This document shows, piece after piece, positions 1-64,000 of a stretch of 64,000 nt of DNA. The first letter of the stretch is position 1, and each line of letters opens with the position of its first letter. Under the pieces are notes generated by a model. It had not been told where the DNA came from. It did not search any database and was given only the letters and a program-made list of their open reading frames with translations. Source of the stretch: an uncultured virus (IMG/VR IMGVR_UViG_3300032560_000010) (Duplodnaviria; Heunggongvirae; Uroviricota; Caudoviricetes); the IMG/VR virus record IMGVR_UViG_3300032560_000010, positions 1 to 64,000 of that record; one strand, given 5' to 3'. The position numbers and the translations under genes were made by a program.

Positions 1-226
1 GTTCGATAGGATTTCTCTTATTTAGAGAGACTTTTCCTTTATTCCAAGCTTGACCAGTCATATGAGACAAATCAATTTGAAATTTCGAACACACACGCTT
101 TAAATGACTTATGTTGCCTCCGACAGACCTCTTGTCACATTTCCTCAAAACTTCAGATAAAGACATCGAATCTGCTACTATTAAAGCTAATTCATCTTTT
201 TTATAATTATTATATTTTTTATTCAT
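1..226 (-). CDS. HNH-type homing endonuclease, N-terminal part (runs off window start)
   Basis: Hand translation MNKKYNNYKKDELALIVADSMSLSEVLRKCDKRSVGGNISHLKRVCSKFQIDLSHMTGQAWNKGK resembles a common phage HNH N-terminus. GGAG RBS and TATAAATA late promoter (251-258) upstream. Not in the ORF track. Confidence 0.65.
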   Translation of the reverse strand, partial: MNKKYNNYKKDELALIVADSMSLSEVLRKCDKRSVGGNISHLKRVCSKFQIDLSHMTGQAWNKGKVSLNKRNPIE

Positions 227-280
227 TGATTACTCCATTAGTAGAGTAACTATTTATATAATATTGTATATTTACTAATC

Positions 281-354
281 TAAAATGATTGATGTTTTCT
301 TGCTACGCCCTTCTAGCTTAGAAAAAGTTTATCAGGCTAACATCAATCATTTTA
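281..354. repeat. 16-bp perfect inverted repeat enclosing an internal bubble and hairpin (structured RNA or MITE-like)
   Basis: taaaatgattgatgtt (281-296) / aacatcaatcatttta (339-354), with aatc on both flanks. Confidence 0.7.
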
Positions 355-608
355 AATCTGGTTCCAATATATAGTCACCAGCAACCTTTAAAACACACTT
401 TAAAACACAAAAATAATTACAATATCCAATAAATTAATAAAAATATTAAGTTAGGGCATAATAACTTCTCCTATTTATAAAAGAATTCGTATTAAGATTT
501 AGCTAGAATATATTATATTGCATTTATTGTCAAGAGAAAATTTCAGTGTACAGAAACTTTCAAACTCTATCTCGGAGCGACCGAACATTCTCCCCCTAGG
601 GAGCTTAC

Positions 609-684
609 TGGTGGACCATCTCGGGTTCGAACCGAGGACATACGGATTAAAAGTCCGCCACTCTACCTACTGAGTTAATGGTCC
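609..684 (-). tRNA. tRNA-Lys(TTT)
   Basis: Acceptor GGACCAT/ATGGTCC-A-CCA; anticodon arm GCGGA CTTTTAA TCCGT; TTCGAA T-loop. Confidence 0.95.
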
Positions 685-715
685 AATTAACTGTTCAAAC
701 GGCTGTAGACAAAAC

Positions 716-964
716 TTAATTTGTCTTAACTTGTCTTAAATATTCCAACACTTCTTCTTCAGTATCATATACTTTGATATGTGTCAAAGGATTTCTTAGT
801 GCTACATGAATTTTAGACCCAAATTTACGGATTATTCCATATCCTTCAAATCTTCCTTCACCAGCTTGTCTATTATTCCAACGAGTCCTATACCTATAGG
901 GAAAAGGTTCGCTATTATAGTCTACATTCAATATTTCTGCACATTTTTGATAAAAACTTTTCAT
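716..964 (-). CDS. hypothetical protein
   Basis: ORF downstream of a TTGACA (994-999) promoter. Confidence 0.7.
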   Translation of the reverse strand: MKSFYQKCAEILNVDYNSEPFPYRYRTRWNNRQAGEGRFEGYGIIRKFGSKIHVALRNPLTHIKVYDTEEEVLEYLRQVKTN

Positions 965-995
965 ACCAATTATATAGTATAGTTTTTATATTATG

Positions 996-1199
996 TCAAG
1001 ATAAAAGTTCAATTTCATCTTCATTACAAGGACATGTAACATGATCAAAAAAAACGTTTTTATCATCAAATAGTACATCATATGGCCAACGAGTTGTGTT
1101 AACTATACCTACAATAGTCCCAGCTCTTGTTGTTGCTCCTTCGAAATTGTAGGAACATTTTTTGGTGGCTATGATTTTATCTCCTACTTTAAATTTCAC
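996..1199 (-). CDS. hypothetical protein (KFKVGD SH3-like)
   Basis: MKFKVGDK start typical of small phage SH3-like proteins. Confidence 0.7.
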   Translation of the reverse strand: MKFKVGDKIIATKKCSYNFEGATTRAGTIVGIVNTTRWPYDVLFDDKNVFFDHVTCPCNEDEIELLS

Positions 1200-1201
1200 G
1201 A

Positions 1202-1906
1202 TTACGCTGCCTTTTTGAAGAGGAAAAAGCTTTCGTGCTGTGGATAATTATCCACAAATTTACGAGCATAATATGAAATATGGTTATTGCTAATCTTGAA
1301 ATCTGGGATATCCCAACGAATTCGTTCAACAATGGTCTTAGGTGAAATAGTTGTGTGACCACGATTCATCGCACGAAATGCATACGACTTAAAGAGAGTA
1401 TACACATATGGATTCTCAGTGTCAAACTTTGTAAAGCTTTCAACCAAAGAATTATCTTTAGTGGCATTCGCTGGCTCTTGTGCTGTAGGTGTTTCTACAG
1501 GTGACGATACAGCTTCAACCAATACAAGATCATTCTCATCAAAAGCTCCACGCCCCTTAAAGGAGTCAACACAAGTATAGGCATACTTATCGCCTGCCCA
1601 TACCTTGTATACTGTCATATTCTTCCAAATGGGATACTTAATAGAACTGACCTTATCACCAACCTGAAACTTAGTTGGGGTTACCTTTGGTTCTTCGATT
1701 TTCTGAGGAACGAGAAAGATTTCATCTAGTGCAAACAGAGTTGCACTATAACTTGAATGAGTTCCTACCAACTTTGCTCGAATTGGATATGGTCGGCCAT
1801 TTAGAACTTCCATAACTTCCAAATCTTTGTCAGCCAAATCAGAAAATGGATATTTACCATTTTGCTTCGTCTGACGCACAATATCACCAATCTTATAATA
1901 AACCAT
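1202..1906 (-). CDS. hypothetical protein with two (Y/F)xxGD SH3-like repeats and a C-terminal helical domain
   Basis: YKIGDIV and KFQVGDKV repeats; GGAG RBS; perfect promoter upstream. Confidence 0.75.
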   Translation of the reverse strand: MVYYKIGDIVRQTKQNGKYPFSDLADKDLEVMEVLNGRPYPIRAKLVGTHSSYSATLFALDEIFLVPQKIEEPKVTPTKFQVGDKVSSIKYPIWKNMTVYKVWAGDKYAYTCVDSFKGRGAFDENDLVLVEAVSSPVETPTAQEPANATKDNSLVESFTKFDTENPYVYTLFKSYAFRAMNRGHTTISPKTIVERIRWDIPDFKISNNHISYYARKFVDNYPQHESFFLFKKAA

Positions 1907-1934
1907 AATATATTCTCCGTTTCAATATGAGGGC

Positions 1935-1963
1935 ATTATACCCTGTTTAATAACTCTTGTCAA
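1935..1963 (-). promoter_or_regulatory. sigma70-type early promoter
   Basis: TTGACA-17 bp-TATAAT, perfect consensus. Confidence 0.85.
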
Positions 1964-1972
1964 CTCTTTTTT

Positions 1973-2044
1973 TGGTGGCTGGTAGTGGATTCGAACCACT
2001 CTGAGAGGCTTATGAAACCTCTTTAATCACCAGATCGACCAGCC
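1973..2044 (-). tRNA. tRNA-Met(CAT) (or Ile2), short D-arm
   Basis: GGCTGGT/ACCAGCC-A-CCA; GAGGT TTCATAA GCCTC; AGTGG TTCGAAT CCACT. Confidence 0.8.
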
Positions 2045-2265
2045 ATTGTGTTTTTAATCTTAGATTGTTCTATAACCAAATCAAGTTTATTTCGAAGGTT
2101 AATTGCATCAATTATTACCTGAAAATCCCCTCCTGCTATAGGTTTATTATTTTCAATTATATCATATGCATCTTTTTGATAATCCATAAGAGATATCTGT
2201 AGTTGTGTCATAAGTTTAGTAATAACTCGACCATCAACCCATGTTACGGTATTAGTCCTTTTCAT
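2023..2265 (-). CDS. hypothetical protein; stop codon inside tRNA-Met
   Basis: AAAGG RBS; last 22 nt overlap the tRNA 5' end. Confidence 0.65.
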   Translation of the reverse strand: MKRTNTVTWVDGRVITKLMTQLQISLMDYQKDAYDIIENNKPIAGGDFQVIIDAINLRNKLDLVIEQSKIKNTMAGRSGD

Positions 2266-2281
2266 AATATAAAACCTTTAA

Positions 2282-2303
2282 TGGTGCCGATGGTTAGATT
2301 CGA
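2282..2303 (-). pseudogene. tRNA 3'-end fragment (T-loop, T-stem 3' strand, acceptor 3' strand, CCA)
   Basis: TTCGAATCTAACCATCGGCACCA-like sequence with no matching 5' half nearby. Confidence 0.7.
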
Positions 2304-2319
2304 AACACATATATAGTTG

Positions 2320-2393
2320 CGGTGCCCCCAGAAGGAATCGAACCCTCGTGTCCAACTTACAAGATTGGCAGTCTACCATTGACTTATAGGGGC
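2320..2393 (-). tRNA. tRNA-Thr(TGT), ends ACCG instead of ACCA
   Basis: GCCCCTA/TGGGGGC; CCAAT CTTGTAA GTTGG. Confidence 0.9.
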
Positions 2394-2434
2394 ATTATGA
2401 CTATAATGAGATATAAATTATATTAGGAGTATAT

Positions 2435-3094
2435 ATGTATACAAATAAATGCATAACATGTCAAGAAAATTTTACCGTAAATAGAGACTCTAGGAAAAGA
2501 AAGTATTGCAATTCATGCAAAGAAAAACAACCCAAACCCTCTACTTCTAAGACCTGTAAAAATTGTCAGAAAAATTTTGCAACCCCGACATATCATCAAA
2601 GGGTAAAAATATTCTGCTCGCATTCTTGTTCTGCTGAATTTAATAATAAATTAAGATCAAAGAATATGGTACAAAAATTAAAGACAAATATTGTTAAGAA
2701 AAACATTGAGCCACAATTTTGTATTTTATGTAATACTAAAGTAAAGTTTAAAAAATCGAAATATTGTTCTAAAAATTGTGAACTGACACATAAAAAGAAA
2801 ATAAAACTAGACAAATTTGAAAAAGGTGAATTATCTTCCAAATTGGCTAAAGATATTCTCTTAGAGAATCACGGTAACATATGCTTGAATACAACTTGCG
2901 CATGGGATTTCACAAAGAAATTTGTCAGTGTTGAACTTGAACATATAGATGGTAACTCAGAAAATAATTTACCAGAAAATTTGACCTTACTATGCCCAAA
3001 CTGCCATTCTTTAACGTCAACTTATAAAGCTAAAAATAAAGGAAATGGTAGATCTGTCAGAATGGAAAGATATTATTCTGGTAAAAGTTATTGA
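2435..3094 (+). CDS. HNH homing endonuclease with N-terminal Cys zinc-finger repeats
   Basis: ELEHIDGNSENNLPENLTLLCPNCHS HNH motif; multiple CxxC; inserted in reverse within the tRNA cluster. Confidence 0.9.
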   Translation: MYTNKCITCQENFTVNRDSRKRKYCNSCKEKQPKPSTSKTCKNCQKNFATPTYHQRVKIFCSHSCSAEFNNKLRSKNMVQKLKTNIVKKNIEPQFCILCNTKVKFKKSKYCSKNCELTHKKKIKLDKFEKGELSSKLAKDILLENHGNICLNTTCAWDFTKKFVSVELEHIDGNSENNLPENLTLLCPNCHSLTSTYKAKNKGNGRSVRMERYYSGKSY

Positions 3095-3099
3095 AAGGT

Positions 3100-3186
3100 T
3101 GGTACGGGCGACAGGACTCGAACCTGCATGAGTAAAACTCGGGAAATTTTAAGTCTCCGGTGTCTACCAAATTCCACCACGCCCGC
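3100..3186 (-). tRNA. tRNA-Leu(TAA)
   Basis: GCGGGCG/CGCCCGT-A-CCA; GGAGA CTTAAAA TTTCC; V-arm. Confidence 0.95.
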
Positions 3187-3196
3187 AAAATAATGT

Positions 3197-3361
3197 TTAA
3201 TTAAAAGGATGAAAAAATGTTTTTTCTTTCCCGCAATGAGAACATTTATAATCCATAAACGTTCCATGGTTATTTGAATTATCTTCAATATTTTCTGATA
3301 CAGTTGTATTATTATACAACCAATCATGAAAACCCAATTTACATAGAATATTCTTAATCAT
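3197..3361 (-). CDS. small Zn-binding protein (DUF1660-like), 54 aa
   Basis: Hand translation MIKNILCKLGFHDW...YKCSHCGKEK; AAAGG RBS. Confidence 0.65.
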   Translation of the reverse strand: MIKNILCKLGFHDWLYNNTTVSENIEDNSNNHGTFMDYKCSHCGKEKTFFHPFN

Positions 3362-3379
3362 AATATAAAACCTTTTAAC

Positions 3380-3464
3380 TGGTGCCCTGAGTGAGACTTG
3401 AACTCACATTCCCGAAGGATCCAAATTTTGAATCTGGTGCGTCTACCAATTCCACCATCAGGGC
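3380..3464 (-). tRNA. tRNA-Leu(CAA)
   Basis: GCCCTGA/TCAGGGC-A-CCA; CCAGA TTCAAAA TTTGG; V-arm. Confidence 0.95.
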
Positions 3465-3536
3465 ATTCAACTTATATAGGACAGTTTTTATAATGTGTCA
3501 ATCATTATTTTATATAAGTGGTTAATCCACATATAA

Positions 3537-3580
3537 AAATCCCTATCAAATACCGTGGTAGATATATCTGATAGGGATTT
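3537..3580 (-). terminator. stem-loop downstream of the GP88-like gene (probable terminator)
   Basis: aaatccctatca...tgatagggattt 12-bp inverted repeat. Confidence 0.5.
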
Positions 3581-3598
3581 AAAAGTCAATACTAATTT

Positions 3599-4816
3599 TT
3601 AGTGATTGATGCGAATAATTCCATCATGATCTACTTTATTTGCAAAATGTCCTGCGGCTTCGTTTTTAACGCCTTTTAAGCGTAAACCAGATACAACACC
3701 ATGTCCAGCTTTACCGAGCGTTCTACCAGCTTGTGCGTGACGATCAAAGGTATTATCATCATGATCCCCGTTTACGATAGGGTATCTACGGCCAGATTTC
3801 ACATCTTCAACATGAGTAGGATTTGGAACATCCTTACCCCTGTGATAAACCATAGCCACTGTATGTCCACCTTCCAATTTCTTAACTGATTCATGATCGT
3901 TTGATTCAGCATGTCCTGTCCCTGTATGCGAAAGTGTAAGATGATAATTTTCAGGCGTTTTAGGATGGCCGACACGGTTAGGAATTTTTGTGTAATCATA
4001 AAATTGGGCACCCGGATGACGCTTAAAAAGTTGCGGAGCATGATGTTCCCATGAAATATCCGAAGTAACATTCATACGAACTCCCGGTTTATATCCCTTC
4101 TTTGTTGCTGCCTTAACGTGATTACCAATTTCATGATCAATTAATCGTCCAGCATGTTCAGGATGCATTGCCAAATAATGTGTTCTCAAAACTTTGGCCG
4201 ATAATGCTGCGTCTGGATATTGTTTATTTCCACCAGCTTCTGTACCCAAGCAATTTGCACGGCATTCTTTAGAAGCACGAGGGCAAACATCAAACTTATG
4301 AAGACCATTAGTTGCGTGTGGTGCTAAAGAAAGTCCTTTTGTATGAACCATCTCACCTGTGGATTTCTTAGTCTTACCATTTTCACCTAGCATAGATGGA
4401 CCAGTTTTATATCCACGACTTTGGGCAAAAGAATTCCAATGAGCCTTTGATTCTTTAAGTTTTGCACTAGATTGTGAAGGAGATTCGTGTTCCATCGATT
4501 CAAACGTATGACGAAGTTTTTGCCCCATTGTCTTATGTACATTTGCCCCATCAGGAAGCTCAGAATTGCCCTGTTGAATAAGGGCACGAGTCTTAGGTAA
4601 ATTCATAGACTTATGAGCAAACTTTTCAACATCGACATCTTCAAAAATGCTGCCAAACATTTTATCATCCACGCCTTCATGCATAGATCCTGTGTGCATA
4701 GATGGATCGGAAGGACTACTTACATGGAATAAAAAGTCATGAAGACACTTATTGGTGATTAATGGATGTTCGCTGACAGCCATTGCTTCAGCCAAAAATG
4801 AGGTAAAAGTTTTCAT
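3599..4816 (-). CDS. Gene product 88 (GP88)-family protein with N-terminal head-packaging-like leader
   Basis: CPxASxxCxxxC, RMNVTSDISWE, QFYDYTK, NYHLTLS motifs; MKTFTSFLAE leader; CCTAAATA late promoter at 4852-4859. Confidence 0.7.
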   Translation of the reverse strand: MKTFTSFLAEAMAVSEHPLITNKCLHDFLFHVSSPSDPSMHTGSMHEGVDDKMFGSIFEDVDVEKFAHKSMNLPKTRALIQQGNSELPDGANVHKTMGQKLRHTFESMEHESPSQSSAKLKESKAHWNSFAQSRGYKTGPSMLGENGKTKKSTGEMVHTKGLSLAPHATNGLHKFDVCPRASKECRANCLGTEAGGNKQYPDAALSAKVLRTHYLAMHPEHAGRLIDHEIGNHVKAATKKGYKPGVRMNVTSDISWEHHAPQLFKRHPGAQFYDYTKIPNRVGHPKTPENYHLTLSHTGTGHAESNDHESVKKLEGGHTVAMVYHRGKDVPNPTHVEDVKSGRRYPIVNGDHDDNTFDRHAQAGRTLGKAGHGVVSGLRLKGVKNEAAGHFANKVDHDGIIRINH

Positions 4817-4864
4817 AGTTTAAAATATCCCTGTTGATGTTGTACTTATTCTATTTAGGGTTTA

Positions 4865-4955
4865 TGGTGCTTCCAAACGGTCCCGATCCGTAAACCTATT
4901 TCTAGGTTCCCTTTGTTTAGCAAACAAGGACAGCCACCCGACTGCTCTACCTTCC
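4865..4955 (-). tRNA. tRNA-Ser(GCT)-like, 8/4 type, with non-pairing acceptor stem (pseudo/chimeric)
   Basis: 6-bp D-stem GCAGTC/GGCTGT; TTGCTAA loop; V-arm AACCTA GAAA TAGGTT; T-stem ACGG/CCGT. 5' GGAAGGTA versus 3' TTGGAAGC-A-CCA do not pair. Confidence 0.65.
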
Positions 4956-5009
4956 ATTGACTTATATATCGGTCATTAAATGCCTTTATGCCTCATATAG
5001 CAGTCATTA

Positions 5010-5099
5010 TGGCGGAACCGGTGGGATTCGAACCCACGGACCCCGTAAAGGGTCGCCACCTTTCCAAGATGGTGCCTTAGACCGCTCGGCCACAGTTCC
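5010..5099 (-). tRNA. tRNA-Ser(GGA)
   Basis: Canonical class II cloverleaf; CCATC TTGGAAA GGTGG; G73-CCA. Confidence 0.95.
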
Positions 5100-5164
5100 A
5101 GTTATAACTTAAAATATTTACCGCACTTTAATCTGTAACTAATAGTTTGATTACTTACACTATT

Positions 5165-5217
5165 CTCCGAGAATTACTAATAGATTTACGTTATCTACTA
5201 TTTAGTAATTCTCGGAG
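5165..5217 (-). promoter_or_regulatory. RBS-sequestering hairpin containing a late promoter (orphan copy, ORF lost)
   Basis: 16-bp perfect stem; TAAATA at the 5' arm and GGAG in the 3' arm, followed by GTG TAA. Homologous to 13415-13468. Confidence 0.75.
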
Positions 5218-5224
5218 TTCTATG

Positions 5225-5311
5225 AGGAAGGCGGGTGGTGTCGATCCCCACACCCGTTAAGGTGCCACTAGTTTTCAAGACTAGGCTGTAGGCCGCTACA
5301 GTTCACCTTCC
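5225..5311 (-). tRNA. tRNA-Ser(TGA), 8/4-type, no encoded CCA
   Basis: GGAAGGTG/CGCCTTCC 8 bp; D-stem CTGTAG/CTACAG; CTAGT CTTGAAA ACTAG; T-stem GGGG/CC(A)CC. Confidence 0.85.
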
Positions 5312-5379
5312 ATATTCATTATATATGTATAATAGGCTTAACCCATGTTAATTTAATCCGCTTGATTGGAACCATTATT

Positions 5380-6000
5380 TTACATAGTTGGGCCATTACC
5401 ATTTTTAAACCCAATTTCTCCGCCTTGATCAATAATGGCCTGACATACATCATCAAACAGCATAGGTTTGAATTCCGTATGCTCGGCAGATACACAAAAA
5501 TATCTTGGATCTATTCCTTCTTTATAAAAGGTCTGATATCCAAAACTTCCACCGGGACCATCTAGTTCTTTGTATGGAACTTTCGTCATAACCCTGTTAG
5601 AATGAAGATGACCATGTATATTACATCCGAACCTTCCAAGAGACTCAGCATGAATTGGGATATGAGATAGAATCAACCCATTCATTACATGGTAACCACG
5701 AATATCATAAAAATACGGAGTATAATCAGTCAATTTAAAAATATCATGATTGCCCTTGATCAAAACCTTCTTTCCATTCAGTTTACCAAATGTAGACAGA
5801 TGTTTACGACCAATAACCGCATCTCCTAGTACATAAACTTTATCGTTATCTTGAACTGTATCATTCCACAGTTCAATCATAGCAATATCCATCTCTTCCG
5901 CCGAATTCCAAGGCCGAATGGGGTTACCATTTTTATCTGTAAAAACACACATATTGTTATGTCCAAAATGTGTATCAGCGATTAGAAATGTTCTACTCAT
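5380..6000 (-). CDS. calcineurin-like metallophosphoesterase
   Basis: DTHFGH, LGD, GNHD, HIP, HGHLH motifs. Confidence 0.9.
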   Translation of the reverse strand: MSRTFLIADTHFGHNNMCVFTDKNGNPIRPWNSAEEMDIAMIELWNDTVQDNDKVYVLGDAVIGRKHLSTFGKLNGKKVLIKGNHDIFKLTDYTPYFYDIRGYHVMNGLILSHIPIHAESLGRFGCNIHGHLHSNRVMTKVPYKELDGPGGSFGYQTFYKEGIDPRYFCVSAEHTEFKPMLFDDVCQAIIDQGGEIGFKNGNGPTM

Positions 6001-6009
6001 ATTTATTCC

Positions 6010-6171
6010 TTACAAATGATCCATTAAAATATCCGACCATTTTTCAATTATTTCATCTCTGATATCATCGTCAAGATCGTTCCATTCATCTCCGATACCT
6101 TTACGAGATTCCAAATCTTTAACAATGGCCTCTGCCGCTTCTCTATACGAAGCAATATCATTTGTCAACAT
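6010..6171 (-). CDS. small acidic hypothetical protein (53 aa)
   Basis: Hand translation MLTNDIASYREAAEAIVKDLESRKGIGDEW...; GAGGAG RBS. Confidence 0.65.
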   Translation of the reverse strand: MLTNDIASYREAAEAIVKDLESRKGIGDEWNDLDDDIRDEIIEKWSDILMDHL

Positions 6172-6181
6172 CCTTGACTCC

Positions 6182-6649
6182 TCAAACATAAGAAATTTTA
6201 GAAAAACCTTCTTCCATCATGGGATGTTGAAAATTCATCGCCATAGATTCCAAAACATGTTTTGGAATTGTCTTACCGAGACGAGAATCCAACCTACGCT
6301 GCCATTCTTCTTTATCTGGAACAGGAAATACAACAGCCTTAAAATTATATCCAAATGGTTTCAAAATATCGATAATTCTTTTCCGAGACTTCACCGAAAG
6401 ATTAGTACGATCAATGTAGATATCAGACCCAGCTTCAGCTAACTTAGCCAGACGATTAAACATGGTTTTCTCAGCAAACCCTATAAGATCTTTAAATGCT
6501 GCATCATATGTCATCATATAGGTATTAGCAATATCTTCAATAATTCGATCTGTAGAAACAACAAAGGTATTAAAATCTTTCTGTGCATCAACCCAAGTGG
6601 ATTTACCGGATCCGGGAACGCCGACTAAAAAAGTACATTTACGCATCAT
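6182..6649 (-). CDS. polynucleotide kinase-like P-loop kinase (AAA_33 / PseT kinase domain)
   Basis: GVPGSGKSTW, STD, DRTNL...R motifs. Confidence 0.85.
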   Translation of the reverse strand: MMRKCTFLVGVPGSGKSTWVDAQKDFNTFVVSTDRIIEDIANTYMMTYDAAFKDLIGFAEKTMFNRLAKLAEAGSDIYIDRTNLSVKSRKRIIDILKPFGYNFKAVVFPVPDKEEWQRRLDSRLGKTIPKHVLESMAMNFQHPMMEEGFSKISYV

Positions 6650-6824
6650 CAGATCCTTTCTTCTTAAAAGTATACTTCAATTTTGGAACAACAACCATTT
6701 GTTGAGTTTCATTATAATAAGGATTAACCGAAACTCCAACCAATTCCCAACCTTCTCGTTTATGCCATGCCAGAGTTTCAGGAGAAAGTCCAGTTTTAAC
6801 TGTCAAAATATTATAATTACTCAT
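6639..6824 (-). CDS. DUF4177-like small protein
   Basis: EGWELVGV...YTFKK. Confidence 0.55.
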   Translation of the reverse strand: MSNYNILTVKTGLSPETLAWHKREGWELVGVSVNPYYNETQQMVVVPKLKYTFKKKGSDDA

Positions 6825-7929
6825 AATCTCTTACGCCTTTAAATTTTCCAAATCTTGGTATACCATCAGGAGTATAATCCTGAAATACTACAGTACCCAT
6901 TTTACCTATAATTTGAGATTTGTCAACCAAAAGTTGTCGGCAATATTCGAGAGAACCTAATGGACCACTTCCAAATAATTTACCTTCTTTTGTCTGACAA
7001 ATTACATTCGCAGCTACTCCCTCACGATTACCATCTCCATCCACCACATCAATAATCAAAAATTCATCATCCTGAAATTCTTTCCATTTCATTAATGATG
7101 TCGAACGCTTAAATTCATATTTTTCATTGAGACGTACCATGCCACCTTCAAACTCAGATTGTAGATATTCCGAACATACATTACCGACATTTTCCAATGG
7201 ACAGTCGAGAATAGTATCTACGGCCACAATAGAAGGATGATTAATAACATATACGATTGCCTCATACGTAGAATATCTTTGTATAAATCCTACATCTATA
7301 GATGGCACATCATAAATCCAGTATTGAACCTTGGCAGCAGATTCGATAAGATCTTCCGCAGTTGGAGTTTTTTTCTTAATCAATGACATTATCTTATTAA
7401 AATTACGGCTATATTCATGGTTATAAAGTTCGCCGTCCAGAATAAGATCTGGGAATTGTTCAAATAATGGTGCCAACGCATCCGAAATATGGGGAACAGA
7501 TACAAATAATTCTTTATTACGAGAAAAACATCCATCTTTGGTGACGATACATCTGGCACCATCTAATTTTGGTTGGACTGATACTGAGGTAACTCCGGCT
7601 TCAATTAAAAACCGTAGACGATCTTTCCATTTTGTTGCCAACATAGGTTCAACACCTTGTCTGTTATCAACATCATTAATGTTTTCAAAATAGCCTTTTT
7701 TTATTTGTTTTTCATACATCGCTATTACTTCAAGTTCGGCCTGATCTTCTGGCGAAGTTTCGTTAGTTTTTCCTACATTTTTAGACTTACACCTAGTCCA
7801 ACTAGAAATAGTCTTCTTTCCATCTATTTGGCCAGAAATAGTATGGTAAGACCCCCCATCGATTTCTGCGTACCAAATTTGAATATTACCTTTGGTTGTT
7901 CTTTTATACAGATGAGGTTTCGTTTTCAT
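6817..7929 (-). CDS. ATP-dependent DNA ligase
   Basis: QPKLDGAR (motif I), LDGELY, EGGMVR, KWK, PRF; likely start MKTKPHL. Confidence 0.9.
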   Translation of the reverse strand: MKTKPHLYKRTTKGNIQIWYAEIDGGSYHTISGQIDGKKTISSWTRCKSKNVGKTNETSPEDQAELEVIAMYEKQIKKGYFENINDVDNRQGVEPMLATKWKDRLRFLIEAGVTSVSVQPKLDGARCIVTKDGCFSRNKELFVSVPHISDALAPLFEQFPDLILDGELYNHEYSRNFNKIMSLIKKKTPTAEDLIESAAKVQYWIYDVPSIDVGFIQRYSTYEAIVYVINHPSIVAVDTILDCPLENVGNVCSEYLQSEFEGGMVRLNEKYEFKRSTSLMKWKEFQDDEFLIIDVVDGDGNREGVAANVICQTKEGKLFGSGPLGSLEYCRQLLVDKSQIIGKMGTVVFQDYTPDGIPRFGKFKGVRDYE

Positions 7930-8068
7930 TAATAATTTCTTTCTTAAAAACATAATGTGTGTGATAATTTTTCACATATACTGAGACTAATTCCCATCCA
8001 TCCGCTCCATATCTATTCATTGTAGCTTCAGACATTTCAACAAAATTTAAATATTGAAATGTCTTCAC
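7904..8068 (-). CDS. DUF4177-like small protein (54 aa, GTG start)
   Basis: Hand translation ...MNRYGADGWELVSV...YVFKKE; similar to 6639-6824. Confidence 0.6.
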   Translation of the reverse strand: MKTFQYLNFVEMSEATMNRYGADGWELVSVYVKNYHTHYVFKKEIINENETSSV

Positions 8069-8496
8069 TTCTCGGCCTCTGGATAGATAATAATCATAGG
8101 CTTTTGTTGTTTTTCTGCATAATCATGCGTATACCATGTTCCTCCATTAGGTTGCCATTCTTTTTGATATGGCACTACCATAAGAAGATCTGTCTCGTCA
8201 ACTATATTTCTATTACGAGCAAAATAGCTTAAAGGCTCTCTACGTTCATCTGAGATAACAAAAGCTCGTAGATCCTCTTTTGCAGGCGGATGGCATACAA
8301 TTTTATAACCAAGTTGTTTGGCTATATCTGCTAATTCTGCATCAACTCCTATACAATCGCCATGATGAAATTCAAATTCTTCATAAATTTTTGCACCTTC
8401 ATGTTTAATATTATGAAGAAAATTGCATGCCATTTGAATTTGATATTGATTACAACCGGAACGTGTGCCTGTTACACCGATCTTGATAACACTCAT
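8065..8496 (-). CDS. SLOG-superfamily (YspA/DprA-like) protein
   Basis: IGVTGTR, HHGDCIGVD, RNRNIVD, GGTWYT motifs. Confidence 0.7.
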   Translation of the reverse strand: MSVIKIGVTGTRSGCNQYQIQMACNFLHNIKHEGAKIYEEFEFHHGDCIGVDAELADIAKQLGYKIVCHPPAKEDLRAFVISDERREPLSYFARNRNIVDETDLLMVVPYQKEWQPNGGTWYTHDYAEKQQKPMIIIYPEAEK

Positions 8497-8912
8497 ACAT
8501 CAGTCTCCGAATTTAACTTATTAATAAACCAAGGTCTAGCGATATTCGCAATAGGACCACCAAGTTTCTTTGGGTCAATCTGGGAAGCAATCATTGTATC
8601 CATTTCTTCCTTCATGATATCATTGAAAACCCAACGAATAAAGTCTCCCATAGATTTCATTTCAAATAGCATAATTTGAACAGTAGAATCAGAATTAACA
8701 AACGTCAATGCTCTTGACGAAACATGTGCATTCCAATATCCAGATTCATACATCCATACTAAAGCTTCATCTCTAGCCTTGGTAGATTTGGGATAGATAT
8801 CCCAATCATTAATTGGTTTATTTGTGACTAAACTGGTAATAGCTCCGCCAGCAATAAAGCATTCTTTCAGACCAGCTGACCCACCGAATACAGCAAGAAT
8901 TTTATCTTTCAT
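8493..8912 (-). pseudogene. chimeric ORF: Pol-beta nucleotidyltransferase N-terminus fused to an Rnl2-type RNA ligase C-terminus
   Basis: FIAGGAITSL...DWDIY then abruptly MKSMGDFIRWVFNDIMKEE...IANIARPWF. Confidence 0.55.
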
Positions 8913-9026
8913 GCTAGAACTCCCACTCGAATGGTGGGAGGTTGACGATGATCGCTCGGAAGACGTTCCTTCTAAAATAGGAAAAGATTTAATAGATTTT
9001 ATAATATCATGCTTTCTACATTAAAG

Positions 9027-9055
9027 ATTATACACATACTTCGTTTAGATGTCAA
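9027..9055 (-). promoter_or_regulatory. sigma70-type early promoter
   Basis: TTGACA-17 bp-TATAAT. Confidence 0.85.
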
Positions 9056-9845
9056 GTGTTAAATTGGGATTGAACTCATTTTTATTTTCTTCTCTGTAAC
9101 CCTTTGGATTAGCTACAATTCTAGTTTTTCCAATGTGGTAATCGAAGCTAGAGTGAGTGTGTCCATGTGTCCAAAGCACAATATGCTCATTATCTAAAAT
9201 CAATTCGGACAAATCAGAGTGATATGCACCGTTCAAGTGATAATCACCAGCATATTTTGCATTTATACTAAGTGGACTTGGGGCATGATGAGTGCATACC
9301 ACAACTTTCCCAACATACCCCTCAATTTCCTTTTTAAGGTATGCTACAGCCTTGTCATGTAGCAATACGGCATCAGATACCTTGAATTTACGATAATTAG
9401 GCTTACCCCATGTAATAAGCCTAAAGTCATTCATACAATCACCAATAATAACAAGAGACGTAGGATTACGTTTGTTGCCATCAAACCATAAAGTGGAACC
9501 GATAAATTTAATCTCATCTATAACAATAGAATCATTATCCAAAACATGAACATTTGGATACGCATTAAACAACACTTTTAAATATGCCGCATATGAATCG
9601 ATCCTACCATGATAATATTCATGGTTGCCAAGGATATAAATTACATTCTTCCAGTTTTCAGAACAATAATCCATAAATGAGCTAAAATCAGCATTAAGAG
9701 TAAGCTGATAAGGACTCTCTGATCCACGAAGTAGATAGTCAATCACGTAAATATCCCCGGAAAGAACGAGAACGTCCGATCCGGGGATAGGGCGAGGCAG
9801 AGTATCAAACTCTGCATGTAGATCACTTAAAACGGTTATTTTCAT
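9045..9845 (-). CDS. metallophosphoesterase
   Basis: SDLH, GDI, GNHE, THHAP, HGHTH motifs. Confidence 0.9.
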   Translation of the reverse strand: MKITVLSDLHAEFDTLPRPIPGSDVLVLSGDIYVIDYLLRGSESPYQLTLNADFSSFMDYCSENWKNVIYILGNHEYYHGRIDSYAAYLKVLFNAYPNVHVLDNDSIVIDEIKFIGSTLWFDGNKRNPTSLVIIGDCMNDFRLITWGKPNYRKFKVSDAVLLHDKAVAYLKKEIEGYVGKVVVCTHHAPSPLSINAKYAGDYHLNGAYHSDLSELILDNEHIVLWTHGHTHSSFDYHIGKTRIVANPKGYREENKNEFNPNLTLDI

Positions 9846-10092
9846 CTCTATACATCCTATAATCTTTAATTAATGGTTCTACAATTAGTACATAAGTTGG
9901 AATTATTGTAATCGCACCAAGTATGATACACAATGCACCAACCTCTCCCACAAATGATGCTAGTAGAAAAAATATTTCAATTGATCCCCATACTCCAACA
10001 CAAGCTGCAAATAGTAAACTAAATGCGGCTACAAAATCCATCAGCGCATCATTATCCAATATAGCTGCCCAAAGAGCTTTCCAATCAATCAT
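9823..10092 (-). CDS. membrane protein (2 TM)
   Basis: Two hydrophobic segments; likely start MIDWK. Confidence 0.65.
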   Translation of the reverse strand: MIDWKALWAAILDNDALMDFVAAFSLLFAACVGVWGSIEIFFLLASFVGEVGALCIILGAITIIPTYVLIVEPLIKDYRMYRDENNRFK

Positions 10093-11330
10093 TATACATC
10101 GCTCCATCAAACCATTCATCACGAAGTTGATTATATTTGGTATTGCTACCAAGATTATTACGAACCATATTTAAAATGGCATCGTATGCTAGGGCCGGAG
10201 AATTGTCATCAAACAATTTAAATACCAAAGGTCGAAGGTAAGGAAGCTCCTTATCACCATATTTGATGGCATAAGTTTTACGATCCAACCCAAGAGTTTT
10301 TGTATAATATTCGACCCTGTTGAAAAGACAGGTTGCCATTTCATGCAAGAAAAACTCAATTTTATATTCGAAATTTATCAACTTGATACGATCTTCATCT
10401 AGCACATGAGCTTTAATATCGTCAAGAGAATTTTCCAAAATCATCTCAACAATATTTCGATCTTGTAAAATCGATTCCTTGGCTTTATGGATTTGGACAT
10501 ACCAATGGCACTTCAATTTTACCATATGGCCTGAGTCAAATCGAACCACAAAACCTTCAAGGTCTTCCAAATCATGGACGTATTCAAGGAAAGCCTTAGT
10601 ATCGTTTTGTTCTCCATAATTGGTCATATTAAATACCCGAACAACAGGAATATCACCATTACCTTCTACAAATTTAACCATGGAATCATGCTTTGCATAA
10701 TGGCCATTATGCAAATGACGAATAGCAGTCAAAACAAGCTGATCTTCTTTATAATCAAGTACGATACGTTGTTTACGTGAACACCATTCAAAGATCGGAG
10801 TAAGGTGCATGGAAATCATCCAACGAGCAAACTTCTCATATTGGGGATTGTTCTTCACAAACTCCTCTACAGGCTTAGCAACATCGGTAGCACCCATCTT
10901 AGTACCCCTAGATCATCTGACCATCGACAATGAATGGAGCAATCATGCTTCCATCTAATTTTTCAACAATGACATGTGGATGACCAAGATTTATTTGATT
11001 TTCCTGAGTTTCTTCACGCTCGTTCACGTTGAAGAACTTATGATAAGGGCGACGAATAATATCACCAGTTTTAGAATCAAAAATGATACCACGACATTCA
11101 CGGCGAATTTTGGCTTGATATTGTGGAAGATTACGCTCCTCTAAAGAACCAATCGTCTTAAACTCACCATTTACATCAGGAAACGTATCATGAAAACAAA
11201 CGTTATAGTTTACAACAGTATAACCTTCTTTCTCGGCAACTACAAATTCAGGACGATCCTTGATAGCAGGTAGAACATCTTTAATATTATAGATTTCTGG
11301 GAATTCATATCCGTACATAATATATCTCAC
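10085..11330 (-). pseudogene. rnlA: RNA ligase 1 (T4 Rnl1-like) split by a 1-nt insertion at ~10909
   Basis: ECRGIIF, KFFNVNE and EKLDGSM lie in 10908-11330; EGFVV and VKLK in 10085-10897. Deleting one A gives ATC TGG GGT ACT AAG ATG (IWGTKM). Confidence 0.85.
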
Positions 11331-11382
11331 TTTTATCTGTTACAAGTGTCATAATATACAAAATCAGCTGTGTCAATAGATA

Positions 11383-11691
11383 TTATGATGATTTATTTTT
11401 AACCAATCGATATCCAAGAATCCTAGCAGCTTCTTTAATCAATTTAAGATTAACATCATTATTATCTTGTCCACGCTTCCATGCACCATATGACAGAGCA
11501 TTAAATCCATCATAATGATCCAACATAGCGAGAGTTTGATTGTCAGCATGAGTGCATTCGACAACTCTACCATAATTTCCTATCTTGTTAGAATATGTTG
11601 GGGAATAGATAATCTTTTTACCCAATTCTGGATCGTTACTCCATTGATGGAGGTAATCATTGTTCAACATTATTACAGTACGATAACCCAT
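11383..11691 (-). CDS. hypothetical protein
   Basis: GGGGAG RBS before MGYRTV. Confidence 0.7.
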   Translation of the reverse strand: MGYRTVIMLNNDYLHQWSNDPELGKKIIYSPTYSNKIGNYGRVVECTHADNQTLAMLDHYDGFNALSYGAWKRGQDNNDVNLKLIKEAARILGYRLVKNKSS

Positions 11692-11704
11692 ATTAATTCT
11701 CCCT

Positions 11705-11920
11705 TTATGCCGCAACACACATATGAAAATGAAGACCCGTTTCGAGAGCTTTATGGCCGATTGCCACCGGAAAGAATCTTCCTTCTGGCGTAGCTGCAAT
11801 AACCACATTTTGATTAGCATCACCAAGAATTTTCTCTGCCGCTTTAACAGCATTCGCATAAGTCTTATACGTTTTCAGAGCAGTATTGATGTCTGACGAT
11901 CCATTCCAAAGAACTTTCAT
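11705..11920 (-). CDS. hypothetical early protein
   Basis: AAGGA RBS before MKVLW; TTGACA promoter upstream. Confidence 0.65.
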   Translation of the reverse strand: MKVLWNGSSDINTALKTYKTYANAVKAAEKILGDANQNVVIAATPEGRFFPVAIGHKALETGLHFHMCVAA

Positions 11921-12095
11921 GCTACTTCCTTTCGGTCTTGATGTAACTCTTCTAACGTATTTTAAATTAGGTGTCAACAATTAATTTAAAACAATTTCAG
12001 AAAGAAGCACATATCCATGAACACTAGGAAGTGCCTTATATTCATATAGATGGTAAAGAATGGAATTGTAGTTTGTGATAATTCCGGGAATAATT

Positions 12096-12169
12096 TGGTA
12101 TCCGAGGGCGGTAACGCTCCACCGTCTATGAATTATCAGTTCATTGCTCTACTTTTGAGCTACACGGAT
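12096..12169 (-). tRNA. tRNA-Ile(GAT)
   Basis: ATGAA CTGATAA TTCAT; atypical T-loop AGCGTTA; ACCA. Confidence 0.85.
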
Positions 12170-12172
12170 ATC

Positions 12173-12247
12173 TGGATGCCCCGTTTGGACTCGAACCAAA
12201 ACCTACAGATTCAAAGTCTGTTGTCACTACCATTAGACTAAGGGGCA
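12173..12247 (-). tRNA. tRNA-Gln(TTG)
   Basis: ACAGA CTTTGAA TCTGT; U1-A72. Confidence 0.95.
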
Positions 12248-12260
12248 TTAATTTTTATTA

Positions 12261-12334
12261 TGGATGCCCTCCAAGGACTCGAACCTTGATTCACGGAGTC
12301 AGAGTCCGCTCTCTTACCATTAGAGGAAAGGGCA
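12261..12334 (-). tRNA. tRNA-Gln(CTG)
   Basis: GCGGA CTCTGAC TCCGT. Confidence 0.95.
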
Positions 12335-12348
12335 ATATAGTATATATG

Positions 12349-12507
12349 TTACTTTTTAAACATAGGATATGTTAATCTTTGATATAGCAAATAAGAACCA
12401 ATTATCCCACTAAATATAGCAAGGCTATAATGCCCAATAAATATATCGGCTATACATCCCAGCAAATTCAAAATTATAAGAATCATATGTATAATTTTTA
12501 TTGTCAT
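12349..12507 (-). CDS. small 2-TM membrane protein (52 aa)
   Basis: Hand translation MTIKIIHMILIILNLLGCIADIFIGHYSLAIFSG...YPMFKK. Confidence 0.6.
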   Translation of the reverse strand: MTIKIIHMILIILNLLGCIADIFIGHYSLAIFSGIIGSYLLYQRLTYPMFKK

Positions 12508-12513
12508 AATATT

Positions 12514-12687
12514 TCACTTTTTCTTAAACAAAGGAGAGTATATTAGTTGGTGAGTTATGGCTAGAGCGAATAACCCGCTTATAAAAGAACTAATATACTC
12601 ACCAGAATATAATTCTGTCACACACGCCATCGCATTTAATGCGGCAAGGATAGTTCCTATGGCTTCAAACAATTTGTACTTTGGCAT
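12514..12687 (-). CDS. small 2-TM membrane protein (57 aa), paralog of 12349-12507
   Basis: Hand translation MPKYKLFEAIGTILAALNAMACVTELYSGEYISSFISG...YSPLFKKK. Confidence 0.6.
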   Translation of the reverse strand: MPKYKLFEAIGTILAALNAMACVTELYSGEYISSFISGLFALAITHQLIYSPLFKKK

Positions 12688-12707
12688 GTCATTACTTTCA
12701 TTTTATA

Positions 12708-12785
12708 TGGTAGCCCCACCGAGTTTCGATCCCGGATCATAGACTTGAGAGGTCTATATGCTACCCAACTTACACCATGGGGGCC
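12708..12785 (-). tRNA. tRNA-Glu(CTC)
   Basis: TAGAC CTCTCAA GTCTA; acceptor has one extra C; ACCA. Confidence 0.85.
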
Positions 12786-13408
12786 GTTCTTCCTTTATAC
12801 CATCCATCTGGAATATTGTCAATTCTTTTTATCTTTTTATTTACTATACCATCAGTAATCCATTGTGTTCCAAATTGTGAGTTTTCTTTTCCACAATTTT
12901 TTCCTATTTTAGATAAACGCATTTTATTTTTAGATTCATCTGAATGTTTTTTACCAAGAAATGTAGAAAATGCTTCTTTACCGTGGCGTTCTATAATCTT
13001 AGATATTCTATTTAATTTCCAACTTTCGGATGAATGATATTCTTTAAATTGTTTAGATGTATAATTTCTACGACTATATCCTCCCATGCTAGAAGCTCGT
13101 GGTGATCTTAGTCCATTTGAATTAATATAACTAAATCCACCTTTACCTCCAACACAGATATTGTAGGTGTCATTTCTTGCACAAAACTCTTCAGTTACTA
13201 ATTCGGCTTCCTTGGAATTCATCTCAAATTTGGTATCAAAAATATATACGATTTCTTTATCAAAATTACTTATTCCATATTTTTCAATGGCATGATTCAA
13301 TAATGTTCCTGATCCCATATATGAATCTTTTAAATTCTTTGTTTGATGTTTTCCGATATAAATTTTACCATTTATCTTATTTGTTATTTTATAAATTGTA
13401 TAAAACAA
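12770..13408 (-). CDS. Seg-like GIY-YIG homing endonuclease with NUMOD3 motif
   Basis: YTIYKITNKINGKIYIGKH, YMGSG, YNICVGG, GKKHSDESK motifs; TTG start. Confidence 0.9.
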   Translation of the reverse strand: MFYTIYKITNKINGKIYIGKHQTKNLKDSYMGSGTLLNHAIEKYGISNFDKEIVYIFDTKFEMNSKEAELVTEEFCARNDTYNICVGGKGGFSYINSNGLRSPRASSMGGYSRRNYTSKQFKEYHSSESWKLNRISKIIERHGKEAFSTFLGKKHSDESKNKMRLSKIGKNCGKENSQFGTQWITDGIVNKKIKRIDNIPDGWYKGRTAPMV

Positions 13409-13414
13409 AATATT

Positions 13415-13468
13415 CTCCGGGTTTACATAATTAGATTTACCATATGTACTATATATGTAAACCCGGAG
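13415..13468 (-). promoter_or_regulatory. RBS-sequestering hairpin with late-promoter variant, controlling the Seg-like gene
   Basis: 15-bp perfect stem hides GGAG 6 nt upstream of TTG; CATATATA at the 5' arm. Confidence 0.8.
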
Positions 13469-13475
13469 TTCTATG

Positions 13476-13548
13476 TAGAGCAGACGGGGTTCGAACCCGC
13501 TTACACTTGATTGAAAATCAAGCCGCCCGCCGATTAGCGTTCTGCTCC
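13476..13548 (-). tRNA. tRNA-Glu(TTC), no encoded CCA
   Basis: GGAGCAG/CTGCTCT-A; CTTGA TTTTCAA TCAAG. Confidence 0.85.
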
Positions 13549-13551
13549 ATA

Positions 13552-14103
13552 TTAATCAATAGTAACCGTAACTCCGGTTTTTTCTATTGGCTTTAATAAA
13601 TCATAATATATGCTATATATAGCATGTTTATGTGCTATGTCAATATCTTTTTTCGCATCATCCATAAAAAATTTTCTAGCAGAGATAATATTTTGATTCC
13701 GCATATTATCTCTGATATCTGTACTCAAAAGTAACCACGAACCATTATCATAATTTTTAATAGTTGTCGAATCAATATTAGGGGTACTTATAAAAGTTTT
13801 TGGCAAATGTACAGATATCTTTTTATTAGCATAATCTACGTTATAAGTTATCTTATTTAAACTTGTTTTAAATTCTACAGAACCACTTATAATAGATGAT
13901 AGCTCTGCCTTCATTTTATAGTTTTGGTATGTAGATGTCGCCACTGTTGTAGAATTATATTCTAATGATACTAGATCACTCTTTTCTTTTAATTGAGAAA
14001 TAGCATTCACTACAGTACCGATATTATCCCAATCACTCCGAGCCATAACCCCAATTATAAAATAAGTTATTAATGCACCAGCTATACAAGATTTATACCC
14101 CAT
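13552..14103 (-). CDS. DUF4230-like membrane-anchored protein
   Basis: N-terminal TM; V..I.QL...SDLVSLEY; ISVHLPK..I..PNID pattern. Confidence 0.65.
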   Translation of the reverse strand: MGYKSCIAGALITYFIIGVMARSDWDNIGTVVNAISQLKEKSDLVSLEYNSTTVATSTYQNYKMKAELSSIISGSVEFKTSLNKITYNVDYANKKISVHLPKTFISTPNIDSTTIKNYDNGSWLLLSTDIRDNMRNQNIISARKFFMDDAKKDIDIAHKHAIYSIYYDLLKPIEKTGVTVTID

Positions 14104-15160
14104 AATGACGAATTGCCTTATAATTGGTAGATGTTTTTTGAGAATAAATTTTCAACTCTTTACCTTGATAAGAAATCAGGGGTTTAGAACATCCATGCGA
14201 AATCCAATTAAGAGCATGTGTCCTAGCATAGGCTGGATTATGGTGGGCCGTAGCAATATATTCCACCATTTGCTCTCTTTGATAAACACAACGCTTATTA
14301 AATTTTATAATTTGATCTGAATTCATCTTTTTAATCAAAGACATAATATTATAAGTTGAAAAATAATATGCAGCCCGATCACTTGTCAACCCCTGAAGTT
14401 TAATTACAGAGGTCGGAAGCTTATGATGACGAGAATACTTACTAATTTTATTAGCAGGTCGCAATCCATCTTTATCAAATCCTACGGCATAGGATGTAAA
14501 TTGATATCTACCCATGCTAAGCAAAGTATCTCCCAATGACGGAATATTATCCAGAAAATTACGACCACCTTCTTTCATATAAAGATTCATCATAATATAA
14601 TTCTGCTCACCATTACGATATGGCATCAATTCCGTCATAGAATACGCTGTAAGAGCATTTGCATCAATTTGGATGGCAGAGTACACTAGTCCCCAACAAT
14701 GCGCTGTATCAAGCTTATTATCAACACACAAATGTCCCCAATTAATATCGTTCTTAACCTTACCAAGGTCCATATTCAAAATATGATTATGGCGAACGAT
14801 TGACATCTTTTCAGGCGAAGAATTTACATAATGGTCAATAATAGACGATGCAGATGATACAGTGGCAGGAGAAACATTTTGAATATGCAATTTCTTATTC
14901 CATACACGTTTCATAGACGAATTCCAATCCACAGTCTTGGAATTTGGAATATTTCCATTGAAGTCTAAATACCCAAATGACAGTTTGGATAGACCAGCTT
15001 TTTTAACTGGTGCAAAATCAACTGGTCCTCTTTTATCAATACGATGTGACAATTCAAACCTAAACAATGGTTTAAATCCAGCATAATCGTTCTTAAAAGG
15101 CGCTAAACCAATAATCATCGGAATAGCAGCCAATTTAACCAAATTATAAACATTACTCAT
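14093..15160 (-). CDS. exported hypothetical protein, possible lysozyme-like fold
   Basis: N-terminal hydrophobic stretch; MTELMP and SMGRYQFT motifs. Confidence 0.5.
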   Translation of the reverse strand: MSNVYNLVKLAAIPMIIGLAPFKNDYAGFKPLFRFELSHRIDKRGPVDFAPVKKAGLSKLSFGYLDFNGNIPNSKTVDWNSSMKRVWNKKLHIQNVSPATVSSASSIIDHYVNSSPEKMSIVRHNHILNMDLGKVKNDINWGHLCVDNKLDTAHCWGLVYSAIQIDANALTAYSMTELMPYRNGEQNYIMMNLYMKEGGRNFLDNIPSLGDTLLSMGRYQFTSYAVGFDKDGLRPANKISKYSRHHKLPTSVIKLQGLTSDRAAYYFSTYNIMSLIKKMNSDQIIKFNKRCVYQREQMVEYIATAHHNPAYARTHALNWISHGCSKPLISYQGKELKIYSQKTSTNYKAIRHYGV

Positions 15161-15224
15161 AATATACTCCTGTCTTATTTTAGGACTATACCAGAGAAAG
15201 GTTAATGTCAAGTTAATTTTGGTG

Positions 15225-15440
15225 TTATTCTTTTATATTAGCGGCTGCTAATGCCCATTCTATCATTTCTTGAACGGCAACTCTATTTTTGAATTGACTT
15301 CTATGATATTCACACGATGCTTCAATTCCTGTTGGATATTCTCCAATATAATGGATACCTTTTATCCCAGATTTATAGCATCCGGTGGTCTGGCCGCCGG
15401 GATGTTCACGAATAGGCCAAGATTCATACTTAATAGGCAT
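15225..15440 (-). CDS. stand-alone RF-1/GGQ peptidyl-tRNA hydrolase domain (mini ArfB/PrfH-like)
   Basis: PGGQ...SGI...H...PTGIEASC...RSQFKNR matches release-factor domain 3. Confidence 0.75.
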   Translation of the reverse strand: MPIKYESWPIREHPGGQTTGCYKSGIKGIHYIGEYPTGIEASCEYHRSQFKNRVAVQEMIEWALAAANIKE

Positions 15441-15442
15441 TT

Positions 15443-15769
15443 TTAAAACCCTAGATAAAAATCTGTCGGATAATATAAAATTGGAAGTTTAGTAGCTTCA
15501 ATTCGTTCGTCTATAGCAGAATTAATTGAATTTCTTAATTCTTCTAATTTAGAAGCAAAGAACTCGTTGAATTTATTAGGAACCTCATATCCAAGATGTG
15601 GAAGTTCAAAATCTAATTTAGATCCTACTTGCCAAAAATCTTCATACTTAACAAGTTTGTCTTCATAATAATGAACTCTGGCTAGAAAAACTTTAGTCAC
15701 AAAATTATGAAATCTATCTTTTTCAACAACGGCAACTAATCTAATTTCTGTTTTATGTAGACTCATCAA
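15443..15769 (-). CDS. hypothetical protein
   Basis: ORF with AGGA RBS. Confidence 0.65.
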   Translation of the reverse strand: MMSLHKTEIRLVAVVEKDRFHNFVTKVFLARVHYYEDKLVKYEDFWQVGSKLDFELPHLGYEVPNKFNEFFASKLEELRNSINSAIDERIEATKLPILYYPTDFYLGF

Positions 15770-15782
15770 TATATCCTAAATT

Positions 15783-15856
15783 TGGTGCGGATGGGGAGAA
15801 TCGAACTCCCGACTCAACACTGGCAATGTCGCACGTTACCCCTACGCCACACCCGC
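15783..15856 (-). tRNA. tRNA-Gly(GCC)
   Basis: GCGGGTG/CATCCGC-A-CCA; CGACA TTGCCAG TGTTG. Confidence 0.95.
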
Positions 15857-16372
15857 AATCCTAACTTGAGTTGTTCTATTTAAAGGAACTTGTCTAACAT
15901 ATTCACCTTCAGCTTTACGATTACTCCAAGGCTTTAAATTATGTTCCAAAATTACCTTATCTTTGATAATAACAGCTCTAGTACATTCTTTATTCAACTG
16001 AACATAATATACACCATATTCATCTGCCAATGGGTTAGGAATTTTAGAGGTGAAACTTTTTTCTCTTCGCCATTGGTGATCTTTTCGTTCAATACAATTA
16101 ATTGCCCCGAATGGAAACGCAACATCACCTTGCCAATTACCGTGACGAACCTCGATTTCCCAACAATAAATTACTTCTCCATCTGAATTTAATGTAAGAA
16201 GATCGATGCCATGCTCATTTGCATTATCGATGGTCTTATATCCCTTAGCTTCAAATTGAAGATTCAAAAATTTACGAAATGCATCCCGCCCTTTTTTGTC
16301 ATATGTATTATGTTCGACACGATCAAACTTTTTAAGAGTGCCACGCATTCCCCGAGAAGTTGCTACTGTCAT
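15842..16372 (-). CDS. PD-(D/E)xK-like nuclease; stop inside tRNA-Gly
   Basis: GIDLL...WEIEVR motif; GAGG RBS before MTVAT. Confidence 0.55.
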   Translation of the reverse strand: MTVATSRGMRGTLKKFDRVEHNTYDKKGRDAFRKFLNLQFEAKGYKTIDNANEHGIDLLTLNSDGEVIYCWEIEVRHGNWQGDVAFPFGAINCIERKDHQWRREKSFTSKIPNPLADEYGVYYVQLNKECTRAVIIKDKVILEHNLKPWSNRKAEGEYVRQVPLNRTTQVRIAGVA

Positions 16373-16392
16373 ATCATATACCTCATAATAAA

Positions 16393-16478
16393 TGGAGAAC
16401 CGGCGGGGTAACGCTCCCACTTACGCCTTTCGAAACAGTTTTGCAGACTGTTGCAAGGACTTCCTCACGCACCGGCTC
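16393..16478 (-). tRNA. tRNA-Cys(GCA), non-canonical 8/4 Sec-like
   Basis: GAGCCGGT/GCCGGTTC 8 bp; U73-CCA; 6-bp D-stem; AACAGT CTGCAAA ACTGTT; G(T)GGG/CCCC T-stem. Confidence 0.8.
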
Positions 16479-16523
16479 TGATTATATGTATATATTATAC
16501 AAAACCCTATGTCAAGAAATATT

Positions 16524-16949
16524 TCAGATAAAAACTTTCAAAGCTTTTAAGTCCTCTCCAACGTTTTCTTCTTCGATTGGACCTATACCAAGACAAACCG
16601 TAGTAGGTTGACTAAATACCGTTACTCCGGCGTCAGTGACAAGCGAAGTTCCACATATATCTTTATATGCTGTTTGTAGTGTAACTAATTCCTCAATGGT
16701 TTCAACAGCTAAAGTTATTTTATATGCCTTCTCAGTATTTTGGTAAGCTAAAGCTTGCATAGCTGCACCCCAATTAGCTGGGGTATGAGCATTAGCGCCA
16801 CCGCAGTCTAATATAACAGAATGAATTGCATCCCAATATGAATGAAGATATGCATGGCCAGCCATCGAAGCTAATTTACCACGATTACCATTCATTTTCT
16901 TTACAGATTCTTTTGCAAAGATACAATACATCACAATTTTAGACATCAT
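16524..16949 (-). CDS. peptidyl-tRNA hydrolase, Pth2 family
   Basis: GKLASMAGHA, KITL, DAGVT, TTVCLGIGP are Pth2 signature motifs. Confidence 0.85.
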   Translation of the reverse strand: MMSKIVMYCIFAKESVKKMNGNRGKLASMAGHAYLHSYWDAIHSVILDCGGANAHTPANWGAAMQALAYQNTEKAYKITLAVETIEELVTLQTAYKDICGTSLVTDAGVTVFSQPTTVCLGIGPIEEENVGEDLKALKVFI

Positions 16950-17121
16950 ATTTCCCTAATACCAACCGTTCAAATCCTCGTTTAGCTGCGGCCAAATCTT
17001 TCATGCCACATTCAAAACAAACTTCTTCACTATTAGGTCCATACGGACGAGTTTCTGCAATTTTATGACAAAGATCGCATACTCCATCATCCTCTGGTTG
17101 GATAATTCCAAATCTACTCAT
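16939..17121 (-). CDS. small Zn-finger protein
   Basis: CDLC...RPYGP...CFEC. Confidence 0.7.
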   Translation of the reverse strand: MSRFGIIQPEDDGVCDLCHKIAETRPYGPNSEEVCFECGMKDLAAAKRGFERLVLGKYDV

Positions 17122-17137
17122 AATAAATTCCTTAAAA

Positions 17138-17228
17138 TGGTGCGCCCGTCGAGACTTGAACTCGAACCAACCCCTAATCTGGGCATCCGGGATATAAATC
17201 CGGTCGTGCTACCTTACACTACAAGCGC
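17138..17228 (-). tRNA. tRNA-Ile(TAT) with long variable arm
   Basis: GCGCTTG/CGGGCGC-A-CCA; CCGGA TTTATAT CCCGG; ~21-nt variable region. Confidence 0.75.
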
Positions 17229-17235
17229 ATTAATT

Positions 17236-17310
17236 TGGTGCATCTTGAAGGTTACGCTCCTTCTATTCCTGCGTGTCGGGCAGGTATGATAACTACTTCA
17301 TCAAAGATGC
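17236..17310 (-). tRNA. tRNA-Val(GAC)
   Basis: CCTGC CCGACAC GCAGG (C33); T-loop AGCGTAA. Confidence 0.85.
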
Positions 17311-17325
17311 ATTCATTATATAAAC

Positions 17326-17388
17326 TGTGGGCTGATATGCGACTTTATATCAGTTTCCCTTGACTACCTCTAGGCGCTGTCAAGACCA
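17326..17388 (-). ncRNA. putative two-hairpin structured RNA between tRNA-His and tRNA-Val
   Basis: CTTGAC/GTCAAG and CTGATAT/ATATCAG stems, possibly closed by TGG/CCA. Confidence 0.4.
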
Positions 17389-17393
17389 TTTTC

Positions 17394-17469
17394 TGGGGTG
17401 GTTAACGGGTAACGATCCCGTCACTTCGGCTTCACAGGCCGACATGTATCCATCAACACCTTAACCACC
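17394..17469 (-). tRNA. tRNA-His(GTG) with encoded G-1 and C73
   Basis: G-GTGGTTA/TAACCAC-C-CCA; TCGGC CTGTGAA GCCGA. Confidence 0.9.
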
Positions 17470-17479
17470 ATAAAATATT

Positions 17480-17567
17480 TGGAGGACATTGTGGGTTCGA
17501 ATCCCACTATGCTCTTTCGAGAACGGATTAAGAGTCCGTTGCTTTCAACCTATTCCGCCATATGTCC
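17480..17567 (-). tRNA. tRNA with CTT (Lys) anticodon on a class II (V-arm) body
   Basis: ACGGA CTCTTAA TCCGT; V-arm CTC GAAA GAG; U73; T-loop ATTCGAA. Confidence 0.8.
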
Positions 17568-17720
17568 ATTTAAATCTCTAATATTTGGTGACGTTCTGCG
17601 TATATGATCACTAAACTTTTCACCATAAATACTTTCTGTTCTTACCCCGTTGATTTTCCACGGCTTACACGCCGTACATCCAGATCGTTGATTTTTACTT
17701 TTACCTCTTTTATGATGCAT
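17550..17720 (-). CDS. small basic CxxC protein; stop inside the tRNA(CTT)
   Basis: MHHKRGKSKNQRSGCTACKPWK; GAGGG RBS. Confidence 0.65.
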   Translation of the reverse strand: MHHKRGKSKNQRSGCTACKPWKINGVRTESIYGEKFSDHIRRTSPNIRDLNGHMAE

Positions 17721-17738
17721 ATTTCCCTCATAAAATAA

Positions 17739-17820
17739 TGGTGCCCTAGGAGGGACTCGAACCCCCATACTCCAATTACGGCGTTGATGACCGCTTAGAA
17801 GGCGGGACCGATACTAGGGC
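17739..17820 (-). tRNA. tRNA-Arg(TCT)-like with missing or relocated D-arm
   Basis: Perfect acceptor and T-arm; CCGC CTTCTAA GCGG; only 8 nt before the anticodon stem and 24 nt after it. Confidence 0.7.
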
Positions 17821-17827
17821 ATTAAAA

Positions 17828-18019
17828 TTAAATCTTATCAAAAATATCGTCAATAATAACCATATCAATCCCATGATCACGATCATTTTTAACCACACCT
17901 CTTCGAATATTAATTTTATATTCGATCAATGCTTCACGTATAACTTCTATTTCAATATTTGTAAATTCTTTAATAATTTGTTTACTTTGATTGGTGATGT
18001 CAACAATATTCGACATCAC
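17828..18019 (-). CDS. hypothetical protein
   Basis: ORF track; coupled to the upstream gene. Confidence 0.6.
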   Translation of the reverse strand: MMSNIVDITNQSKQIIKEFTNIEIEVIREALIEYKINIRRGVVKNDRDHGIDMVIIDDIFDKI

Positions 18020-18204
18020 AAGCTCTCCAAAAAATTATTAGCACTATCCATCCAATCCATAACTTCTGGTTGAAGTTCTTCTCCTTGGCGTTTAGCATTA
18101 ATCAATTCACAAAAACGAGTTTCGATTATTGTGCGATTTTCATGCTTAAGATCTGGAAACTTGAAAACAAGAACTTCAGTCATAACTAGAACTCCTACAC
18201 TCAA
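18016..18204 (-). CDS. hypothetical protein
   Basis: AGGAG RBS before MTEVL (18183). Confidence 0.6.
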   Translation of the reverse strand: MSVGVLVMTEVLVFKFPDLKHENRTIIETRFCELINAKRQGEELQPEVMDWMDSANNFLESL

Positions 18205-18257
18205 AATATAACGGAGGGTTCCTCAATCATTAAATGATCCCCACCCACAATGAAAAC

Positions 18258-18334
18258 TGGCTCCCTAAACAGGATTCGAACCTGTAACAATCTGATTAAC
18301 AGTCAGACGCCAGTACCAATCCGGCCCCTAGGGA
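18258..18334 (-). tRNA. tRNA-Asn(GTT)
   Basis: TCCCTAG/TTAGGGA-G-CCA; TCTGA CTGTTAA TCAGA. Confidence 0.95.
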
Positions 18335-18394
18335 ATAAAACTTTCTAACTCTATATATAGTAGAATTTACTATATGTCAACATATTTTTTTCTA

Positions 18395-18625
18395 TTATCC
18401 CATCAAAAGAGATGTGCCAAGAGCAAGAGCATCGTGAAAAGATAAATCAATATTACTTTTATATGTGGTAATATCGTTTTCTATTAGTTCATTTTGATAT
18501 AAGCCATTCCCCAAATAATTTGTTCTTACTACTACATGGGCAAACAAATTATTGGTAACAATCAACTTCAGTACAATTTCCCGGTCCAGTTCATTCATCC
18601 CTCGAACATATTCGATGTTAATCAT
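18395..18625 (-). CDS. hypothetical early protein
   Basis: AGAGGAG RBS; TTGACA promoter upstream. Confidence 0.7.
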   Translation of the reverse strand: MINIEYVRGMNELDREIVLKLIVTNNLFAHVVVRTNYLGNGLYQNELIENDITTYKSNIDLSFHDALALGTSLLMG

Positions 18626-18690
18626 AAACTATCTCCTCTTGATGTGGCTATTATACAAGAAGGGAGTATATGTGTCAACCATTAAAAACA

Positions 18691-18698
18691 CATAAATA
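18691..18698 (+). promoter_or_regulatory. T4-type late promoter
   Basis: CATAAATA, the same motif found upstream of gp18, gp22 and gp67. Confidence 0.75.
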
Positions 18699-18721
18699 TC
18701 AAAAATCGGAGATATATTTTA

Positions 18722-19540
18722 ATGAAATCGTTCAAATCATTTATCAAATCATTTATCAAAAAAGCTATCTTAATAACTGCTGTGCCTACCCATGGCAAGC
18801 ATGCCCAAGAAAAGCCACCAATTATAACGGCAGAACCTGTTCATGGTAAACATGCTATAAAAGAAGACAATGACGCTTATTATGATTGGAATTACCATAA
18901 CGATAATAGTCATCTTGGCAAAGATACACAAGACGTTCATAATAAAATAAATCTATCTACGAATCAATTTAAAAAGAAACATGGATCAGCTAGTGTCGAA
19001 CATCTCCATAATTATTCAGCATTTAGTCAAGATACTAATAGACACCTCATTCATAAAGCTGTAGGAGGAAAATCCCCCTTTGAAAATAATCTTGGACTGG
19101 ATCCTGTCAAAAGAGAATCCAATGCTAAAGATATGGTTCATGGAGTTGATCATGCATTAAAAAATTCCAAACTTGACCATGATTTACATGTGTATCATGG
19201 AACTAATACATGGCACCCCGGAGAAGAATCGGCTAAACATTCAGAAGGTATAGTGCATTTACCTACATATTTATCAACTTCGATTAGTAAATCTGTAGGT
19301 GTTGATTATACTCATCCACATACTAAATTAGAAAATAAAGGTCATCATATTCTCCATATTCACCTCAAAAAAGGTCAACATGGGGCATATCTTGGTAACA
19401 ATTCTTGTTTTGATGGAGAACATGAATTTCTGATGCCAAGAGATACAAAATTAAAGATTCATCCAGAACCAACTAAACTTAAATATGATGGTAATGATTT
19501 ACATGTATGGCATGCACACGTAGTAGACAACGAGGAATAA
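18722..19540 (+). CDS. ADP-ribosyltransferase (Alt/VIP2-like), putative virion-packaged
   Basis: VYHG, YLSTS, EHEFL motifs; MKSFKSF leader; 2x PxHGKH. Confidence 0.8.
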   Translation: MKSFKSFIKSFIKKAILITAVPTHGKHAQEKPPIITAEPVHGKHAIKEDNDAYYDWNYHNDNSHLGKDTQDVHNKINLSTNQFKKKHGSASVEHLHNYSAFSQDTNRHLIHKAVGGKSPFENNLGLDPVKRESNAKDMVHGVDHALKNSKLDHDLHVYHGTNTWHPGEESAKHSEGIVHLPTYLSTSISKSVGVDYTHPHTKLENKGHHILHIHLKKGQHGAYLGNNSCFDGEHEFLMPRDTKLKIHPEPTKLKYDGNDLHVWHAHVVDNEE

Positions 19541-19542
19541 AT

Positions 19543-20415
19543 ATGAAGAATTTTAAAGATTACATGGTAGCTAATGAATTTGATGGTATTCCATTAATGC
19601 CAATTCCTACTCACGGAAAACATTCCATCCCATCTGATTCGGAAGAAGATGATAAAATACCGATGATACCTGATATGGTACACGGTAAGCATTCATTTAA
19701 AGAAGAAAATGAGCATAATTTTCCTCCTGTCACAAAATCGGCAGCATGGTCTAGCCATAGCAATAATGAAAATTCTCATTTAGGAAACAATGTAGAAGAG
19801 GTGCATCAAAAATTAGACATGCCTCGTGAAAAATTCGAATCGACTCCCTCATATGACCACGTACATAATTATACTTGTAGCTCTAATAGATTAAATAAAA
19901 ATCTTATTAAAAAAGCTAAAGGAATGGATCCATTTAAAAGTGAAAAATGGGAAGACTCTGGTGTTAGACGAGATAAAAGACATCTAAAACAAGTTCATAA
20001 CGAAAAAGTAAAGGACATAGACGAAGCATTAAAACATCATACTCTTGACCATGATTTACATGTATACCATGGAACAGACGCTTTTAATCCAGATGAATTA
20101 GCCAAACAACATCCACAAAGAAAAATTAAATCAGCTGCATATATGTCAACATCTATCGACAAAGAGAAAGCTATGGGGTTTGCTGGTAAAGAGCCGGGAA
20201 ATGCGGAACCATATCAGAGTGCCCATAGTGATTCCCATATTCTGCACGTTCATCTCAAAAAAGGACAACATGGAATGTATTTGGGTAGTCATAGTAATTT
20301 TGAAAAAGAAAAAGAATTTCTACTTCCTAGAAATACCACAATGAAAGTTCATCCAGAGCCAACTGTTATGGATAACGGAGTGAAGGTATGGCATGCACAT
20401 GTGGTAGGGCGTTAA
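19543..20415 (+). CDS. ADP-ribosyltransferase paralog, putative virion-packaged
   Basis: VYHG, YMSTS, EKEFLLPR motifs; MKNFKDY leader; 2x HGKH. Confidence 0.8.
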   Translation: MKNFKDYMVANEFDGIPLMPIPTHGKHSIPSDSEEDDKIPMIPDMVHGKHSFKEENEHNFPPVTKSAAWSSHSNNENSHLGNNVEEVHQKLDMPREKFESTPSYDHVHNYTCSSNRLNKNLIKKAKGMDPFKSEKWEDSGVRRDKRHLKQVHNEKVKDIDEALKHHTLDHDLHVYHGTDAFNPDELAKQHPQRKIKSAAYMSTSIDKEKAMGFAGKEPGNAEPYQSAHSDSHILHVHLKKGQHGMYLGSHSNFEKEKEFLLPRNTTMKVHPEPTVMDNGVKVWHAHVVGR

Positions 20416-20735
20416 GCGGTTTCATCCTGCATTTCGAGGCCGTTCCACCATACTAGTCCATAAAATCTTTTCAAAATCTTGTCTTTTACACTATTCTTAA
20501 AATTCGGATAACTTATTTTATTGATGATCGATTCTGATATAATATGGGCGAACAATTTTTTGCTCACACTAATACGATATGCATAATCGGAATTAGGAAC
20601 CGTGTAAATTTCATTAATTCTTTCAGGGAAAACCGCTTCTAGGTGTTCCTTTCGTCGTGCCCTTACCATAAGAAAATCATGGTCATTACGATCTTCGACC
20701 GCAGATAAAAATCCATTATTCAAACAAATCCACAT
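20412..20735 (-). CDS. conserved phage hypothetical protein
   Basis: MWI...GFLS, VRAR, SDYAYR, YPNFK pattern. Confidence 0.75.
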   Translation of the reverse strand: MWICLNNGFLSAVEDRNDHDFLMVRARRKEHLEAVFPERINEIYTVPNSDYAYRISVSKKLFAHIISESIINKISYPNFKNSVKDKILKRFYGLVWWNGLEMQDETA

Positions 20736-20747
20736 TATAAAAATTCC

Positions 20748-21446
20748 TCATTTATAAGAAGCTATCAATGCCTCTTTACGTTTATTAAAGTTATGGTGTA
20801 ATTCTTTCCAATTGTCAAGCCCTGATGTAGAAAAAAGGTGATGTATGTGTTTATCGTCAATATTTTTAACAGCTTCTAACCCATGTTTTTCAGCTTCAGG
20901 ATGATGCTTAAACACTGTGCTAAACACATGACCAGACGCTTCATTATTGTTTCGTAAAGAATTCTTTTCAGCTATATCCGGACCATATTCTTTACCACCA
21001 CCTCTAGCCCGAAAATGGAAAGATCCCCCATGATCTATTGCATGGAGGTTTCCAGTTTTATCATTATGAACAATATTATCATGCTCTAGCCCAACGATAT
21101 CCCAATTTTTAGTCAATGTTGCGGCATGATACATTTTTCCAATTTGATTAGCTTGGTGGTGATTAAGATTTTCAAATTCTTTTGGTTTCATTTGTCTAAC
21201 ATCTGAGTTCCATTTTGTCTTAATTCCAGATTTTTCGTGCATCTCTGGATTAACTGTATGAATTCCCATATGGTTATAAATTTTACCAGTAAGAGCCTCA
21301 GTCTTAGCTTGATCTGGATTAGCATAATGCTTTACATAAAACTTATCACCTGTTTTACTATCCTGATGTACACCACCGGGATTCGATCCATATTGTGTAC
21401 CTGAGACAGGTTTAAGTTCTTCTAAAAACATACGAAAAGATTTCAT
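20748..21446 (-). CDS. PI3K/HipA-like kinase-fold protein, putative virion-packaged
   Basis: GSNPGG, FYVK, NWD...DNIV, IDHGG motifs; MKSFRMFLEE leader; CATAAATA at 21464-21471. Confidence 0.7.
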   Translation of the reverse strand: MKSFRMFLEELKPVSGTQYGSNPGGVHQDSKTGDKFYVKHYANPDQAKTEALTGKIYNHMGIHTVNPEMHEKSGIKTKWNSDVRQMKPKEFENLNHHQANQIGKMYHAATLTKNWDIVGLEHDNIVHNDKTGNLHAIDHGGSFHFRARGGGKEYGPDIAEKNSLRNNNEASGHVFSTVFKHHPEAEKHGLEAVKNIDDKHIHHLFSTSGLDNWKELHHNFNKRKEALIASYK

Positions 21447-21611
21447 GAAATTCTCCTTTCTCATATTTATGAGAATTGAACTTCCTTGGCTTTTCCTTCT
21501 TTAACCTCTTTTCTTCGTTTAGATTGTTCTTTTCCTACGGCGGGATCCCTAATACTAATCCCGCCACTCCATTCATGGATATCCAACAATACACCTTTAT
21601 AATTAGTATAT

Positions 21612-21812
21612 TCATTCAACACTTAGAAAATCCCGGTATGGAAAAGGAATAGGCTCTGGGTAAGACGGAAATTTAATATAAACTGGTGCCCACAATATCA
21701 CATGGGATTTGGTAATACTATCTACAACCCCAATTTCGTCTCCAATAAACGGCATAGGATACCGACCATCGCTTCTTTTATTTTGGATAACTTTGTCACC
21801 AACTTTAACCAT
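21612..21812 (-). CDS. hypothetical early protein (KVGD SH3-like)
   Basis: AGAGGAG RBS and promoter upstream. Confidence 0.7.
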   Translation of the reverse strand: MVKVGDKVIQNKRSDGRYPMPFIGDEIGVVDSITKSHVILWAPVYIKFPSYPEPIPFPYRDFLSVE

Positions 21813-21869
21813 GATCTATCTCCTCTTGATGTATTTCTTATACCATATTTTAAAAATATGTCAATATAA

Positions 21870-22355
21870 TTATCGAGGCAATTGTGTATTTTTTGTTTCT
21901 CTATAATCTCCAAATGAATGATCGAATTTAAATTCATATAGAAAATAAACGTTGCGAGCATAATCAGGTACAATACCGGGAGTAAATTCATATCCTAGCT
22001 GTTTAACTAACGCTTTCATAATTTGTTTGTCGTCTGTAGACATCTTACGTTCTTCTGGTAGGATTTGTCCCTCTTCGCCTACAGCAGGATGCGTATGTAT
22101 AAAATACAACATACGACTATCATCTTCCCATGGAAGAGTCACACTTACACTAGAATCATTAAAAGAGGTGAAAATATTTGTAACTTTACAAATACCTTTG
22201 GATTCGTAAATAATAAATCCATGCTCAAACCCATCTTCATGTGCCAACCTAGACGCTTCAATTGACTTTTCCATAAGAAGAGGTTGTGCATCACAAGCAT
22301 ATGCAGTGCTGGAACTAACAATAAGCAAAGTCATCCCTAAAATCATTTTAAACAT
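21870..22355 (-). CDS. signal-peptide-bearing JAB/MPN-like protein
   Basis: Signal peptide ...STAYA; EHG, HTHP and S..D JAB-like motif. Confidence 0.55.
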   Translation of the reverse strand: MFKMILGMTLLIVSSSTAYACDAQPLLMEKSIEASRLAHEDGFEHGFIIYESKGICKVTNIFTSFNDSSVSVTLPWEDDSRMLYFIHTHPAVGEEGQILPEERKMSTDDKQIMKALVKQLGYEFTPGIVPDYARNVYFLYEFKFDHSFGDYRETKNTQLPR

Positions 22356-22423
22356 AATATACTCTCCTAATCAATGATTATACGTTACCATATTTTTAAA
22401 ATATGTCAATAGATATTTTCAAA

Positions 22424-23149
22424 TTAGTTTGTAATACACAACATTTCAGAAGTGGTACGGGTCACCGCACGAGAAAGATTAACATTATTTGCCGTCTCTT
22501 GTCCCTTACGGTACGCTGAATAATCTTTCACAGTTGTAGACGTATTGGATTTGCGAAGCTTAATTCCATGTTCTGCAAAAGCATCTTCTACAATTTGATT
22601 CTTCAAAACCATCAAACTGGTTCCACCACATGCCCGCATTTCATTAACATTTTCTGCCTTCATTTCGTTAATGCGACTTGCCAGCCTATAGCCCATACCT
22701 GTAATAAAAGAAGATGAGGTAGCACGACGATTAGAACTATTAATCCAAGCCGGAGTTTTCTTAAACTTTTCTGTCTCATTTTTAATAGCATTATCAATGA
22801 CATCATATAGATACTTGGCAACCAGAATATCATTCTCTTGGCCAAAGAAAGTATATCGTATACCGTCAAAACCACGATTGCTCCAAACTTTACAATTAGT
22901 AAAGCCTGCGATTGCAGAAAGGGCAAAATAAACTCCATGGCGATGCTTAGAACCGGTATAAATTATTTCTGATACACAAGGTTCATCCCGAACTTCGACT
23001 TCATCCATGGAAAGGTTATATTGATTCAACAACTTACCGACCATAAAAATTGCGGCCTCGGCTTCGGCCTCTGTACAACCGTTATCGATAGTCTTAGCAG
23101 CCAATGCACGGATACGGGCTTTGATATTTTCAATCTTGGTGTTGGTCAT
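22424..23149 (-). CDS. DUF2786-domain protein
   Basis: RIRALAAK...GCTEAEAEAA...KLL.QY; SFITG; AYRKG. Confidence 0.8.
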   Translation of the reverse strand: MTNTKIENIKARIRALAAKTIDNGCTEAEAEAAIFMVGKLLNQYNLSMDEVEVRDEPCVSEIIYTGSKHRHGVYFALSAIAGFTNCKVWSNRGFDGIRYTFFGQENDILVAKYLYDVIDNAIKNETEKFKKTPAWINSSNRRATSSSFITGMGYRLASRINEMKAENVNEMRACGGTSLMVLKNQIVEDAFAEHGIKLRKSNTSTTVKDYSAYRKGQETANNVNLSRAVTRTTSEMLCITN

Positions 23150-23200
23150 GATGAAATCTCCGTCTTGTTGAAAATTGGTATATCAGATTTAAAATCTATG

Positions 23201-23566
23201 TCAAATCATTTTTTCAATTTTTTCACAAATTTTCAACATTTCCAGTCGAATTGTTTTTAGATTTCCATTATCCAAAATATTTGAAATTTCCTTCTTAATA
23301 AGATTACGATTTCTTTCATCCTGTTGGTTTTTAATCATTTCGGAATAGGTGTCTTCGGTCACAATATTCCAACTCCTAAAACTACTAAAAAGATTGATTT
23401 CGGAACAACGATTATTAAATTTAATTTCTTCTGGTCCTGATATAACAGTAATCCTTCCAGTAGGAGTCTTGTTTGTGACCTTACCTGTACGATACAGATC
23501 GTAAGGAGACCTCAGAAAAACAGTGTCGCCAACATTGATGGATTCGGTTGTGAACAATATGGTCAT
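23201..23566 (-). CDS. hypothetical early protein
   Basis: GAGG RBS and TTGACA promoter. Confidence 0.7.
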   Translation of the reverse strand: MTILFTTESINVGDTVFLRSPYDLYRTGKVTNKTPTGRITVISGPEEIKFNNRCSEINLFSSFRSWNIVTEDTYSEMIKNQQDERNRNLIKKEISNILDNGNLKTIRLEMLKICEKIEKMI

Positions 23567-23646
23567 AGTTAATTCCTCTATCTATGAAGGTTCTTATATA
23601 TTAAATAAAATCTTTGTCAACACTTATTTTATATAAATAAGGATGA

Positions 23647-23991
23647 TATGGTAGGAAAAATAATCAAACCGGAATTCTATTAAATTTAACTGATGGTGGA
23701 GATGGCAATCATGGTCAGGTCCACACCTTAGAACGTAGGGAAAAACAATCAAAATTTATAAAGAATAATAATCCATCTTTTGATCCAAAGGTTAAACAAA
23801 AATTAACCAATAAAGACTATATGAAAACTATAGAATATAAGCAAAAAATGAGTATACGCAAAAAAGGAACTATTTCCAAAACGAAAAGAAAAATAATATA
23901 TAAAGATAAAGTATATTATGGATGGTCCGAATTTACAAAATTAACTGGAATTTCCAGATATTCTTTCAATAAATTTCTTCAAATGTCTTGA
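23647..23991 (+). pseudogene. 5'-truncated GIY-YIG homing endonuclease remnant
   Basis: Open frame lacking an N-terminal start: YGRKNNQTGILLNLTDGGDG...KVYYGWSE; TATAAATA at 23632-23639. Confidence 0.75.
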
Positions 23992-24372
23992 ACTTATTCT
24001 AACAGTACACCAATCATTGAAATATTCGTTAGAGATTATAGCATCTCTAACGAATATTTCTTTTGTTTCTAGATAATTACACTCAGAAACAGAATAACAC
24101 AGATGTAGTATTCGTCTATTAAATTCTTCCTTACCATAATTATCGACTGCCGCCAATAAAGCTGGTGAAGAGCCGTAATAATCTTTCCAATCAGATTCTT
24201 TTCTTATCTTCTTTTTTACACCTTTTACCTGTTTGATTCCAGCAGCTGTAAAAAATTTTCTACCGATATACATTTTTCCTGTAGTAGGGTGAGTAATCAA
24301 ATAAACAAACCCATACGGTTGAGGTGAATAATCTTCCAAATTAAATTCATGACCTTTATAATACCAAGTCAT
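23941..24372 (-). CDS. denA: GIY-YIG endonuclease II-like
   Basis: YGFVYLIT...MYIGRKFF, ESDWKDYYGSS. Confidence 0.7.
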   Translation of the reverse strand: MTWYYKGHEFNLEDYSPQPYGFVYLITHPTTGKMYIGRKFFTAAGIKQVKGVKKKIRKESDWKDYYGSSPALLAAVDNYGKEEFNRRILHLCYSVSECNYLETKEIFVRDAIISNEYFNDWCTVRISSRHLKKFIERISGNSS

Positions 24373-24521
24373 TCTTCATCCTCTTTTTCTTCATCATCAT
24401 CTTCTTCTTCGATGATAGAAGAACAAAAAGGACAATATTCTATGGGATAAAAACTTTCCGATACAACTCTAAATTCTGTGTCACAACTTGAACACGTTAC
24501 CCAATTTCCAACTTTTGCCAT
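24369..24521 (-). CDS. small Zn-ribbon protein with acidic tail (50 aa)
   Basis: Hand translation ...CSSCDTEF...YCPFCSS...EEEDDDEE. Confidence 0.7.
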   Translation of the reverse strand: MAKVGNWVTCSSCDTEFRVVSESFYPIEYCPFCSSIIEEEDDDEEKEDEE

Positions 24522-24991
24522 TTTGTTACTAAAACTCCGCATTTCAATAAAAATTCTATACCATCTGTGGCATAGTCATCTTTATATATGACTTCAGAAA
24601 TTTTAGCATTCTTTAGCAACTTAGCACAATGAATGCAGGGGGCTAATGTAACAAAAGCAATAGCTCCCTCTGACGACTGATTAGAGGATGCTAACTTGGC
24701 GATGGCATTTTCTTCTGCATGGCTAACAGATGGATCCGTGACGAGTTTATAGCAACGTTCAAAAGTATCTGAATATGGAAAATCACAAAGATGATGGGAT
24801 TTGTCTAATCGATTATAATAGACCTTATATTCGCAACAATTATCCCATCCGTTAGGAGTTCCATTGTATCCAAATGATAGTATATTACCGTCTTTTACAA
24901 TAACACATCCAACTTTTCTACGCTCAGCGTATGATAGGGTGGCAGCATTTTCAGCTACCCCCATGAAAAAATCTACAAATTTCTTTTTCAT
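24497..24991 (-). CDS. cd: dCMP deaminase
   Basis: GYNGTP, HAEENAI, PCIHCAK motifs. Confidence 0.95.
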   Translation of the reverse strand: MKKKFVDFFMGVAENAATLSYAERRKVGCVIVKDGNILSFGYNGTPNGWDNCCEYKVYYNRLDKSHHLCDFPYSDTFERCYKLVTDPSVSHAEENAIAKLASSNQSSEGAIAFVTLAPCIHCAKLLKNAKISEVIYKDDYATDGIEFLLKCGVLVTKWQKLEIG

Positions 24992-25374
24992 TTAAAATTC
25001 TTATACAAAGAATTAGAAGATATAAAATTATCTTTCCAATTCCAATCATCAAGAACCAATTGATTAAATGTGGTGTCGTCTATTTCAATAACATCTTCCA
25101 CAGATAGCTCTAGCATGCGTATAGCCTTATCATAACTATTTTCGTATGATTTTGGAGCAGCAGGAGTATACTTCATATCTTTAAATTGATCAAGATTTGC
25201 AGATTTGGCCAATTTTAGATTATTCTTTGCAATAAACAAAACTAATGACTTATAATCTTCTACTGCCTCTACAAATTCATCGATATGTTTACTTCTATTA
25301 TTTTTAATGATACCAAGTAATTCATCTTTATTAATTTTAACACTTTTCATAACATTCCTTTCAATATTTTGCAT
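24988..25374 (-). CDS. conserved hypothetical protein
   Basis: YDKAIRMLELS...LDDWNW. Confidence 0.75.
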   Translation of the reverse strand: MQNIERNVMKSVKINKDELLGIIKNNRSKHIDEFVEAVEDYKSLVLFIAKNNLKLAKSANLDQFKDMKYTPAAPKSYENSYDKAIRMLELSVEDVIEIDDTTFNQLVLDDWNWKDNFISSNSLYKNFK

Positions 25375-25376
25375 AA

Positions 25377-25727
25377 TTAGTTATCCCCAAATATACCCTC
25401 TAAATCTACCCCAACATATTCTGCTAGTTGTTTGATTAACGCAACTTTAGCATCCATATGGCAATCAGGTTGACCTGTTTGTTCATCGAATCTTTTAGCA
25501 GCTTTTAACAGAATCTTAAGTTCTTCTACTTCCCTTTTAAGGGCTTCAAATTCATCCCTAGTAGGAAACGTTTTGCTTAAATCCAAAGGGTTTGGATATG
25601 GATTAGCAGTAGGAGGATTTAATGGCCAAACACCACCGGGCGAAACCCATGGGTATTTTTGTGGAATGGATGTTCCAAAATAATCGCCAACATAAGATAC
25701 CGCACACATATTCATTCTCCTATCCAT
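25377..25727 (-). CDS. hypothetical protein
   Basis: MCAVS...QPDC pattern. Confidence 0.7.
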   Translation of the reverse strand: MDRRMNMCAVSYVGDYFGTSIPQKYPWVSPGGVWPLNPPTANPYPNPLDLSKTFPTRDEFEALKREVEELKILLKAAKRFDEQTGQPDCHMDAKVALIKQLAEYVGVDLEGIFGDN

Positions 25728-25884
25728 TCAATCTGATTTAAAGGAAGGATTCTAATTTCTTCTTCCCCCTTATCATTCATTAATACAAATCTAACTCGGG
25801 ATGAATTGGTAAAATTCTGATATTCAACGACATCCCAAATTTTACCCGAATCCTCCCAATTATCATTATCTATTCTTATTTGCT

Positions 25885-27735
25885 TCATATTTCACATCCT
25901 CCTCCTGCACAAGCTGCCTGTTCAGATAATTTGGTGTCATCATAATCCTCAACAACCTGCGTAAGATCTATATTATGAATATGTTTCACCATATCATTAA
26001 ACTGGTCCTCTGTTATATCTTCAAATGGAGCCTGAATATAAGATCCTCCATCATAAGGAAGAACAGAAATGCCATTATATACTGTTCTATTATTCCACAT
26101 CCAAACACCACATCTACCCCATTCACTCGGCTTTAATGAAATAGTGCAAGATACATTATTATAATTAGGTCCGCTACGGTGGCCTGTCTGCACCCATTCT
26201 AAATTGAACTTGGCAACTCTCTTAAGTAGCGACATAAAGCTTTCAGTACGAATTATAGCACCAGATGGAGCCTTTTGAGGAAACATCATCATGGCCTCTA
26301 AATGAGGTTTAAAATGGCAATCTTCGATAAGATCAGGAAGATTATTTACCATATATTCATATAAGGCTTCATTTTTACCAACCCGCATTCTACGGATATA
26401 GAAATCATTATGCCACCCATGAATACCAGAAGATGATCCCAACACACAGCTAGTTGATCCAGCTGGTTTTTCTGTAGTAGATCTAGCAGCAGGATTAATG
26501 CCTATTCTCTTTGCGAGAGATTCATTTTCTGCCATGACAATAGCAGCCGCTTCTTGCAAATTCAATTTTGTTATTTTATTTGATGCAATACCAGTAAAAG
26601 ATACTCCAATTAATGCATCTCGTTCAGTAACTTCTTTCCAAATAGGACGAAGATAATGAAGATCAGTATATGAAGCTTGTAATGTACCGATAAACGCCGC
26701 AGCTTTTACTCTAGAATTTAATTCTTCTTGAGTATCGCAATCACTTGCATTCACCTCTACGAGGTTACAAAATTGATATGATGCCAGAGAAATTTCTCCA
26801 CATGGATTCGTGCCATATTCTAGATCATTTGTCCATATAATTCCGGGCTCGCCTGCACCAGATTCTTCAACTTTTTTCCAAATATCAAAGAACATTTCTT
26901 CAGTTGTAGACTCTCGTAACAAGATAACACTATTGTTAGCACGACCTCTTTGAGGATTGGTTTCCCACCATAATCCCGATTTACTAGACATCATATCAAG
27001 GTCATCTGGTGAAAAAAGTGCAATCATTGCAGCTCTACGAATACCACCAGCTAAAACTGCATCTGCAATAAAACAAAGAATATCATGAGCTTCTAAAGTT
27101 GTAAGTTTTCTACCAATGGCAGCATTCATAATTGCTCTAATTTGTTCAATACAAATTCGTAATGGATCTGGTCCGGGAGCTTTGCCACCAGAGGTTACTA
27201 ATCTAGCACCTTTTTGCCTAATGTCTCTGTAATCAAAGATTGGATCAGACTTTCCCTCATAATAAGATCGTACCAAGACTTTGATCGCATCTGCCCAGCC
27301 TTCGATAGAGTCACCTACAAGAAATCTTCTAGTTTTTTCTTTTGGACCTTTAATTATAGGTAATTTACCTATATGGTGCTTTTGAACAGAATATCCTACA
27401 CCCGTTCCAGATAGCAAAAGAAACATTGTTTCTGGAAACGCATCTAATGAGTCGATAGGAAGAAATGAGCAATTAAAAATACGGGTATTAGAAAGTTCGA
27501 TAGGACGACCTGCAAATTGCATAGAACGCATTGAAGGCAAGACTTTTTTAGTAAGAACGAAATTTTTATATACTTTCTTAATTTCTGGTGTCAACATGGG
27601 GAATTTTTTAATATGCATTTGCATATTACGATCACATAATTCTGCCCATGTTTCTCTTCGTTTTAATTCTGGTATATATTTGGCATACTTAGAAAAAATT
27701 GTGACTTGACTTAAAACTTCTTGTGTAGTGTCCAT
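25885..27735 (-). CDS. nrdJ: class II (B12-dependent) ribonucleotide reductase
   Basis: FNC, RRAAMI, TNPCGEI, KPAGS and C-terminal CAGGGCEI; no beta subunit nearby. Confidence 0.9.
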   Translation of the reverse strand: MDTTQEVLSQVTIFSKYAKYIPELKRRETWAELCDRNMQMHIKKFPMLTPEIKKVYKNFVLTKKVLPSMRSMQFAGRPIELSNTRIFNCSFLPIDSLDAFPETMFLLLSGTGVGYSVQKHHIGKLPIIKGPKEKTRRFLVGDSIEGWADAIKVLVRSYYEGKSDPIFDYRDIRQKGARLVTSGGKAPGPDPLRICIEQIRAIMNAAIGRKLTTLEAHDILCFIADAVLAGGIRRAAMIALFSPDDLDMMSSKSGLWWETNPQRGRANNSVILLRESTTEEMFFDIWKKVEESGAGEPGIIWTNDLEYGTNPCGEISLASYQFCNLVEVNASDCDTQEELNSRVKAAAFIGTLQASYTDLHYLRPIWKEVTERDALIGVSFTGIASNKITKLNLQEAAAIVMAENESLAKRIGINPAARSTTEKPAGSTSCVLGSSSGIHGWHNDFYIRRMRVGKNEALYEYMVNNLPDLIEDCHFKPHLEAMMMFPQKAPSGAIIRTESFMSLLKRVAKFNLEWVQTGHRSGPNYNNVSCTISLKPSEWGRCGVWMWNNRTVYNGISVLPYDGGSYIQAPFEDITEDQFNDMVKHIHNIDLTQVVEDYDDTKLSEQAACAGGGCEI

Positions 27736-27751
27736 GTAAGAGATTCCAATA

Positions 27752-27958
27752 TTATAATGTTGGTATAAGAAATTGTTTGATGCCTAACCAAATTTCCCTA
27801 CTAGCTTCACTTAATTCCATACCTTCTGGGATAGTTACTTCCCCTGTATCAGTATCGATACTAATTCCACTTTTATGAAATTTGATATTATGAAAATGGG
27901 TATCATTGAAAGTTTTAGCATACTCATTTAAATAAGGCTGTACTATTATATCTTTCAC
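27752..27958 (-). CDS. hypothetical protein (likely GTG start)
   Basis: Overlaps the thyA stop. Confidence 0.55.
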
Positions 27959-28947
27959 TTGGATACCTTGGCTTTTATGGCAGGATGAGGATCGTAATCT
28001 TCTACTTGGATATCGCTCCAAATAAGATCGTAGATTCCTTTATCACTAGGTATATAGATGTTAGGAAAGGGTGTAGGATGTCTTAAAAGCTGTTTTTTTG
28101 CCTGTTCAAGATGATTTGCGTAAAGATGTAAATCACCAAATGTATGAACAAATTCTCCTACCTCTAACCCTACCTCATTAGCGATTAAATGGACTAGGAG
28201 GGCGTATGAAGCTATATTGAATGGTACACCTAGGAATATGTCAGCCGACCTTTGATATAGTTGACAGGAGAGCTTTCCGTCTTGTACGAAAAATTGAAAA
28301 AGACAATGACACGGCGGTAATGCCATTTCATCAATTTGAGCTGGGTTCCATGCTGTCACAACATGTCGTCTGGAATAAGGATCTTTTTTAAGGTTCGCAA
28401 TCAAATCTTTAATCTGATCAAATTTCAGTAAAACTTTAACAGGACCACCCGGACCTAATCCTAGTCCACGCATTCCCCACCCTTCCCATTTTCGCCATTG
28501 GGCACCATATACCGGTCCTAACTCACCATTTTCATCTGCCCATTCATCCCAAATACGGATACCTTGATCCTGTAAAGGTTTAATATTAGTGGATCCAGAT
28601 AAAAACCATAAAAGTTCACCGAACACAGATTTAATATGAATTTTCTTGGTTGTTAATAATGGAAATCCAGCAGATAGATCAAACCTAATTTGTCGGCCAA
28701 ATACACCATATGTTCCACCATTTCTACCTTCTCGATATACTCCATTATCAACCACATCTTTCAAAATATCCAAATATTGATATTCTCCGTGATCTAATAC
28801 TAACTGAGAATCGCTAAAAATATGTTCCCATTTATCTTTGTGTTTTACAATACACTTATCTTCAGCTTCATATACTGCACACACAGTTCCTACAAACGGA
28901 TATCCGGTTATTTTGCGAACTTTATCACCAATTTTAAATTTACTCAC
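27955..28947 (-). CDS. thyA: thymidylate synthase ThyA with N-terminal DfrB(R67)-like SH3 domain
   Basis: [26 protein letters not shown] motifs; N-terminal [11 protein letters not shown]...HIF..L. Confidence 0.95.
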
Positions 28948-29290
28948 CAGTAGAAATCCTATCAAACATTACAGAGTTATGAGATCCTTTTATTTCTCTA
29001 AAGGAATATGACGAAGAAGAATCACCGATATTACATTTCGTAACAGTAAGTTTATCTCCGATATTAATACCGTTACTCTCCACATTAAGTTTTTGGTACG
29101 GATAGCCATGAAATCCATTATATTGGACAACTTCTCCCTGTTGTGCCCAATTAGCCTTGGCGTCTTCTACTGAGAGAATAGGCGTACATACGCCATTTTT
29201 AATCCTACCATAATCAGAAATATATCCTAATTTCTCTAGTTCATCAAATCCTTCATAACTCAATTCTGCCATAATTACACCTTTTTCCAA
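28940..29290 (-). CDS. hypothetical protein
   Basis: ORF track. Confidence 0.65.
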
Positions 29291-30306
29291 TTAACAAATT
29301 TTAATTTTGCATTTAACCCTGAATAAGAGTTCTGATCAATAATTTCTTTTATAGTATCTGGACTCAATCCTGCCAGAATCATATCATTTATATCTTTACC
29401 AACTATTGTATCTGGCCATAGGCATACAGTCCAACCATTTTCGATTAACTTATGTATTTTTTTAACAATTTCTTTATTTCGAGGTTCGTTGTCAAATACA
29501 ACAGTTGTCAATTCTTTATCGAAAATGTTGATATCGATATCTGAACCTGCCATAGCAGCAGAATTAGGTATAAACATAGAATCAATTGGACCTTCAAATA
29601 GATATACCCTCTTAGAGATATCTATTTGATCTAAACCAAATATCTTGGTAAAATTACCTCTTACCATGATGGTGATATATCGGGTTTTTGCGTTAGCGTT
29701 TAATGCTCTACCTTGATATCCGAACATGTTACCAGATTTATCAAAAAAAGGCAATACAATTCTTGGCTCATCATTAAGCTTTCCAGTATCGGAATTAACC
29801 TTAAATTTATCTGGAATTATGGAATTAGTCCATTTACAAAATGTAGGAGTATAATATATCCTAAAATGTTGTGAATATGGAATTTTCCGAGATTCTATAT
29901 ATTTTTTAGCTTGATGCCCAGACGATAATTGAGAGATTTTTTTAATCTCTTTCAACGGTGCATTTGGTGTAGCAGTCATATAAACATGCGATACCTCTGG
30001 CTCTTTCGAAGGAGGCGCATTTTTATATTTTTCTGTAAAAATTTCTAAATCATATTCACGCATCATATCGATATTCAAATCTTTTAATAGAGATTTCACA
30101 GACCTGACAGAACCACAATTATGACATTTATAAAGAATCTTATCTTTTTGTGTAAAAAGATAAGCCCTTGCTTTATTCAGATCCTTCTTAGAGTCTCCGC
30201 ATATGTAACAACGGCAATTGGCCAAAAACGGATTAAAGCTTTTGACCTTATACAATTGTAATTGCGGTGAAATTAGGGAAATAAATTTAGAATCAATCCA
30301 GAACAT
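29275..30306 (-). CDS. 61: DNA primase (gp61)
   Basis: CYICGDS...CHNCG Zn finger; EGPIDSMF, DNEPRN, KDIND motifs. Confidence 0.95.
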   Translation of the reverse strand: MFWIDSKFISLISPQLQLYKVKSFNPFLANCRCYICGDSKKDLNKARAYLFTQKDKILYKCHNCGSVRSVKSLLKDLNIDMMREYDLEIFTEKYKNAPPSKEPEVSHVYMTATPNAPLKEIKKISQLSSGHQAKKYIESRKIPYSQHFRIYYTPTFCKWTNSIIPDKFKVNSDTGKLNDEPRIVLPFFDKSGNMFGYQGRALNANAKTRYITIMVRGNFTKIFGLDQIDISKRVYLFEGPIDSMFIPNSAAMAGSDIDINIFDKELTTVVFDNEPRNKEIVKKIHKLIENGWTVCLWPDTIVGKDINDMILAGLSPDTIKEIIDQNSYSGLNAKLKFVNWKKV

Positions 30307-30358
30307 AATAAATCCAATATAACAATTTTACTGATAATGCCATATTGGATTGTGTTTG

Positions 30359-30721
30359 TCAATGTATAATTGAATATCCGAAAAAATTTGTCAATTTGGA
30401 CAATATGAACCCTAAAATTCCAGCAGCTCCAACTACTATCCAGCGCCATTTATCTAAATCAAGTATTTTTGAATGAATATCAGCCAAAATTTCATTTTGC
30501 TTATTAATAGATAAATCGAAATCAAGTTTCAATTTATTAATATCGCTTTTGACTTCTTCTCTTAGGTCGTCCATTCTATTATATATCTTCTCGGTTACTT
30601 GATTATGAGCTTCTCTATGTTTTTCTGCTGAACTTTTTATTTCTATAAGAGAGCTATTTATAGTAGAAATTTCTCTTTCTAATAAAGAAATTCTGGTTTC
30701 TGTTGGTTTTTCGACAGGCAT
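30359..30721 (-). CDS. coiled-coil protein with C-terminal TM
   Basis: KWRWIVVGAAGILGF. Confidence 0.7.
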   Translation of the reverse strand: MPVEKPTETRISLLEREISTINSSLIEIKSSAEKHREAHNQVTEKIYNRMDDLREEVKSDINKLKLDFDLSINKQNEILADIHSKILDLDKWRWIVVGAAGILGFILSKLTNFFGYSIIH

Positions 30722-30722
30722 A

Positions 30723-31184
30723 TCAATCATCCTTTGTGAACTTGTTAACGTGGCCATGATATTCTTTAGGACGCCATTTACCACTTTCACCGGAGCGAAT
30801 TGTCACCATATCCTTTTCAATTTTTGAAACTACGCCCCTAAACCCAACACCACCTTTTACGGCAAATCCAAGATGGCCTTTATCTCCAATTTTGACAAAT
30901 CCGGTAGGATCTTTGGATGTTTTGGAATTAGAAGCTGTAATGGAAGCTTGTTTATATTTCATTTCTTCCATTTGAGGTCTTACCATGCCAACTCTTGCTT
31001 GTCTGTGTCGTAGAGTTGGTTGGGCATTTTTTACAATTTTTTGTTGATTCTTTTTAGATACAGGTACAGTTTTATCTGGATTATCTCCTGCGCCAGAGAT
31101 CCCACTTGTGTTAGTAGCAGGCGCAGCTGTACTAATGCCACCAACTACCCCATCTTCTTGCATGAAATCTCTAAAACTTTTCAT
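30723..31184 (-). CDS. putative internal virion protein
   Basis: MKSFRDFMQE leader. Confidence 0.6.
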   Translation of the reverse strand: MKSFRDFMQEDGVVGGISTAAPATNTSGISGAGDNPDKTVPVSKKNQQKIVKNAQPTLRHRQARVGMVRPQMEEMKYKQASITASNSKTSKDPTGFVKIGDKGHLGFAVKGGVGFRGVVSKIEKDMVTIRSGESGKWRPKEYHGHVNKFTKDD

Positions 31185-31573
31185 ATTTGGTCTAATGCCT
31201 TCTTTATATTTTCATCTGCTTCGATATCAGAACACACAATAATTCGACTTTTATATCCTATATTGTCAACTCTTTTTGGTAAATATCCCAAATATTCAAT
31301 AAACGGTTTAAGATATTTATGTAATCCATCAAGTCTAAAAAATAACATACGAGTTGCAGGGATCACACCAAAAATATTATATATGACTATTATATGATTG
31401 AGAATCAATGTTTCTTTTAAAACCCCTGTTTCACAATACTTATTAAGTAATCTTTTAATATACTTGAATCTATTCAGATCAATTAAAAATTCCTCAGTAT
31501 CGAAACACTCAGGATTATCATAATTTTTAGCAGCATAAAGTAAAAAATTTGTCTCGTCTAATTTTTCTATCAT
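31181..31573 (-). CDS. conserved T4-like hypothetical protein
   Basis: NFLLYAAKNYDNP...RFKYIKRLL...LILNH. Confidence 0.75.
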   Translation of the reverse strand: MIEKLDETNFLLYAAKNYDNPECFDTEEFLIDLNRFKYIKRLLNKYCETGVLKETLILNHIIVIYNIFGVIPATRMLFFRLDGLHKYLKPFIEYLGYLPKRVDNIGYKSRIIVCSDIEADENIKKALDQI

Positions 31574-32067
31574 GATGTTCCATATGAGTGAGGCAAATTC
31601 CAATGACCGTCTGTGAAAATTAAAGTTATTACACAACTTCCAGAAGTTAAATTATATATTGCGTTAGTGAAGGGAAGCCATGTTGCAACCGTACCTTCTT
31701 GAATTTGAAGACCTTTACTCCATCTTGCATTTTGGATTGATAGTGAAGTAGCTTCATTAGAAAAAATATTGGTTGGTAATTTAGCAGGAACAAGATATAT
31801 TATTTGATTTTCAGTTCCATTAGGTAAAACATATGAATTAGATCCACTAATTGTTGGTGCCAATTTATGAATATTTTTTGTAATATCTAATGTTACAGAG
31901 CCGCCAGAGCTATTAATGCTTTCGCTAGTTGGTGCTGTAAATGACTGCAAAGAAGTAGCAGCAAATGCATATGTGTTGCCATCACTTCTTTGCAGGATCA
32001 TCAAATCAGAGGTTTGTATTGTGGCCGTGTTTGATGTATTGTAGATATCGCTGAAGGTTTTACCCAT
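31570..32067 (-). CDS. putative virion structural protein
   Basis: S/T-rich; late operon. Confidence 0.55.
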   Translation of the reverse strand: MGKTFSDIYNTSNTATIQTSDLMILQRSDGNTYAFAATSLQSFTAPTSESINSSGGSVTLDITKNIHKLAPTISGSNSYVLPNGTENQIIYLVPAKLPTNIFSNEATSLSIQNARWSKGLQIQEGTVATWLPFTNAIYNLTSGSCVITLIFTDGHWNLPHSYGTS

Positions 32068-32079
32068 AAAAATATCCTA

Positions 32080-32661
32080 TTAAGGAGTGGTAGAACCACC
32101 ACCGGATACAGAGTTGTTAGCCATGCCTTTAACTACAGCAAGAATTTCACGATTAATTCTTCCTGCACGTCCACCAGCGGTTGCAACAAATCCAGTTGCA
32201 GTGGCATTGCCAGTTGCAGTACCACCAGTTGCATTGGTCACAGTTATGGTATTATTGACTGTTAAGAATCCAGATCCGGGAGTAGTGATGGTTGTGGTTA
32301 AAATTCCGCCAGTTGCATTGGTGCTGAAATTGACGACAGCGTTACCGCCAGCTTGCGTAGAAGTGACTCTGATTACATCTGTGTTGTTGTATGAAAGAGT
32401 TTCAGCCGGTACTGTTACGCCAACTATAGAACCTGTTCCTTGTTTGGTTAGAACCCACCCCGGCCCAATACTTTTAGGGCTTAAGGTATGTGCTTCTGCA
32501 ACGTCAACCCCAAATACACCTTCGGCTACATTAGGCTGAAATGCACCAACTGTTGTATTAGCATATACGACATTACCAGTGGTATGTGTAGACGATCCAA
32601 CTGTGATATTTTTCCATTTAGGCGCATTATTTGCAGCGTCTATATTTCCCCATAATGGCAT
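32080..32661 (-). CDS. putative virion structural protein (MPLWG family)
   Basis: MPLWG, FGVD, PGWV, GRINREIL; T/G-rich. Confidence 0.65.
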   Translation of the reverse strand: MPLWGNIDAANNAPKWKNITVGSSTHTTGNVVYANTTVGAFQPNVAEGVFGVDVAEAHTLSPKSIGPGWVLTKQGTGSIVGVTVPAETLSYNNTDVIRVTSTQAGGNAVVNFSTNATGGILTTTITTPGSGFLTVNNTITVTNATGGTATGNATATGFVATAGGRAGRINREILAVVKGMANNSVSGGGSTTP

Positions 32662-32675
32662 TGATTATCTCCTTA

Positions 32676-33686
32676 TTAATTCTTATATTTAGTAACATAA
32701 TCCATGAATGGCATTTTACCCTGTTCAACTTGGATCCAATCATTTCTTTGCACATCGGAAACATTCCCACTAAGAACATCTTCCATAGATTCTGCATACA
32801 TTTTACGAATATCTCTTGTCCCGGTTGATATTTTCGAAATAACATCCTCTAATCCCATATTACGCTTGGTAACAACGAAATCAGTCATAACAGACTCTTG
32901 AATATTTTTCTTATTCACTGATGCTGCTGTGTTATATGAATCTCCATCTTTTCCGGCAACAATATGAGTAGAAGTTCCGGTAGGAATTCCACTTACAACT
33001 GGTTGTTTTTTATTTTTATTATATATTTCGCCAGTTTGCCCAGATGCAATATTAGATAAAGTTGTATCAATTTGTTTTGCCAATGTTCCGGCTTCTTCTT
33101 TAACGCCAAGAATATCCTGTACAGCTTTCACATGAGGACGGCTATTACCACCGTGTAGAACACAATCACATATTTTAGAATTTAATTCTCTTAATTCAGC
33201 AGATCTTGGATGATTATTTTTTATAGCCGATTTAGCCATATCTGATGCCTTAGTTTCTGGCCATTGTGAATCAGCTGATACACCTTCTTTTAATGGTGAT
33301 TCTTCTGGAAAAATAGCTTTATAACCAGAAGTAGGTTTTAGCTTTTTATATAAGCTAGTACGTCTATCACTAAGAGGACCAGATAGATATCCCAATTTTT
33401 TATGTTGGGCTAATATATCTTTGGCTTCCTTATGGTCTTCTTCTGACCCACAATGTTTAGCAATCAATACTGCATTCTCCGAATGAGCATTACGATCTTC
33501 GTTACGGTCGAATTGCTTTCTAATTTTCTTAAAATCAGTAGCTGTGCCCACATCTTCTTGTAATCCAAGTTTATGGCGAACACTGGACAGTACATCACTA
33601 GAAATATGTTTATCTGGCTGATTACCTAATCTAGGTTCAATTTGCTCATTTAAAGATGAAATATTATATTTGTTGACGATAGCCAT
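32676..33686 (-). CDS. putative internal head protein
   Basis: CATAAATA at 33712-33719; repeated (L/I/V)xE candidate gp21 cleavage sites. Confidence 0.55.
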   Translation of the reverse strand: MAIVNKYNISSLNEQIEPRLGNQPDKHISSDVLSSVRHKLGLQEDVGTATDFKKIRKQFDRNEDRNAHSENAVLIAKHCGSEEDHKEAKDILAQHKKLGYLSGPLSDRRTSLYKKLKPTSGYKAIFPEESPLKEGVSADSQWPETKASDMAKSAIKNNHPRSAELRELNSKICDCVLHGGNSRPHVKAVQDILGVKEEAGTLAKQIDTTLSNIASGQTGEIYNKNKKQPVVSGIPTGTSTHIVAGKDGDSYNTAASVNKKNIQESVMTDFVVTKRNMGLEDVISKISTGTRDIRKMYAESMEDVLSGNVSDVQRNDWIQVEQGKMPFMDYVTKYKN

Positions 33687-33723
33687 TATTATCTCCTAAA
33701 ATCTGTTATTATATTTATGATTT

Positions 33724-34071
33724 TCATGATTCTAGTTTTTTCATACAATTTTTTAAAATTATATTTTCTGTAGATTCGCCCATGTTCGTAATGGTTTCGA
33801 TATGCTTACCCTTATGCTCTGGATATGCTGCCAAAAATTTTTTTCTAGCCTCTTTTTTAGATTTAGCATGAATTGAAACCATCAAATGGCCGTCTACATA
33901 AACATCTCGTTTAGATTCATGATCATCTTCGCTTAACTTTTTAGGATTATTTGCTCTCCACCCCTTAAGAAGGCTATGGATCATTTTAGATTCTTTTCCA
34001 GTAATTTTATTTCCAGATCTATTTGAAGCCGAGATAGATTTATCTACCGCATCTTTATTATAGTCAACCAT
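33724..34071 (-). CDS. hypothetical late protein
   Basis: ORF in late operon. Confidence 0.6.
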   Translation of the reverse strand: MVDYNKDAVDKSISASNRSGNKITGKESKMIHSLLKGWRANNPKKLSEDDHESKRDVYVDGHLMVSIHAKSKKEARKKFLAAYPEHKGKHIETITNMGESTENIILKNCMKKLES

Positions 34072-34654
34072 TTTTCTTGCCCTTTATTGGTTCAATCTCT
34101 GTAGCATTGAGATTGATATTATGGCCGCCATCAGCAGAAACAACGTACATGCCGGAACTTTTGTCGAAGAAATCAATATTTCCTGTTCCCTCGTATCCAA
34201 CTTTGTTAATTTTAACTTTGGTCCCTCTAGTGAATCCGCCATCATTAGGAAGCTCTGTCGTACCAGTTTTCTCAGTAGTAGGGATAGAATTAAGCGTACC
34301 TGAAAGGTTTTGTTTAATTGCATCGGTTGTGCCTCCACTTTCTAAATCTGGCCATTCACTTATAACGTCATCTATGAAATTATCTCTTTTGTTTTCTCTA
34401 CGTCTCCAAGACTGAAAATTCACAGGTAAATTACTATCTAATCCAATATTTCCAGCTTTTTTTGGACGAGATAATTTATTTAATGAAGATTTTTTACCAT
34501 TATTATCTCTAGCCGCAAATGTAGGATCTGGACCTTCACTGATTGATCTGTTTATGATAACTTCATTTGGTATTTTACCAGTTAAAGTTACTTCACGCTT
34601 AGGCTCTAGTCCTAATCGCCCTCGTATAAAATTGACAAACTCGCCCATATACAC
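34064..34654 (-). CDS. hypothetical late protein
   Basis: CATAAATA at 34675-34682. Confidence 0.6.
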   Translation of the reverse strand: MYMGEFVNFIRGRLGLEPKREVTLTGKIPNEVIINRSISEGPDPTFAARDNNGKKSSLNKLSRPKKAGNIGLDSNLPVNFQSWRRRENKRDNFIDDVISEWPDLESGGTTDAIKQNLSGTLNSIPTTEKTGTTELPNDGGFTRGTKVKINKVGYEGTGNIDFFDKSSGMYVVSADGGHNINLNATEIEPIKGKKNG

Positions 34655-34687
34655 CTCTAAAATATAGTTCTTTATATTTATGTAAAT

Positions 34688-34721
34688 AAAAAAGCCGACA
34701 GAGTTTTATACTGTCGGCTTT
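34688..34721. terminator. intrinsic terminator
   Basis: aaagccgacag/ctgtcggcttt with U-tract on the minus strand. Confidence 0.85.
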
Positions 34722-34725
34722 AAAG

Positions 34726-36231
34726 TTAAGAAGATTTTCTCCATCTTCCTTTAATTACATTAATTAATTGTCGTTTTCCATTAGGATAAATTATACAATG
34801 GGTATTCATCCAACTAGACGGTCCATTTGTATATTCTAACGTTTTAGGAGTGCTACACCCAACTGAGTATGCCCCTTTATTTATTCCCGGTGTGTGAGAA
34901 TGTCCTATGACAACCTTATCTGAGAACCTAGCATATTGGTTAAGAGATCCTCTAGATCCGTTGGCCCCTATATCACCATGATTGGATAACTCAATACCTT
35001 TAATTTTGTAATTATCATTTCGACCTACAAATTTAATTTTATTGCCATTTTGCATTTCTACATACAACCTAAAAGGATCTGGACTCGAAATTGTAGAATA
35101 TGAATCCACATAATCTAACATTGCCCATGATATAAGATGATAAATTTTCGCATTCCAAGGTTGTCTATCTGGATCGCATTCATTCAACCAACGTTTTAGA
35201 TGGTCATGATGATTAGACGAAATGATAATGGAGTATGAATCTTTAGGTGTAGTGGTGTTGACAAAATCTACGGTTTGGTTTAACTCATCTTCTATTTTAT
35301 TTTTACCTGTGATAAATTTCGAATACTCTAAAAATTTATCTTTCCTGTGATGATGTGAAATTGTAAAACAATCCAAAACATCGTGTCTGACAATAACCTT
35401 TGGTTTAAGTACAGACACCATAGAATTTTTATTATAATACGTGGCGTTCGCTACATCTGGACATTTAACAAATACATGCTCATCTCCTGTGACTATAGCT
35501 TCGGCTCTATCTAGATTAGAAACACTATTTTTGGTGTAATACTTATCTATATCATAAAAACCATTATTATCGTCGGCATTTAATACTCTGATATGGTAAA
35601 TTTCTTCATCAATTTCTACAACTACAGCCGAATATGAATGATTAAATTCGGCTTTTTCTCCAGCTTTAGATTTGGTGTAAGATGGCTCAGATATAGTCCC
35701 GGTTGTATGCATAATCAACGGATGGTCATTTCTTTGTACAGGCAAAGAACGCATCTGAAGCTGATTATGCGGAACGATTAAGGATTTACCTTTAGATAAA
35801 ACATCTAATCCAGCTAACGGGTTTTCTGTTGTGGGAGATATATTGGTATTGGGAGAAAGAATGTCAACCATTCCTCTAATACTAGCCTTACTGGTGAACA
35901 GTTTAGATTCGTCTATCGCCCATTCAAGTTCATCATATAAATTTTTCTGATAAATCGTTGGAATAATGATTAATCCAGCATTATTGACTTGACAATATGT
36001 TAGTAACGCTGCATAAAATTCTTCATTTATATTAACATTATTTTGAATTGTGGTGATTACATATTTATCACCATAAAGTATCGTAGATGGTCCAAATTTA
36101 TGCTTAAAGCTAGTATCAACAAATCGTCTACCGCAGCTATTGCATAAGTAGGATTGTCTACGCTCTCCATTTCTATTTGAAACGCATCCTCTCTTTTGCA
36201 GCTTTAAGCTGCCACAAGAAGGACAAATCAT
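34726..36231 (-). CDS. T5 A1-like metallophosphoesterase/nuclease with N-terminal Zn ribbon
   Basis: CPSC...CNSC; GDEH, HDVLD, SNHHDHL, HGD.G.NGSRG, GHSH motifs. Confidence 0.65.
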   Translation of the reverse strand: MICPSCGSLKLQKRGCVSNRNGERRQSYLCNSCGRRFVDTSFKHKFGPSTILYGDKYVITTIQNNVNINEEFYAALLTYCQVNNAGLIIIPTIYQKNLYDELEWAIDESKLFTSKASIRGMVDILSPNTNISPTTENPLAGLDVLSKGKSLIVPHNQLQMRSLPVQRNDHPLIMHTTGTISEPSYTKSKAGEKAEFNHSYSAVVVEIDEEIYHIRVLNADDNNGFYDIDKYYTKNSVSNLDRAEAIVTGDEHVFVKCPDVANATYYNKNSMVSVLKPKVIVRHDVLDCFTISHHHRKDKFLEYSKFITGKNKIEDELNQTVDFVNTTTPKDSYSIIISSNHHDHLKRWLNECDPDRQPWNAKIYHLISWAMLDYVDSYSTISSPDPFRLYVEMQNGNKIKFVGRNDNYKIKGIELSNHGDIGANGSRGSLNQYARFSDKVVIGHSHTPGINKGAYSVGCSTPKTLEYTNGPSSWMNTHCIIYPNGKRQLINVIKGRWRKSS

Positions 36232-36245
36232 ATTAATTCCTTATA

Positions 36246-36458
36246 TTATTGATTCGCTTTTCTATCAGCTAATACTTGTTCTAAAGCTTCTTCACCATAA
36301 TCTTTCGCATATGAAGTGAATATTCTTTTAGCAGATTCCCATAAAATAGAAGCCAAAACTATCAAATCATTGTAGCTATCACACATACCGATTTCACGTT
36401 CTATAGACTTCGTGATTCTTTCTCTCATTTCTTTCTGAGAAGAACTTAATGGCATCAT
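36246..36458 (-). CDS. hypothetical protein
   Basis: AGGAG RBS. Confidence 0.65.
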   Translation of the reverse strand: MMPLSSSQKEMRERITKSIEREIGMCDSYNDLIVLASILWESAKRIFTSYAKDYGEEALEQVLADRKANQ

Positions 36459-36651
36459 GGGGGTTTCTCCTAACCTGTTACAGTTATTTAGGAGAAGCCG
36501 CCTCTTTCCTGATATATCTATTTGGATTAATTACCCATCCTTTAGTAGGATCGAAATATGATACATTCCTTTTAAATCGAGGCTCATTCGAAATTGTTTC
36601 GAATTCCGAATATTCAAGAAAGCTCATTAAGTTCTTCTTCATAAATTTTCC

Positions 36652-36894
36652 TTAAACGTCCATCCCAATAGCTGCCTTATAGGTTTCTAGGATTGTTTCG
36701 TCTTGAAGTCTCTCGTCTCGTGTCTTCTTACGAAGTTTTACAATTTCTTTCAAAATCTTAACTTCAAATCCGTTTGACTTGGCTTCAATGTAAATATCCT
36801 TTCTGTCATCTTGTGATCCCTTGATTTCTTCATTGATATTCTCAATTCTTTCAATATAACGCTTAAGTTGTTCTTCTGTGGATGTAATGCTCAT
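36652..36894 (-). CDS. gapR: GapR/DUF2312-family nucleoid-associated protein
   Basis: QLKRYIERIE...KDIY.EAKSNGF..KIL.EIVKLRK...YK.AIGM. Confidence 0.85.
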   Translation of the reverse strand: MSITSTEEQLKRYIERIENINEEIKGSQDDRKDIYIEAKSNGFEVKILKEIVKLRKKTRDERLQDETILETYKAAIGMDV

Positions 36895-36906
36895 AATATA
36901 TTCTCC

Positions 36907-38265
36907 TTAAAATCTAATTCCTTGACCATTAAATTTTGATTTTTGGTCATCTTCTATTAACGGTTTAGTTTGGGTAACATTATTATCATCTATGTCATAT
37001 AATTTCATCCTTGATCTATCAATTCCAACAACAAATCTTGTATAATAATCTAAAGGGCCGTATCTATTTTTTAATTGTTTCATCATTAGTTGATGAGCAG
37101 CTTCTAACTCTTCAGTTGATATGAGAGCTAAAACCAGATCAGCTGTATGAACAATACCCATAGATTCAGATGTGGCGGTTAAATCTACATCTGAAACATT
37201 GTAGCCATCTCTATTAAATTGAGTGGCAGTGACAATTGGAACATCAAATTCGACTGCTAATGCTCTCACCTCTTCTGCTACAGATTTTACATAACCATAG
37301 CTACCGCCGGGACCACCCATTTTAACTCTGGATGAGATACAAATATTTAAGTAATCGATGTAAATAATATCTGGAATAAAATTCTTCTTGACCTTCAACT
37401 CATTAAGAAGATGTCTAAAATGTGAAGCCCCGGCAGAAGAGGTTGGATATTCTTTAACTATCAATTTACCAGTAGTTTTATCTTGAATTGATTTTATCTT
37501 CTTTAAAAAGGTTTCCTTGGGAAGCAATTCAATATCATCCATCGGCATATTCATAAGATTAGCATCGATACGCTGAGAAATTGCTTCTTCTGACATCTCT
37601 AGAGTAATATAGAGAACATTTTTTCCTTGCTTAAGGTTATTGGCCGCAAAATGGCACATCAGAGCAGTTTTACCAACACCTGATGCTGCTATTAGAAAAT
37701 TAAGCGTCTTGCGTTTTAGACCACCTTTGGTAATTTTATTTAAAAGATCTATATCAAATGGAATTTTATACTCAGATTGATGATAAAATTCATATCTGGA
37801 TTCTGCATCCTCTGTATAATCGTGCCCAATATTATTGTCAAATGACACACTGAGAGCTTTAGTGAGTAGATCTGGAATTAATCCTCTACTAGTTTCGGCA
37901 TTCTTTTCTCCAAGAATTTCAATAGAGCCTTGAATCGCATTACAAAGCGCCCTATATTGACAATATTTTTCAGTCTCATCAATAAGCCATTCAGTGTCAT
38001 CCATTGTAAGATTCTGAAGGCCATCTATTCTGGCCTTCAGATCGTTATATTGTACTTCGGTTAAGCCAGTTATTTTCTCGTAAGAAATTTCTAGCACTTC
38101 TTTTGTAGGAATTTTATTGTAACGTTGAACAAATACATTTATCAATTTAAATAATATTTGTTCGGTTGTAGAAGTAAAATATTCTTTGTCTAGATAAGGA
38201 ATAGCTCGTCTAGAAAAATCTTCATTACAAATAAGATTATTAATAATCGTTTCTTCAAGTTTCAT
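36907..38265 (-). CDS. 41: replicative helicase (gp41)
   Basis: GVGKT, ITLEM, IDYLNI, QLKNRY. Confidence 0.95.
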   Translation of the reverse strand: MKLEETIINNLICNEDFSRRAIPYLDKEYFTSTTEQILFKLINVFVQRYNKIPTKEVLEISYEKITGLTEVQYNDLKARIDGLQNLTMDDTEWLIDETEKYCQYRALCNAIQGSIEILGEKNAETSRGLIPDLLTKALSVSFDNNIGHDYTEDAESRYEFYHQSEYKIPFDIDLLNKITKGGLKRKTLNFLIAASGVGKTALMCHFAANNLKQGKNVLYITLEMSEEAISQRIDANLMNMPMDDIELLPKETFLKKIKSIQDKTTGKLIVKEYPTSSAGASHFRHLLNELKVKKNFIPDIIYIDYLNICISSRVKMGGPGGSYGYVKSVAEEVRALAVEFDVPIVTATQFNRDGYNVSDVDLTATSESMGIVHTADLVLALISTEELEAAHQLMMKQLKNRYGPLDYYTRFVVGIDRSRMKLYDIDDNNVTQTKPLIEDDQKSKFNGQGIRF

Positions 38266-38276
38266 TTAAAGTCCTA

Positions 38277-39368
38277 TTATTCCGAGTCGTCTATATCATC
38301 CAACTCTTCATCTAATTCTATACCAATATCGTCTACAATTATAGATCCGTTGGCAACTCTATAATTATCCTCCACCCATTTAGCAAACGAAGGTGAATTT
38401 AAAATAGGATCCCAGAACTCTTTATTATTGGTTCCAGCTTCTCTATAATTCTTATCTTCAATTTCACCAGTTTCCATATTGACACGTTGATACCACCCTT
38501 GCTTTGGTTTGATAACATGCCCAGAAATAAGTGCCATATCTAGCAATCCCGACCAGCGCATAATACCGCCATCGTATCTAACTGAAATTGCGATTTTAGA
38601 TTTCTCTCTCACATATCTTGATTTTTCAACATTGACGATAAAATCGTAACCTAAAATTTCACCAGTTTTAATTGATTTTTCTTGTTGACGACCAATAATA
38701 AAAATATTATCGGCAGAATAATATGAGCCTGTTCCTCCACCAACTTTTTTAATCTTACCACCACTTGCTATGTCATCATATGTGTGATTGACTGTTATAA
38801 GCGGAATATCCTTGATTGTCAAGTGCGGAGTTATCATTCGAAATAACCCTTTGAGCTGTTTAGCTCTAGTCATATCTTCAGCGCCATTTTCCTTCAGGGC
38901 ATTATCTACCTCTCTCTTAGAGGCAGAGTTTCCGATGGAATCGACTAAAATAATGACATGTTCGCCACGCTTGATGTCATCTAACTGGTGCATAATATCG
39001 AATTTAAGTTCTTCAATGTTCATAATCGGAACATGCCAAACTTTTGATGTATCAATACCAAAAGCCTCGAAATATCCTTGAGGGCTACCAAATTCGGTAT
39101 CATAGAATATCATGACGGCATCAGGATACTTATCCATGTAGGATTTGGCCAGTAGTAAGCTGAAAGCAGTTTTAAAATGTTTAGATGGACCAGCCCACAT
39201 AGTGTGGCCGGGAGTCAAACCTCCTGCCAAAACCCCAGATAATGCAATATTTATTGCAGGAACTGGTGTTTGAATTACATCTTTTTCGTTGAAGAATTTT
39301 GATTTTTCTAAAATAGATGCATCTGCAATAGTAGAATTTTTCTTAAATCGTTTTAAAAGTTCAGACAT
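38277..39368 (-). CDS. uvsX: RecA-like recombinase
   Basis: AGPSKHFKT, DMTRAKQLK. Confidence 0.95.
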   Translation of the reverse strand: MSELLKRFKKNSTIADASILEKSKFFNEKDVIQTPVPAINIALSGVLAGGLTPGHTMWAGPSKHFKTAFSLLLAKSYMDKYPDAVMIFYDTEFGSPQGYFEAFGIDTSKVWHVPIMNIEELKFDIMHQLDDIKRGEHVIILVDSIGNSASKREVDNALKENGAEDMTRAKQLKGLFRMITPHLTIKDIPLITVNHTYDDIASGGKIKKVGGGTGSYYSADNIFIIGRQQEKSIKTGEILGYDFIVNVEKSRYVREKSKIAISVRYDGGIMRWSGLLDMALISGHVIKPKQGWYQRVNMETGEIEDKNYREAGTNNKEFWDPILNSPSFAKWVEDNYRVANGSIIVDDIGIELDEELDDIDDSE

Positions 39369-39377
39369 TTAAATTCC

Positions 39378-41888
39378 TTAAAATAAACTAGCACTGTCTT
39401 CGGACTTCCATCCTATGACATCACATATAGTTTTAATTGGGCTATGGAAAGTTGCGTTAAATTGTTTGTCATAATCAACAAACTGATCTAATCCTAATTG
39501 TTTAGGTAACACATCGACAATGGATATCACATTTTCATGTGCTGGGTTTGGCATCTTCATATAACAGTATTTTATCTTGGACCCATCCGATATCCTTTCA
39601 TACTTCATTTCTAGGCCATTGTCAAGCAATAATTTATTATAGACAAGCGCACCTCTTGAATGAATAGGAGTCCCCCCCGAATAAAGGTGGACCTCATCAT
39701 AGTATTTATCCACGTTTGAACATGTTTTGGCAGAGGAAATGTCTTCTATAGGATAAGTTTTAAACTCCTCTCTAAAAGATTCCACTAGATCAACTAATTG
39801 ATCTTCCGTGCCAGACAAAAATATTTTTAAGGCTTCTTTCATCCTAGTGCGACATATTTCTGGGGTAGAAGATTTCACAACTTCCAATCCAACTGCCTTT
39901 ATATAAGGTTCGCTTAATCGGTTACCTTCATTATCCCAGACAAGTAACGCATAATTCTTTTTCTTTCTCCAAATTCCACGTTCAGCAATAACTTCTCGTT
40001 TCATTTTCAAAAATTGTTTATACGCATTCGATGAATCAGCTATTTCTTGAAAATTATTATTAATAACAACTTCAAGACGTTGCTTACATACTTTATCAAT
40101 AAATGTAATGATTTCATCTTTAGATTTATCATTACAATATTTTTTTATCATTGGAGTTAATTGGAGATAAACAGAGTCGGTATCTGTTGCAATCCAATAT
40201 TTACCCGGCCCAACCATTTTAATCATGTAATCTTCTAACGATTGTCCGACATATTGAATATAGTATTGGCCGCTGATTGTGATAGCCTCGGCAAAATCAA
40301 CTTGATACCACCTAAAACTACTGTTGCCGATAGCCCCGTATAAGGAGTTTAGGATGACTTTAAATGCCAACTGCATAATGTTGGCTCTATTTGCCTCTGC
40401 CGCCTGTATGGCTTGTTCTGACGAATCTCCGGCTATCTTAGCAGCTTCTACCTTTCTTTCGGCACTCTGCATTATTTTTTTCCAGTAATCTCTCTTTTCT
40501 GTAATAAGTAAGATCAATTCTGGAAAAATTCCAATCTTATCACGACGCCAGCAGGTTCCATTCATGGCCACCGCATAATCCCCTACTTCACTGATATCTG
40601 GTAATCCACTATCTAATAAATTTAAAACATATGGATAGTTAGATAACTTTTTCACAAAAGTATCAGGACTCATATTGTATTGGACCATTAAGCTTGGATA
40701 CAAACTTTTAACGTCGAAAGATGTTACCCAACCATGGGCACCAATTACAGGATCCTTAACGAATGCCCCTTTATATTTTGCATCTTTTCTTCCACTAGCA
40801 TACTTATTCACAATCATACCATTATCCATCATATGATTGTGAATGATTATATCCCATAGAAGAACCGAAGTAAAACAATCTTCAATATTAATTTTAGCAG
40901 TATATGCAATGGCCAATGCCAAGTCTATAAGAGTTAATTTTTCTTCTAGTCTAGTAACTAGCTCAACGTCTTGAATATTATATTCTATGAATAGTTGTGG
41001 ATTTTTAGAATACAAATCATCCAAAGACTCATAATCAGAGTAATCTAATTTCTTTTCTTTTAATTCAACGTATGAAATATGATTTAACTTATAGCTTTCT
41101 TGGGTTTTACCAGAAAATTCTATGTAAAGCCGACGATAATCTAAAATGGCAACTCCATATAATCGATAAACTGTTTTAAATTTATCTTTATATACCTCTA
41201 CCTCTCGTTCGCCTATAATCCCAAATGGTGAAAGTCTTTTAGCAATTTCCTCGCCTAACAGGTGTTTGATCCTATTATAGATGTACGGAATATCGAACAA
41301 TTCAATATACCAACCAGTTACGATATCAAATGCCATATTTTTCCAAAATCTTAAAAATTTTGAAATCAAATCTATTTCATCTGAACATTTTATCTGAATA
41401 ATATCATCTCTATGCTTCTTATAATCGCAGAAATGAAATACATAAAATGTGCGGCGGAATTCAACTGTTATGGCAGTTATCTCGAATTCAGCTTTATATG
41501 GATCTGGTACGACAGATTTACTACCAGACTTGGTTTCAATATCGATATTAGCAATACGTAGCTGGTTTCTATCGAATTTCACCTCATTTGGAAAGGTTTC
41601 ATTTAAGAAATTATATACCCACTTTTCACTTCCCCAATATTCACGATCCTTTAAATTATCAATATTGTCATTAGCCTTTATCCAATCCCGAGCCTCACTC
41701 ATAGAATTAAAAGTGATATCTTTAAGATTAATATTATCAATCGAATTGAATGGTGACTCAACATCTCCATCATTTCTGACATATAAAGTAGGCTCATACT
41801 TAACTTTACGGTGGAGTTTCTTACCGTCCTCATACATGGAATAATAAATTAAGTTGCCACGTCTAAAACATTCTGTATAAAATTTCAT
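39378..41888 (-). CDS. 43: DNA polymerase B (gp43), uninterrupted
   Basis: DIET, SFDVKSLYPS, KVILNSLYG, DTDS. Confidence 0.97.
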   Translation of the reverse strand: MKFYTECFRRGNLIYYSMYEDGKKLHRKVKYEPTLYVRNDGDVESPFNSIDNINLKDITFNSMSEARDWIKANDNIDNLKDREYWGSEKWVYNFLNETFPNEVKFDRNQLRIANIDIETKSGSKSVVPDPYKAEFEITAITVEFRRTFYVFHFCDYKKHRDDIIQIKCSDEIDLISKFLRFWKNMAFDIVTGWYIELFDIPYIYNRIKHLLGEEIAKRLSPFGIIGEREVEVYKDKFKTVYRLYGVAILDYRRLYIEFSGKTQESYKLNHISYVELKEKKLDYSDYESLDDLYSKNPQLFIEYNIQDVELVTRLEEKLTLIDLALAIAYTAKINIEDCFTSVLLWDIIIHNHMMDNGMIVNKYASGRKDAKYKGAFVKDPVIGAHGWVTSFDVKSLYPSLMVQYNMSPDTFVKKLSNYPYVLNLLDSGLPDISEVGDYAVAMNGTCWRRDKIGIFPELILLITEKRDYWKKIMQSAERKVEAAKIAGDSSEQAIQAAEANRANIMQLAFKVILNSLYGAIGNSSFRWYQVDFAEAITISGQYYIQYVGQSLEDYMIKMVGPGKYWIATDTDSVYLQLTPMIKKYCNDKSKDEIITFIDKVCKQRLEVVINNNFQEIADSSNAYKQFLKMKREVIAERGIWRKKKNYALLVWDNEGNRLSEPYIKAVGLEVVKSSTPEICRTRMKEALKIFLSGTEDQLVDLVESFREEFKTYPIEDISSAKTCSNVDKYYDEVHLYSGGTPIHSRGALVYNKLLLDNGLEMKYERISDGSKIKYCYMKMPNPAHENVISIVDVLPKQLGLDQFVDYDKQFNATFHSPIKTICDVIGWKSEDSASLF

Positions 41889-41903
41889 TTTAACTCCAAA
41901 TCA

Positions 41904-42662
41904 TTAATCTAATGAATATTCCTTATCCTCTGCATGAGCCAAGAAATCATTCAGTTTATCTATTTTACCAAGATTTCGCAAAGACTTAAACACTAGATTT
42001 TCTAATGCAAATTCTCCAGATTTTTGAATACCAGAGGATCGCATTTTATAAAATCTACGTTTAAGAGACTTAATCTGTTCAATTTTTTTCTTGGTTGAAA
42101 ATGAAATATCGCTGGTTAACCCATCGATCTGTTTCATATAATATTTAATTTTTCTGATCATATGGGGGTCATCGTATGATGATTGCACATCTCGTTTAGA
42201 AGGTTTAGAAATCCATTTCTCGTGTATCAGAGAATATACTCCTTGGTCAGATTTAGGAATCTCGGATTTATGATCTTCTGCATACAACTCTACCGGATAT
42301 CCCTTTACCCTTATATGAGGATGATGCACAGCCCATAGAACTTTCTTATCATACAACCAATCTTCGACAATATCAAGATCTTTTATCACCTTTCCTAGAT
42401 CGACAATTAAATGTATGTCTATGTCACTGGCATTTGTATAATTATAATTACAATTTCCCCCTGTGATGACAATATCTTTAATGGCAGAAAATGGGATCCT
42501 AGAAAAGTCTGCCCAATCATGGGCAATCCGTATCAATGCCTGATGTACATCAGATCTTAACGTATCATGATCATCCCAAATTTTTGAATTTAATGTATCA
42601 TGATATGCAAGAGTAGTATCAAATTTTTCTTTTGCTTCTATAAAATGTGAAAATGAAACCAT
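41904..42662 (-). CDS. Pol-beta-family nucleotidyltransferase, putative virion-packaged
   Basis: TGGNCNYNY...SDIDIH; MVSFSHFIE leader; CATAAATA at 42698-42705. Confidence 0.7.
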   Translation of the reverse strand: MVSFSHFIEAKEKFDTTLAYHDTLNSKIWDDHDTLRSDVHQALIRIAHDWADFSRIPFSAIKDIVITGGNCNYNYTNASDIDIHLIVDLGKVIKDLDIVEDWLYDKKVLWAVHHPHIRVKGYPVELYAEDHKSEIPKSDQGVYSLIHEKWISKPSKRDVQSSYDDPHMIRKIKYYMKQIDGLTSDISFSTKKKIEQIKSLKRRFYKMRSSGIQKSGEFALENLVFKSLRNLGKIDKLNDFLAHAEDKEYSLD

Positions 42663-42717
42663 CGAAACCTTCTATTGTATAAATATGATAGATACAGTAT
42701 TTATGTTTCGGAGAATA

Positions 42718-43245
42718 ATGATGTTTTTGATACCAACACCTTATAAATTTCTAATTGCGATTTTAGGAGCTTTCTCTTTATTATTAGGAGGATTTTTCTA
42801 TGGAAGACATGTTGGGAATTTGGATTCTAAAGTAGCCATAGCGAATTTTAATCAAAAGGCGCAAGCTACCCAAGTAGTTTATCAAAAAGTAGCTGGTCCA
42901 GCTACTACAAAAATAGTGACACAGTATGTTGATAGATGGCATACTATCAAGGAGAATGAAGATGTTAATAAACAAATCGCTGAAAATGTTGTGCCTGACC
43001 ATGGCATTCTTAGCAACGGCTGGGTGCGGACATACAATAATTCAGCCGCAGCTACAGCCATTGATCCTGCCAGCGCAGCTGACGCAACGCCCTCAGGAGT
43101 TGCAGCCAATCAAGCTCTTGGCACCATCACAGACAATAACGCAACCTGTAATAGTTGGAAAGCCCAATTAAATGCACTTCTAGACGCTATCGAGGCACAT
43201 AACAATGCAATTGATCAAGCAAATTCAGGAAAGCCTTTAAAATGA
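42718..43245 (+). CDS. i-spanin (Rz-like)
   Basis: N-terminal TM plus Ala-rich periplasmic domain; adjacent to the endolysin; TATAAATA at 42678-42685. Confidence 0.8.
   Translation: MMFLIPTPYKFLIAILGAFSLLLGGFFYGRHVGNLDSKVAIANFNQKAQATQVVYQKVAGPATTKIVTQYVDRWHTIKENEDVNKQIAENVVPDHGILSNGWVRTYNNSAAATAIDPASAADATPSGVAANQALGTITDNNATCNSWKAQLNALLDAIEAHNNAIDQANSGKPLK
42962..43171 (+). CDS. o-spanin (Rz1-like lipoprotein) embedded in the +1 frame
   Basis: MLINKSLKMLCLTMAFLATAG-C lipobox; P/Q-rich mature part; GGAG RBS. Confidence 0.75.
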   Translation: MLINKSLKMLCLTMAFLATAGCGHTIIQPQLQPLILPAQLTQRPQELQPIKLLAPSQTITQPVIVGKPN

Positions 43246-43862
43246 ATCAGACAATATTAGAACTACAACAAAAAATTGGTATCAAAAATCCAGATGGGGT
43301 ATGGGGAAAAGAAACTTATTCCGCCGCAAAAAACTACTTTAATTTGACCAAAGATAGAGCTGCACATTTTTTCGGTCAGTGCGCTCATGAATCTTGGAAT
43401 TTTACAGAATTTTCAGAAAATTTACATTATTCTGCTGAAAGATTAAAAGAAGTATTTCCAAAGTATTTCCCAACAGATGAAATTGCCAACAATTATGCCA
43501 ATAACCCAGAAAAAATAGCGTCTAGAGTGTATGCTAATCGAATGGGTAATGGTGATGAAGCCAGCCAAGATGGGTGGAATTTCAGAGGTAGAGGTGCAAT
43601 CCAGACAACAGGAAAATACCAATATACTTTACTTTCACATCATCTGAACAATCCAGACATAATTAAAACCCCAGATATCGTATCTACAAACGAAGCATTC
43701 GAATCTGCATTATTCTTTTTCGACCAAAACGGGTTATGGAAAATATGTGATGGAGGGGTAAATCTAGCTAATGTGAAAAAAATTACTAAAATAATTAATG
43801 GTGGATATGATAGATTAGATGACAGAATGAATAAAGTTAAATTATTTTCTACTTGGAATTAA
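43242..43862 (+). CDS. GH19 endolysin with peptidoglycan-binding N-terminus
   Basis: LQ..IG..PDG.WG..T; HFFGQCAHES; FRGRGAIQTTG; INGG. Confidence 0.9.
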   Translation: MNQTILELQQKIGIKNPDGVWGKETYSAAKNYFNLTKDRAAHFFGQCAHESWNFTEFSENLHYSAERLKEVFPKYFPTDEIANNYANNPEKIASRVYANRMGNGDEASQDGWNFRGRGAIQTTGKYQYTLLSHHLNNPDIIKTPDIVSTNEAFESALFFFDQNGLWKICDGGVNLANVKKITKIINGGYDRLDDRMNKVKLFSTWN

Positions 43863-43863
43863 G

Positions 43864-43891
43864 AAAAGAGGGGAATTATTCCCCTCTTTTT
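43864..43891. terminator. bidirectional terminator
   Basis: aaaagaggggaa/ttcccctctttt between convergent genes. Confidence 0.85.
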
Positions 43892-44294
43892 ATTTTTTAA
43901 CACCAATACTATATTTTGGTTGTAATATCCATTTACTCTTATCTTTATGAGATATAATTTTAAGATGAGATATCGGCACAACCGGAGTAGATGTCTTAGA
44001 TGGATCTACAATGGTAATTAGTTCCCATTCATCTAAAAGATTTATGATGCTATTTCGTCTGGCTGCGTCATTTTCTGAAAAATCAGTATGACGTTTACCA
44101 TCCAATAAAAATAGTTCCTTAAAGTGAACGATGTAATATTTACCTTGTTTATGTAAAATATGACAAGATTGAAATAATGTATTCGTTCTCTTTGATGCCA
44201 CACCAATTCGTGTGAGGGTTTCTTTGACTAATAGGAACCCGTCATCGTCGTTTAATTTTACTTCGATTAAATTTTCAATCATTTTATCCACCAA
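43890..44294 (-). CDS. regA: translational repressor RegA
   Basis: KETLTRIG, QSCHILHKQGKYYIVHFKE. Confidence 0.95.
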   Translation of the reverse strand: MVDKMIENLIEVKLNDDDGFLLVKETLTRIGVASKRTNTLFQSCHILHKQGKYYIVHFKELFLLDGKRHTDFSENDAARRNSIINLLDEWELITIVDPSKTSTPVVPISHLKIISHKDKSKWILQPKYSIGVKK

Positions 44295-44673
44295 TTTCTG
44301 TTTTTTTTATTATTTCACTTAACTGTTCCGTAGTCAAAACAAGAAGATATTCTTCTGCCTTCGTATAATTACAGTTAAAATATATAGAAATTTTCTCTAC
44401 TTCATCTGAAATAATACGTTTTGAATGCTTCGCAGATATACGCTTTCTCTTATTTAGAGAATGAAAATAATAGTCATATTGCATGATTGCTGGTAAATTT
44501 GGATATTTATTTATCTCATTGGCATATAAACAGCTATCACTAAAATATGATAGAGTTTTATTTGTCAACCATTTATTATATCCTGATAACGCTAGATCAG
44601 GATCAATTGCGTCCCTAACAAAATTATTTTTTGTATGTGAGACTGCGTTTATATAATCAAACGGACCACTCAT
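44284..44673 (-). CDS. 62: clamp loader small subunit (gp62)
   Basis: Synteny; ANE.N, QYDYY, KRKR, terminal GG. Confidence 0.9.
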   Translation of the reverse strand: MSGPFDYINAVSHTKNNFVRDAIDPDLALSGYNKWLTNKTLSYFSDSCLYANEINKYPNLPAIMQYDYYFHSLNKRKRISAKHSKRIISDEVEKISIYFNCNYTKAEEYLLVLTTEQLSEIIKKTEIGG

Positions 44674-45608
44674 TTAAACGTACAAGTCCCCATTATTTCC
44701 AAAATTGCAGCTGCTAGATTAATTTCGGGATTAGCAACAAAAGCATTTTGATATTGATACTTAGCTAAAATCAAAATTAGATCAGGAATGCTATGACCTT
44801 CTACCAAATCATAAGCCCCATCATATATTTTTTTAAACATATGATCCATATCAATGTCAGAATGTTCACCTATCCACTTTCTGGCTGTACCAAAATCTTT
44901 TACTTTTAATGCTTTTATTAGATCATTAAAATGAGTATCAGAGAAGTTAACAAGGATATCCTCAGTAATTTTACCATAAGTAGCCGCCCACTTTTGTAAT
45001 TCGTTAAGTGTTCGTCTCCAATCAGGACAATTTTTAGCAATGACTGTAGCTAAAACCTTACGATCATACTCGACATTTTCTTTATCAAGAATTACCATGG
45101 ATCGCTTTAAAAACTGAGAAGCTAGGTTTGGTAGTTCTTTCTTTTTAAAATTAAAATCTATTACAGAACATCTACTGTCTACAATGGCATCAATAATTTT
45201 ATTTTTATGATTACATGTCAATATAAAGCCGCAATTGGCAGAACATTCCTCTATAAAGCCTCTCAGAGCATTTTGAATGGCTGGGGTAAGTCCATCTGCC
45301 TCATCCAATATAACATACTTCCTACCACCTTTAAAACTGACTGTAGAAGCAAACCCTTGGATCAATGTACGAAGATTATCAATGTTACCATCCTTTGATC
45401 CATTGATAAGAATATAATCCGCATCCATCTCGTTAAGCATAGCTTTAGCTATGGTGGTTTTACCACATCCGGGAGGGCCAGCTAAAAGCAAAGTTATCAC
45501 TTCACCTTGTTTAACAAATTCTTTGAACATATTTTTTAGTGAGTCAGGAAGAATACAATCTTCCACTGTAGATGGGCGATATTTTTCTACCCAAATAAAT
45601 TCAGTCAT
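44670..45608 (-). CDS. 44: clamp loader ATPase (gp44)
   Basis: WVEKYRP, GCGKTT, DEAD, SRC. Confidence 0.95.
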   Translation of the reverse strand: MTEFIWVEKYRPSTVEDCILPDSLKNMFKEFVKQGEVITLLLAGPPGCGKTTIAKAMLNEMDADYILINGSKDGNIDNLRTLIQGFASTVSFKGGRKYVILDEADGLTPAIQNALRGFIEECSANCGFILTCNHKNKIIDAIVDSRCSVIDFNFKKKELPNLASQFLKRSMVILDKENVEYDRKVLATVIAKNCPDWRRTLNELQKWAATYGKITEDILVNFSDTHFNDLIKALKVKDFGTARKWIGEHSDIDMDHMFKKIYDGAYDLVEGHSIPDLILILAKYQYQNAFVANPEINLAAAILEIMGTCTFK

Positions 45609-45623
45609 AATAAAACTTTCAAA

Positions 45624-46310
45624 TTAAGATTTAATTGATTCTGTCGCAATCCAATTGGTTTGATTAGCACTAGTAAATTTTGCCAGCACTCTATTACCTT
45701 TGCCATCTGTTCTACCAAGAATCGACACTCTGTAGTCATCAGGTGTCAAAAGAACAAGATAATTCTTGTCTATTACACTCAAAAATGTTTTATCAGTTTT
45801 ACCAATATGGATATTAAAATTATTTGATCCCGGATCTTTGACACCAGTAGATCTAACAAAAACATCTCCAAATTCCCCAGCAAATACGACATTTGGTAAG
45901 GATAGAACATGAGCGGCTTTGATAATAGTAGAAATATCTTCTTGGGTTAGATCAAATTCGACTATGACATCATCATAAGAATCTAAAATAGTAAATTGTT
46001 CCTCTGAAGGAAAAACTATCATACTTTCACTGGCAAATCGATAAACAACATTTTTGTTACCATCGATAATATGCATTGCATCATCCATAATTTCAATGTC
46101 TGGGTCATTAAATAATGACAAAACACCTAAAAATCCATGGAGATTGTAGATACAGAACCCCTTTTCGAATTCTGTATCTACTTTTGATTTAGAAACCACA
46201 GTTTTAGCCGCTGTCATACTAGAGATTATATTACCCGGCTCAACTTTAAGTCCTTGGTTCATCCTCGAATAATTCTTCAGCACTGCAATTGTATTTTCAC
46301 CTAATTTCAT
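45624..46310 (-). CDS. 45: sliding clamp (gp45)
   Basis: MKL...T..VLKNY; synteny. Confidence 0.9.
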   Translation of the reverse strand: MKLGENTIAVLKNYSRMNQGLKVEPGNIISSMTAAKTVVSKSKVDTEFEKGFCIYNLHGFLGVLSLFNDPDIEIMDDAMHIIDGNKNVVYRFASESMIVFPSEEQFTILDSYDDVIVEFDLTQEDISTIIKAAHVLSLPNVVFAGEFGDVFVRSTGVKDPGSNNFNIHIGKTDKTFLSVIDKNYLVLLTPDDYRVSILGRTDGKGNRVLAKFTSANQTNWIATESIKS

Positions 46311-46365
46311 ATTAACACTCCAAAATCATAATTTCAATATATTGTATAGAATTAAACGGCTATTG

Positions 46366-47328
46366 TCAAGCCTTCTTTCCTAGTTTAGACGGATCTGCTG
46401 TAGCAGAAACTCCAATTGAAGCAATGTCAGCAAGAGAACCACCAAAAGTATAACTTCCTGTATGGGTAAGTTTAATCCATGGGCACAGCCAAACTTTCAA
46501 TCCAGCTCTACGTGCCCATTGACAAAACATGTAATCTTCTGATAGATACCGATTAGAATATTCAAATCCAAAAGCAGATTTCTTTGTATCATCTATAAAA
46601 GATACAACCTCTTCAGGCGTGGCAGAAGGATTATCTTCGAAAAACTTACGAATTTCCCGAGTGATATTTGAATGCTTGTTATCTATAACAGCATCAAATG
46701 CCATAGAAATTTCTCTTGTCCCATCGAATGCTGCTGTTCTAACATGGTCAGGCTTATAATTAAGCTCTGGATATGCTGTGACATATTTTTCCAATGATGA
46801 ACGACGAATCATCATAAACCCTGTACCAGATTCCAAAACTTCTTCTGGTTGGTCTAATCTGATCTGACTTTTACCGCCAGCTGGATTGAAGACATAATCT
46901 CCGACAAATTTTTCTAGCACATTTGGATCTTGGTCTGCAACTCCTAAATCACATGCAGCTTTAATTTTTTCCCAACTAATGCATTTCTTCGGATATGGGG
47001 CGCATAAAACATCATATTCACTCTCATCACTCATTAATGCAAGCATACCAATGACATCGTTAGCGTCAAATCCAATATCAGAATCGATAAACATCATATG
47101 AGTACAATCTGAGCGTAGAAACTCATCTGCACAATATGCTCTGGCTCTAGTGATCAAGGATTCATTAAACAAATAATAATACCTAATATTCACTCCATAA
47201 TGTGCCGCTAATGCAACCAAATCATTAGAAGATTTGGTATAAGATCCATGGGCCATACCACCATACATGGGGACAGCAATTAGGAGAGAACGTTTTCTTA
47301 AATCATTAATATCGATGGATATTTCCAT
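46366..47328 (-). CDS. glycosyltransferase-like (GT-A) protein
   Basis: PMYGG, NESLITRAR, FIDSD, GTGFM, LSEDY. Confidence 0.7.
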   Translation of the reverse strand: MEISIDINDLRKRSLLIAVPMYGGMAHGSYTKSSNDLVALAAHYGVNIRYYYLFNESLITRARAYCADEFLRSDCTHMMFIDSDIGFDANDVIGMLALMSDESEYDVLCAPYPKKCISWEKIKAACDLGVADQDPNVLEKFVGDYVFNPAGGKSQIRLDQPEEVLESGTGFMMIRRSSLEKYVTAYPELNYKPDHVRTAAFDGTREISMAFDAVIDNKHSNITREIRKFFEDNPSATPEEVVSFIDDTKKSAFGFEYSNRYLSEDYMFCQWARRAGLKVWLCPWIKLTHTGSYTFGGSLADIASIGVSATADPSKLGKKA

Positions 47329-47331
47329 AAA

Positions 47332-47739
47332 TTATTTTTCCTTATTATATTCTAAATCGTGTACATGTAATTGAATTATTGCATAATGAATAACTTTCAT
47401 CATGTCTTTTCTCCATTCGGCAGGAGTACCTTTATGCCCATATCTTTGGGCATATTTTAAAATATTACCGACACAAAATCCAGTTCCGTGACCTCCATCG
47501 ATAATAAATTCTGTAGCTTGATAATTATTATGGGAATAATGCTCGCCATATGTTCCATCAATATAATCAGATATCTCTTTTAGAGTTTGACCTTCATTAT
47601 ATTTATATGGAATAGTGGGTATTTTCTCTTCCACATTTTCTGGTAGCTGAACCATAAATCCGCCAGTTCTAATAGTATGTATAATATCAAATTGATTTGG
47701 ATCTATATGATTGAATTGTGGATTAATTTCTTTTTTCAT
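47332..47739 (-). CDS. DUF3310-like protein
   Basis: YKYNE, HY, GNILKYA.RYG.K. Confidence 0.65.
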   Translation of the reverse strand: MKKEINPQFNHIDPNQFDIIHTIRTGGFMVQLPENVEEKIPTIPYKYNEGQTLKEISDYIDGTYGEHYSHNNYQATEFIIDGGHGTGFCVGNILKYAQRYGHKGTPAEWRKDMMKVIHYAIIQLHVHDLEYNKEK

Positions 47740-48217
47740 TTTTCACCTTTTTCATTTTCTTCAATGCAATATCACGTTTCAACTTAGAGAGATGATCATA
47801 CATGGTTTTCCCATTTAAATGATCGAATTCATGTTGGAATGCCCTAGCTGTTATACCCTCAAATCTAAAACTATTAGCTTGACCATTAATGGAGTTGTAT
47901 CTTACCTTGATCCAGATAGGTCTTTTTATACTAACTAATTGATTGGGAAAACTTAAGCATCCTTCTTCTAAATCCACTAACTCTTCTGCCGACTCTAAAA
48001 TTTTTGGATTTATGACAACTACTGGTTCTTCGCCTCGTAAAACAAAAACTTGTAATGGTATGCCTATTTGAGGTGCAGCGATACCAATTCCATAATTATC
48101 ATTCATCACTGTGATTAATTGGTTGACTAACTCTATGATATTACATTGTGGATTCATAAAATTGAATTTTTCACAAGGGGTTTTTAAAATCCTATCGTCG
48201 CTACTTACTAATTTCAT
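47723..48217 (-). CDS. def: peptide deformylase
   Basis: GIGIAAPQ, EGCLS, QHEFDH. Confidence 0.95.
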   Translation of the reverse strand: MKLVSSDDRILKTPCEKFNFMNPQCNIIELVNQLITVMNDNYGIGIAAPQIGIPLQVFVLRGEEPVVVINPKILESAEELVDLEEGCLSFPNQLVSIKRPIWIKVRYNSINGQANSFRFEGITARAFQHEFDHLNGKTMYDHLSKLKRDIALKKMKKVKNEKRN

Positions 48218-49931
48218 AATCTGTTATCCTACTAAAATCATGCACTTTTTCAAATTTTATCACATTATCGAATCCTTCTAGCATCGATTCTCTATGCGAT
48301 ATAACAAAAATATTTGTATTTTTAAATGATTTAGAAATAATCCCGGCCAACTGATCTACTCCATCAGTATCAAGAGCGCCGTCCATTATTTCATCCATAA
48401 CTAAAAGATTTGTATTGACACTATTTCTAAGTTTAGATATATCTCTCCATGTAAATAATAGAGCAAGATCTAATCTTTTTTTCTCTCCTTCTGAGAAGGA
48501 TCCATAAGAAAATTCATCTCTAAATCTAGATTTAATGGTTTCTTTAAACGTTTCGTCTAACTCAAATCCAACAGGCAAATCTAAAATAGCCAAATATTTT
48601 CTTATCAGTTTGTTAATAATAGGAATATATTTTTTTATAATTTTGGACTTTATCCCACCATCCTTCAACAAAGTGGCAGCTATATCTAATACCTCTCTAT
48701 CGAGAAGTAATTGACCTCTTTCGTTATCTTTAAATTGTTTTTGAGATTTCAAATTATTTAATTTGACTATTTCTTCAGAAACGTCAGATTGGGCATCTGA
48801 CTCTGCTCTGGATATATCGTTATTTATCTCTTGTATATATGCAGATACGGATGACATATAAGCTTGAATTCTAGATTTGGCAGAAGATAATTCATCTACT
48901 ATACGCTTATTATCTATATTTTTTTGCAATTCTATATCCATATCAGATATTTGTTGAGATAATTTATCAATAGCTGCTAAGATATCTTGCTTCTTTAGAG
49001 ATTTATTGCCTACAATGTCAGATTTAAATTCTAAATCTATATCTTGCTTACAAGTCGGGCAGGAATCATTTGTCTCATAAAATGAGATATCTTGATTGTT
49101 TTTATTATATTGATTTCTTAATTGGCTTAATAACAGAGACATTTTATCTCTACGTGAGGATAATCCTTTAACGTCTTGTATATTACTATATGCCTCTGAA
49201 TAAGAAATATTCAAGCAATCCAATTCGGCTTGATAATTAATCAACTGTTCATTTGCGCTTATTAATTTTTTTTGTAATGCTAGTATTCGATCCTTCGAAC
49301 CATAAGATAATTTCTCTATCATTAACTCTTTACCAATAATAGTCTCTTCTAGAATTCTAAGTTCTGAAGTATAGTCTTTTATATTTTCTTTATTAGAATC
49401 TACTTTCTTTTTTAAGATGGCATTCATAATAGAAAATATTTGTAAATCTAGAAAATCTTCTACAACTATTCGACGTTCTGGCCCTTTTAATTTCATAAAT
49501 GGAGTATAATCGACAGAACCCAGAACAACTATTTGTCTAAAACTTTTTGTATTCATTTTAATAATAGATGTTTCTAAATATTTTTGATAATCACGACCAT
49601 CCGCTTCTTGATTTATCATCTTGTCATCTTTCCATATTTCAAATATGGTAGGCTTCATTCCCCGTCTAATCATATAAGAACTGGATCCTATAGAAAATTC
49701 AATTTCTACTAGTAATCCTTTTTTATTAATAGAATTAACTAATTGTGGTTTATTAATATCACGAAATTCAACTCCAAATAAGGCAAACGACAACGCATCC
49801 AGAAATGTAGATTTGCCAGATCCGTTTTTGCCAATAATTAACGTTGAATTATGCTCAACAAGATTGAGTTCTGTGAAAGAATTACCGGAACTCAAAAAAT
49901 TCTTATATCTTATTTTTTCGAATATTATCAT
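48201..49931 (-). CDS. 46: Rad50-like recombination ATPase (gp46)
   Basis: GSGKST, CPTC hook, FSEGE, MDE. Confidence 0.95.
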   Translation of the reverse strand: MIIFEKIRYKNFLSSGNSFTELNLVEHNSTLIIGKNGSGKSTFLDALSFALFGVEFRDINKPQLVNSINKKGLLVEIEFSIGSSSYMIRRGMKPTIFEIWKDDKMINQEADGRDYQKYLETSIIKMNTKSFRQIVVLGSVDYTPFMKLKGPERRIVVEDFLDLQIFSIMNAILKKKVDSNKENIKDYTSELRILEETIIGKELMIEKLSYGSKDRILALQKKLISANEQLINYQAELDCLNISYSEAYSNIQDVKGLSSRRDKMSLLLSQLRNQYNKNNQDISFYETNDSCPTCKQDIDLEFKSDIVGNKSLKKQDILAAIDKLSQQISDMDIELQKNIDNKRIVDELSSAKSRIQAYMSSVSAYIQEINNDISRAESDAQSDVSEEIVKLNNLKSQKQFKDNERGQLLLDREVLDIAATLLKDGGIKSKIIKKYIPIINKLIRKYLAILDLPVGFELDETFKETIKSRFRDEFSYGSFSEGEKKRLDLALLFTWRDISKLRNSVNTNLLVMDEIMDGALDTDGVDQLAGIISKSFKNTNIFVISHRESMLEGFDNVIKFEKVHDFSRITDYEISK

Positions 49932-49933
49932 TG

Positions 49934-50998
49934 CTACCCATTATATGATGCTTCTAGATACATATCTGTAAATAGGGAATGTAGATTATTTCTTTTTTCA
50001 CCATCTATATTAGATGAGTCTATTGATCGATGTAGTATTTCTATGGTATCATCTGGGGTTGCGTCCAATATTTCACCGTCTACTACTTCTAAATCTAAAG
50101 AAAACTCTACATTTTCTACTTTTAAATCTAGCGGATTTACTTTTTTAATACTAGTTTCAAATTTGTCAAACCAATGTGCATTCAATTTATTGACCACGAT
50201 CAATTTCACATACGTTCCTGAATATTGAGAAAAGTCATGCTCAGGATAAGAAGTCCATTCAGAATCATCATAATAAATTTTATGGAACATCCTATACGGG
50301 TTTTCTATAAATGTCAATGATATATTTTCTGTATCATAAACATGAAAACCTTTTGGATCTTTATAATCTGCCCATGTCATCTCATATGGACAACCGAGAT
50401 AATGTATTTTGTTATTGCTGGATCTATGATGAAAGTGACCAGAACATACTAAATTGAATTTTGAAAATACATCTGAAGTCATACCTCCAATATGAGGTTG
50501 TCCCTTATACATTTCAAATCCTGCCAGCTCTAAATGTCCAAATACAGTGGACGATAGAGAAGATTTTATCGCTGTGGTTGTAGCTGAAGCAGTCTCTTGA
50601 CATATCCAAGGCACAAAAAGGACTGTGTGACCGTCAAATGAGACTTCGGTAGGAGTTGGGTACACTTTAACGCTTTTATAGTCCCCTAGAAGCAAATCTG
50701 GGGAATTTATAGATGTAAGATTTTTGAATGGCGTACAATGATTACCAACAATAATATGTAGGGTAATTCCCCTCTTTTCGATTTCATCAAACCAATATGA
50801 ACGACAACGATCTAGAGAATCATAATCTATAAACTTACGCTTATCGAAGGTATCCCCTAGATCTATAATGTCTGTTATATTATGTAAATCGATGTATGGA
50901 AAAAATACATCATCATAAAATTTTTTAAAATAATCATGTAGTCCTATATTTCCATTCTTTGCACCGAAATGTTGGTCAGTAATACAGGCTATTTTCAT
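49934..50998 (-). CDS. 47: Mre11-like nuclease (gp47)
   Basis: TDQHFG, GD.FD, GNH, SGHFH. Confidence 0.95.
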   Translation of the reverse strand: MKIACITDQHFGAKNGNIGLHDYFKKFYDDVFFPYIDLHNITDIIDLGDTFDKRKFIDYDSLDRCRSYWFDEIEKRGITLHIIVGNHCTPFKNLTSINSPDLLLGDYKSVKVYPTPTEVSFDGHTVLFVPWICQETASATTTAIKSSLSSTVFGHLELAGFEMYKGQPHIGGMTSDVFSKFNLVCSGHFHHRSSNNKIHYLGCPYEMTWADYKDPKGFHVYDTENISLTFIENPYRMFHKIYYDDSEWTSYPEHDFSQYSGTYVKLIVVNKLNAHWFDKFETSIKKVNPLDLKVENVEFSLDLEVVDGEILDATPDDTIEILHRSIDSSNIDGEKRNNLHSLFTDMYLEASYNG

Positions 50999-51003
50999 TG
51001 AGG

Positions 51004-51165
51004 TTAAAACTTCTTTCCATGATATTTTTTCAAAACATCTTCACAATATAATTTTATATTTTCTAATGTAGATGCATAATTGAATCTTACATCAGAACGC
51101 TGGCTCTTGTCAAGCGCATTTTCTCCGATTTGTTGCACGATAACCGGAATATTCCCTTTATTCAT
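51004..51165 (-). CDS. small hypothetical protein
   Basis: Likely start MNKGNIP. Confidence 0.6.
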   Translation of the reverse strand: MNKGNIPVIVQQIGENALDKSQRSDVRFNYASTLENIKLYCEDVLKKYHGKKF

Positions 51166-51724
51166 TTTCAGTTCCTTCATCAAATATAGACTCTTTGGCC
51201 TTTTTCTTAAACTTATCTCTCTTTTCCTGTGCAGCTTCTTCGTATTCTGATATAAAACGTTGCATGTTTTCATGTATTTCAGGTGAAATAGCATAATCAC
51301 CACCATCTGTTGTAGTAAAATTAGAACTACCTAATATCATATTTTCCATACTCTTCCATTTAATATATTGCTCTTTTCTTTCGTTATTAATACGATGAAA
51401 GAAAGAATTCTTTACGGTTTGTGTAAAATACGAAAACGGATTATTCGATTTATCTGGATTAAAACTTTTGATATATCGAATACAATTTTCTATGCCATCG
51501 TCTACCATTTCTTCTTTATACGAATAGCCAACAAATCGATATTTACTAGCTAATTTATTGGCAATCTTCATGAAGCATTCTCCAATATAATTGGGAACCT
51601 GAGGATATTCGTCCTCACACTCTTCTGCCTCTCTACAGGCGTAAATATATTTTCTCATTTCCTCATAAAACTTTTTGTTATCAATATAATATATGGATTT
51701 TTTCTTAGGTGTTACGGTACTCAA
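51158..51724 (-). CDS. 55: late sigma factor (gp55), likely TTG start
   Basis: YIDNKKF, YIGECF.KIA, NPFSYFTQ. Confidence 0.95.
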   Translation of the reverse strand: MSTVTPKKKSIYYIDNKKFYEEMRKYIYACREAEECEDEYPQVPNYIGECFMKIANKLASKYRFVGYSYKEEMVDDGIENCIRYIKSFNPDKSNNPFSYFTQTVKNSFFHRINNERKEQYIKWKSMENMILGSSNFTTTDGGDYAISPEIHENMQRFISEYEEAAQEKRDKFKKKAKESIFDEGTENE

Positions 51725-51736
51725 TTCATTTTCCTC

Positions 51737-51765
51737 TTGACAGGCTCTAAACATGTGGTTATAAT
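51737..51765 (+). promoter_or_regulatory. perfect sigma70 promoter pointing antisense into uvsW
   Basis: TTGACA-17 bp-TATAAT. Confidence 0.65.
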
Positions 51766-51804
51766 CTTAGTGTGCTAAGCAAAAATTTATAAACTTTCTA
51801 AACC

Positions 51805-53295
51805 TTATATGGATAGTTTATAAATCTTAAAAGGGAATTTCTCTTTGGAATAAATTATACACCTCTTTATGAAGTGGGTCAATGTAAAATTCCTTGATGT
51901 TCCTTTGCTCAGATCGTCTACAATATCGTAGAGATAGGCTACTTTTTTAGTTTCGTGTAATCGAAGCATTCTACCTATCGACTGAAGAACCTTTATCTTG
52001 CTTTTAGAAGGTGAGGCAGCAATCATGTGGTGCATCTTATTTATACTGATGCCTGTGGAGGTCGTTCCAAGGCTGGCAACAATGATGGCATTTTCATATT
52101 CTTCTATGGCAGTTCTGATCTCTTCTCTAATTTTAACAGGAATGGTTCCATCTATGTAAAAAACTGGATGATTTGTTTTTAATTTTAACTCATCATAAAT
52201 TTCTTTACCTTGATCTCTATTTTTAAAAAATATTAATTTATTACCTTTTAATGAAAGAGCTAGATTTACAATGAATTTAGTTCTTTTTTTATACATCGTT
52301 AGGAAATCTATTTCTTCTGGATATGTTTTACCGACCATTGCTGATTTCTTAGCATCATATTTCATTTTATGAAAATCAGATATTACAGAGTCTGGATATC
52401 GTAATACTATACATTTTACCTTAAATTCTGTAGCATATCCATTATCAATCAGCTCTCTGGTGGTAGTAGATTGGAATGGTGCCCCAAATATCCCTTCTAT
52501 AGTTGCTTTATTGATTTCTATGTCATCTAGTGTACCAGTGGTTCCGAACCTATATTTTACTTTATTCATTTTAGAAAAAATGGATATTAATGTTGGGGCT
52601 TTTGCTCCATGAGCTTCATCTCCAATAGCTACGTCAAATTGGGTATACCATTCATCAGGTATCGTAGATTTTCCGTTTTCTAAACTTTGCCAAGTTGTTA
52701 AAGTAACTTTTTCCTTTACCAATGATTTATTTAATCCATCAGTTGACAAATGGATCGGATCTGTGTATCCATAAGATATGAAATCAGAAGCCATTTGTTT
52801 GATTAAGCCTAAAGATGGAACTATGATAATAGTTTTCATGTTATACCATCTCATTATTACGTATATAATAAGAGATTTTCCAGAGGATGTAGGAGATAAT
52901 AAAGTTCTTCTATTTGATCTGATGCACTTTAAAATACTATTTACCTGATAATCTCTTATTTCAAGCCATTCTGGAAGATTTAAACTATGAATAAATTGAC
53001 GTATTTCATGCTCAGACACATTACTATGATAAAATTCTTTATCGAATGTGAGATGATAGCCACATTGATCACAATATTTTTTAACTCTTTGTGCCAGACC
53101 TTTATACAGTAGGCGAGTTCTTTGGTCTAGAAGACGAATTTTTCCATCCCATTTATTATTCTTAAATCTCTTATCCCATTTGTAGTTATCAGCCATAAAT
53201 GTAAACTCTTCTCCTAATTCATTTAGGACAGATTGTTCGCATTCAACTTTACAATGGGTTTCGTTATATTGTTTGAGATGTACCTTGGTTACCAA
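51805..53295 (-). CDS. uvsW: UvsW helicase
   Basis: SPTSSGKS, DEAH, QSIGR. Confidence 0.95.
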   Translation of the reverse strand: MVTKVHLKQYNETHCKVECEQSVLNELGEEFTFMADNYKWDKRFKNNKWDGKIRLLDQRTRLLYKGLAQRVKKYCDQCGYHLTFDKEFYHSNVSEHEIRQFIHSLNLPEWLEIRDYQVNSILKCIRSNRRTLLSPTSSGKSLIIYVIMRWYNMKTIIIVPSLGLIKQMASDFISYGYTDPIHLSTDGLNKSLVKEKVTLTTWQSLENGKSTIPDEWYTQFDVAIGDEAHGAKAPTLISIFSKMNKVKYRFGTTGTLDDIEINKATIEGIFGAPFQSTTTRELIDNGYATEFKVKCIVLRYPDSVISDFHKMKYDAKKSAMVGKTYPEEIDFLTMYKKRTKFIVNLALSLKGNKLIFFKNRDQGKEIYDELKLKTNHPVFYIDGTIPVKIREEIRTAIEEYENAIIVASLGTTSTGISINKMHHMIAASPSKSKIKVLQSIGRMLRLHETKKVAYLYDIVDDLSKGTSRNFTLTHFIKRCIIYSKEKFPFKIYKLSI

Positions 53296-53735
53296 CTTAA
53301 TCCTGCCATTAATTTCTGATAGTCTATACTATTCTTAATTGTATTATTTCTGTATGCCAATGATTTTAAAATTTGATCTAGAACATTAACTTTTTCTGTT
53401 TGTAGGGCTTTTCTTTTCATAATTTTTTGAATTTCCTCGTCACACATGACATAATTTTTAAGATCTTCTTTTAAAAGAGTCATCTGAAAAGGTAATAAAT
53501 TCTTACTTTTTAAGAATTCAGAATCTGTATTTTTACGGCCAGCAAAGTAGTCATACTTATCTTTAAAAATTAATCTAAATTCTTCTTCTAATAATGATAG
53601 TGATACTTTTTCAATAGCATAATATCTTAAATATTTACTATGTAATTTTGGGGTAGATAAAGATTCCTTAGATAAATTCGTTTCATCTATAACTGTATCT
53701 ATGTCCCATTCACTTAAAATATCATCTAATTTCAT
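53289..53735 (-). CDS. uvsY: recombination mediator UvsY
   Basis: P.LHSKYL, IKNSID; synteny. Confidence 0.85.
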   Translation of the reverse strand: MKLDDILSEWDIDTVIDETNLSKESLSTPKLHSKYLRYYAIEKVSLSLLEEEFRLIFKDKYDYFAGRKNTDSEFLKSKNLLPFQMTLLKEDLKNYVMCDEEIQKIMKRKALQTEKVNVLDQILKSLAYRNNTIKNSIDYQKLMAGLSW

Positions 53736-53736
53736 T

Positions 53737-54258
53737 TTAACCCCTTAATTGTGCATATGTATATTGTCTAAATGACATTGTTAAACTCGCTGTTATTACG
53801 GATTGATTATCTGCCGTAGTCTGAAGCTCGAATCCAGACAAATGAACTGGCAACATATCTTCAAAAGTTATTTGAATATTTGGAACCAGTTCATTTGTCA
53901 TCAACGTTAATGTAGCAAAACTTTGTACTCCATCTACAGATCCAGCTGACGCATTATATGCAGGAATTGATTGTTCTGAGCTATATGGTCGCCCTAATTG
54001 AACCATCCAATCATATATTTCAAAATAACCACTTAAATTTTCATCAAGTATAAATGAAATTTCCAATTCATCGTATTCGATATGATCAGCTGCCAAATTT
54101 AAAGGTCTAAATGGTGTTGGTGCTAATAGCTTTGGTAATGTTACTCCGGGAAATCTAATTTTTTGTATAAAATAATTAAAATTAGGTGCCCTAGGTATTT
54201 GAATTTTTCCAGCTACTGGTTGAAGAAAATTGACTGTATTTGGAGTTGTAATTGCCAT
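53737..54258 (-). CDS. 3: tail completion/sheath stabilizer (gp3)
   Basis: NFL.P, LDENL..Y.EIYDW. Confidence 0.85.
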   Translation of the reverse strand: MAITTPNTVNFLQPVAGKIQIPRAPNFNYFIQKIRFPGVTLPKLLAPTPFRPLNLAADHIEYDELEISFILDENLSGYFEIYDWMVQLGRPYSSEQSIPAYNASAGSVDGVQSFATLTLMTNELVPNIQITFEDMLPVHLSGFELQTTADNQSVITASLTMSFRQYTYAQLRG

Positions 54259-54368
54259 TTCTATAATCCTTGTTTATTATACCATATTTATCTAATTTGT
54301 CAATGTAATTTTTTAGTTGACAAGAGAATATATTGGATATATAAAGTCTTCATTAGAGGAGACTAACT

Positions 54369-54509
54369 ATGGAAGCTCAAATTTTCGCACTGTTTATGAA
54401 GATCTATGACGAATGCATTACTCAGGGTATGCCACATGATGAAGCTGTAATTGTAGCAGATAATGATGTTAATTATCTGATCGGAAAACTTAAATCATCT
54501 CGGAAATAA
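54369..54509 (+). CDS. small early protein (46 aa) inserted in reverse between gp23 and gp3
   Basis: TTGACA at 54317-54322; AGAGGAG RBS; MEAQIFALFMKIYDECITQG... Confidence 0.65.
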   Translation: MEAQIFALFMKIYDECITQGMPHDEAVIVADNDVNYLIGKLKSSRK

Positions 54510-54533
54510 AAAAGGGGAGCCGAAGCTCCCCTT
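54508..54533. terminator. terminator after gp23
   Basis: aaggggagc-cgaa-gctcccctt (UUCG loop and U-tract on the minus strand). Confidence 0.9.
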
Positions 54534-54559
54534 AATGTTTGTAACAATATTCTTTAATA

Positions 54560-55906
54560 TTAAAGAATATTGTTGATAAGAACACGACGATAATAAACGT
54601 TTGTGTTCTGAAGAATTGCACCCGGAGTAAGTGCGTTTGGATTTGCACCGAACGCAAATGGGTTTGCCACGATACCATAACGGGTTTTGAATCCGATTTT
54701 TGGCTGGAATGTATCCTGTCCGACAGCACGAACCATCTGTAGTGGCACGTATGGGCAATAGAAGATACCTGCGTCAAATGCGGAAGCTCCCTTATAACCA
54801 ACGGTCATATAGTTACCAGCAGCATAAGGATCAATATATACTCGCATACGACCATTTAGGACACCTGCGAAAGTATTACCAGTATCGTCAACTTCAAGGT
54901 TATTCGAATTTAGCGCCGGAGCATAGTCTAGGACACCCGCCATATTCAATGCAGATGCAACATCTGACGAACATACTAGGATATTACCCTTACCACGTCT
55001 AGTGTCTTTAGCAATTCTATTAGCTTCACGTTCAATTTGGAACATAAGACCCTTGAATTTTTCAACAGACCAACGACCGTTAGAATCGATGTCAAGGTCA
55101 AATACACCAGCAGTTGTGGTTTCAGCAGCACCTGTTACAGCTGTTACGTTAATTGTACGAACAACTTCACGGTTAATTTCTGCAAGAATTTCAGCAGACA
55201 GAATAGTAGACAATTCTGTTTCAGCATCAAGACCATGAATTGCCTTCAAATCCTGTGCCAATTCGATTGTGTATTCGGCCTTCAATGCACGACCACCAGC
55301 AGTGACAGTTACCTTATCGATACTGAATGCCATCTGGTTGAAGTCAACGTTACCAACAGAACCAAGAGCTTCTAATTGTGCAGTTGGTGCGCCACCAGCA
55401 AAGTTATACAACTGAGAGTTACCAGAAACAACGGTAGATGTGTTAACACCATATACGCCACCCCAAGTCTGGTTTGCCTGACCGATGTTTGCAACGTTAC
55501 CAGATTCACCATAAGTGGATTGACCAGTATTGGCTTCATTATAGAACGCATTTGCACCGCTCTGATTGTTATACTGTGGACGTAGAGCGAAGATCAGACC
55601 TGTTGGACCTGTCATAGGCTGAACACCGCAAATATCGTATGCGATCAAGTTTGGCATTGCTCTACGAACTAGAGAAATCAATACTGGATCGTAATTCTGG
55701 CTACCACCAGATAACGATGTTGGAAGAGCGCCTGTGGTTTCCGAAAGAAGAGAAACCTGTTCTCCACGAGAAGCAGCCTCTACAAGAGCAGCTTCTGTAT
55801 TTTCTAGAAGCTGCGAGACAACGTATCTCTTATGGCCTTCCAGCTTTTGAAGCCCCGGAAAGTCAAGAACGTCTCCCCACTTCTCCTGAATTACTTTATT
55901 GTTCAT
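54560..55906 (-). CDS. 23: major capsid protein (gp23)
   Basis: GVQPMTGPTGLIFA, ELAQDLKAIHG, FYCPYVPL, KTRYG. Confidence 0.98.
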   Translation of the reverse strand: MNNKVIQEKWGDVLDFPGLQKLEGHKRYVVSQLLENTEAALVEAASRGEQVSLLSETTGALPTSLSGGSQNYDPVLISLVRRAMPNLIAYDICGVQPMTGPTGLIFALRPQYNNQSGANAFYNEANTGQSTYGESGNVANIGQANQTWGGVYGVNTSTVVSGNSQLYNFAGGAPTAQLEALGSVGNVDFNQMAFSIDKVTVTAGGRALKAEYTIELAQDLKAIHGLDAETELSTILSAEILAEINREVVRTINVTAVTGAAETTTAGVFDLDIDSNGRWSVEKFKGLMFQIEREANRIAKDTRRGKGNILVCSSDVASALNMAGVLDYAPALNSNNLEVDDTGNTFAGVLNGRMRVYIDPYAAGNYMTVGYKGASAFDAGIFYCPYVPLQMVRAVGQDTFQPKIGFKTRYGIVANPFAFGANPNALTPGAILQNTNVYYRRVLINNIL

Positions 55907-55960
55907 TTGGTTAACTCCCTATCTTATAATTATATGGGTTAAAATTATTTATGTTTTTTG

Positions 55961-57010
55961 TTATTTCAAGGTTCTAGAAAGTGCATTTACATACATTTTC
56001 ATACTAGGAGAGACTTGAGTTTCGTCGTTTTCGCCAGATACGTCTTCTGTTAATGGCTGTGCGCCAGAATTAATAGTAGATTTTCCTGTGAAATAGGTTT
56101 CTTTTATAGTATCTATTTTAGTTTTCAAATCATTTACTGTTTCATAGCTAAGATTTTCTACTAAAGATAGAAACTTTTCTTTTTGAGATACCGTTAGCCC
56201 TACAGCAGATTCTGCAACTAGATCTTTAACAGTCGATTGTTCGATCATATTTGTAAGTTCGATATTTTGCTTAAGCGATTCATTTAAACGAGCTTTTAGT
56301 GTTTCGTTTTCTGTATTAACAGATTCGAGTACGTCTAATTTCTCTTCTGCGACATTAATATAGTTTTCTTCGAATACATCCTTAAGTGTCTGGATGATAT
56401 TCTCTGCCATTTGGGATTTAATTCCCTGATCCACAGCAATTTTATTTGCATCCAACCACATTTTAGCAACATAAGAAACATACTTATCTACTTGCTCTAC
56501 AAGCTCATCTTGTACTACATCAATCGCTTCTTCAAGAGCAGTCGTATATTGTTCTTCTAAACGAGCTTCTATAATAGAAATTCTGGCATTCACGGTTGCT
56601 TCAAAAATAGTTGCCGCTTTAACTTTAAGATCTTCAGATATTTCTTGACCTGTAAAGATATCAGATACGCTTTCCATTGCAGCAGATGTATCAACTGAAG
56701 TAGGAGATAGGCGAATAATTCCAGTTTCACCAGCTGTTTTATCAGCAGGGCGAACAGTTGCAGCTGGATTTGCAGTCATATTTTTGAATACATCCATTAC
56801 TTCCGCAGCAGAACGACCAGCTAAGTCATTTAGAATAGATGCCATTACTTCAGCTTTGGTTGTCATATCATAAGTTGTTTCGCCACCTGATTGATCAGCT
56901 GCACGAGCAGCATCACCACCAACTACAGGATCTGGTAAAACACTCTGACCATCAACCGAAGCAAATTCCTTCAGATTTCTGCCTTCAGAAATAATCTTCT
57001 TAGTTGCCAT
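55961..57010 (-). CDS. 22: prohead scaffold (gp22)
   Basis: KAATIFEA, IKETYF; CATAAATA at 57038-57045. Confidence 0.9.
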   Translation of the reverse strand: MATKKIISEGRNLKEFASVDGQSVLPDPVVGGDAARAADQSGGETTYDMTTKAEVMASILNDLAGRSAAEVMDVFKNMTANPAATVRPADKTAGETGIIRLSPTSVDTSAAMESVSDIFTGQEISEDLKVKAATIFEATVNARISIIEARLEEQYTTALEEAIDVVQDELVEQVDKYVSYVAKMWLDANKIAVDQGIKSQMAENIIQTLKDVFEENYINVAEEKLDVLESVNTENETLKARLNESLKQNIELTNMIEQSTVKDLVAESAVGLTVSQKEKFLSLVENLSYETVNDLKTKIDTIKETYFTGKSTINSGAQPLTEDVSGENDETQVSPSMKMYVNALSRTLK

Positions 57011-57051
57011 TGTTTAAACTCCTTTTGAATTCTATTTTATTTATGAAATTA

Positions 57052-57735
57052 TTATTTTCTAACCAATTCTTTTAAGAATTGTCCAAAATATGATATACTT
57101 TTTTCGTTAATTTGGGCTATAGTAGATTTATGCATTTCTCTTTTAGCGGATTCTAATAGCTCGGATGCTTTCCAAGAACTACTTGCAATATCATATACCC
57201 ATTCTACATTTTCTAAAATACCTCTAACAAATGCCTTTGGCGCAGAAGGATCAGCTACTACATCAGCTGCCGTAGACAACATAAAGTCTCCCTGAACCTC
57301 CATGATACCGTCCTTACCAGCACCGATAGATCCCATTCCTCTAGAAGACATACCTAACCACGCTCCATCTCCATGTAAGCCTTTTACAATGTCTCCAAAT
57401 GGAGTATTTGTTACCTTACAGCGACCGACAACATTGTTACCATCCCATTTTAAAGATTCATGCATTACGCATACACGCTCTAAATTTATAGAAGGACCAG
57501 CTGGGTGACCAAGTTCTCCGTATGCTCTATTTTGACTGATATAATTATTACTATAAGTATTAATAGCAGATTCAAGAACTCCACGAGGGTATTTTCTACC
57601 ATTTTTATTGGCAATTTCCGCCATCATAAGTATACCTTCAAGATATAATGTTTTCTTTCCAGAACCGTTATCTTCAGATATAAATGTAATATCTGACATA
57701 CTTTCAGTTACTAAATCTGTAATTAAAATTGACAT
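57052..57735 (-). CDS. 21: prohead protease (gp21)
   Basis: NKNGRKYP, GELGHP, SSRGMGS, DVVADPSAP. Confidence 0.95.
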   Translation of the reverse strand: MSILITDLVTESMSDITFISEDNGSGKKTLYLEGILMMAEIANKNGRKYPRGVLESAINTYSNNYISQNRAYGELGHPAGPSINLERVCVMHESLKWDGNNVVGRCKVTNTPFGDIVKGLHGDGAWLGMSSRGMGSIGAGKDGIMEVQGDFMLSTAADVVADPSAPKAFVRGILENVEWVYDIASSSWKASELLESAKREMHKSTIAQINEKSISYFGQFLKELVRK

Positions 57736-57736
57736 T

Positions 57737-58084
57737 TTATACTCCTGCGGTATTATATGAGTATTTTGATATCCTAAGCGCAATTGAAGATTGCAACCCT
57801 ATAGTAGAAATAGTAAGATTTCCATTAGGTGAACAATTAATATTTTGGGCTAAGGTACATCCCATAGATGTAAAATCTATTTCTCCGAATGTATTGGCAT
57901 AAGTTTGCCATACTACCGTGTTACCCATTTTGATTGTCCAATCGCCAGACCATGCCATTTGGCAGATTGCAATTCCTGTTATCGTTTCTGATGTATTTGC
58001 TGCAAATGCTGATAAAGCATATGAATTATTTGCTATATCCACAACACCAGCATGTCCAGCCATTTGATTTTTAATTACAGGCAT
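57737..58084 (-). CDS. hypothetical head-operon protein
   Basis: Synteny. Confidence 0.65.
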   Translation of the reverse strand: MPVIKNQMAGHAGVVDIANNSYALSAFAANTSETITGIAICQMAWSGDWTIKMGNTVVWQTYANTFGEIDFTSMGCTLAQNINCSPNGNLTISTIGLQSSIALRISKYSYNTAGV

Positions 58085-58920
58085 TATTCGCCTCCCGCAG
58101 AAATTTTATTGAATACCGCTACAGCAGCTTCAATTAATCTAGATTTTGCCAATTTAGATTCTATTCTAGACTGAATATCCTCTTTCATTGAAGGGCCAGT
58201 TGGCTGTTCTGGTGGTAGTCCAGCAGAACCATTATCATTTTCTGGTTGTTCAGATGAAGATTGGACCAAGTAATCATATAATTTGGTGACTACATCTGAA
58301 CAATTTTTAAGTTCACTGGATATAGATTCTGGAATATTTGAATTTTCTTGTAGAATTTCGAATGCTTCGGCGGCTTGTAATGCGATGCCTTCTAATAGAG
58401 ATTTAGTATTGGCAGCAGCTTTACTAAAATCGCTTGCGTTTACGGAACCTAATCCCATAGATGGATTATCGGATGAAGCCGTGGCCACGTCTGCACCACC
58501 GGTATCATCACCACCAGCTTCATGCATCGAAATACCAACAATTTTTTTACTAGCAAGATTTCGTCCATTTTCACGATTTATTAATGGCCGTCTATCGGCA
58601 TCGTCTATATGATCTGCCTTAAATTTCGTAGCTTTCATTTTATATTTAAGAAGTAAAGATTTAGTCAATTCAGTTAGTTCTACATGTTCGTCCATAGAAC
58701 CAGCAGCACCAGTTGTTATCTGGTCGCCTTTACGACGACCTTGAGCCGGTTTTGTAGATCCTTTAAATACGTCATCACCATTACCGTTTCTATCAGCAAT
58801 AGGTTTACTATTTCCTTCTACTTCACCTTGGTTTTTATAAGCCGTTTCACGTTCGGATGCAGGCATCGAATTAGGAGAAAGATAGTCGTTTGTATCTTTA
58901 TCTATTTTTGCTTTAGGCAT
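58084..58920 (-). CDS. prohead core-like protein (gp68 position)
   Basis: Synteny; low complexity; LTE-type sites. Confidence 0.55.
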   Translation of the reverse strand: MPKAKIDKDTNDYLSPNSMPASERETAYKNQGEVEGNSKPIADRNGNGDDVFKGSTKPAQGRRKGDQITTGAAGSMDEHVELTELTKSLLLKYKMKATKFKADHIDDADRRPLINRENGRNLASKKIVGISMHEAGGDDTGGADVATASSDNPSMGLGSVNASDFSKAAANTKSLLEGIALQAAEAFEILQENSNIPESISSELKNCSDVVTKLYDYLVQSSSEQPENDNGSAGLPPEQPTGPSMKEDIQSRIESKLAKSRLIEAAVAVFNKISAGGE

Positions 58921-59077
58921 TGTCGTTCTCTTCTCCATCGAATTCAGATGCAATTTCTTGTTTCCTAGAATCCATTAGATCTTCTATTTTATCTCTAACA
59001 AGATCATCAAAATTGCTTTCTAGATCAATATTATCACCATTAATGATGTTATTTAAAATATCTCTTGCATCGGCCAT
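58913..59077 (-). CDS. 67: prohead core protein gp67-like (54 aa)
   Basis: Hand translation MADARDILNNIINGD...RKQEIASEF; AGGAG RBS; late promoter at 59102-59109. Confidence 0.7.
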   Translation of the reverse strand: MADARDILNNIINGDNIDLESNFDDLVRDKIEDLMDSRKQEIASEFDGEENDNA

Positions 59078-59112
59078 ATCAAAATCTCCTACTATTTATT
59101 GTATTTATGTTT

Positions 59113-60813
59113 TTATTTTTTTACTGGTATTCTCTTAGAATAAGATTTAGTCTTACCTTGGACTATTACTTCTTTAGAAGGGCCAGTTTGAACTTTTTTA
59201 TTAGAACCATCTTCATTTTTTGGAGTTGGTTGCTGAGGTGTGTCGGAAGAACTTTCATCATCTTGTGGTCCCTCCATATAATCTGGGGGTAGAATAGATC
59301 CATCTGGTGCCAATCCTGCACTAGACATCATTTGAGCTTTCTCTTGTTGACGCTCCATATCTTCATCCATTTGTTCAAACATTTCTTCTATATCATTATC
59401 AGTCTGATGAAGAACATTAGTCTTTACCCATTCTTCAGAATAGAATTGACCTAAAAATGGTTGGATCATAGTTAAATTATTAAGTCTTCCCATTAATATT
59501 TCTGAATCTTTTAATTCAGCAAAATAATTATCTCTCTGATAATTAAAATGTATTCTATCTTTTATTTCATCCCAATCAGATTGGGCAAATATTTTCTTTA
59601 ATAGAAGTTGTTTTTCCAACGCTCCTAATAATAGATTAGAAAAACGTAGACGAATTCTATCTATAAATTTTTGAAACGATAATTCGTCTCTTGTTATTTC
59701 AGAAGATCTCCCAAGATTAAATGTAGATTCGTCTGCATTAATTCTCGATATAGGAACATTTAAAGACTTATATAATTTCTTTTCAAAATAATAAACATCA
59801 TCCATTTTACCTAAATTTTCACCAGCAGGTAAAGTAGTGATTTCTGTACCATTTTGACCTTCACGACGAGGAAGCCAATAATCTTCCAACATGGTCATGA
59901 ATTTTCTATCGTCTCTGACGTTACCAGTGGTTGCATCATAAATTAAACGATTTTTATGCTTAGTCATCATGTCTCGCATATGTTGTTCTGCCTTAATTTT
60001 AGGCATCTGTCCAACATCGATGTAGAAAACTCTACGTTCTGGGGCACGAGATATACGGTAGATTACAGTGGCATCTTCTAATATACGAAGTTGATTAAGT
60101 GGTTTTATAGCTTTATGTAGATACGAAAGTACCAATTTACCATCTTTATCCATCAATCCAGATGTTGTATGTAGTATAGAATCGGGGGCAATTTTAAGAC
60201 CTTGATTGTCCATACCAGTAGAACCAGTAGCTTTAAATCCTTTTTCGTTATATACGAAAAATTCAGCCGTATTTCTATTGATATAGACTTGCCCTTTGCG
60301 CTCTCTGGTCAATAATCGAACTTTACGAATTTTGCGAGGGTCCACATATCTTAACTCTTGAATGCCTTTCTCAGGATCATTTTCATCTATGATCACATGA
60401 TAATACACTCTACCATCTACGTACCAACGTCTAAAGATTTCATACCCATAATTATTGAAATTAAGTAATTTACAAATTCTTTCGAATTCTTCATTTACCA
60501 TTTTTTTAAGATTATCCGAAATTTCTTTGATATCATCAAGGTTGAGGGTAACGATTTGCTCATTACCCTCCTTAACGATAGCTTCGTTAGTTACCTCGTC
60601 TATAGCTTTTTCTAATTCTGGTTGTAATGCCATCTCTCGGTACTTGATTACAAGCTCAGCCTCAGTCTTAGCGGACCCTTCCATATCAAGGTAGGTTCCG
60701 TAAGTACCACCAGCAGTTACTACAAGTGCGCCGTCATCAGTTTCAACCGGAGCAAATGATGTTAAATCACTTTGATCCTCAGTTTTAGTGAATTCAAAAC
60801 CAAATAATTTCAT
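59113..60813 (-). CDS. 20: portal protein (gp20)
   Basis: FRRWYVDG, RAPERRVFYIDVG, EDYWLPRREG. Confidence 0.97.
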   Translation of the reverse strand: MKLFGFEFTKTEDQSDLTSFAPVETDDGALVVTAGGTYGTYLDMEGSAKTEAELVIKYREMALQPELEKAIDEVTNEAIVKEGNEQIVTLNLDDIKEISDNLKKMVNEEFERICKLLNFNNYGYEIFRRWYVDGRVYYHVIIDENDPEKGIQELRYVDPRKIRKVRLLTRERKGQVYINRNTAEFFVYNEKGFKATGSTGMDNQGLKIAPDSILHTTSGLMDKDGKLVLSYLHKAIKPLNQLRILEDATVIYRISRAPERRVFYIDVGQMPKIKAEQHMRDMMTKHKNRLIYDATTGNVRDDRKFMTMLEDYWLPRREGQNGTEITTLPAGENLGKMDDVYYFEKKLYKSLNVPISRINADESTFNLGRSSEITRDELSFQKFIDRIRLRFSNLLLGALEKQLLLKKIFAQSDWDEIKDRIHFNYQRDNYFAELKDSEILMGRLNNLTMIQPFLGQFYSEEWVKTNVLHQTDNDIEEMFEQMDEDMERQQEKAQMMSSAGLAPDGSILPPDYMEGPQDDESSSDTPQQPTPKNEDGSNKKVQTGPSKEVIVQGKTKSYSKRIPVKK

Positions 60814-60861
60814 TTATTAATACTCTCTAAAATCAGTTCATATAATATATATGATTGAAAA

Positions 60862-61395
60862 TTAGAGGCCACCCGCATTTCCAGAGTTGCCACCATCAAC
60901 CTGCCAATAATCATAAATGAATGTGACATTGAAACGTTCAAATTGATTTACATCTCCCCAATCCAAACGAATAGGTTCAATTCTAGCAGGATAAATTCCA
61001 TTTAGGGTATATTGTCTGATAATATTACCTGTTTTACCGTATTGAATAACTTGAGCGGTTGATTTATAATTAACATTTTCTCTGATATTCTGCTGTTTCA
61101 TATTGATAGAATCAGACCATGCTTCTAAAGCATTTCTCACTTTAAAATCTTCATCATTCATAACAGTTACAGTCCATGGATCATAAGTTCTGTCACCAGC
61201 AAAGTTGACAACACGACCAAAATATGGCACAGCTATATTTCCAAGTTGAGATTCAGGGATAGCCGATGCACTGGCTAGAAACTGAATTGAAGCATCTGCG
61301 CTACTATCTGTTGGATTAAAAATGTTAATCGAAAATGCAGTAGGACGAGCGCCTTGAAACTTGAAATTTGAAAGTACGTCAGTTACGTTAAACAT
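60862..61395 (-). CDS. 19: tail tube protein (gp19)
   Basis: GARP, AGDRTY..WTVT, YDYW. Confidence 0.95.
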   Translation of the reverse strand: MFNVTDVLSNFKFQGARPTAFSINIFNPTDSSADASIQFLASASAIPESQLGNIAVPYFGRVVNFAGDRTYDPWTVTVMNDEDFKVRNALEAWSDSINMKQQNIRENVNYKSTAQVIQYGKTGNIIRQYTLNGIYPARIEPIRLDWGDVNQFERFNVTFIYDYWQVDGGNSGNAGGL

Positions 61396-61407
61396 GAATA
61401 GGCTCCT

Positions 61408-63435
61408 TTATGAATACTGACCAATGATTGTGTTGAATGCAACGCCTGTTCCAACAGCAACAAAATTCAATTGAATATAATTGATAGATTTTGCTGGCTT
61501 GATGTAAATATCGCCAACAAATTGATTAGCATCAATTACAGCCCCTGTATTATTAGTGGAGTCACAAATAACTGTAAATGCAGATATACCAGATCTTCCT
61601 TGAATCTGTTGCAAATAAGGTACTACCATATTTGTAAATTGTGCTTGTGTGAACGCATTATTGAATTCAAACAAACTGCTACGAGCTGCCTTAGAAATAG
61701 CAGCTTCCAAAGCAATGAACAATCTACGAACATTGATTCTATCAAATGAACTTGGCTTTCCTATCATTGTCTTATCGCCGTACAAGATAGTTCCTTGGCC
61801 GGGGAATGTGACAATAGGATTGATATCATTTTGATATAGAAGATCACGCTGAGCTTGGTTAGGATTGTAAAGTAATTTTGTGACGTTTTTGATTTGACCA
61901 CGATTAAATCCAGCTGGTGACCACCATGTATCACGGGCATAATCTGTTGCTACACATAGCCCAGCGATATCCCCATTAAGCGGAACCCAACGATAAACGT
62001 CATTATACTTATCGTATTGATACTTATAAGATCCATCCATAACTGCATATGAGCTATTATAATTAATTCCAGCGACAGAATTTGTGCTATTTCTAAAGTT
62101 TACAGCATATTGATATGGAGACTGACTAGAAATAATACTAGAATCAGGAGAAACAAATGCCATACAATCCATTCTTGCTTGAGCAATATTAGATATGATG
62201 TAGTTAGATAGTCCGCCTACGGAATTAGCTTTACCCTGAAGTACAAGAGATATTGAGATATCTTCTTTGCTTGCAAATAAGGCGAAGCCATTAGCAATTG
62301 CGCCCAAAGAGATAGTTCCTTCAGAAGATGAATCTACACCTTGGTTAAAATAGCCAGCATATGCATTAGTTGTTGTTGCATTTGTTAAAGAAGATCCGAC
62401 GCCTGTAGCAGCTCCTATTCTATCTGTTATAGCATATACATAATTAGACATATAATTAAGAATATTTTTATAAAAATTGGTAGTTCCAGATGAAGTTTTG
62501 GAGTCTGTGGCACGAGACATAGCAGGCCACACTTCAAGAACCTGATTAGGATTATTTGAGAATTTACCATATGTATCCACAACCACAACATGGATTTCGT
62601 CTTGTGCGGTCAATCCAAGTCCAGACATAAATAGTGAAGTTCCGGGAGCCTTTGCAACCGAATTATAGAATTCCCAATAACGAGTTGTATTATTAGAAGA
62701 CATTGTGATATTGGTAGGCAAGCTATAATTAGATGCGAATGATACGGTGACCCCATTAGCATAGTATACAGCATTGGCAGAAACTTCCGCTCCAACTGGT
62801 GCGCCAATAGCAGAAACTTTTAAGAACTGATATCCAATGGTTCCGTTACCAACCTGCACATAATCACCAACTGACAAGGCTCCTAGTACGCTGTTAGCTG
62901 CAACGTTACCACCACCTTGAACGGTAGACGATGCATTAACTGTGGCCACATTAGATCCAGTGGTGAAGGTTAGAGATGCAACGTTTGCTACTAGATTAGA
63001 TGAATAAGCTGCCGCACTATCACAGACAGATATACGAAGAGAATTACCCAAAGATCCTGCATATTTTGCTACGTATTGAATATTTGCACCAATTGTGGTA
63101 TTAGCAAAATCGTTATAATTATCTAGCTGAGGAGCGGTGGCTGCACCTGTATTTGCAATAGCATTTTGAGCCTGAGAATCATATGCACGAACTACGTACA
63201 AAGCATTACCATATGCTAAGAAATTAGCAGCGGTAAAGAATGATTCATAAGTATTTGCATCTGGGCTACCGAAAGTATTCACCAGTTGGGATTCTGTGCT
63301 AATTAAAGTTGGAGTAAATGCTGGACCCCAACGAAATACGCCAGCAAAACCACCTACAGTAGTTGCTACAGCTGGGATAGATGTAACTGTATCATATTCT
63401 TGGGTAACAACACCCGGACTTACCTGAATTACCAT
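61408..63435 (-). CDS. 18: tail sheath protein (gp18)
   Basis: SPGV, WWSPAG, RINVRRLF; CATAAATA at 63482-63489. Confidence 0.97.
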   Translation of the reverse strand: MVIQVSPGVVTQEYDTVTSIPAVATTVGGFAGVFRWGPAFTPTLISTESQLVNTFGSPDANTYESFFTAANFLAYGNALYVVRAYDSQAQNAIANTGAATAPQLDNYNDFANTTIGANIQYVAKYAGSLGNSLRISVCDSAAAYSSNLVANVASLTFTTGSNVATVNASSTVQGGGNVAANSVLGALSVGDYVQVGNGTIGYQFLKVSAIGAPVGAEVSANAVYYANGVTVSFASNYSLPTNITMSSNNTTRYWEFYNSVAKAPGTSLFMSGLGLTAQDEIHVVVVDTYGKFSNNPNQVLEVWPAMSRATDSKTSSGTTNFYKNILNYMSNYVYAITDRIGAATGVGSSLTNATTTNAYAGYFNQGVDSSSEGTISLGAIANGFALFASKEDISISLVLQGKANSVGGLSNYIISNIAQARMDCMAFVSPDSSIISSQSPYQYAVNFRNSTNSVAGINYNSSYAVMDGSYKYQYDKYNDVYRWVPLNGDIAGLCVATDYARDTWWSPAGFNRGQIKNVTKLLYNPNQAQRDLLYQNDINPIVTFPGQGTILYGDKTMIGKPSSFDRINVRRLFIALEAAISKAARSSLFEFNNAFTQAQFTNMVVPYLQQIQGRSGISAFTVICDSTNNTGAVIDANQFVGDIYIKPAKSINYIQLNFVAVGTGVAFNTIIGQYS

Positions 63436-63501
63436 TTCTATGCTCCTCTTATGGGATAAGACTTAAACTTCATCTTTGTTATATTTATGAAAAGCCTATT
63501 C

Positions 63502-64000
63502 TTAAAAGAAGAAGTTGTCTTGTCCCGGAGCTTGATCGTCTGGATCGAAGTCTTTTAAATGAAAATCCATGTTATAAAACTCGTCATGAGAGACAGTTTC
63601 TTTATCATTATAAGAGTTAACATCAAAGAATCCAAATGGCGTTATAGAGTCTTCAATTAAAGCTTTATTGTCGATCCAAAGATCATCTCTTACATCAGTT
63701 CCTGTTTTATTTTTGAAATATGGTTGAGTTGCCATCCATGCAAATAGGACACAACACATAACCAAATCATCATGAGATCCTTCTTCAGCTTCATATGAAG
63801 CTTTATTTTCAACGAATCTGAATAATTCGAATATTAGATTATAATCACTGAATAATAATTTTTCACCTTCAATTAAACTTTTTAAATTTGCACAACCTAT
63901 TCGTTTAACTTGTTTTGTGGTTCGAACGCCTCTTAGAGGTTTGACTTTATACGTTCCACCAATTCTGACACCAGCCCTTCCCTGAGTTTGGGTGAGTAGA
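63502..64000 (-). CDS. 17: terminase large subunit (gp17), C-terminal part
   Basis: GVRTTKQVKRIGC...SYEAEEGSHDDLVMC. Confidence 0.9.
   Translation of the reverse strand, partial: LLTQTQGRAGVRIGGTYKVKPLRGVRTTKQVKRIGCANLKSLIEGEKLLFSDYNLIFELFRFVENKASYEAEEGSHDDLVMCCVLFAWMATQPYFKNKTGTDVRDDLWIDNKALIEDSITPFGFFDVNSYNDKETVSHDEFYNMDFHLKDFDPDDQAPGQDNFFF

What the first reader, a model, noticed from the sequence alone, without database searches (positions are those of the whole stretch)
2023..17567. Four ORFs take their stop codon from inside the next tRNA gene
2023-2265 ends in tRNA-Met (22-nt overlap), the Seg-like gene in tRNA-Glu(CTC) (16 nt), the PD-(D/E)xK gene in tRNA-Gly (15 nt) and 17550-17720 in the CTT tRNA (18 nt). 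RNase P cleavage at the tRNA 5' end would leave a non-stop mRNA, so tRNA maturation and full-length protein synthesis would compete. This could limit toxic nucleases (two of the four) and create a need for the neighbouring GGQ/Pth2 rescue factors (inference).
Basis: partly seen in the sequence, partly recalled or inferred. Interest (0 to 1): 0.7.

Follow-up and report, generated by a model that had tools for sequence, protein, structure and literature searches.

The report
Phage genes ending inside tRNA genes
In the tRNA cluster of a large lake-water phage, four small genes, one of them a mobile homing-endonuclease gene, are packed so tightly against the next tRNA gene that they take their stop codon from it; this is common in phage tRNA clusters and is best read as a by-product of gene insertion and tight packing.

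Summary
Four minus-strand ORFs end 22, 16, 15 and 18 nt inside the next tRNA gene. All four belong to real gene families.

It is not peculiar to this window. Among 234 distinct ORF-to-tRNA junctions in phage tRNA arrays, 53 overlap: 4 of 10 in the window and 49 of 224 elsewhere (p=0.24). Overlap lengths peak at 10 and 15 nt because tRNA positions U8-A9-G10 and T13-A14-R15 read as stop codons.

The Seg-like gene is a homolog of T4 SegB. It has a ribosome-binding-site hairpin and sits 66 nt after tRNA-Glu(UUC). Metagenome contigs from two runs carry an allele without it, where the two tRNA-Glu genes lie 5-6 nt apart. So this overlap was made by an insertion.

In all four families the conserved protein ends at the tRNA boundary, and most homologs do not overlap a tRNA.

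It remains untested here because no RNA data exist. The link to GGQ/Pth2 has no support; published comparative work assigns PTH2 in large phages to rescue of ribosomes after host tRNA cleavage.

Verdict: real, explained and moderately interesting.

The parts
2023..2265 (-). 80-aa ORF of a small-protein family of unknown function; its last 22 nt lie inside tRNA-Met
   Evidence: Nineteen homologs besides the query itself at E<=1e-3. In the 16 aligned, the protein ends 0-7 residues after the N72 column in 15, against 8 residues in the window.
1973..2044 (-). tRNA-Met(CAU)-like gene with C8 and a short D-arm; CCA is encoded
   Evidence: ARAGORN. Rfam gives 27.5 bits, below the cut-off. Cloverleaf minimum-energy fold with z = -3.8.
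12770..13408 (-). SegB-like GIY-YIG homing endonuclease gene with a TTG start; its stop lies 16 nt inside tRNA-Glu(CUC)
   Evidence: Pfam SegE_GIY-YIG and NUMOD3. PHROG 314 homing endonuclease, E 2.8e-45. 44.7% identity over residues 1-207 to the annotated SegB of phage PP01.
13415..13468 (-). 15-bp hairpin in the endonuclease leader whose 3' arm holds the GGAG ribosome-binding site
   Evidence: Fold energy -27.2 kcal/mol, z = -5.75, 0 of 200 shuffles as stable. The same feature occurs in 38 of 43 homolog leaders.
12783..13474 (-). Segment absent from a natural endonuclease-less allele, replaced there by 9-10 letters
   Evidence: One contig in each of runs X18 and X22 joins 12782 to 13475 (tables 5, 5c and 8). 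A contig in X16 covers the endonuclease-bearing junction 12488-13163 with 0 differences.
12708..12785 (-). tRNA-Glu(CUC); the allele with the endonuclease has one extra C in the 5' acceptor strand
   Evidence: (40.2 bits). The allele without the endonuclease has four C where the window has five, which by hand pairing gives a fully paired 7-bp acceptor stem.
13475..13548 (-). tRNA-Glu(UUC) upstream of the endonuclease; its encoded CCA is interrupted in this allele
   Evidence: Sixteen of 19 window tRNAs encode CCA and this one does not. The allele without the endonuclease reads A-CCA here.
15842..16372 (-). 176-aa conserved phage protein with a PD-(D/E)xK-like nuclease fold; its last 15 nt lie inside tRNA-Gly. 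The longest ORF starts at GTG 16420.
   Evidence: Nineteen related loci. Alignment A1. Model with pLDDT 84. Foldseek hits to the SPARDA nuclease, Hjc, D212, DpnI and I-Ssp6803I at E about 1e-4 to 2e-2.
15783..15856 (-). tRNA-Gly(GCC), canonical; T13-A14-G15 supplies the stop
   Evidence: 58.7 bits.
17550..17720 (-). 56-aa basic protein with a Cys motif (unknown function); its last 18 nt lie inside the CUU tRNA
   Evidence: Homologs L100-L102 are 50-54% identical. The L100 homolog reads 41 nt into tRNA-Ile(GAU).
17480..17567 (-). Long-variable-arm tRNA with anticodon CUU; it has an A7/A66 mismatch and a shifted T-loop
   Evidence: 31.9 bits. Variants in X18 and X22 restore the 7:66 pair and a canonical T-loop (tables 3 and 4).
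17742..17820 (-). tRNA-like gene found only by Rfam; its 3' end lies 21 nt before the 56-aa ORF start
   Evidence: 32.3 bits.
15225..15440 (-). 71-aa protein with a GGQ motif (weak RF-1 domain match)
   Evidence: Pfam RF-1, 20.8 bits, below the cut-off of 35. The GGQ motif is seen in the translation.
16524..16949 (-). PTH2-type peptidyl-tRNA hydrolase
   Evidence: Pfam PF01981, 48.3 bits against a cut-off of 23. PHROG 11824.
18650..18678 (-). Perfect sigma-70 consensus match (12 of 12) at the head of the minus-strand tRNA cluster
   Evidence: This is a consensus match only. Overall, promoter-like sites are not above the shuffled expectation (38 found against 30 +/- 6).

Best explanation
This is the tRNA array of a large lake-water phage. 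Selfish and accessory ORFs have been inserted into the very short spacers between its tRNA genes.

The clearest case is a SegB-type GIY-YIG homing-endonuclease cassette, made of a hairpin leader plus the ORF. It landed between tRNA-Glu(UUC) and tRNA-Glu(CUC), which in the empty allele are only 5-6 nt apart. Almost no spacer is left, so each ORF runs into the next tRNA and stops at the first in-frame stop. That stop comes quickly because conserved tRNA positions (U8-A9-G10; T13-A14-R15; the D-loop) spell TAG or TAA. The 4-7 tRNA-encoded residues replace a short, unconserved natural tail.

Shown here: the overlaps, the insertion polymorphism, the recurrence next to many different tRNAs, and the stop-trap property of tRNA sequence.

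Inferred: ORFs and tRNAs are co-transcribed, so RNase P cutting would yield some stop-less mRNA. This is a tolerated side effect that may also help keep the endonuclease scarce, on top of its hairpin-masked ribosome-binding site and TTG start.
For: 1. A natural empty site. One contig in each of two runs joins 12782 to 13475, with 9-10 other letters in place of 692 nt.
2. SegB homology, and a leader hairpin like the one described for T4 segB (PMC2988022 passages).
3. Of 62 distinct SegB-like proteins, 43 start 45-75 nt after an upstream tRNA. Fifteen read into the next tRNA and 10 more stop 0-10 nt before it. The downstream tRNAs are of many different identities.
4. The overlap state is scattered on the protein tree: 9 changes for 13 overlapping rows, at least 6 of them forced by well-supported branches.
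5. Overlap lengths peak at 10 nt (17 junctions) and 15 nt (10 junctions). In 569 distinct tRNAs the first stop ends at position 10 in 302 and at position 15 in 119. Shuffled tRNAs have a stop within 22 nt in only 24-31%.
6. The conserved part of all four proteins ends at the tRNA boundary.
7. In the cultured Rhizobium phage RHph_TM30 a SegB-like ORF overlaps tRNA-Ala by 10 nt and is not annotated.
Against: - SegB-like ORFs overlap tRNAs more often than other ORFs do (14 of 40 against 33 of 187, Fisher p = 0.019). That could reflect selection for overlap in nucleases and not only their habit of landing between tRNAs.
- Overlapping junctions favour the two frames with early stops (26, 17 and 10; chi-square p = 0.026).
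- For the three ORFs other than the endonuclease, no empty-site allele was seen, so insertion is inferred from family distribution only.
- No RNA data exist to show what happens to the transcripts.
Confidence: 0.7

Rival explanations
1. Adaptive competition. The stop codon is kept inside the tRNA so that RNase P maturation turns the upstream mRNA into a stop-less message. This caps the dose of toxic nucleases and couples it to tRNA processing. Phage GGQ and PTH2 proteins then clear the stalled ribosomes.
For: - Two of the four ORFs are nuclease-type genes.
- SegB-like genes overlap more often than other ORFs (p = 0.019).
- The endonuclease shows other signs of restrained expression, namely the hairpin over its ribosome-binding site and a TTG start.
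- The idea is in print for T4 segB (PMC2330249).
- GGQ and PTH2 genes lie within 1.5 kb of two of the junctions.
Against: - Most homologs do not overlap (47 of 62 SegB-like proteins).
- The overlap arises repeatedly and is not inherited.
- The tails are unconserved.
- Two of the four ORFs are not nucleases.
- T4 and PP01 segB keep their own stop 5 and 3 nt before the tRNA.
- PTH2 in tRNA-rich phages already has a published rationale, rescue after host tRNA cleavage (PMC7824862).
- The 71-aa GGQ protein is below the Pfam cut-off.
Confidence: 0.2
2. The overlapped tRNAs are decaying tRNA-like elements kept mainly as RNA-processing signals that define mRNA 3' ends, like the t-elements of plant mitochondria (a comparison recalled from memory).
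For: - Three of the four overlapped tRNAs are among the five lowest Rfam scores of the 19 tRNAs: 27.5, 31.9 and 40.2 bits.
- Each has a structural oddity: the extra C in tRNA-Glu(CUC), C8 and a short D-arm in tRNA-Met, and the A7/A66 mismatch with a shifted T-loop in the CUU tRNA.
Against: - The score difference is not significant (Mann-Whitney p = 0.13).
- tRNA-Gly is fully canonical (58.7 bits).
- Close relatives carry canonical versions of the Glu(CUC) and CUU tRNAs, so the defects are recent and allele-specific.
- Across other phages the overlapped tRNAs include ordinary ones.
Confidence: 0.06
3. Annotation artefact: the ORFs are not genes, or the tRNA 5' ends are misplaced, so there is no real overlap.
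For: - ARAGORN and Rfam differ by 1 nt at two of the 5' ends.
- Three of the ORFs have no Pfam or PHROG family.
- Some overlapping ORFs of 60 aa or more in other loci look like read-through of tRNA arrays.
Against: - All four ORFs have homologs at 36-68% identity.
- Acceptor-stem pairing fixes each 5' end to within 1 nt.
- Every stop lies at least 15 nt inside the tRNA.
Confidence: 0.03

Closest known systems
Phage T4 SegB, a free-standing GIY-YIG homing endonuclease in the T4 tRNA gene cluster (PMC2330249; review PMC2988022)
   Same: - Same protein family (44.7% identity over the full length to the annotated SegB of PP01).
- It lies between two tRNA genes.
- A hairpin covers its ribosome-binding site.
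- It is present or absent among close relatives.
- The paper's discussion proposes that tRNA-precursor processing separates the ORF from its stop codon and lowers expression.
- SegB recognises the conserved T-arm motif of many tRNA genes. That would explain how such cassettes come to sit next to many different tRNAs.
   Different: - In T4 and PP01 the stop codon lies 5 and 3 nt upstream of tRNA-Arg. Here it is 16 nt inside the tRNA.
- The window gene starts with TTG.
- Its insertion goes with an interrupted CCA in the upstream tRNA and an extra C in the downstream one.
- Cleavage specificity was not tested here.
tRNA punctuation of mitochondrial transcripts (recalled from general knowledge)
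   Same: The ORFs are flanked directly by tRNAs, so excising the tRNAs would define the mRNA ends.
   Different: In mitochondria, incomplete stops are completed by polyadenylation. Here, adding A residues after the predicted cut creates no stop in any of the four ORFs (read). There are no RNA data.
Ordinary gene-gene overlaps in compact phage genomes (general knowledge, recalled)
   Same: A stop codon placed inside the next gene as a result of tight packing. For example, the L111 homolog of the 80-aa ORF overlaps the next ORF by 4 nt.
   Different: Here the downstream partner is a structured RNA gene whose conserved positions supply the stop. Annotation practice tends to hide such cases, as with the unannotated ORF in Rhizobium phage RHph_TM30.

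Membership tests
SegB-type free-standing GIY-YIG homing endonuclease | GIY-YIG catalytic domain with a NUMOD-type DNA-binding region | tested here: met
   Pfam SegE_GIY-YIG, 27.1 bits (cut-off 25). NUMOD3, 20.4 bits (cut-off 20.4). PHROG 314 homing endonuclease, E 2.8e-45.
SegB-type free-standing GIY-YIG homing endonuclease | Full-length similarity to characterised or annotated SegB | tested here: met
   tblastn match over residues 1-207 at 44.7% identity, E 2e-42, to the segB gene of phage PP01. The T4 segB region was inspected.
SegB-type free-standing GIY-YIG homing endonuclease | Located in an intergenic spacer of a tRNA gene cluster | tested here: met
   It lies between tRNA-Glu(UUC) and tRNA-Glu(CUC). 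Forty-three of 62 homologs start 45-75 nt after a tRNA.
SegB-type free-standing GIY-YIG homing endonuclease | Presence/absence polymorphism between closely related genomes | tested here: met
   Contigs lacking 12783-13474 occur in runs X18 and X22. A contig bearing the gene occurs in X16.
SegB-type free-standing GIY-YIG homing endonuclease | Ribosome-binding site sequestered in an RNA hairpin | tested here: met
   Hairpin of -27.2 kcal/mol, z = -5.75, with GGAG in the 3' arm. Thirty-eight of 43 homolog leaders show the same.
SegB-type free-standing GIY-YIG homing endonuclease | Site-specific cleavage of tRNA genes at the T-arm motif, and homing in mixed infection | not testable with these tools
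   Needs the purified protein and the empty-site DNA.
tRNA punctuation (mitochondrial type) | A truncated stop completed by polyadenylation after tRNA excision | tested here: not met
   The sequence just before each tRNA 5' end, followed by A residues, gives no in-frame stop in any of the four ORFs (read).
tRNA punctuation (mitochondrial type) | mRNA ends generated by RNase P or RNase Z cuts at flanking tRNAs | not testable with these tools
   No RNA holder was listed for this sequence.
PD-(D/E)xK nuclease (the 176-aa ORF) | Restriction-endonuclease-like fold | tested here: met
   AlphaFold model with pLDDT 84.4. Foldseek hits include the SPARDA nuclease at E 1.1e-4, Hjc resolvases with TM about 0.5 by target, D212, DpnI and I-Ssp6803I.
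PD-(D/E)xK nuclease (the 176-aa ORF) | Catalytic D...(D/E)xK residues | tested here: inconclusive
   D57, E72, E74, E95 and K97 are invariant in alignment A1. I did not map them onto a solved active site.
Peptidyl-tRNA hydrolase PTH2 | Match to the PTH2 domain above the curated cut-off | tested here: met
   PF01981, 48.3 bits against a cut-off of 23.
ArfB/RF-1 GGQ release-factor domain | RF-1 domain above the cut-off, plus a C-terminal tail that senses the empty mRNA channel | tested here: not met
   RF-1 scores 20.8 bits against a cut-off of 35. The GGQ motif is present, but the protein is only 71 aa and I saw no ArfB-like tail (the tail criterion is recalled from memory).

The most novel reading that the evidence does not exclude
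SegB-like endonuclease cassettes may be a class of mobile elements specialised for tRNA-tRNA spacers that often carry no stop codon of their own. They would rely on the invariant U8-A9-G10 of whichever tRNA lies downstream. Their mRNA would then be cut loose without a stop by RNase P. That would be a bacterial-virus version of tRNA punctuation which throttles a toxic nuclease through non-stop decay. Phage-encoded GGQ and PTH2 factors would help to recycle the stalled ribosomes.
Probability: 0.15. Interest if true: 0.65.

Novelty: new variant of a known kind. Interest (0 to 1): 0.35.

Why it matters
It gives a simple, general rule for a pattern that annotation pipelines tend to suppress. In phage tRNA arrays, roughly one ORF-to-tRNA junction in five overlaps, and the stop is supplied by conserved tRNA positions. 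One cultured Rhizobium phage has a full-length SegB-like gene left unannotated at such a junction.

It also documents a natural allele pair, with and without the endonuclease, that shows collateral changes in both flanking tRNAs: a lost encoded CCA upstream and an extra acceptor-stem base downstream. That points to a cost of endonuclease invasion for the tRNA genes.

If the regulatory reading were true, it would make the 2008 SegB hypothesis directly testable in many phages. As it stands the finding is well explained and of moderate interest.

Tried and rejected
- Near-identity DNA search of the first 20 kb against cultured phages: no match.
- Syntenic relatives for orthologous junctions: the neighbouring 372-aa protein found only the near-identical contig. 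tblastn of 30 window proteins against all loci showed no conserved gene order. Conservation could therefore only be tested across different contexts.
- RNA evidence: no RNA holder was listed for window 12000-18400. Only DNA contigs could be laid.
- Word-based homolog search for the 56-aa ORF returned only itself.
- Pfam and PHROGs gave nothing for three of the four ORFs.
- Locus search with the 17-row alignment of the 80-aa family failed for lack of a conserved stretch. A 5-row alignment found one further locus, with no tRNA nearby.
- Test of whether overlapped tRNAs score lower in Rfam: not significant (p = 0.13).
- Promoter-like sites overall are not above shuffles (38 against 30 +/- 6). No terminator-like site separates the ORFs from their tRNAs.
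- I did not fold or score the tRNA-Glu(CUC) of the allele without the endonuclease with a tool, because that needs an edited sequence. Its acceptor pairing was worked out by hand.
- Literature: three searches for ORF-tRNA overlap in phages found the SegB discussion but no survey of stop codons inside tRNA genes. That is not proof that none exists. Most subscription journals are outside the library.

Full report
WHAT THE WINDOW IS. The window is the first 64 kb of a 73,226-base IMG/VR virus record estimated at about 40% complete. The same sequence occurs in lake-water and freshwater metagenomes. Bases 600-18,400 hold a minus-strand array of tRNA genes. ARAGORN finds 16. Rfam adds three more, at 12099-12169, 5226-5311 and 17742-17820. 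Small ORFs and an RNA-repair and translation-rescue gene set are interspersed: Rnl1-type RNA ligase, an AAA_33 kinase, two metallophosphoesterases, an ATP-dependent ligase, PTH2, a 71-aa GGQ protein and an HNH endonuclease. A perfect sigma-70 consensus match (12 of 12) sits at the head of the array at 18678-18650. No terminator-like site lies between the ORFs and their tRNAs. Co-transcription is therefore plausible but not shown.

THE OBSERVATION. I read the four junctions base by base.
- ORF 2023-2265 ends with TAA at tRNA-Met positions 20-22, an overlap of 22 nt.
- The Seg-like ORF 12770-13408 ends with TAA 16 nt inside tRNA-Glu(CUC).
- ORF 15842-16420 ends with TAG, which is T13-A14-G15 of tRNA-Gly, an overlap of 15 nt.
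- ORF 17550-17720 ends with TAG 18 nt inside the CUU tRNA. Acceptor pairing and Rfam place that tRNA's 5' end at 17567; ARAGORN says 17568.

All four ORFs are real gene families.
- The Seg-like protein matches GIY-YIG and NUMOD3 domains and PHROG 314.
- The 192-aa ORF has 19 related loci at 51-68% identity. Its homologs start at the position of its internal ATG, so the protein is probably 176 aa.
- The 56-aa ORF has three homologs at 50-54% identity.
- The 80-aa ORF has 19 homologs besides itself in a search of 1.84 billion representatives.

HOW COMMON IT IS. I collected 103 loci from IMG/VR with the four proteins, then ran ARAGORN and a plain ORF finder (ORFs of 60 aa or more, nearest downstream same-strand tRNA, stop between 300 nt before and 45 nt inside the tRNA). 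This gave 234 distinct junction sequences, of which 53 overlap. By family:
- SegB-like: 14 of 40
- PD-(D/E)xK family: 3 of 4
- 56-aa family: 2 of 2
- 80-aa family: 1 of 1
- All other ORFs: 33 of 187

Some of the 'other' ORFs look like read-through of tRNA arrays and are probably not genes, so 33 of 187 is an upper bound.

The window itself gives 4 of 10 against 49 of 224 for the rest (Fisher p = 0.24), so the window is typical of such arrays. Overlap lengths are not spread evenly: 17 junctions overlap by exactly 10 nt and 10 by exactly 15 nt.

WHY THOSE LENGTHS. In 569 distinct tRNAs from these loci, reading in the frame of codons 2-4, 5-7 and 8-10 meets its first stop at position 10 in 302 cases (U8-A9-G10 = TAG). 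A stop falls within 22 nt in 70%. The frame starting at position 1 stops at position 15 in 119 cases (T13-A14-R15). The third frame has a stop within 22 nt in only 13%, and no stop at all in 242 cases. Shuffled tRNAs have a stop within 22 nt in 24-31%. A tRNA gene is thus a stop-codon trap in two of three frames, so an ORF that loses or never had its own stop gains only a few residues. The window's four cases use positions 13-15 (Gly), 14-16 (Glu), 16-18 (CUU) and 20-22 (Met, whose positions 8-10 read CGA).

THE SEG-LIKE GENE IS A SegB HOMOLOG THAT WAS INSERTED. tblastn against cultured phages finds 925 records. The annotated segB of the T4-like phage PP01 matches at 44.7% identity over residues 1-207.

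The T4 SegB paper (PMC2330249; I read the abstract and passages found by term search) shows that SegB sits in the T4 tRNA cluster. It cuts many tRNA genes at a site containing the conserved T-arm motif, and it is absent from relatives. Its discussion proposes two brakes on expression: a hairpin over the ribosome-binding site, and processing during tRNA-Arg maturation that separates the ORF from its stop codon. The authors extend the second idea to the T5 endonucleases in that phage's tRNA cluster. The review PMC2988022 (passages) attributes segB processing to RNase E.

In the window, the 66-nt leader folds into a 15-bp hairpin (-27.2 kcal/mol, z = -5.75) whose 3' arm contains the GGAG just upstream of the TTG start.

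The strongest evidence comes from laying metagenome contigs on 12000-18400. One contig in run X18 and one in X22 join 12782 directly to 13475, with 9 or 10 other letters in place of 692 nt. A contig in X16 covers the occupied junction (12488-13163) without a difference. Read on the minus strand, the empty allele is tRNA-Glu(UUC) ending in A-CCA, five or six T, then tRNA-Glu(CUC).

Two collateral differences go with the occupied allele.
- The upstream tRNA no longer encodes CCA. Sixteen of the 19 window tRNAs do encode it.
- The downstream tRNA has five C where the empty allele has four. By hand pairing, four C give a perfect 7-bp acceptor stem, and five C leave a bulge or mismatch. This fits its odd 78-nt ARAGORN model and its 40.2-bit Rfam score.

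I did not fold the empty-allele tRNA with a tool, because that needs an edited sequence.

THE SAME HABIT ACROSS THE FAMILY. Of 62 distinct SegB-like proteins in the fetched loci, 43 start 45-75 nt after the 3' end of an upstream tRNA. In 38 of those 43 leaders the ribosome-binding window is paired in the minimum-energy fold, with a median z of -6.4.

Downstream, the 62 divide as follows:
- 15 read into the next tRNA (8 of them by exactly 10 nt)
- 10 stop 0-10 nt before it
- 11 stop 11-100 nt before
- 18 stop further away
- 8 have no downstream tRNA in the locus

The overlapped tRNAs are of many identities: Arg, Gln, Ile, Gly, Leu, His, Phe, Cys, Met and Glu.

Homology to the window protein ends at R207, two bases before the tRNA. 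T4 and PP01 SegB carry four more residues and their own stop, 5 and 3 nt before tRNA-Arg.

On a maximum-likelihood tree of 57 of the 62 proteins, the 13 overlapping rows need 9 changes of state, at least 6 of them forced by well-supported branches. Five proteins were dropped for length under 170 or over 260 aa, and the C-terminal tails were excluded from the alignment. Near-identical proteins sit in different downstream contexts, for example L068 against L076 and L036 against L044. Overlap therefore arises again and again according to where the cassette lands, and is not inherited as a trait.

In the cultured Rhizobium phage RHph_TM30 the SegB-like ORF overlaps tRNA-Ala by 10 nt, and no CDS is annotated there. 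The four other Rhizobium records also show no feature under the match.

THE OTHER THREE ORFs.
- The 176-aa protein models confidently (pLDDT 84.4). It matches PD-(D/E)xK nucleases: the SPARDA nuclease at E 1.1e-4, archaeal Hjc, D212, DpnI and I-Ssp6803I. Its homologs end 3-7 residues after an invariant Gln, and the window protein ends 7 after it, with the last four residues encoded by the tRNA. Only the L005/L009 pair (tRNA-Thr, 15 nt) also overlaps. An apparent overlap in L012 was a BLAST segment running through a stop, and true ORF calling puts that stop before the tRNA.
- In the 56-aa family, L100 reads 41 nt into tRNA-Ile(GAU), and L101 and L102 have no tRNA in the locus.
- For the 80-aa family I aligned 16 of the 19 homologs, leaving out P0008, P0017 and P0022 for length or partial match. 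Fifteen end 0-7 residues (median 2) after the N72 column, and the window protein ends 8 after it. The one further locus found has no tRNA, and its stop overlaps the next ORF by 4 nt.

No empty-site allele was seen for these three ORFs in the four runs laid. In X22, however, the 108-aa ORF just downstream of tRNA-Gly is replaced by 431 other letters, which shows how mosaic the array is.

MECHANISM.
- Shown: the overlaps; the insertion polymorphism; the recurrence beside different tRNAs; the stop-trap property of tRNA sequence; the unconserved tails.
- Inferred: the array is transcribed as a precursor, and RNase P cutting at each tRNA 5' end would leave the upstream ORF without a stop.

I put about 70% on the overlaps being a tolerated by-product of insertion into minimal spacers and of genome packing. 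I put about 20% on overlap being kept by selection as an extra brake on nucleases. In favour of the latter, SegB-like ORFs overlap more often than others (p = 0.019) and the endonuclease carries other brakes on expression.

The link to GGQ and PTH2 is not needed. Published comparative genomics of jumbo phages (PMC7824862, passages read) places PTH2 with phage tRNAs and RNA-repair enzymes as a response to host cleavage of tRNAs. That is exactly the gene company seen here.

NOVELTY AND VERDICT. The kind is known: a SegB-type endonuclease in a phage tRNA cluster, with the idea that tRNA processing removes its stop. Three things appear to be new:
- The stop codon is literally shared with the tRNA.
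- A general rule explains the overlap lengths.
- A natural occupied/empty allele pair shows changes in both flanking tRNAs.

Three literature searches found no survey of this, but the library lacks most subscription journals. The finding is real, explained and of moderate interest.

Noticed in passing
window 10085-11330 (-): The T4 Rnl1-type RNA ligase is split into two adjacent ORFs. ORF 10908-11330 matches profile positions 1-67, and ORF 10085-10897 matches positions 96-227 plus the C-terminal domain. This could be a frameshift, a split gene or an inserted element.
   Followed up: no
window 17480-17567 (-): A tRNA with a long variable arm (Leu/Ser-type shape) carries anticodon CUU (Lys). In runs X18 and X22 close relatives carry changes that restore the 7:66 acceptor pair and a canonical T-loop, so the window copy looks slightly degenerate.
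   Followed up: partly
window 17138-17228 (-); also L005 and L047: tRNA-Ile(UAU) is 91 nt long and has an extra arm. Similar 91-92-nt tRNA-Ile(UAU) genes recur in unrelated viral contigs.
   Followed up: no
window 5226-5311, 12099-12169 and 17742-17820 (-): Three tRNA-like genes missed by ARAGORN but found by Rfam. By eye, the first is a long-arm tRNA with anticodon UGA that scores as 'tRNA-Sec' at 47.9 bits. The second is a tRNA-Ile(GAU) with an odd T-loop. The third is a 32-bit tRNA-like element with an unclear anticodon.
   Followed up: partly
window 15448-15770: In run X22 a close relative replaces the 108-aa ORF downstream of tRNA-Gly with 431 other letters (table 5). This is a second indel or replacement hotspot bounded by a tRNA.
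   Followed up: no
window 2435-3094 (+): An HNH endonuclease ORF lies antisense to the tRNA array, between tRNA-Thr and tRNA-Leu(UAA). It ends 5 nt before the tRNA-Leu 3' end at 3100.
   Followed up: no
L106 (MN988521.1, Rhizobium phage RHph_TM30) 1201-1788: A full-length SegB-like ORF is unannotated in GenBank. It overlaps tRNA-Ala by 10 nt. The four related Rhizobium phage records also show no feature under the match.
   Followed up: partly
SegB-like loci L020, L028, L029, L030, L031, L041, L057: In 7 of the 34 cassettes flanked on both sides, the two flanking tRNAs accept the same amino acid (Glu/Glu, Leu/Leu, Lys/Lys, Gln/Gln three times, Gly/Gly). This may reflect a preference for tandem isoacceptor pairs, or duplication linked to insertion.
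   Followed up: no
window 18650-18678 (-): A perfect TTGACA-17-TATAAT match lies at the divergence point between the minus-strand tRNA array and the plus-strand genes that start at 18722.
   Followed up: no

Follow-up and report, generated by a model that had tools for sequence, protein, structure and literature searches.

A phage-borne family of tRNA-Arg and tRNA-Ile genes without a D hairpin at the normal place and with a D-loop-like strand behind the anticodon arm

The window considered here, i.e. the whole stretch of 64,000 nucleotides that was analysed (positions 1 to 64,000 of IMG/VR record IMGVR_UViG_3300032560_000010), comes from a T4-like myovirus, with Gp23 capsid, Gp20 portal, UvsX, UvsW, family-B polymerase and tail sheath being present. 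The source record comprises 73 kb and is estimated to be about 40% complete. ARAGORN deduces 16 tRNAs from the window, all on the minus strand, and Rfam finds 17 on the same strand, including a tRNA-Arg(UCU) gene at 17739–17820 (reading from 17820 to 17739) which is not among the ARAGORN calls and is referred to below as rewired (Table 1). Among the sequencing runs matching this locus, the DNA runs are lake-water metagenomes, and RNA runs match only with a small share. The RNA contigs concerned show short partial matches restricted to 17734–17767 (T-arm and 3' strand of the acceptor stem) and have unlike flanks, hence they come from other organisms.

Several neighbouring elements also deviate from the common picture. 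In the tRNA-Ile(UAU) gene (91 nt), the variable region is enlarged by 18 inserted nt, ugcccagauuagggguug, and these could fold into a short additional arm; tRNAs for Ile do not usually have a long variable arm. Contigs from three RNA/cDNA-library runs are identical over 17138–17233 and then continue into unlike sequence, so this segment is common to other organisms. In the tRNA-Lys(CUU) gene (88 nt), a CUCGAAAGAG hairpin is inserted in the variable region, and the Rfam score is low (31.9 bits). A 72-aa open reading frame overlaps the 3' part of the rewired gene and the start of tRNA-Lys(CUU) and is probably not a gene; its shorter reading from an internal ATG, MHHKRGKSKNQRSGCTACKPW..., falls between the two tRNAs. 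Besides, Rfam assigns a further tRNA (52.4 bits) which is missing from the ARAGORN list and in which, by eye, an anticodon loop CUGAUAA (GAU, Ile) and an atypical T-loop (AGCGUUA) can be recognized.

Table 1. Features of the rewired tRNA-Arg(UCU) gene and of neighbouring elements in the window (A1, alignment of 49 distinct homologues)
Feature	Position	Strand	Remark
Acceptor stem 5' strand GCCCUAG, tRNA positions 1-7	17814..17820	-	pairs with 17743-17749
Junction U8-A9-U10	17811..17813	-	invariant in 49/49 of A1
Cross-anticodon helix, 5' strand CGG+U	17807..17810	-	columns 11-13 pair with 42-40
Anticodon arm CCCGC-CUUCUAA-GCGGU	17790..17806	-	UCU at 17797-17799; top pair is a C.U mismatch
7-nt linker CAUCAAC (CGUUAAY in most members)	17783..17789	-	bulged, from anticodon stem to returning strand
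Cross-anticodon helix, 3' strand G+CCG, putative equivalent of D-stem 5' strand (10-12)	17779..17782	-	pair counts in A1
D-loop-like strand UAAUUGGAGUAU, putatively relocated	17767..17778	-	GG, following A, final U before T-stem
T-arm GGGGG-UUCGAGU-CCCUC	17750..17766	-	canonical T-loop; 99.2% paired in A1
Acceptor stem 3' strand CUAGGGC	17743..17749	-	pair counts in A1
Discriminator A and genome-encoded CCA	17739..17742	-	sequence
tRNA-Ile(UAU)	17138..17228	-	
tRNA-Lys(CUU)	17481..17568	-	
72-aa open reading frame	17550..17768	-	
Rfam tRNA, anticodon GAU by eye	12099..12169	-	

The order of elements that an earlier note, made from the letters alone, had drawn for this locus is matched exactly by the reverse complement of 17739–17820, which reads GCCCTAG-TAT-CGGT-CCCGC-CTTCTAA-GCGGT-CATCAAC-GCCG in its 5' part and TAATTGGAGTAT-GGGGG-TTCGAGT-CCCTC-CTAGGGC-A-CCA in its 3' part (as RNA, GCCG is followed by UAAUUGGAGUAU and then by GGGGG UUCGAGU CCCUC CUAGGGC A CCA). 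Acceptor and anticodon stems are separated by only 7 nt (UAUCGGU), therefore no D hairpin is possible at the normal place, in agreement with the same note, and the hairpin expected between positions 9 and 26 of a four-arm cloverleaf is indeed missing. Instead, CGG+U sits directly 5' of the anticodon stem, at the place of the D-stem 3' strand (positions 23–26). The remaining elements of a tRNA are found, i.e. a 7-bp acceptor stem (GCCCUAG/CUAGGGC) with discriminator A and CCA, an anticodon stem with a 7-nt loop (CUUCUAA) bearing U33 and a purine at position 37, and a 5-bp T-stem with a UUCRAnY loop. The anticodon stem consists of 4 bp plus a C.U mismatch in the window copy and of 5 bp in most members of the family described below. 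In line with this layout, the Rfam model RF00005 only just recognizes the gene at 17742–17820 on the minus strand (32.3 bits at a gathering threshold of 29), with 4 nt standing in for 15 model positions of the D-arm and with 20 additional nt in the variable region. When the window copy is folded as a single sequence, the minimum free energy (MFE) structure differs from the fold proposed here (z = -2.17), hence the evidence that the arrangement is more than chance comes from homologues and not from this copy alone.

The same layout was found by blastn in 13 records of the phage collection, belonging to Streptomyces phages (Yaboi, Enygma, Genie2 and others), Salmonella phage SSBI34 (Vequintavirinae) and the E. 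coli phages Bas93, Bas94, 1-6af, 1-6bf and FH3. Scanning IMG/VR with the D-loop motif fixed gave 42 loci, of which 39 are members and three (L018, L020 and L046) are chance matches. With the D-loop-like strand left free, at least 119 matches were obtained, many of them AT-rich and due to chance but true members as well, and among the matches listed the latter show the variant strands GUAACUGG, GUAAGUGG, GUAAUGG, GUAAGCGG and GUAAAUGG. Both scans contributed to alignment A1, which comprises 49 distinct homologues over 79 columns with the window copy first and for which the descriptor required only acceptor pairing. The window copy shares with the family the UAU junction, a 3-bp helix, a bulged linker and UAAnnGG before the T-stem. 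A covariance model built from A1 (R1) assigns 93 bits to the window copy, a score given by construction as this copy is part of the seed; independent members reach 90–102 bits, and no ordinary tRNA of the same record exceeds 26.7 bits.

Applied to phage Yaboi, R1 picks up the copy already known with 90.4 bits and, at 57.2 and 47.6 bits, two genes lacking annotation whose anticodons are CCU (Arg) and GAU (Ile). In both, the linker has 5 nt (UGAAA) and the strand reads UAAnnGGnnnCAU. Used as blastn queries, these two genes retrieved about 80 Streptomyces phage records and, in addition, the crAss-like Kehishuvirus 'tikkala' of Bacteroides, cr130_1, Microbacterium phage Zooman and a 462-kb uncultured phage. 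In IMG/VR, this short-linker subfamily is represented by at least 111 distinct sequences which all look like members; 99 of them form alignment A2, and together with 54 long-linker sequences they make up 153 distinct parsed members among the matches listed. Thus, isolated carriers are phages of Streptomyces, Microbacterium, E. coli, Salmonella and Bacteroides (crAss-like), accompanied by many IMG/VR contigs. A motif scan over one genome each for 185,579 bacterial and archaeal species gave only four matches, all on contigs of metagenome-assembled genomes (MAGs) and all full-length members (91–98 bits with R1), so the family is essentially viral. The rewired tRNAs form a large family which is restricted to phages and falls into two classes by anticodon, Arg and Ile. 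In three loci (L191, L211 and L217), a tandem pair of rewired tRNAs lies within about 120 nt, for example UAU plus GAU or UCU plus GAU. Genes for homing-type endonucleases adjoin tRNA genes in several cases (HNH and endonuclease VII in L003/L173 (SSBI34), L180 and relatives; segB in T4, L300) and could help to explain the spread of the family across unrelated phages.

The earlier note had predicted that standard tRNA finders would probably take the gene for a pseudogene, and this came out about right, with ARAGORN missing it, Rfam barely passing it and GenBank records misnaming its homologues or leaving them unannotated. For instance, the UCU copy of Yaboi is named tRNA-Val(aac) and a rewired gene of EGole (L179) tRNA-Leu, and two rewired genes of Yaboi (L174:3543-3619 and L174:20005-20081) bear no annotation at all. 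In TomSawyer (L180), Quaran19, JimJam and Enygma, rewired tRNAs are overlaid by coding sequences for an HNH endonuclease or a hypothetical protein, and in many Karimacvirus records by the end of a nucleotidyltransferase gene.

Pairing of the strand preceding the anticodon stem with the GCCG that follows the anticodon arm is strongly supported. In the window copy, CGGT (17810–17807) and GCCG (17782–17779) are complementary as C-G, G-C, G-C and U.G. The scan patterns left all helix positions free except for the G of pair 13-37 in the short-linker scan. In A1, the pairs 11-42 (CG48/UA1), 12-41 (UA31/GC10/AU7/CG1) and 13-40 (CG39/GC5/UA5) are standard in 49 of 49 sequences each. The CGGT/GCCG helix of 4 bp put forward in the earlier note consequently stands with its three inner pairs, for which two, four and three pair types reveal the covariation that had been suggested as a check, but not with the fourth. 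The latter (14-39, U.G in the window) is standard in only 12 of 49 sequences, being mostly A.C (27) or C.A (9); it covaries nevertheless, a pattern that would suit a non-Watson-Crick junction pair like canonical 26.44. In the short-linker alignment A2, the cross-anticodon helix is 100% paired, with CG66/AU24/GC5/UA3 at 11-39, CG65/UA31/AU1/GC1/UG1 at 12-38 and CG97/GC1 at 13-37, the G of the last pair having been fixed by the scan pattern. The cross-anticodon helix thus exists and is under selection.

The other stems behave accordingly. In A1, the acceptor stem is paired in 99.1% of cells with compensatory changes at all seven pairs, and the anticodon stem in 93.9%, pair 15-31 being mismatched in 15 of 49 sequences. 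Over the whole structure, 94.5% of cells are paired, as compared with 34–46% in slid registers and a mean of 64.9% in shuffled alignments, none of 500 shuffles reaching the observed value, although shuffle-based measures on A1 are inflated by related sequences. By mutual information, 12-41 and 13-40 rank among the pairs of the acceptor and anticodon stems. RNAalifold did not predict the 3-bp helix from A1 unaided, leaving columns 8–14 and 32–54 unpaired; as nearest-neighbour energies penalise a 3-bp helix closing a large internal loop, the RNAalifold and MFE results were weighted below the pair counts. Outside the helices, T43, A44, A45, G48, G49, A50, G51, T52, A53 and T54 are invariant in A1, an invariance which for fixed motifs such as GGAGUAU is partly due to ascertainment because members were gathered by motif patterns. 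The linker positions C32, T34, A36 and A37 are likewise invariant in A1, and a 5-nt linker nGAAA takes the place of the 7-nt one in A2, where U8 and A9 do not vary and conservation of U10 amounts to at least 90%.

Considering these alignments, a decayed pseudogene, in which a deletion of the D-arm and an insertion into the variable region would have left a tetramer complementarity arising by chance, can practically be dismissed. The missing ARAGORN call, the Rfam score just over threshold and the C.U mismatch in the anticodon stem would fit decay, but the reading is contradicted by the covariation in A1 and A2, i.e. by compensatory changes in four helices and by invariant loops among 148 distinct aligned homologues from unrelated phages. 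The earlier note had also argued against a decayed gene, which is borne out by the covariation of acceptor, anticodon and T stems and by the spread over very different phages. Equally improbable, to the verge of exclusion, is a class-II-like tRNA with a hairpin in the variable region and a lost D-arm, or the related reading as tRNA-Val(AAC) in which the linker serves as anticodon loop. Such a hairpin can be drawn by eye in the window copy (A37-U52, C38-G51, C40-G49, C41-G48 and G42-U47), and the name tRNA-Val(aac) in the Yaboi record would correspond to the second variant. However, in A1 the pairs 40-49 and 41-48 of this hairpin form in just 5 and 17 of 49 sequences, respectively, without any compensatory change, so the variable-arm hairpin of class II is not supported, and the linker of A2 is no anticodon loop as it has only 5 nt (nGAAA), which contradicts the tRNA-Val(AAC) reading.

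The explanation favoured here is that the locus probably encodes a functional phage tRNA-Arg(UCU) predicted to decode AGA from a scaffold other than the cloverleaf. In this scaffold, the equivalents of canonical positions 10–20, i.e. the 5' strand of the D-stem and the D-loop, would be placed 3' of the anticodon arm. The secondary structure would then be a three-way junction of acceptor stem, T-arm and a long anticodon branch, the latter built from the 3-bp helix (11–13 with 40–42) stacked on the anticodon stem, with the 7-nt linker bulged out on the 3' side, and the cross-anticodon helix would take the place of the D-stem. By this mapping, U8 would correspond to canonical U8, A9 to A21 and U10 to N22, positions 11–13 to 23–25, position 14 to 26 and the anticodon arm to 27–43, while positions 40–42 would represent canonical 10–12 and U43 would be N13, opposite U10. 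The commonest form of pair 13-40, C-G, would thereby correspond to G10-C25. Further downstream, A44 and A45 may stand for A14 and R15, G48 and G49 for G18 and G19, A50 for A20 and U54 for U48, so that UAAnnGG would provide A14, R15, G18 and G19 to the T-loop elbow and the final U would provide U48. The proposed tertiary partners U8, A9, U10, U43, A44, A45, G48, G49 and U54 are all invariant and thus hold no covariation information.

Three new backbone connections would be required, from 8 to 21/22, from 43 to 10 through the bulged linker and from 20 to 48. The residues joined in this way are neighbours in the canonical core, as represented by yeast tRNA-Phe, hence the rewiring appears sterically plausible and would be compatible with an L-shape having a normal elbow. 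Such an L-shape would be acceptable to RNase P, to the CCA enzyme, to EF-Tu and to the ribosome, and ArgRS may accept the RNA through the A20-equivalent base and C35. The GG-containing elbow and the L-shape put forward in the earlier note are well-motivated proposals, being consistent with the invariant GG, the canonical T-loop and the base after GG that is linked to the anticodon.

The closest natural parallels are mitochondrial tRNA-Ser(GCU/AGY) and nematode mitochondrial tRNA-Ser(UCU), which likewise have no D hairpin and in which short connectors flank the anticodon branch (PMC7609411 and PMC10412605, both in part). In an alternative reading, the phage RNA would be a functional D-arm-less tRNA like animal-mitochondrial tRNA-Ser(GCU), with a lengthened anticodon stem, the flexibility and Y-shape of such adaptors and the GG strand acting as a mere connector without elbow. 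The outline is indeed the same, as the 5' connector is short, the 3' connector long and the anticodon stem topped by additional stacked pairs. However, D-arm-less mitochondrial tRNA-Ser retains neither the D-loop/T-loop elbow nor the tertiary core (PMC10412605 and PMC7609411, in part), and for human tRNA-Ser(GCU) loss of the D-loop contact and a diverged T-loop are described (PMC10412605, in part). In contrast, UAAnnGG(A/U) is invariant or nearly so in both phage subfamilies and the T-loop is canonical UUCRAnY, GG and T-loop being invariant or nearly so throughout the 148 aligned sequences, the place of the D-stem is taken by a helix of 3 bp that covaries, and the phage RNAs must work with ordinary bacterial machinery. 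Moreover, the base after GG tracks amino acid identity, which suggests a D-loop-like presentation to the synthetase. An elbow-less adaptor is therefore regarded as improbable.

Amino acid identity is reflected in more than the anticodon. Among the 153 distinct members (matches listed), the Arg anticodons UCU, ACG and CCU occur in 63, 13 and 3 and the Ile anticodons UAU and GAU in 57 and 17 members, respectively, and no other anticodon was found in this set. The base following the relocated GG is A in 79 of 79 Arg-type and U in 73 of 74 Ile-type members, and all 74 Ile-type members bear discriminator A (both among the matches listed). As GGAG was fixed in the long-linker scan, the unbiased figure for the base after GG comes from A2, where the short-linker scan had left it free. 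There, anticodon base 35 and the base after GG are combined as A/U in 72, C/A in 26 and, as the sole exception, A/A in one sequence, which is the strongest covariation outside the helices in this alignment. In E. coli, A20 of the D-loop and C35 constitute the main ArgRS identity set, and A73 is a determinant for Ile. If these rules apply, the relocated strand would be offered to synthetases as a D-loop, and the sequence pattern accordingly suggests that the base after GG is presented as in a normal D-loop.

Codon demand in the window is in line with an Arg tRNA of this specificity. AGA is the commonest Arg codon, accounting for 300 of 692 (43%) in 66 open reading frames of at least 120 aa at a GC content of 34.8%, and among the 17 tRNA genes that Rfam finds in the 73-kb record no other Arg tRNA is seen by ARAGORN or Rfam, although a canonical tRNA-Arg could lie outside the record as this is only about 40% complete. 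Similarly, ARAGORN predicts 10 tRNAs but none for Arg in SSBI34 beside the rewired element, the annotation of Yaboi lists tRNA-Arg(tcg) and (acg) without a decoder of the UCU or CCU type, which are exactly those provided by its rewired genes, and in E. coli phage Bas94 (69.8 kb) the rewired element is the single tRNA match. Altogether, the rewired element is the sole AGA decoder in four phage genomes or records. Judging from these gene contents, supply of an AGA decoder to an AT-rich T4-like phage is the likely role in the source virus. Gap filling is not universal, however, since rewired copies in Zooman and Yaboi are redundant with canonical isoacceptors. In Zooman, the rewired ACG gene is flanked by tRNA-Arg(acg) and (ccg) genes annotated as canonical, and Yaboi carries an annotated canonical tRNA-Ile(gat) besides the rewired GAU gene.

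Not every member carries the CCA end. It is encoded in 33 of 54 long-linker members, and in seven of the 54 (L173 (SSBI34), L007, L014, L026, L035, L052 and L131) CUA, CAA or similar is found instead. In the same seven, leader and trailer pair perfectly for 12–15 bp past the acceptor stem, discriminator included, resulting in a helix of about 20 bp which is absent in the window copy and might serve as a signal for processing or be left over from mobility.

The redundancy in Zooman and Yaboi, the occurrence of the element as the only tRNA-like gene in Bas94 and the seven CCA-less members with leader–trailer pairing could also be understood if the RNA were tRNA-shaped but acted mainly outside translation, for example as a decoy or sponge for host defence nucleases that target tRNAs, with anticodon and elbow as bait, or as another protein-binding RNA. 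Phage tRNAs countering anticodon nucleases are already on record (eLife 2023, PMC10264068; Nature 2024, PMC11464382; both in part). On the other hand, the A20-type and A73-type bases track the anticodon class, CCA is encoded in the window copy and in most long-linker members as given above, an AGA/AGG gap is filled in otherwise broad tRNA sets and AGA leads the Arg codons of the window, which together make a role mainly outside translation unlikely; a decoy role as such would be compatible with decoding.

As a decoding tRNA, the window gene resembles canonical tRNA-Arg(UCU) (T4 tRNA-Arg, E. coli argU; RF00005) in acceptor stem, T-stem, T-loop, CUUCUAA loop, discriminator and CCA, and like the canonical phage genes it is part of a phage tRNA array and is presumed to decode AGA. 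It differs in having the putative equivalents of D-stem 5' strand and D-loop after the anticodon arm and a three-way instead of a four-way junction. The tRNA region of T4 itself, including the stable RNAs rnaC and rnaD, contains no member when searched with R1 with filters off; its best score of 21.4 bits is like that of ordinary tRNAs.

Other departures from the common order of tRNA parts are the circularly permuted and split tRNA genes of the red alga Cyanidioschyzon and of archaea, which are rotations from which RNA processing restores a canonical tRNA. The phage genes have in common with these that the gene order of tRNA parts differs from that of the mature cloverleaf. However, here an internal segment is transposed while the acceptor ends are in their normal places, so neither circularisation nor other RNA processing can restore the canonical order. 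Conserved tRNAs departing from the standard cloverleaf are also represented by allo-tRNAs (8/4, 9/3), tRNA-Sec and tRNA-Pyl. The phage family is 7/5 throughout A1 and A2 and hence shows none of the 8/4, 9/3 or 9/4 arrangements of allo-tRNAs and tRNA-Sec. Some non-canonical tRNAs of the allo-tRNA type were found in phages and metagenomes (Mukai 2016; PMC5389517, in part), but these have altered stem lengths and keep the order acceptor-D-anticodon-variable-T (PMC5389517, in part), whereas it is the order that is altered in the phage family.

To our knowledge, the cloverleaf order acceptor, D, anticodon, variable and T has been taken to hold everywhere except in animal mitochondria. According to one abstract, the known tRNAs of bacteria are all cloverleafs (PMC11551756), and in a review of non-canonical tRNAs (Krahn 2020; PMC7609411), which gave no account of the rewired layout, 'phage', 'virus' and 'permut' do not occur. 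No description of the rewired topology was found in the openly accessible main texts searched. As far as could be found, Arg and Ile tRNAs in which the D element is relocated, making up a class restricted to phages, are undescribed.

A broader proposal, which is put forward only tentatively and is rather less than an even bet, would be that these genes represent a phage-wide tRNA class for Arg and Ile with hundreds of members in phages of at least three bacterial phyla, arisen by a non-circular transposition of the D element that leaves a working L-shape, and that the change in the core is adaptive. With such a core, the tRNAs reading AGA, AGG and AUA might be poor substrates for host enzymes or defence nucleases reading the D-arm or core, so that phage translation would continue when host tRNAs are attacked or limiting.

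With ARAGORN missing the window copy and GenBank entries misnaming members or overlaying them with coding sequences, the family would reveal a blind spot in tRNA annotation. If the proposed reading is true, counts of phage tRNA repertoires and analyses of codon supply would have to be corrected, and a new scaffold for the engineering of orthogonal tRNAs would be available. Isolated carriers are at hand with E. coli phages Bas93 and Bas94, Salmonella phage SSBI34 and many Streptomyces phages. The family would then represent a natural experiment on the connectivity that the translation machinery needs in a tRNA.
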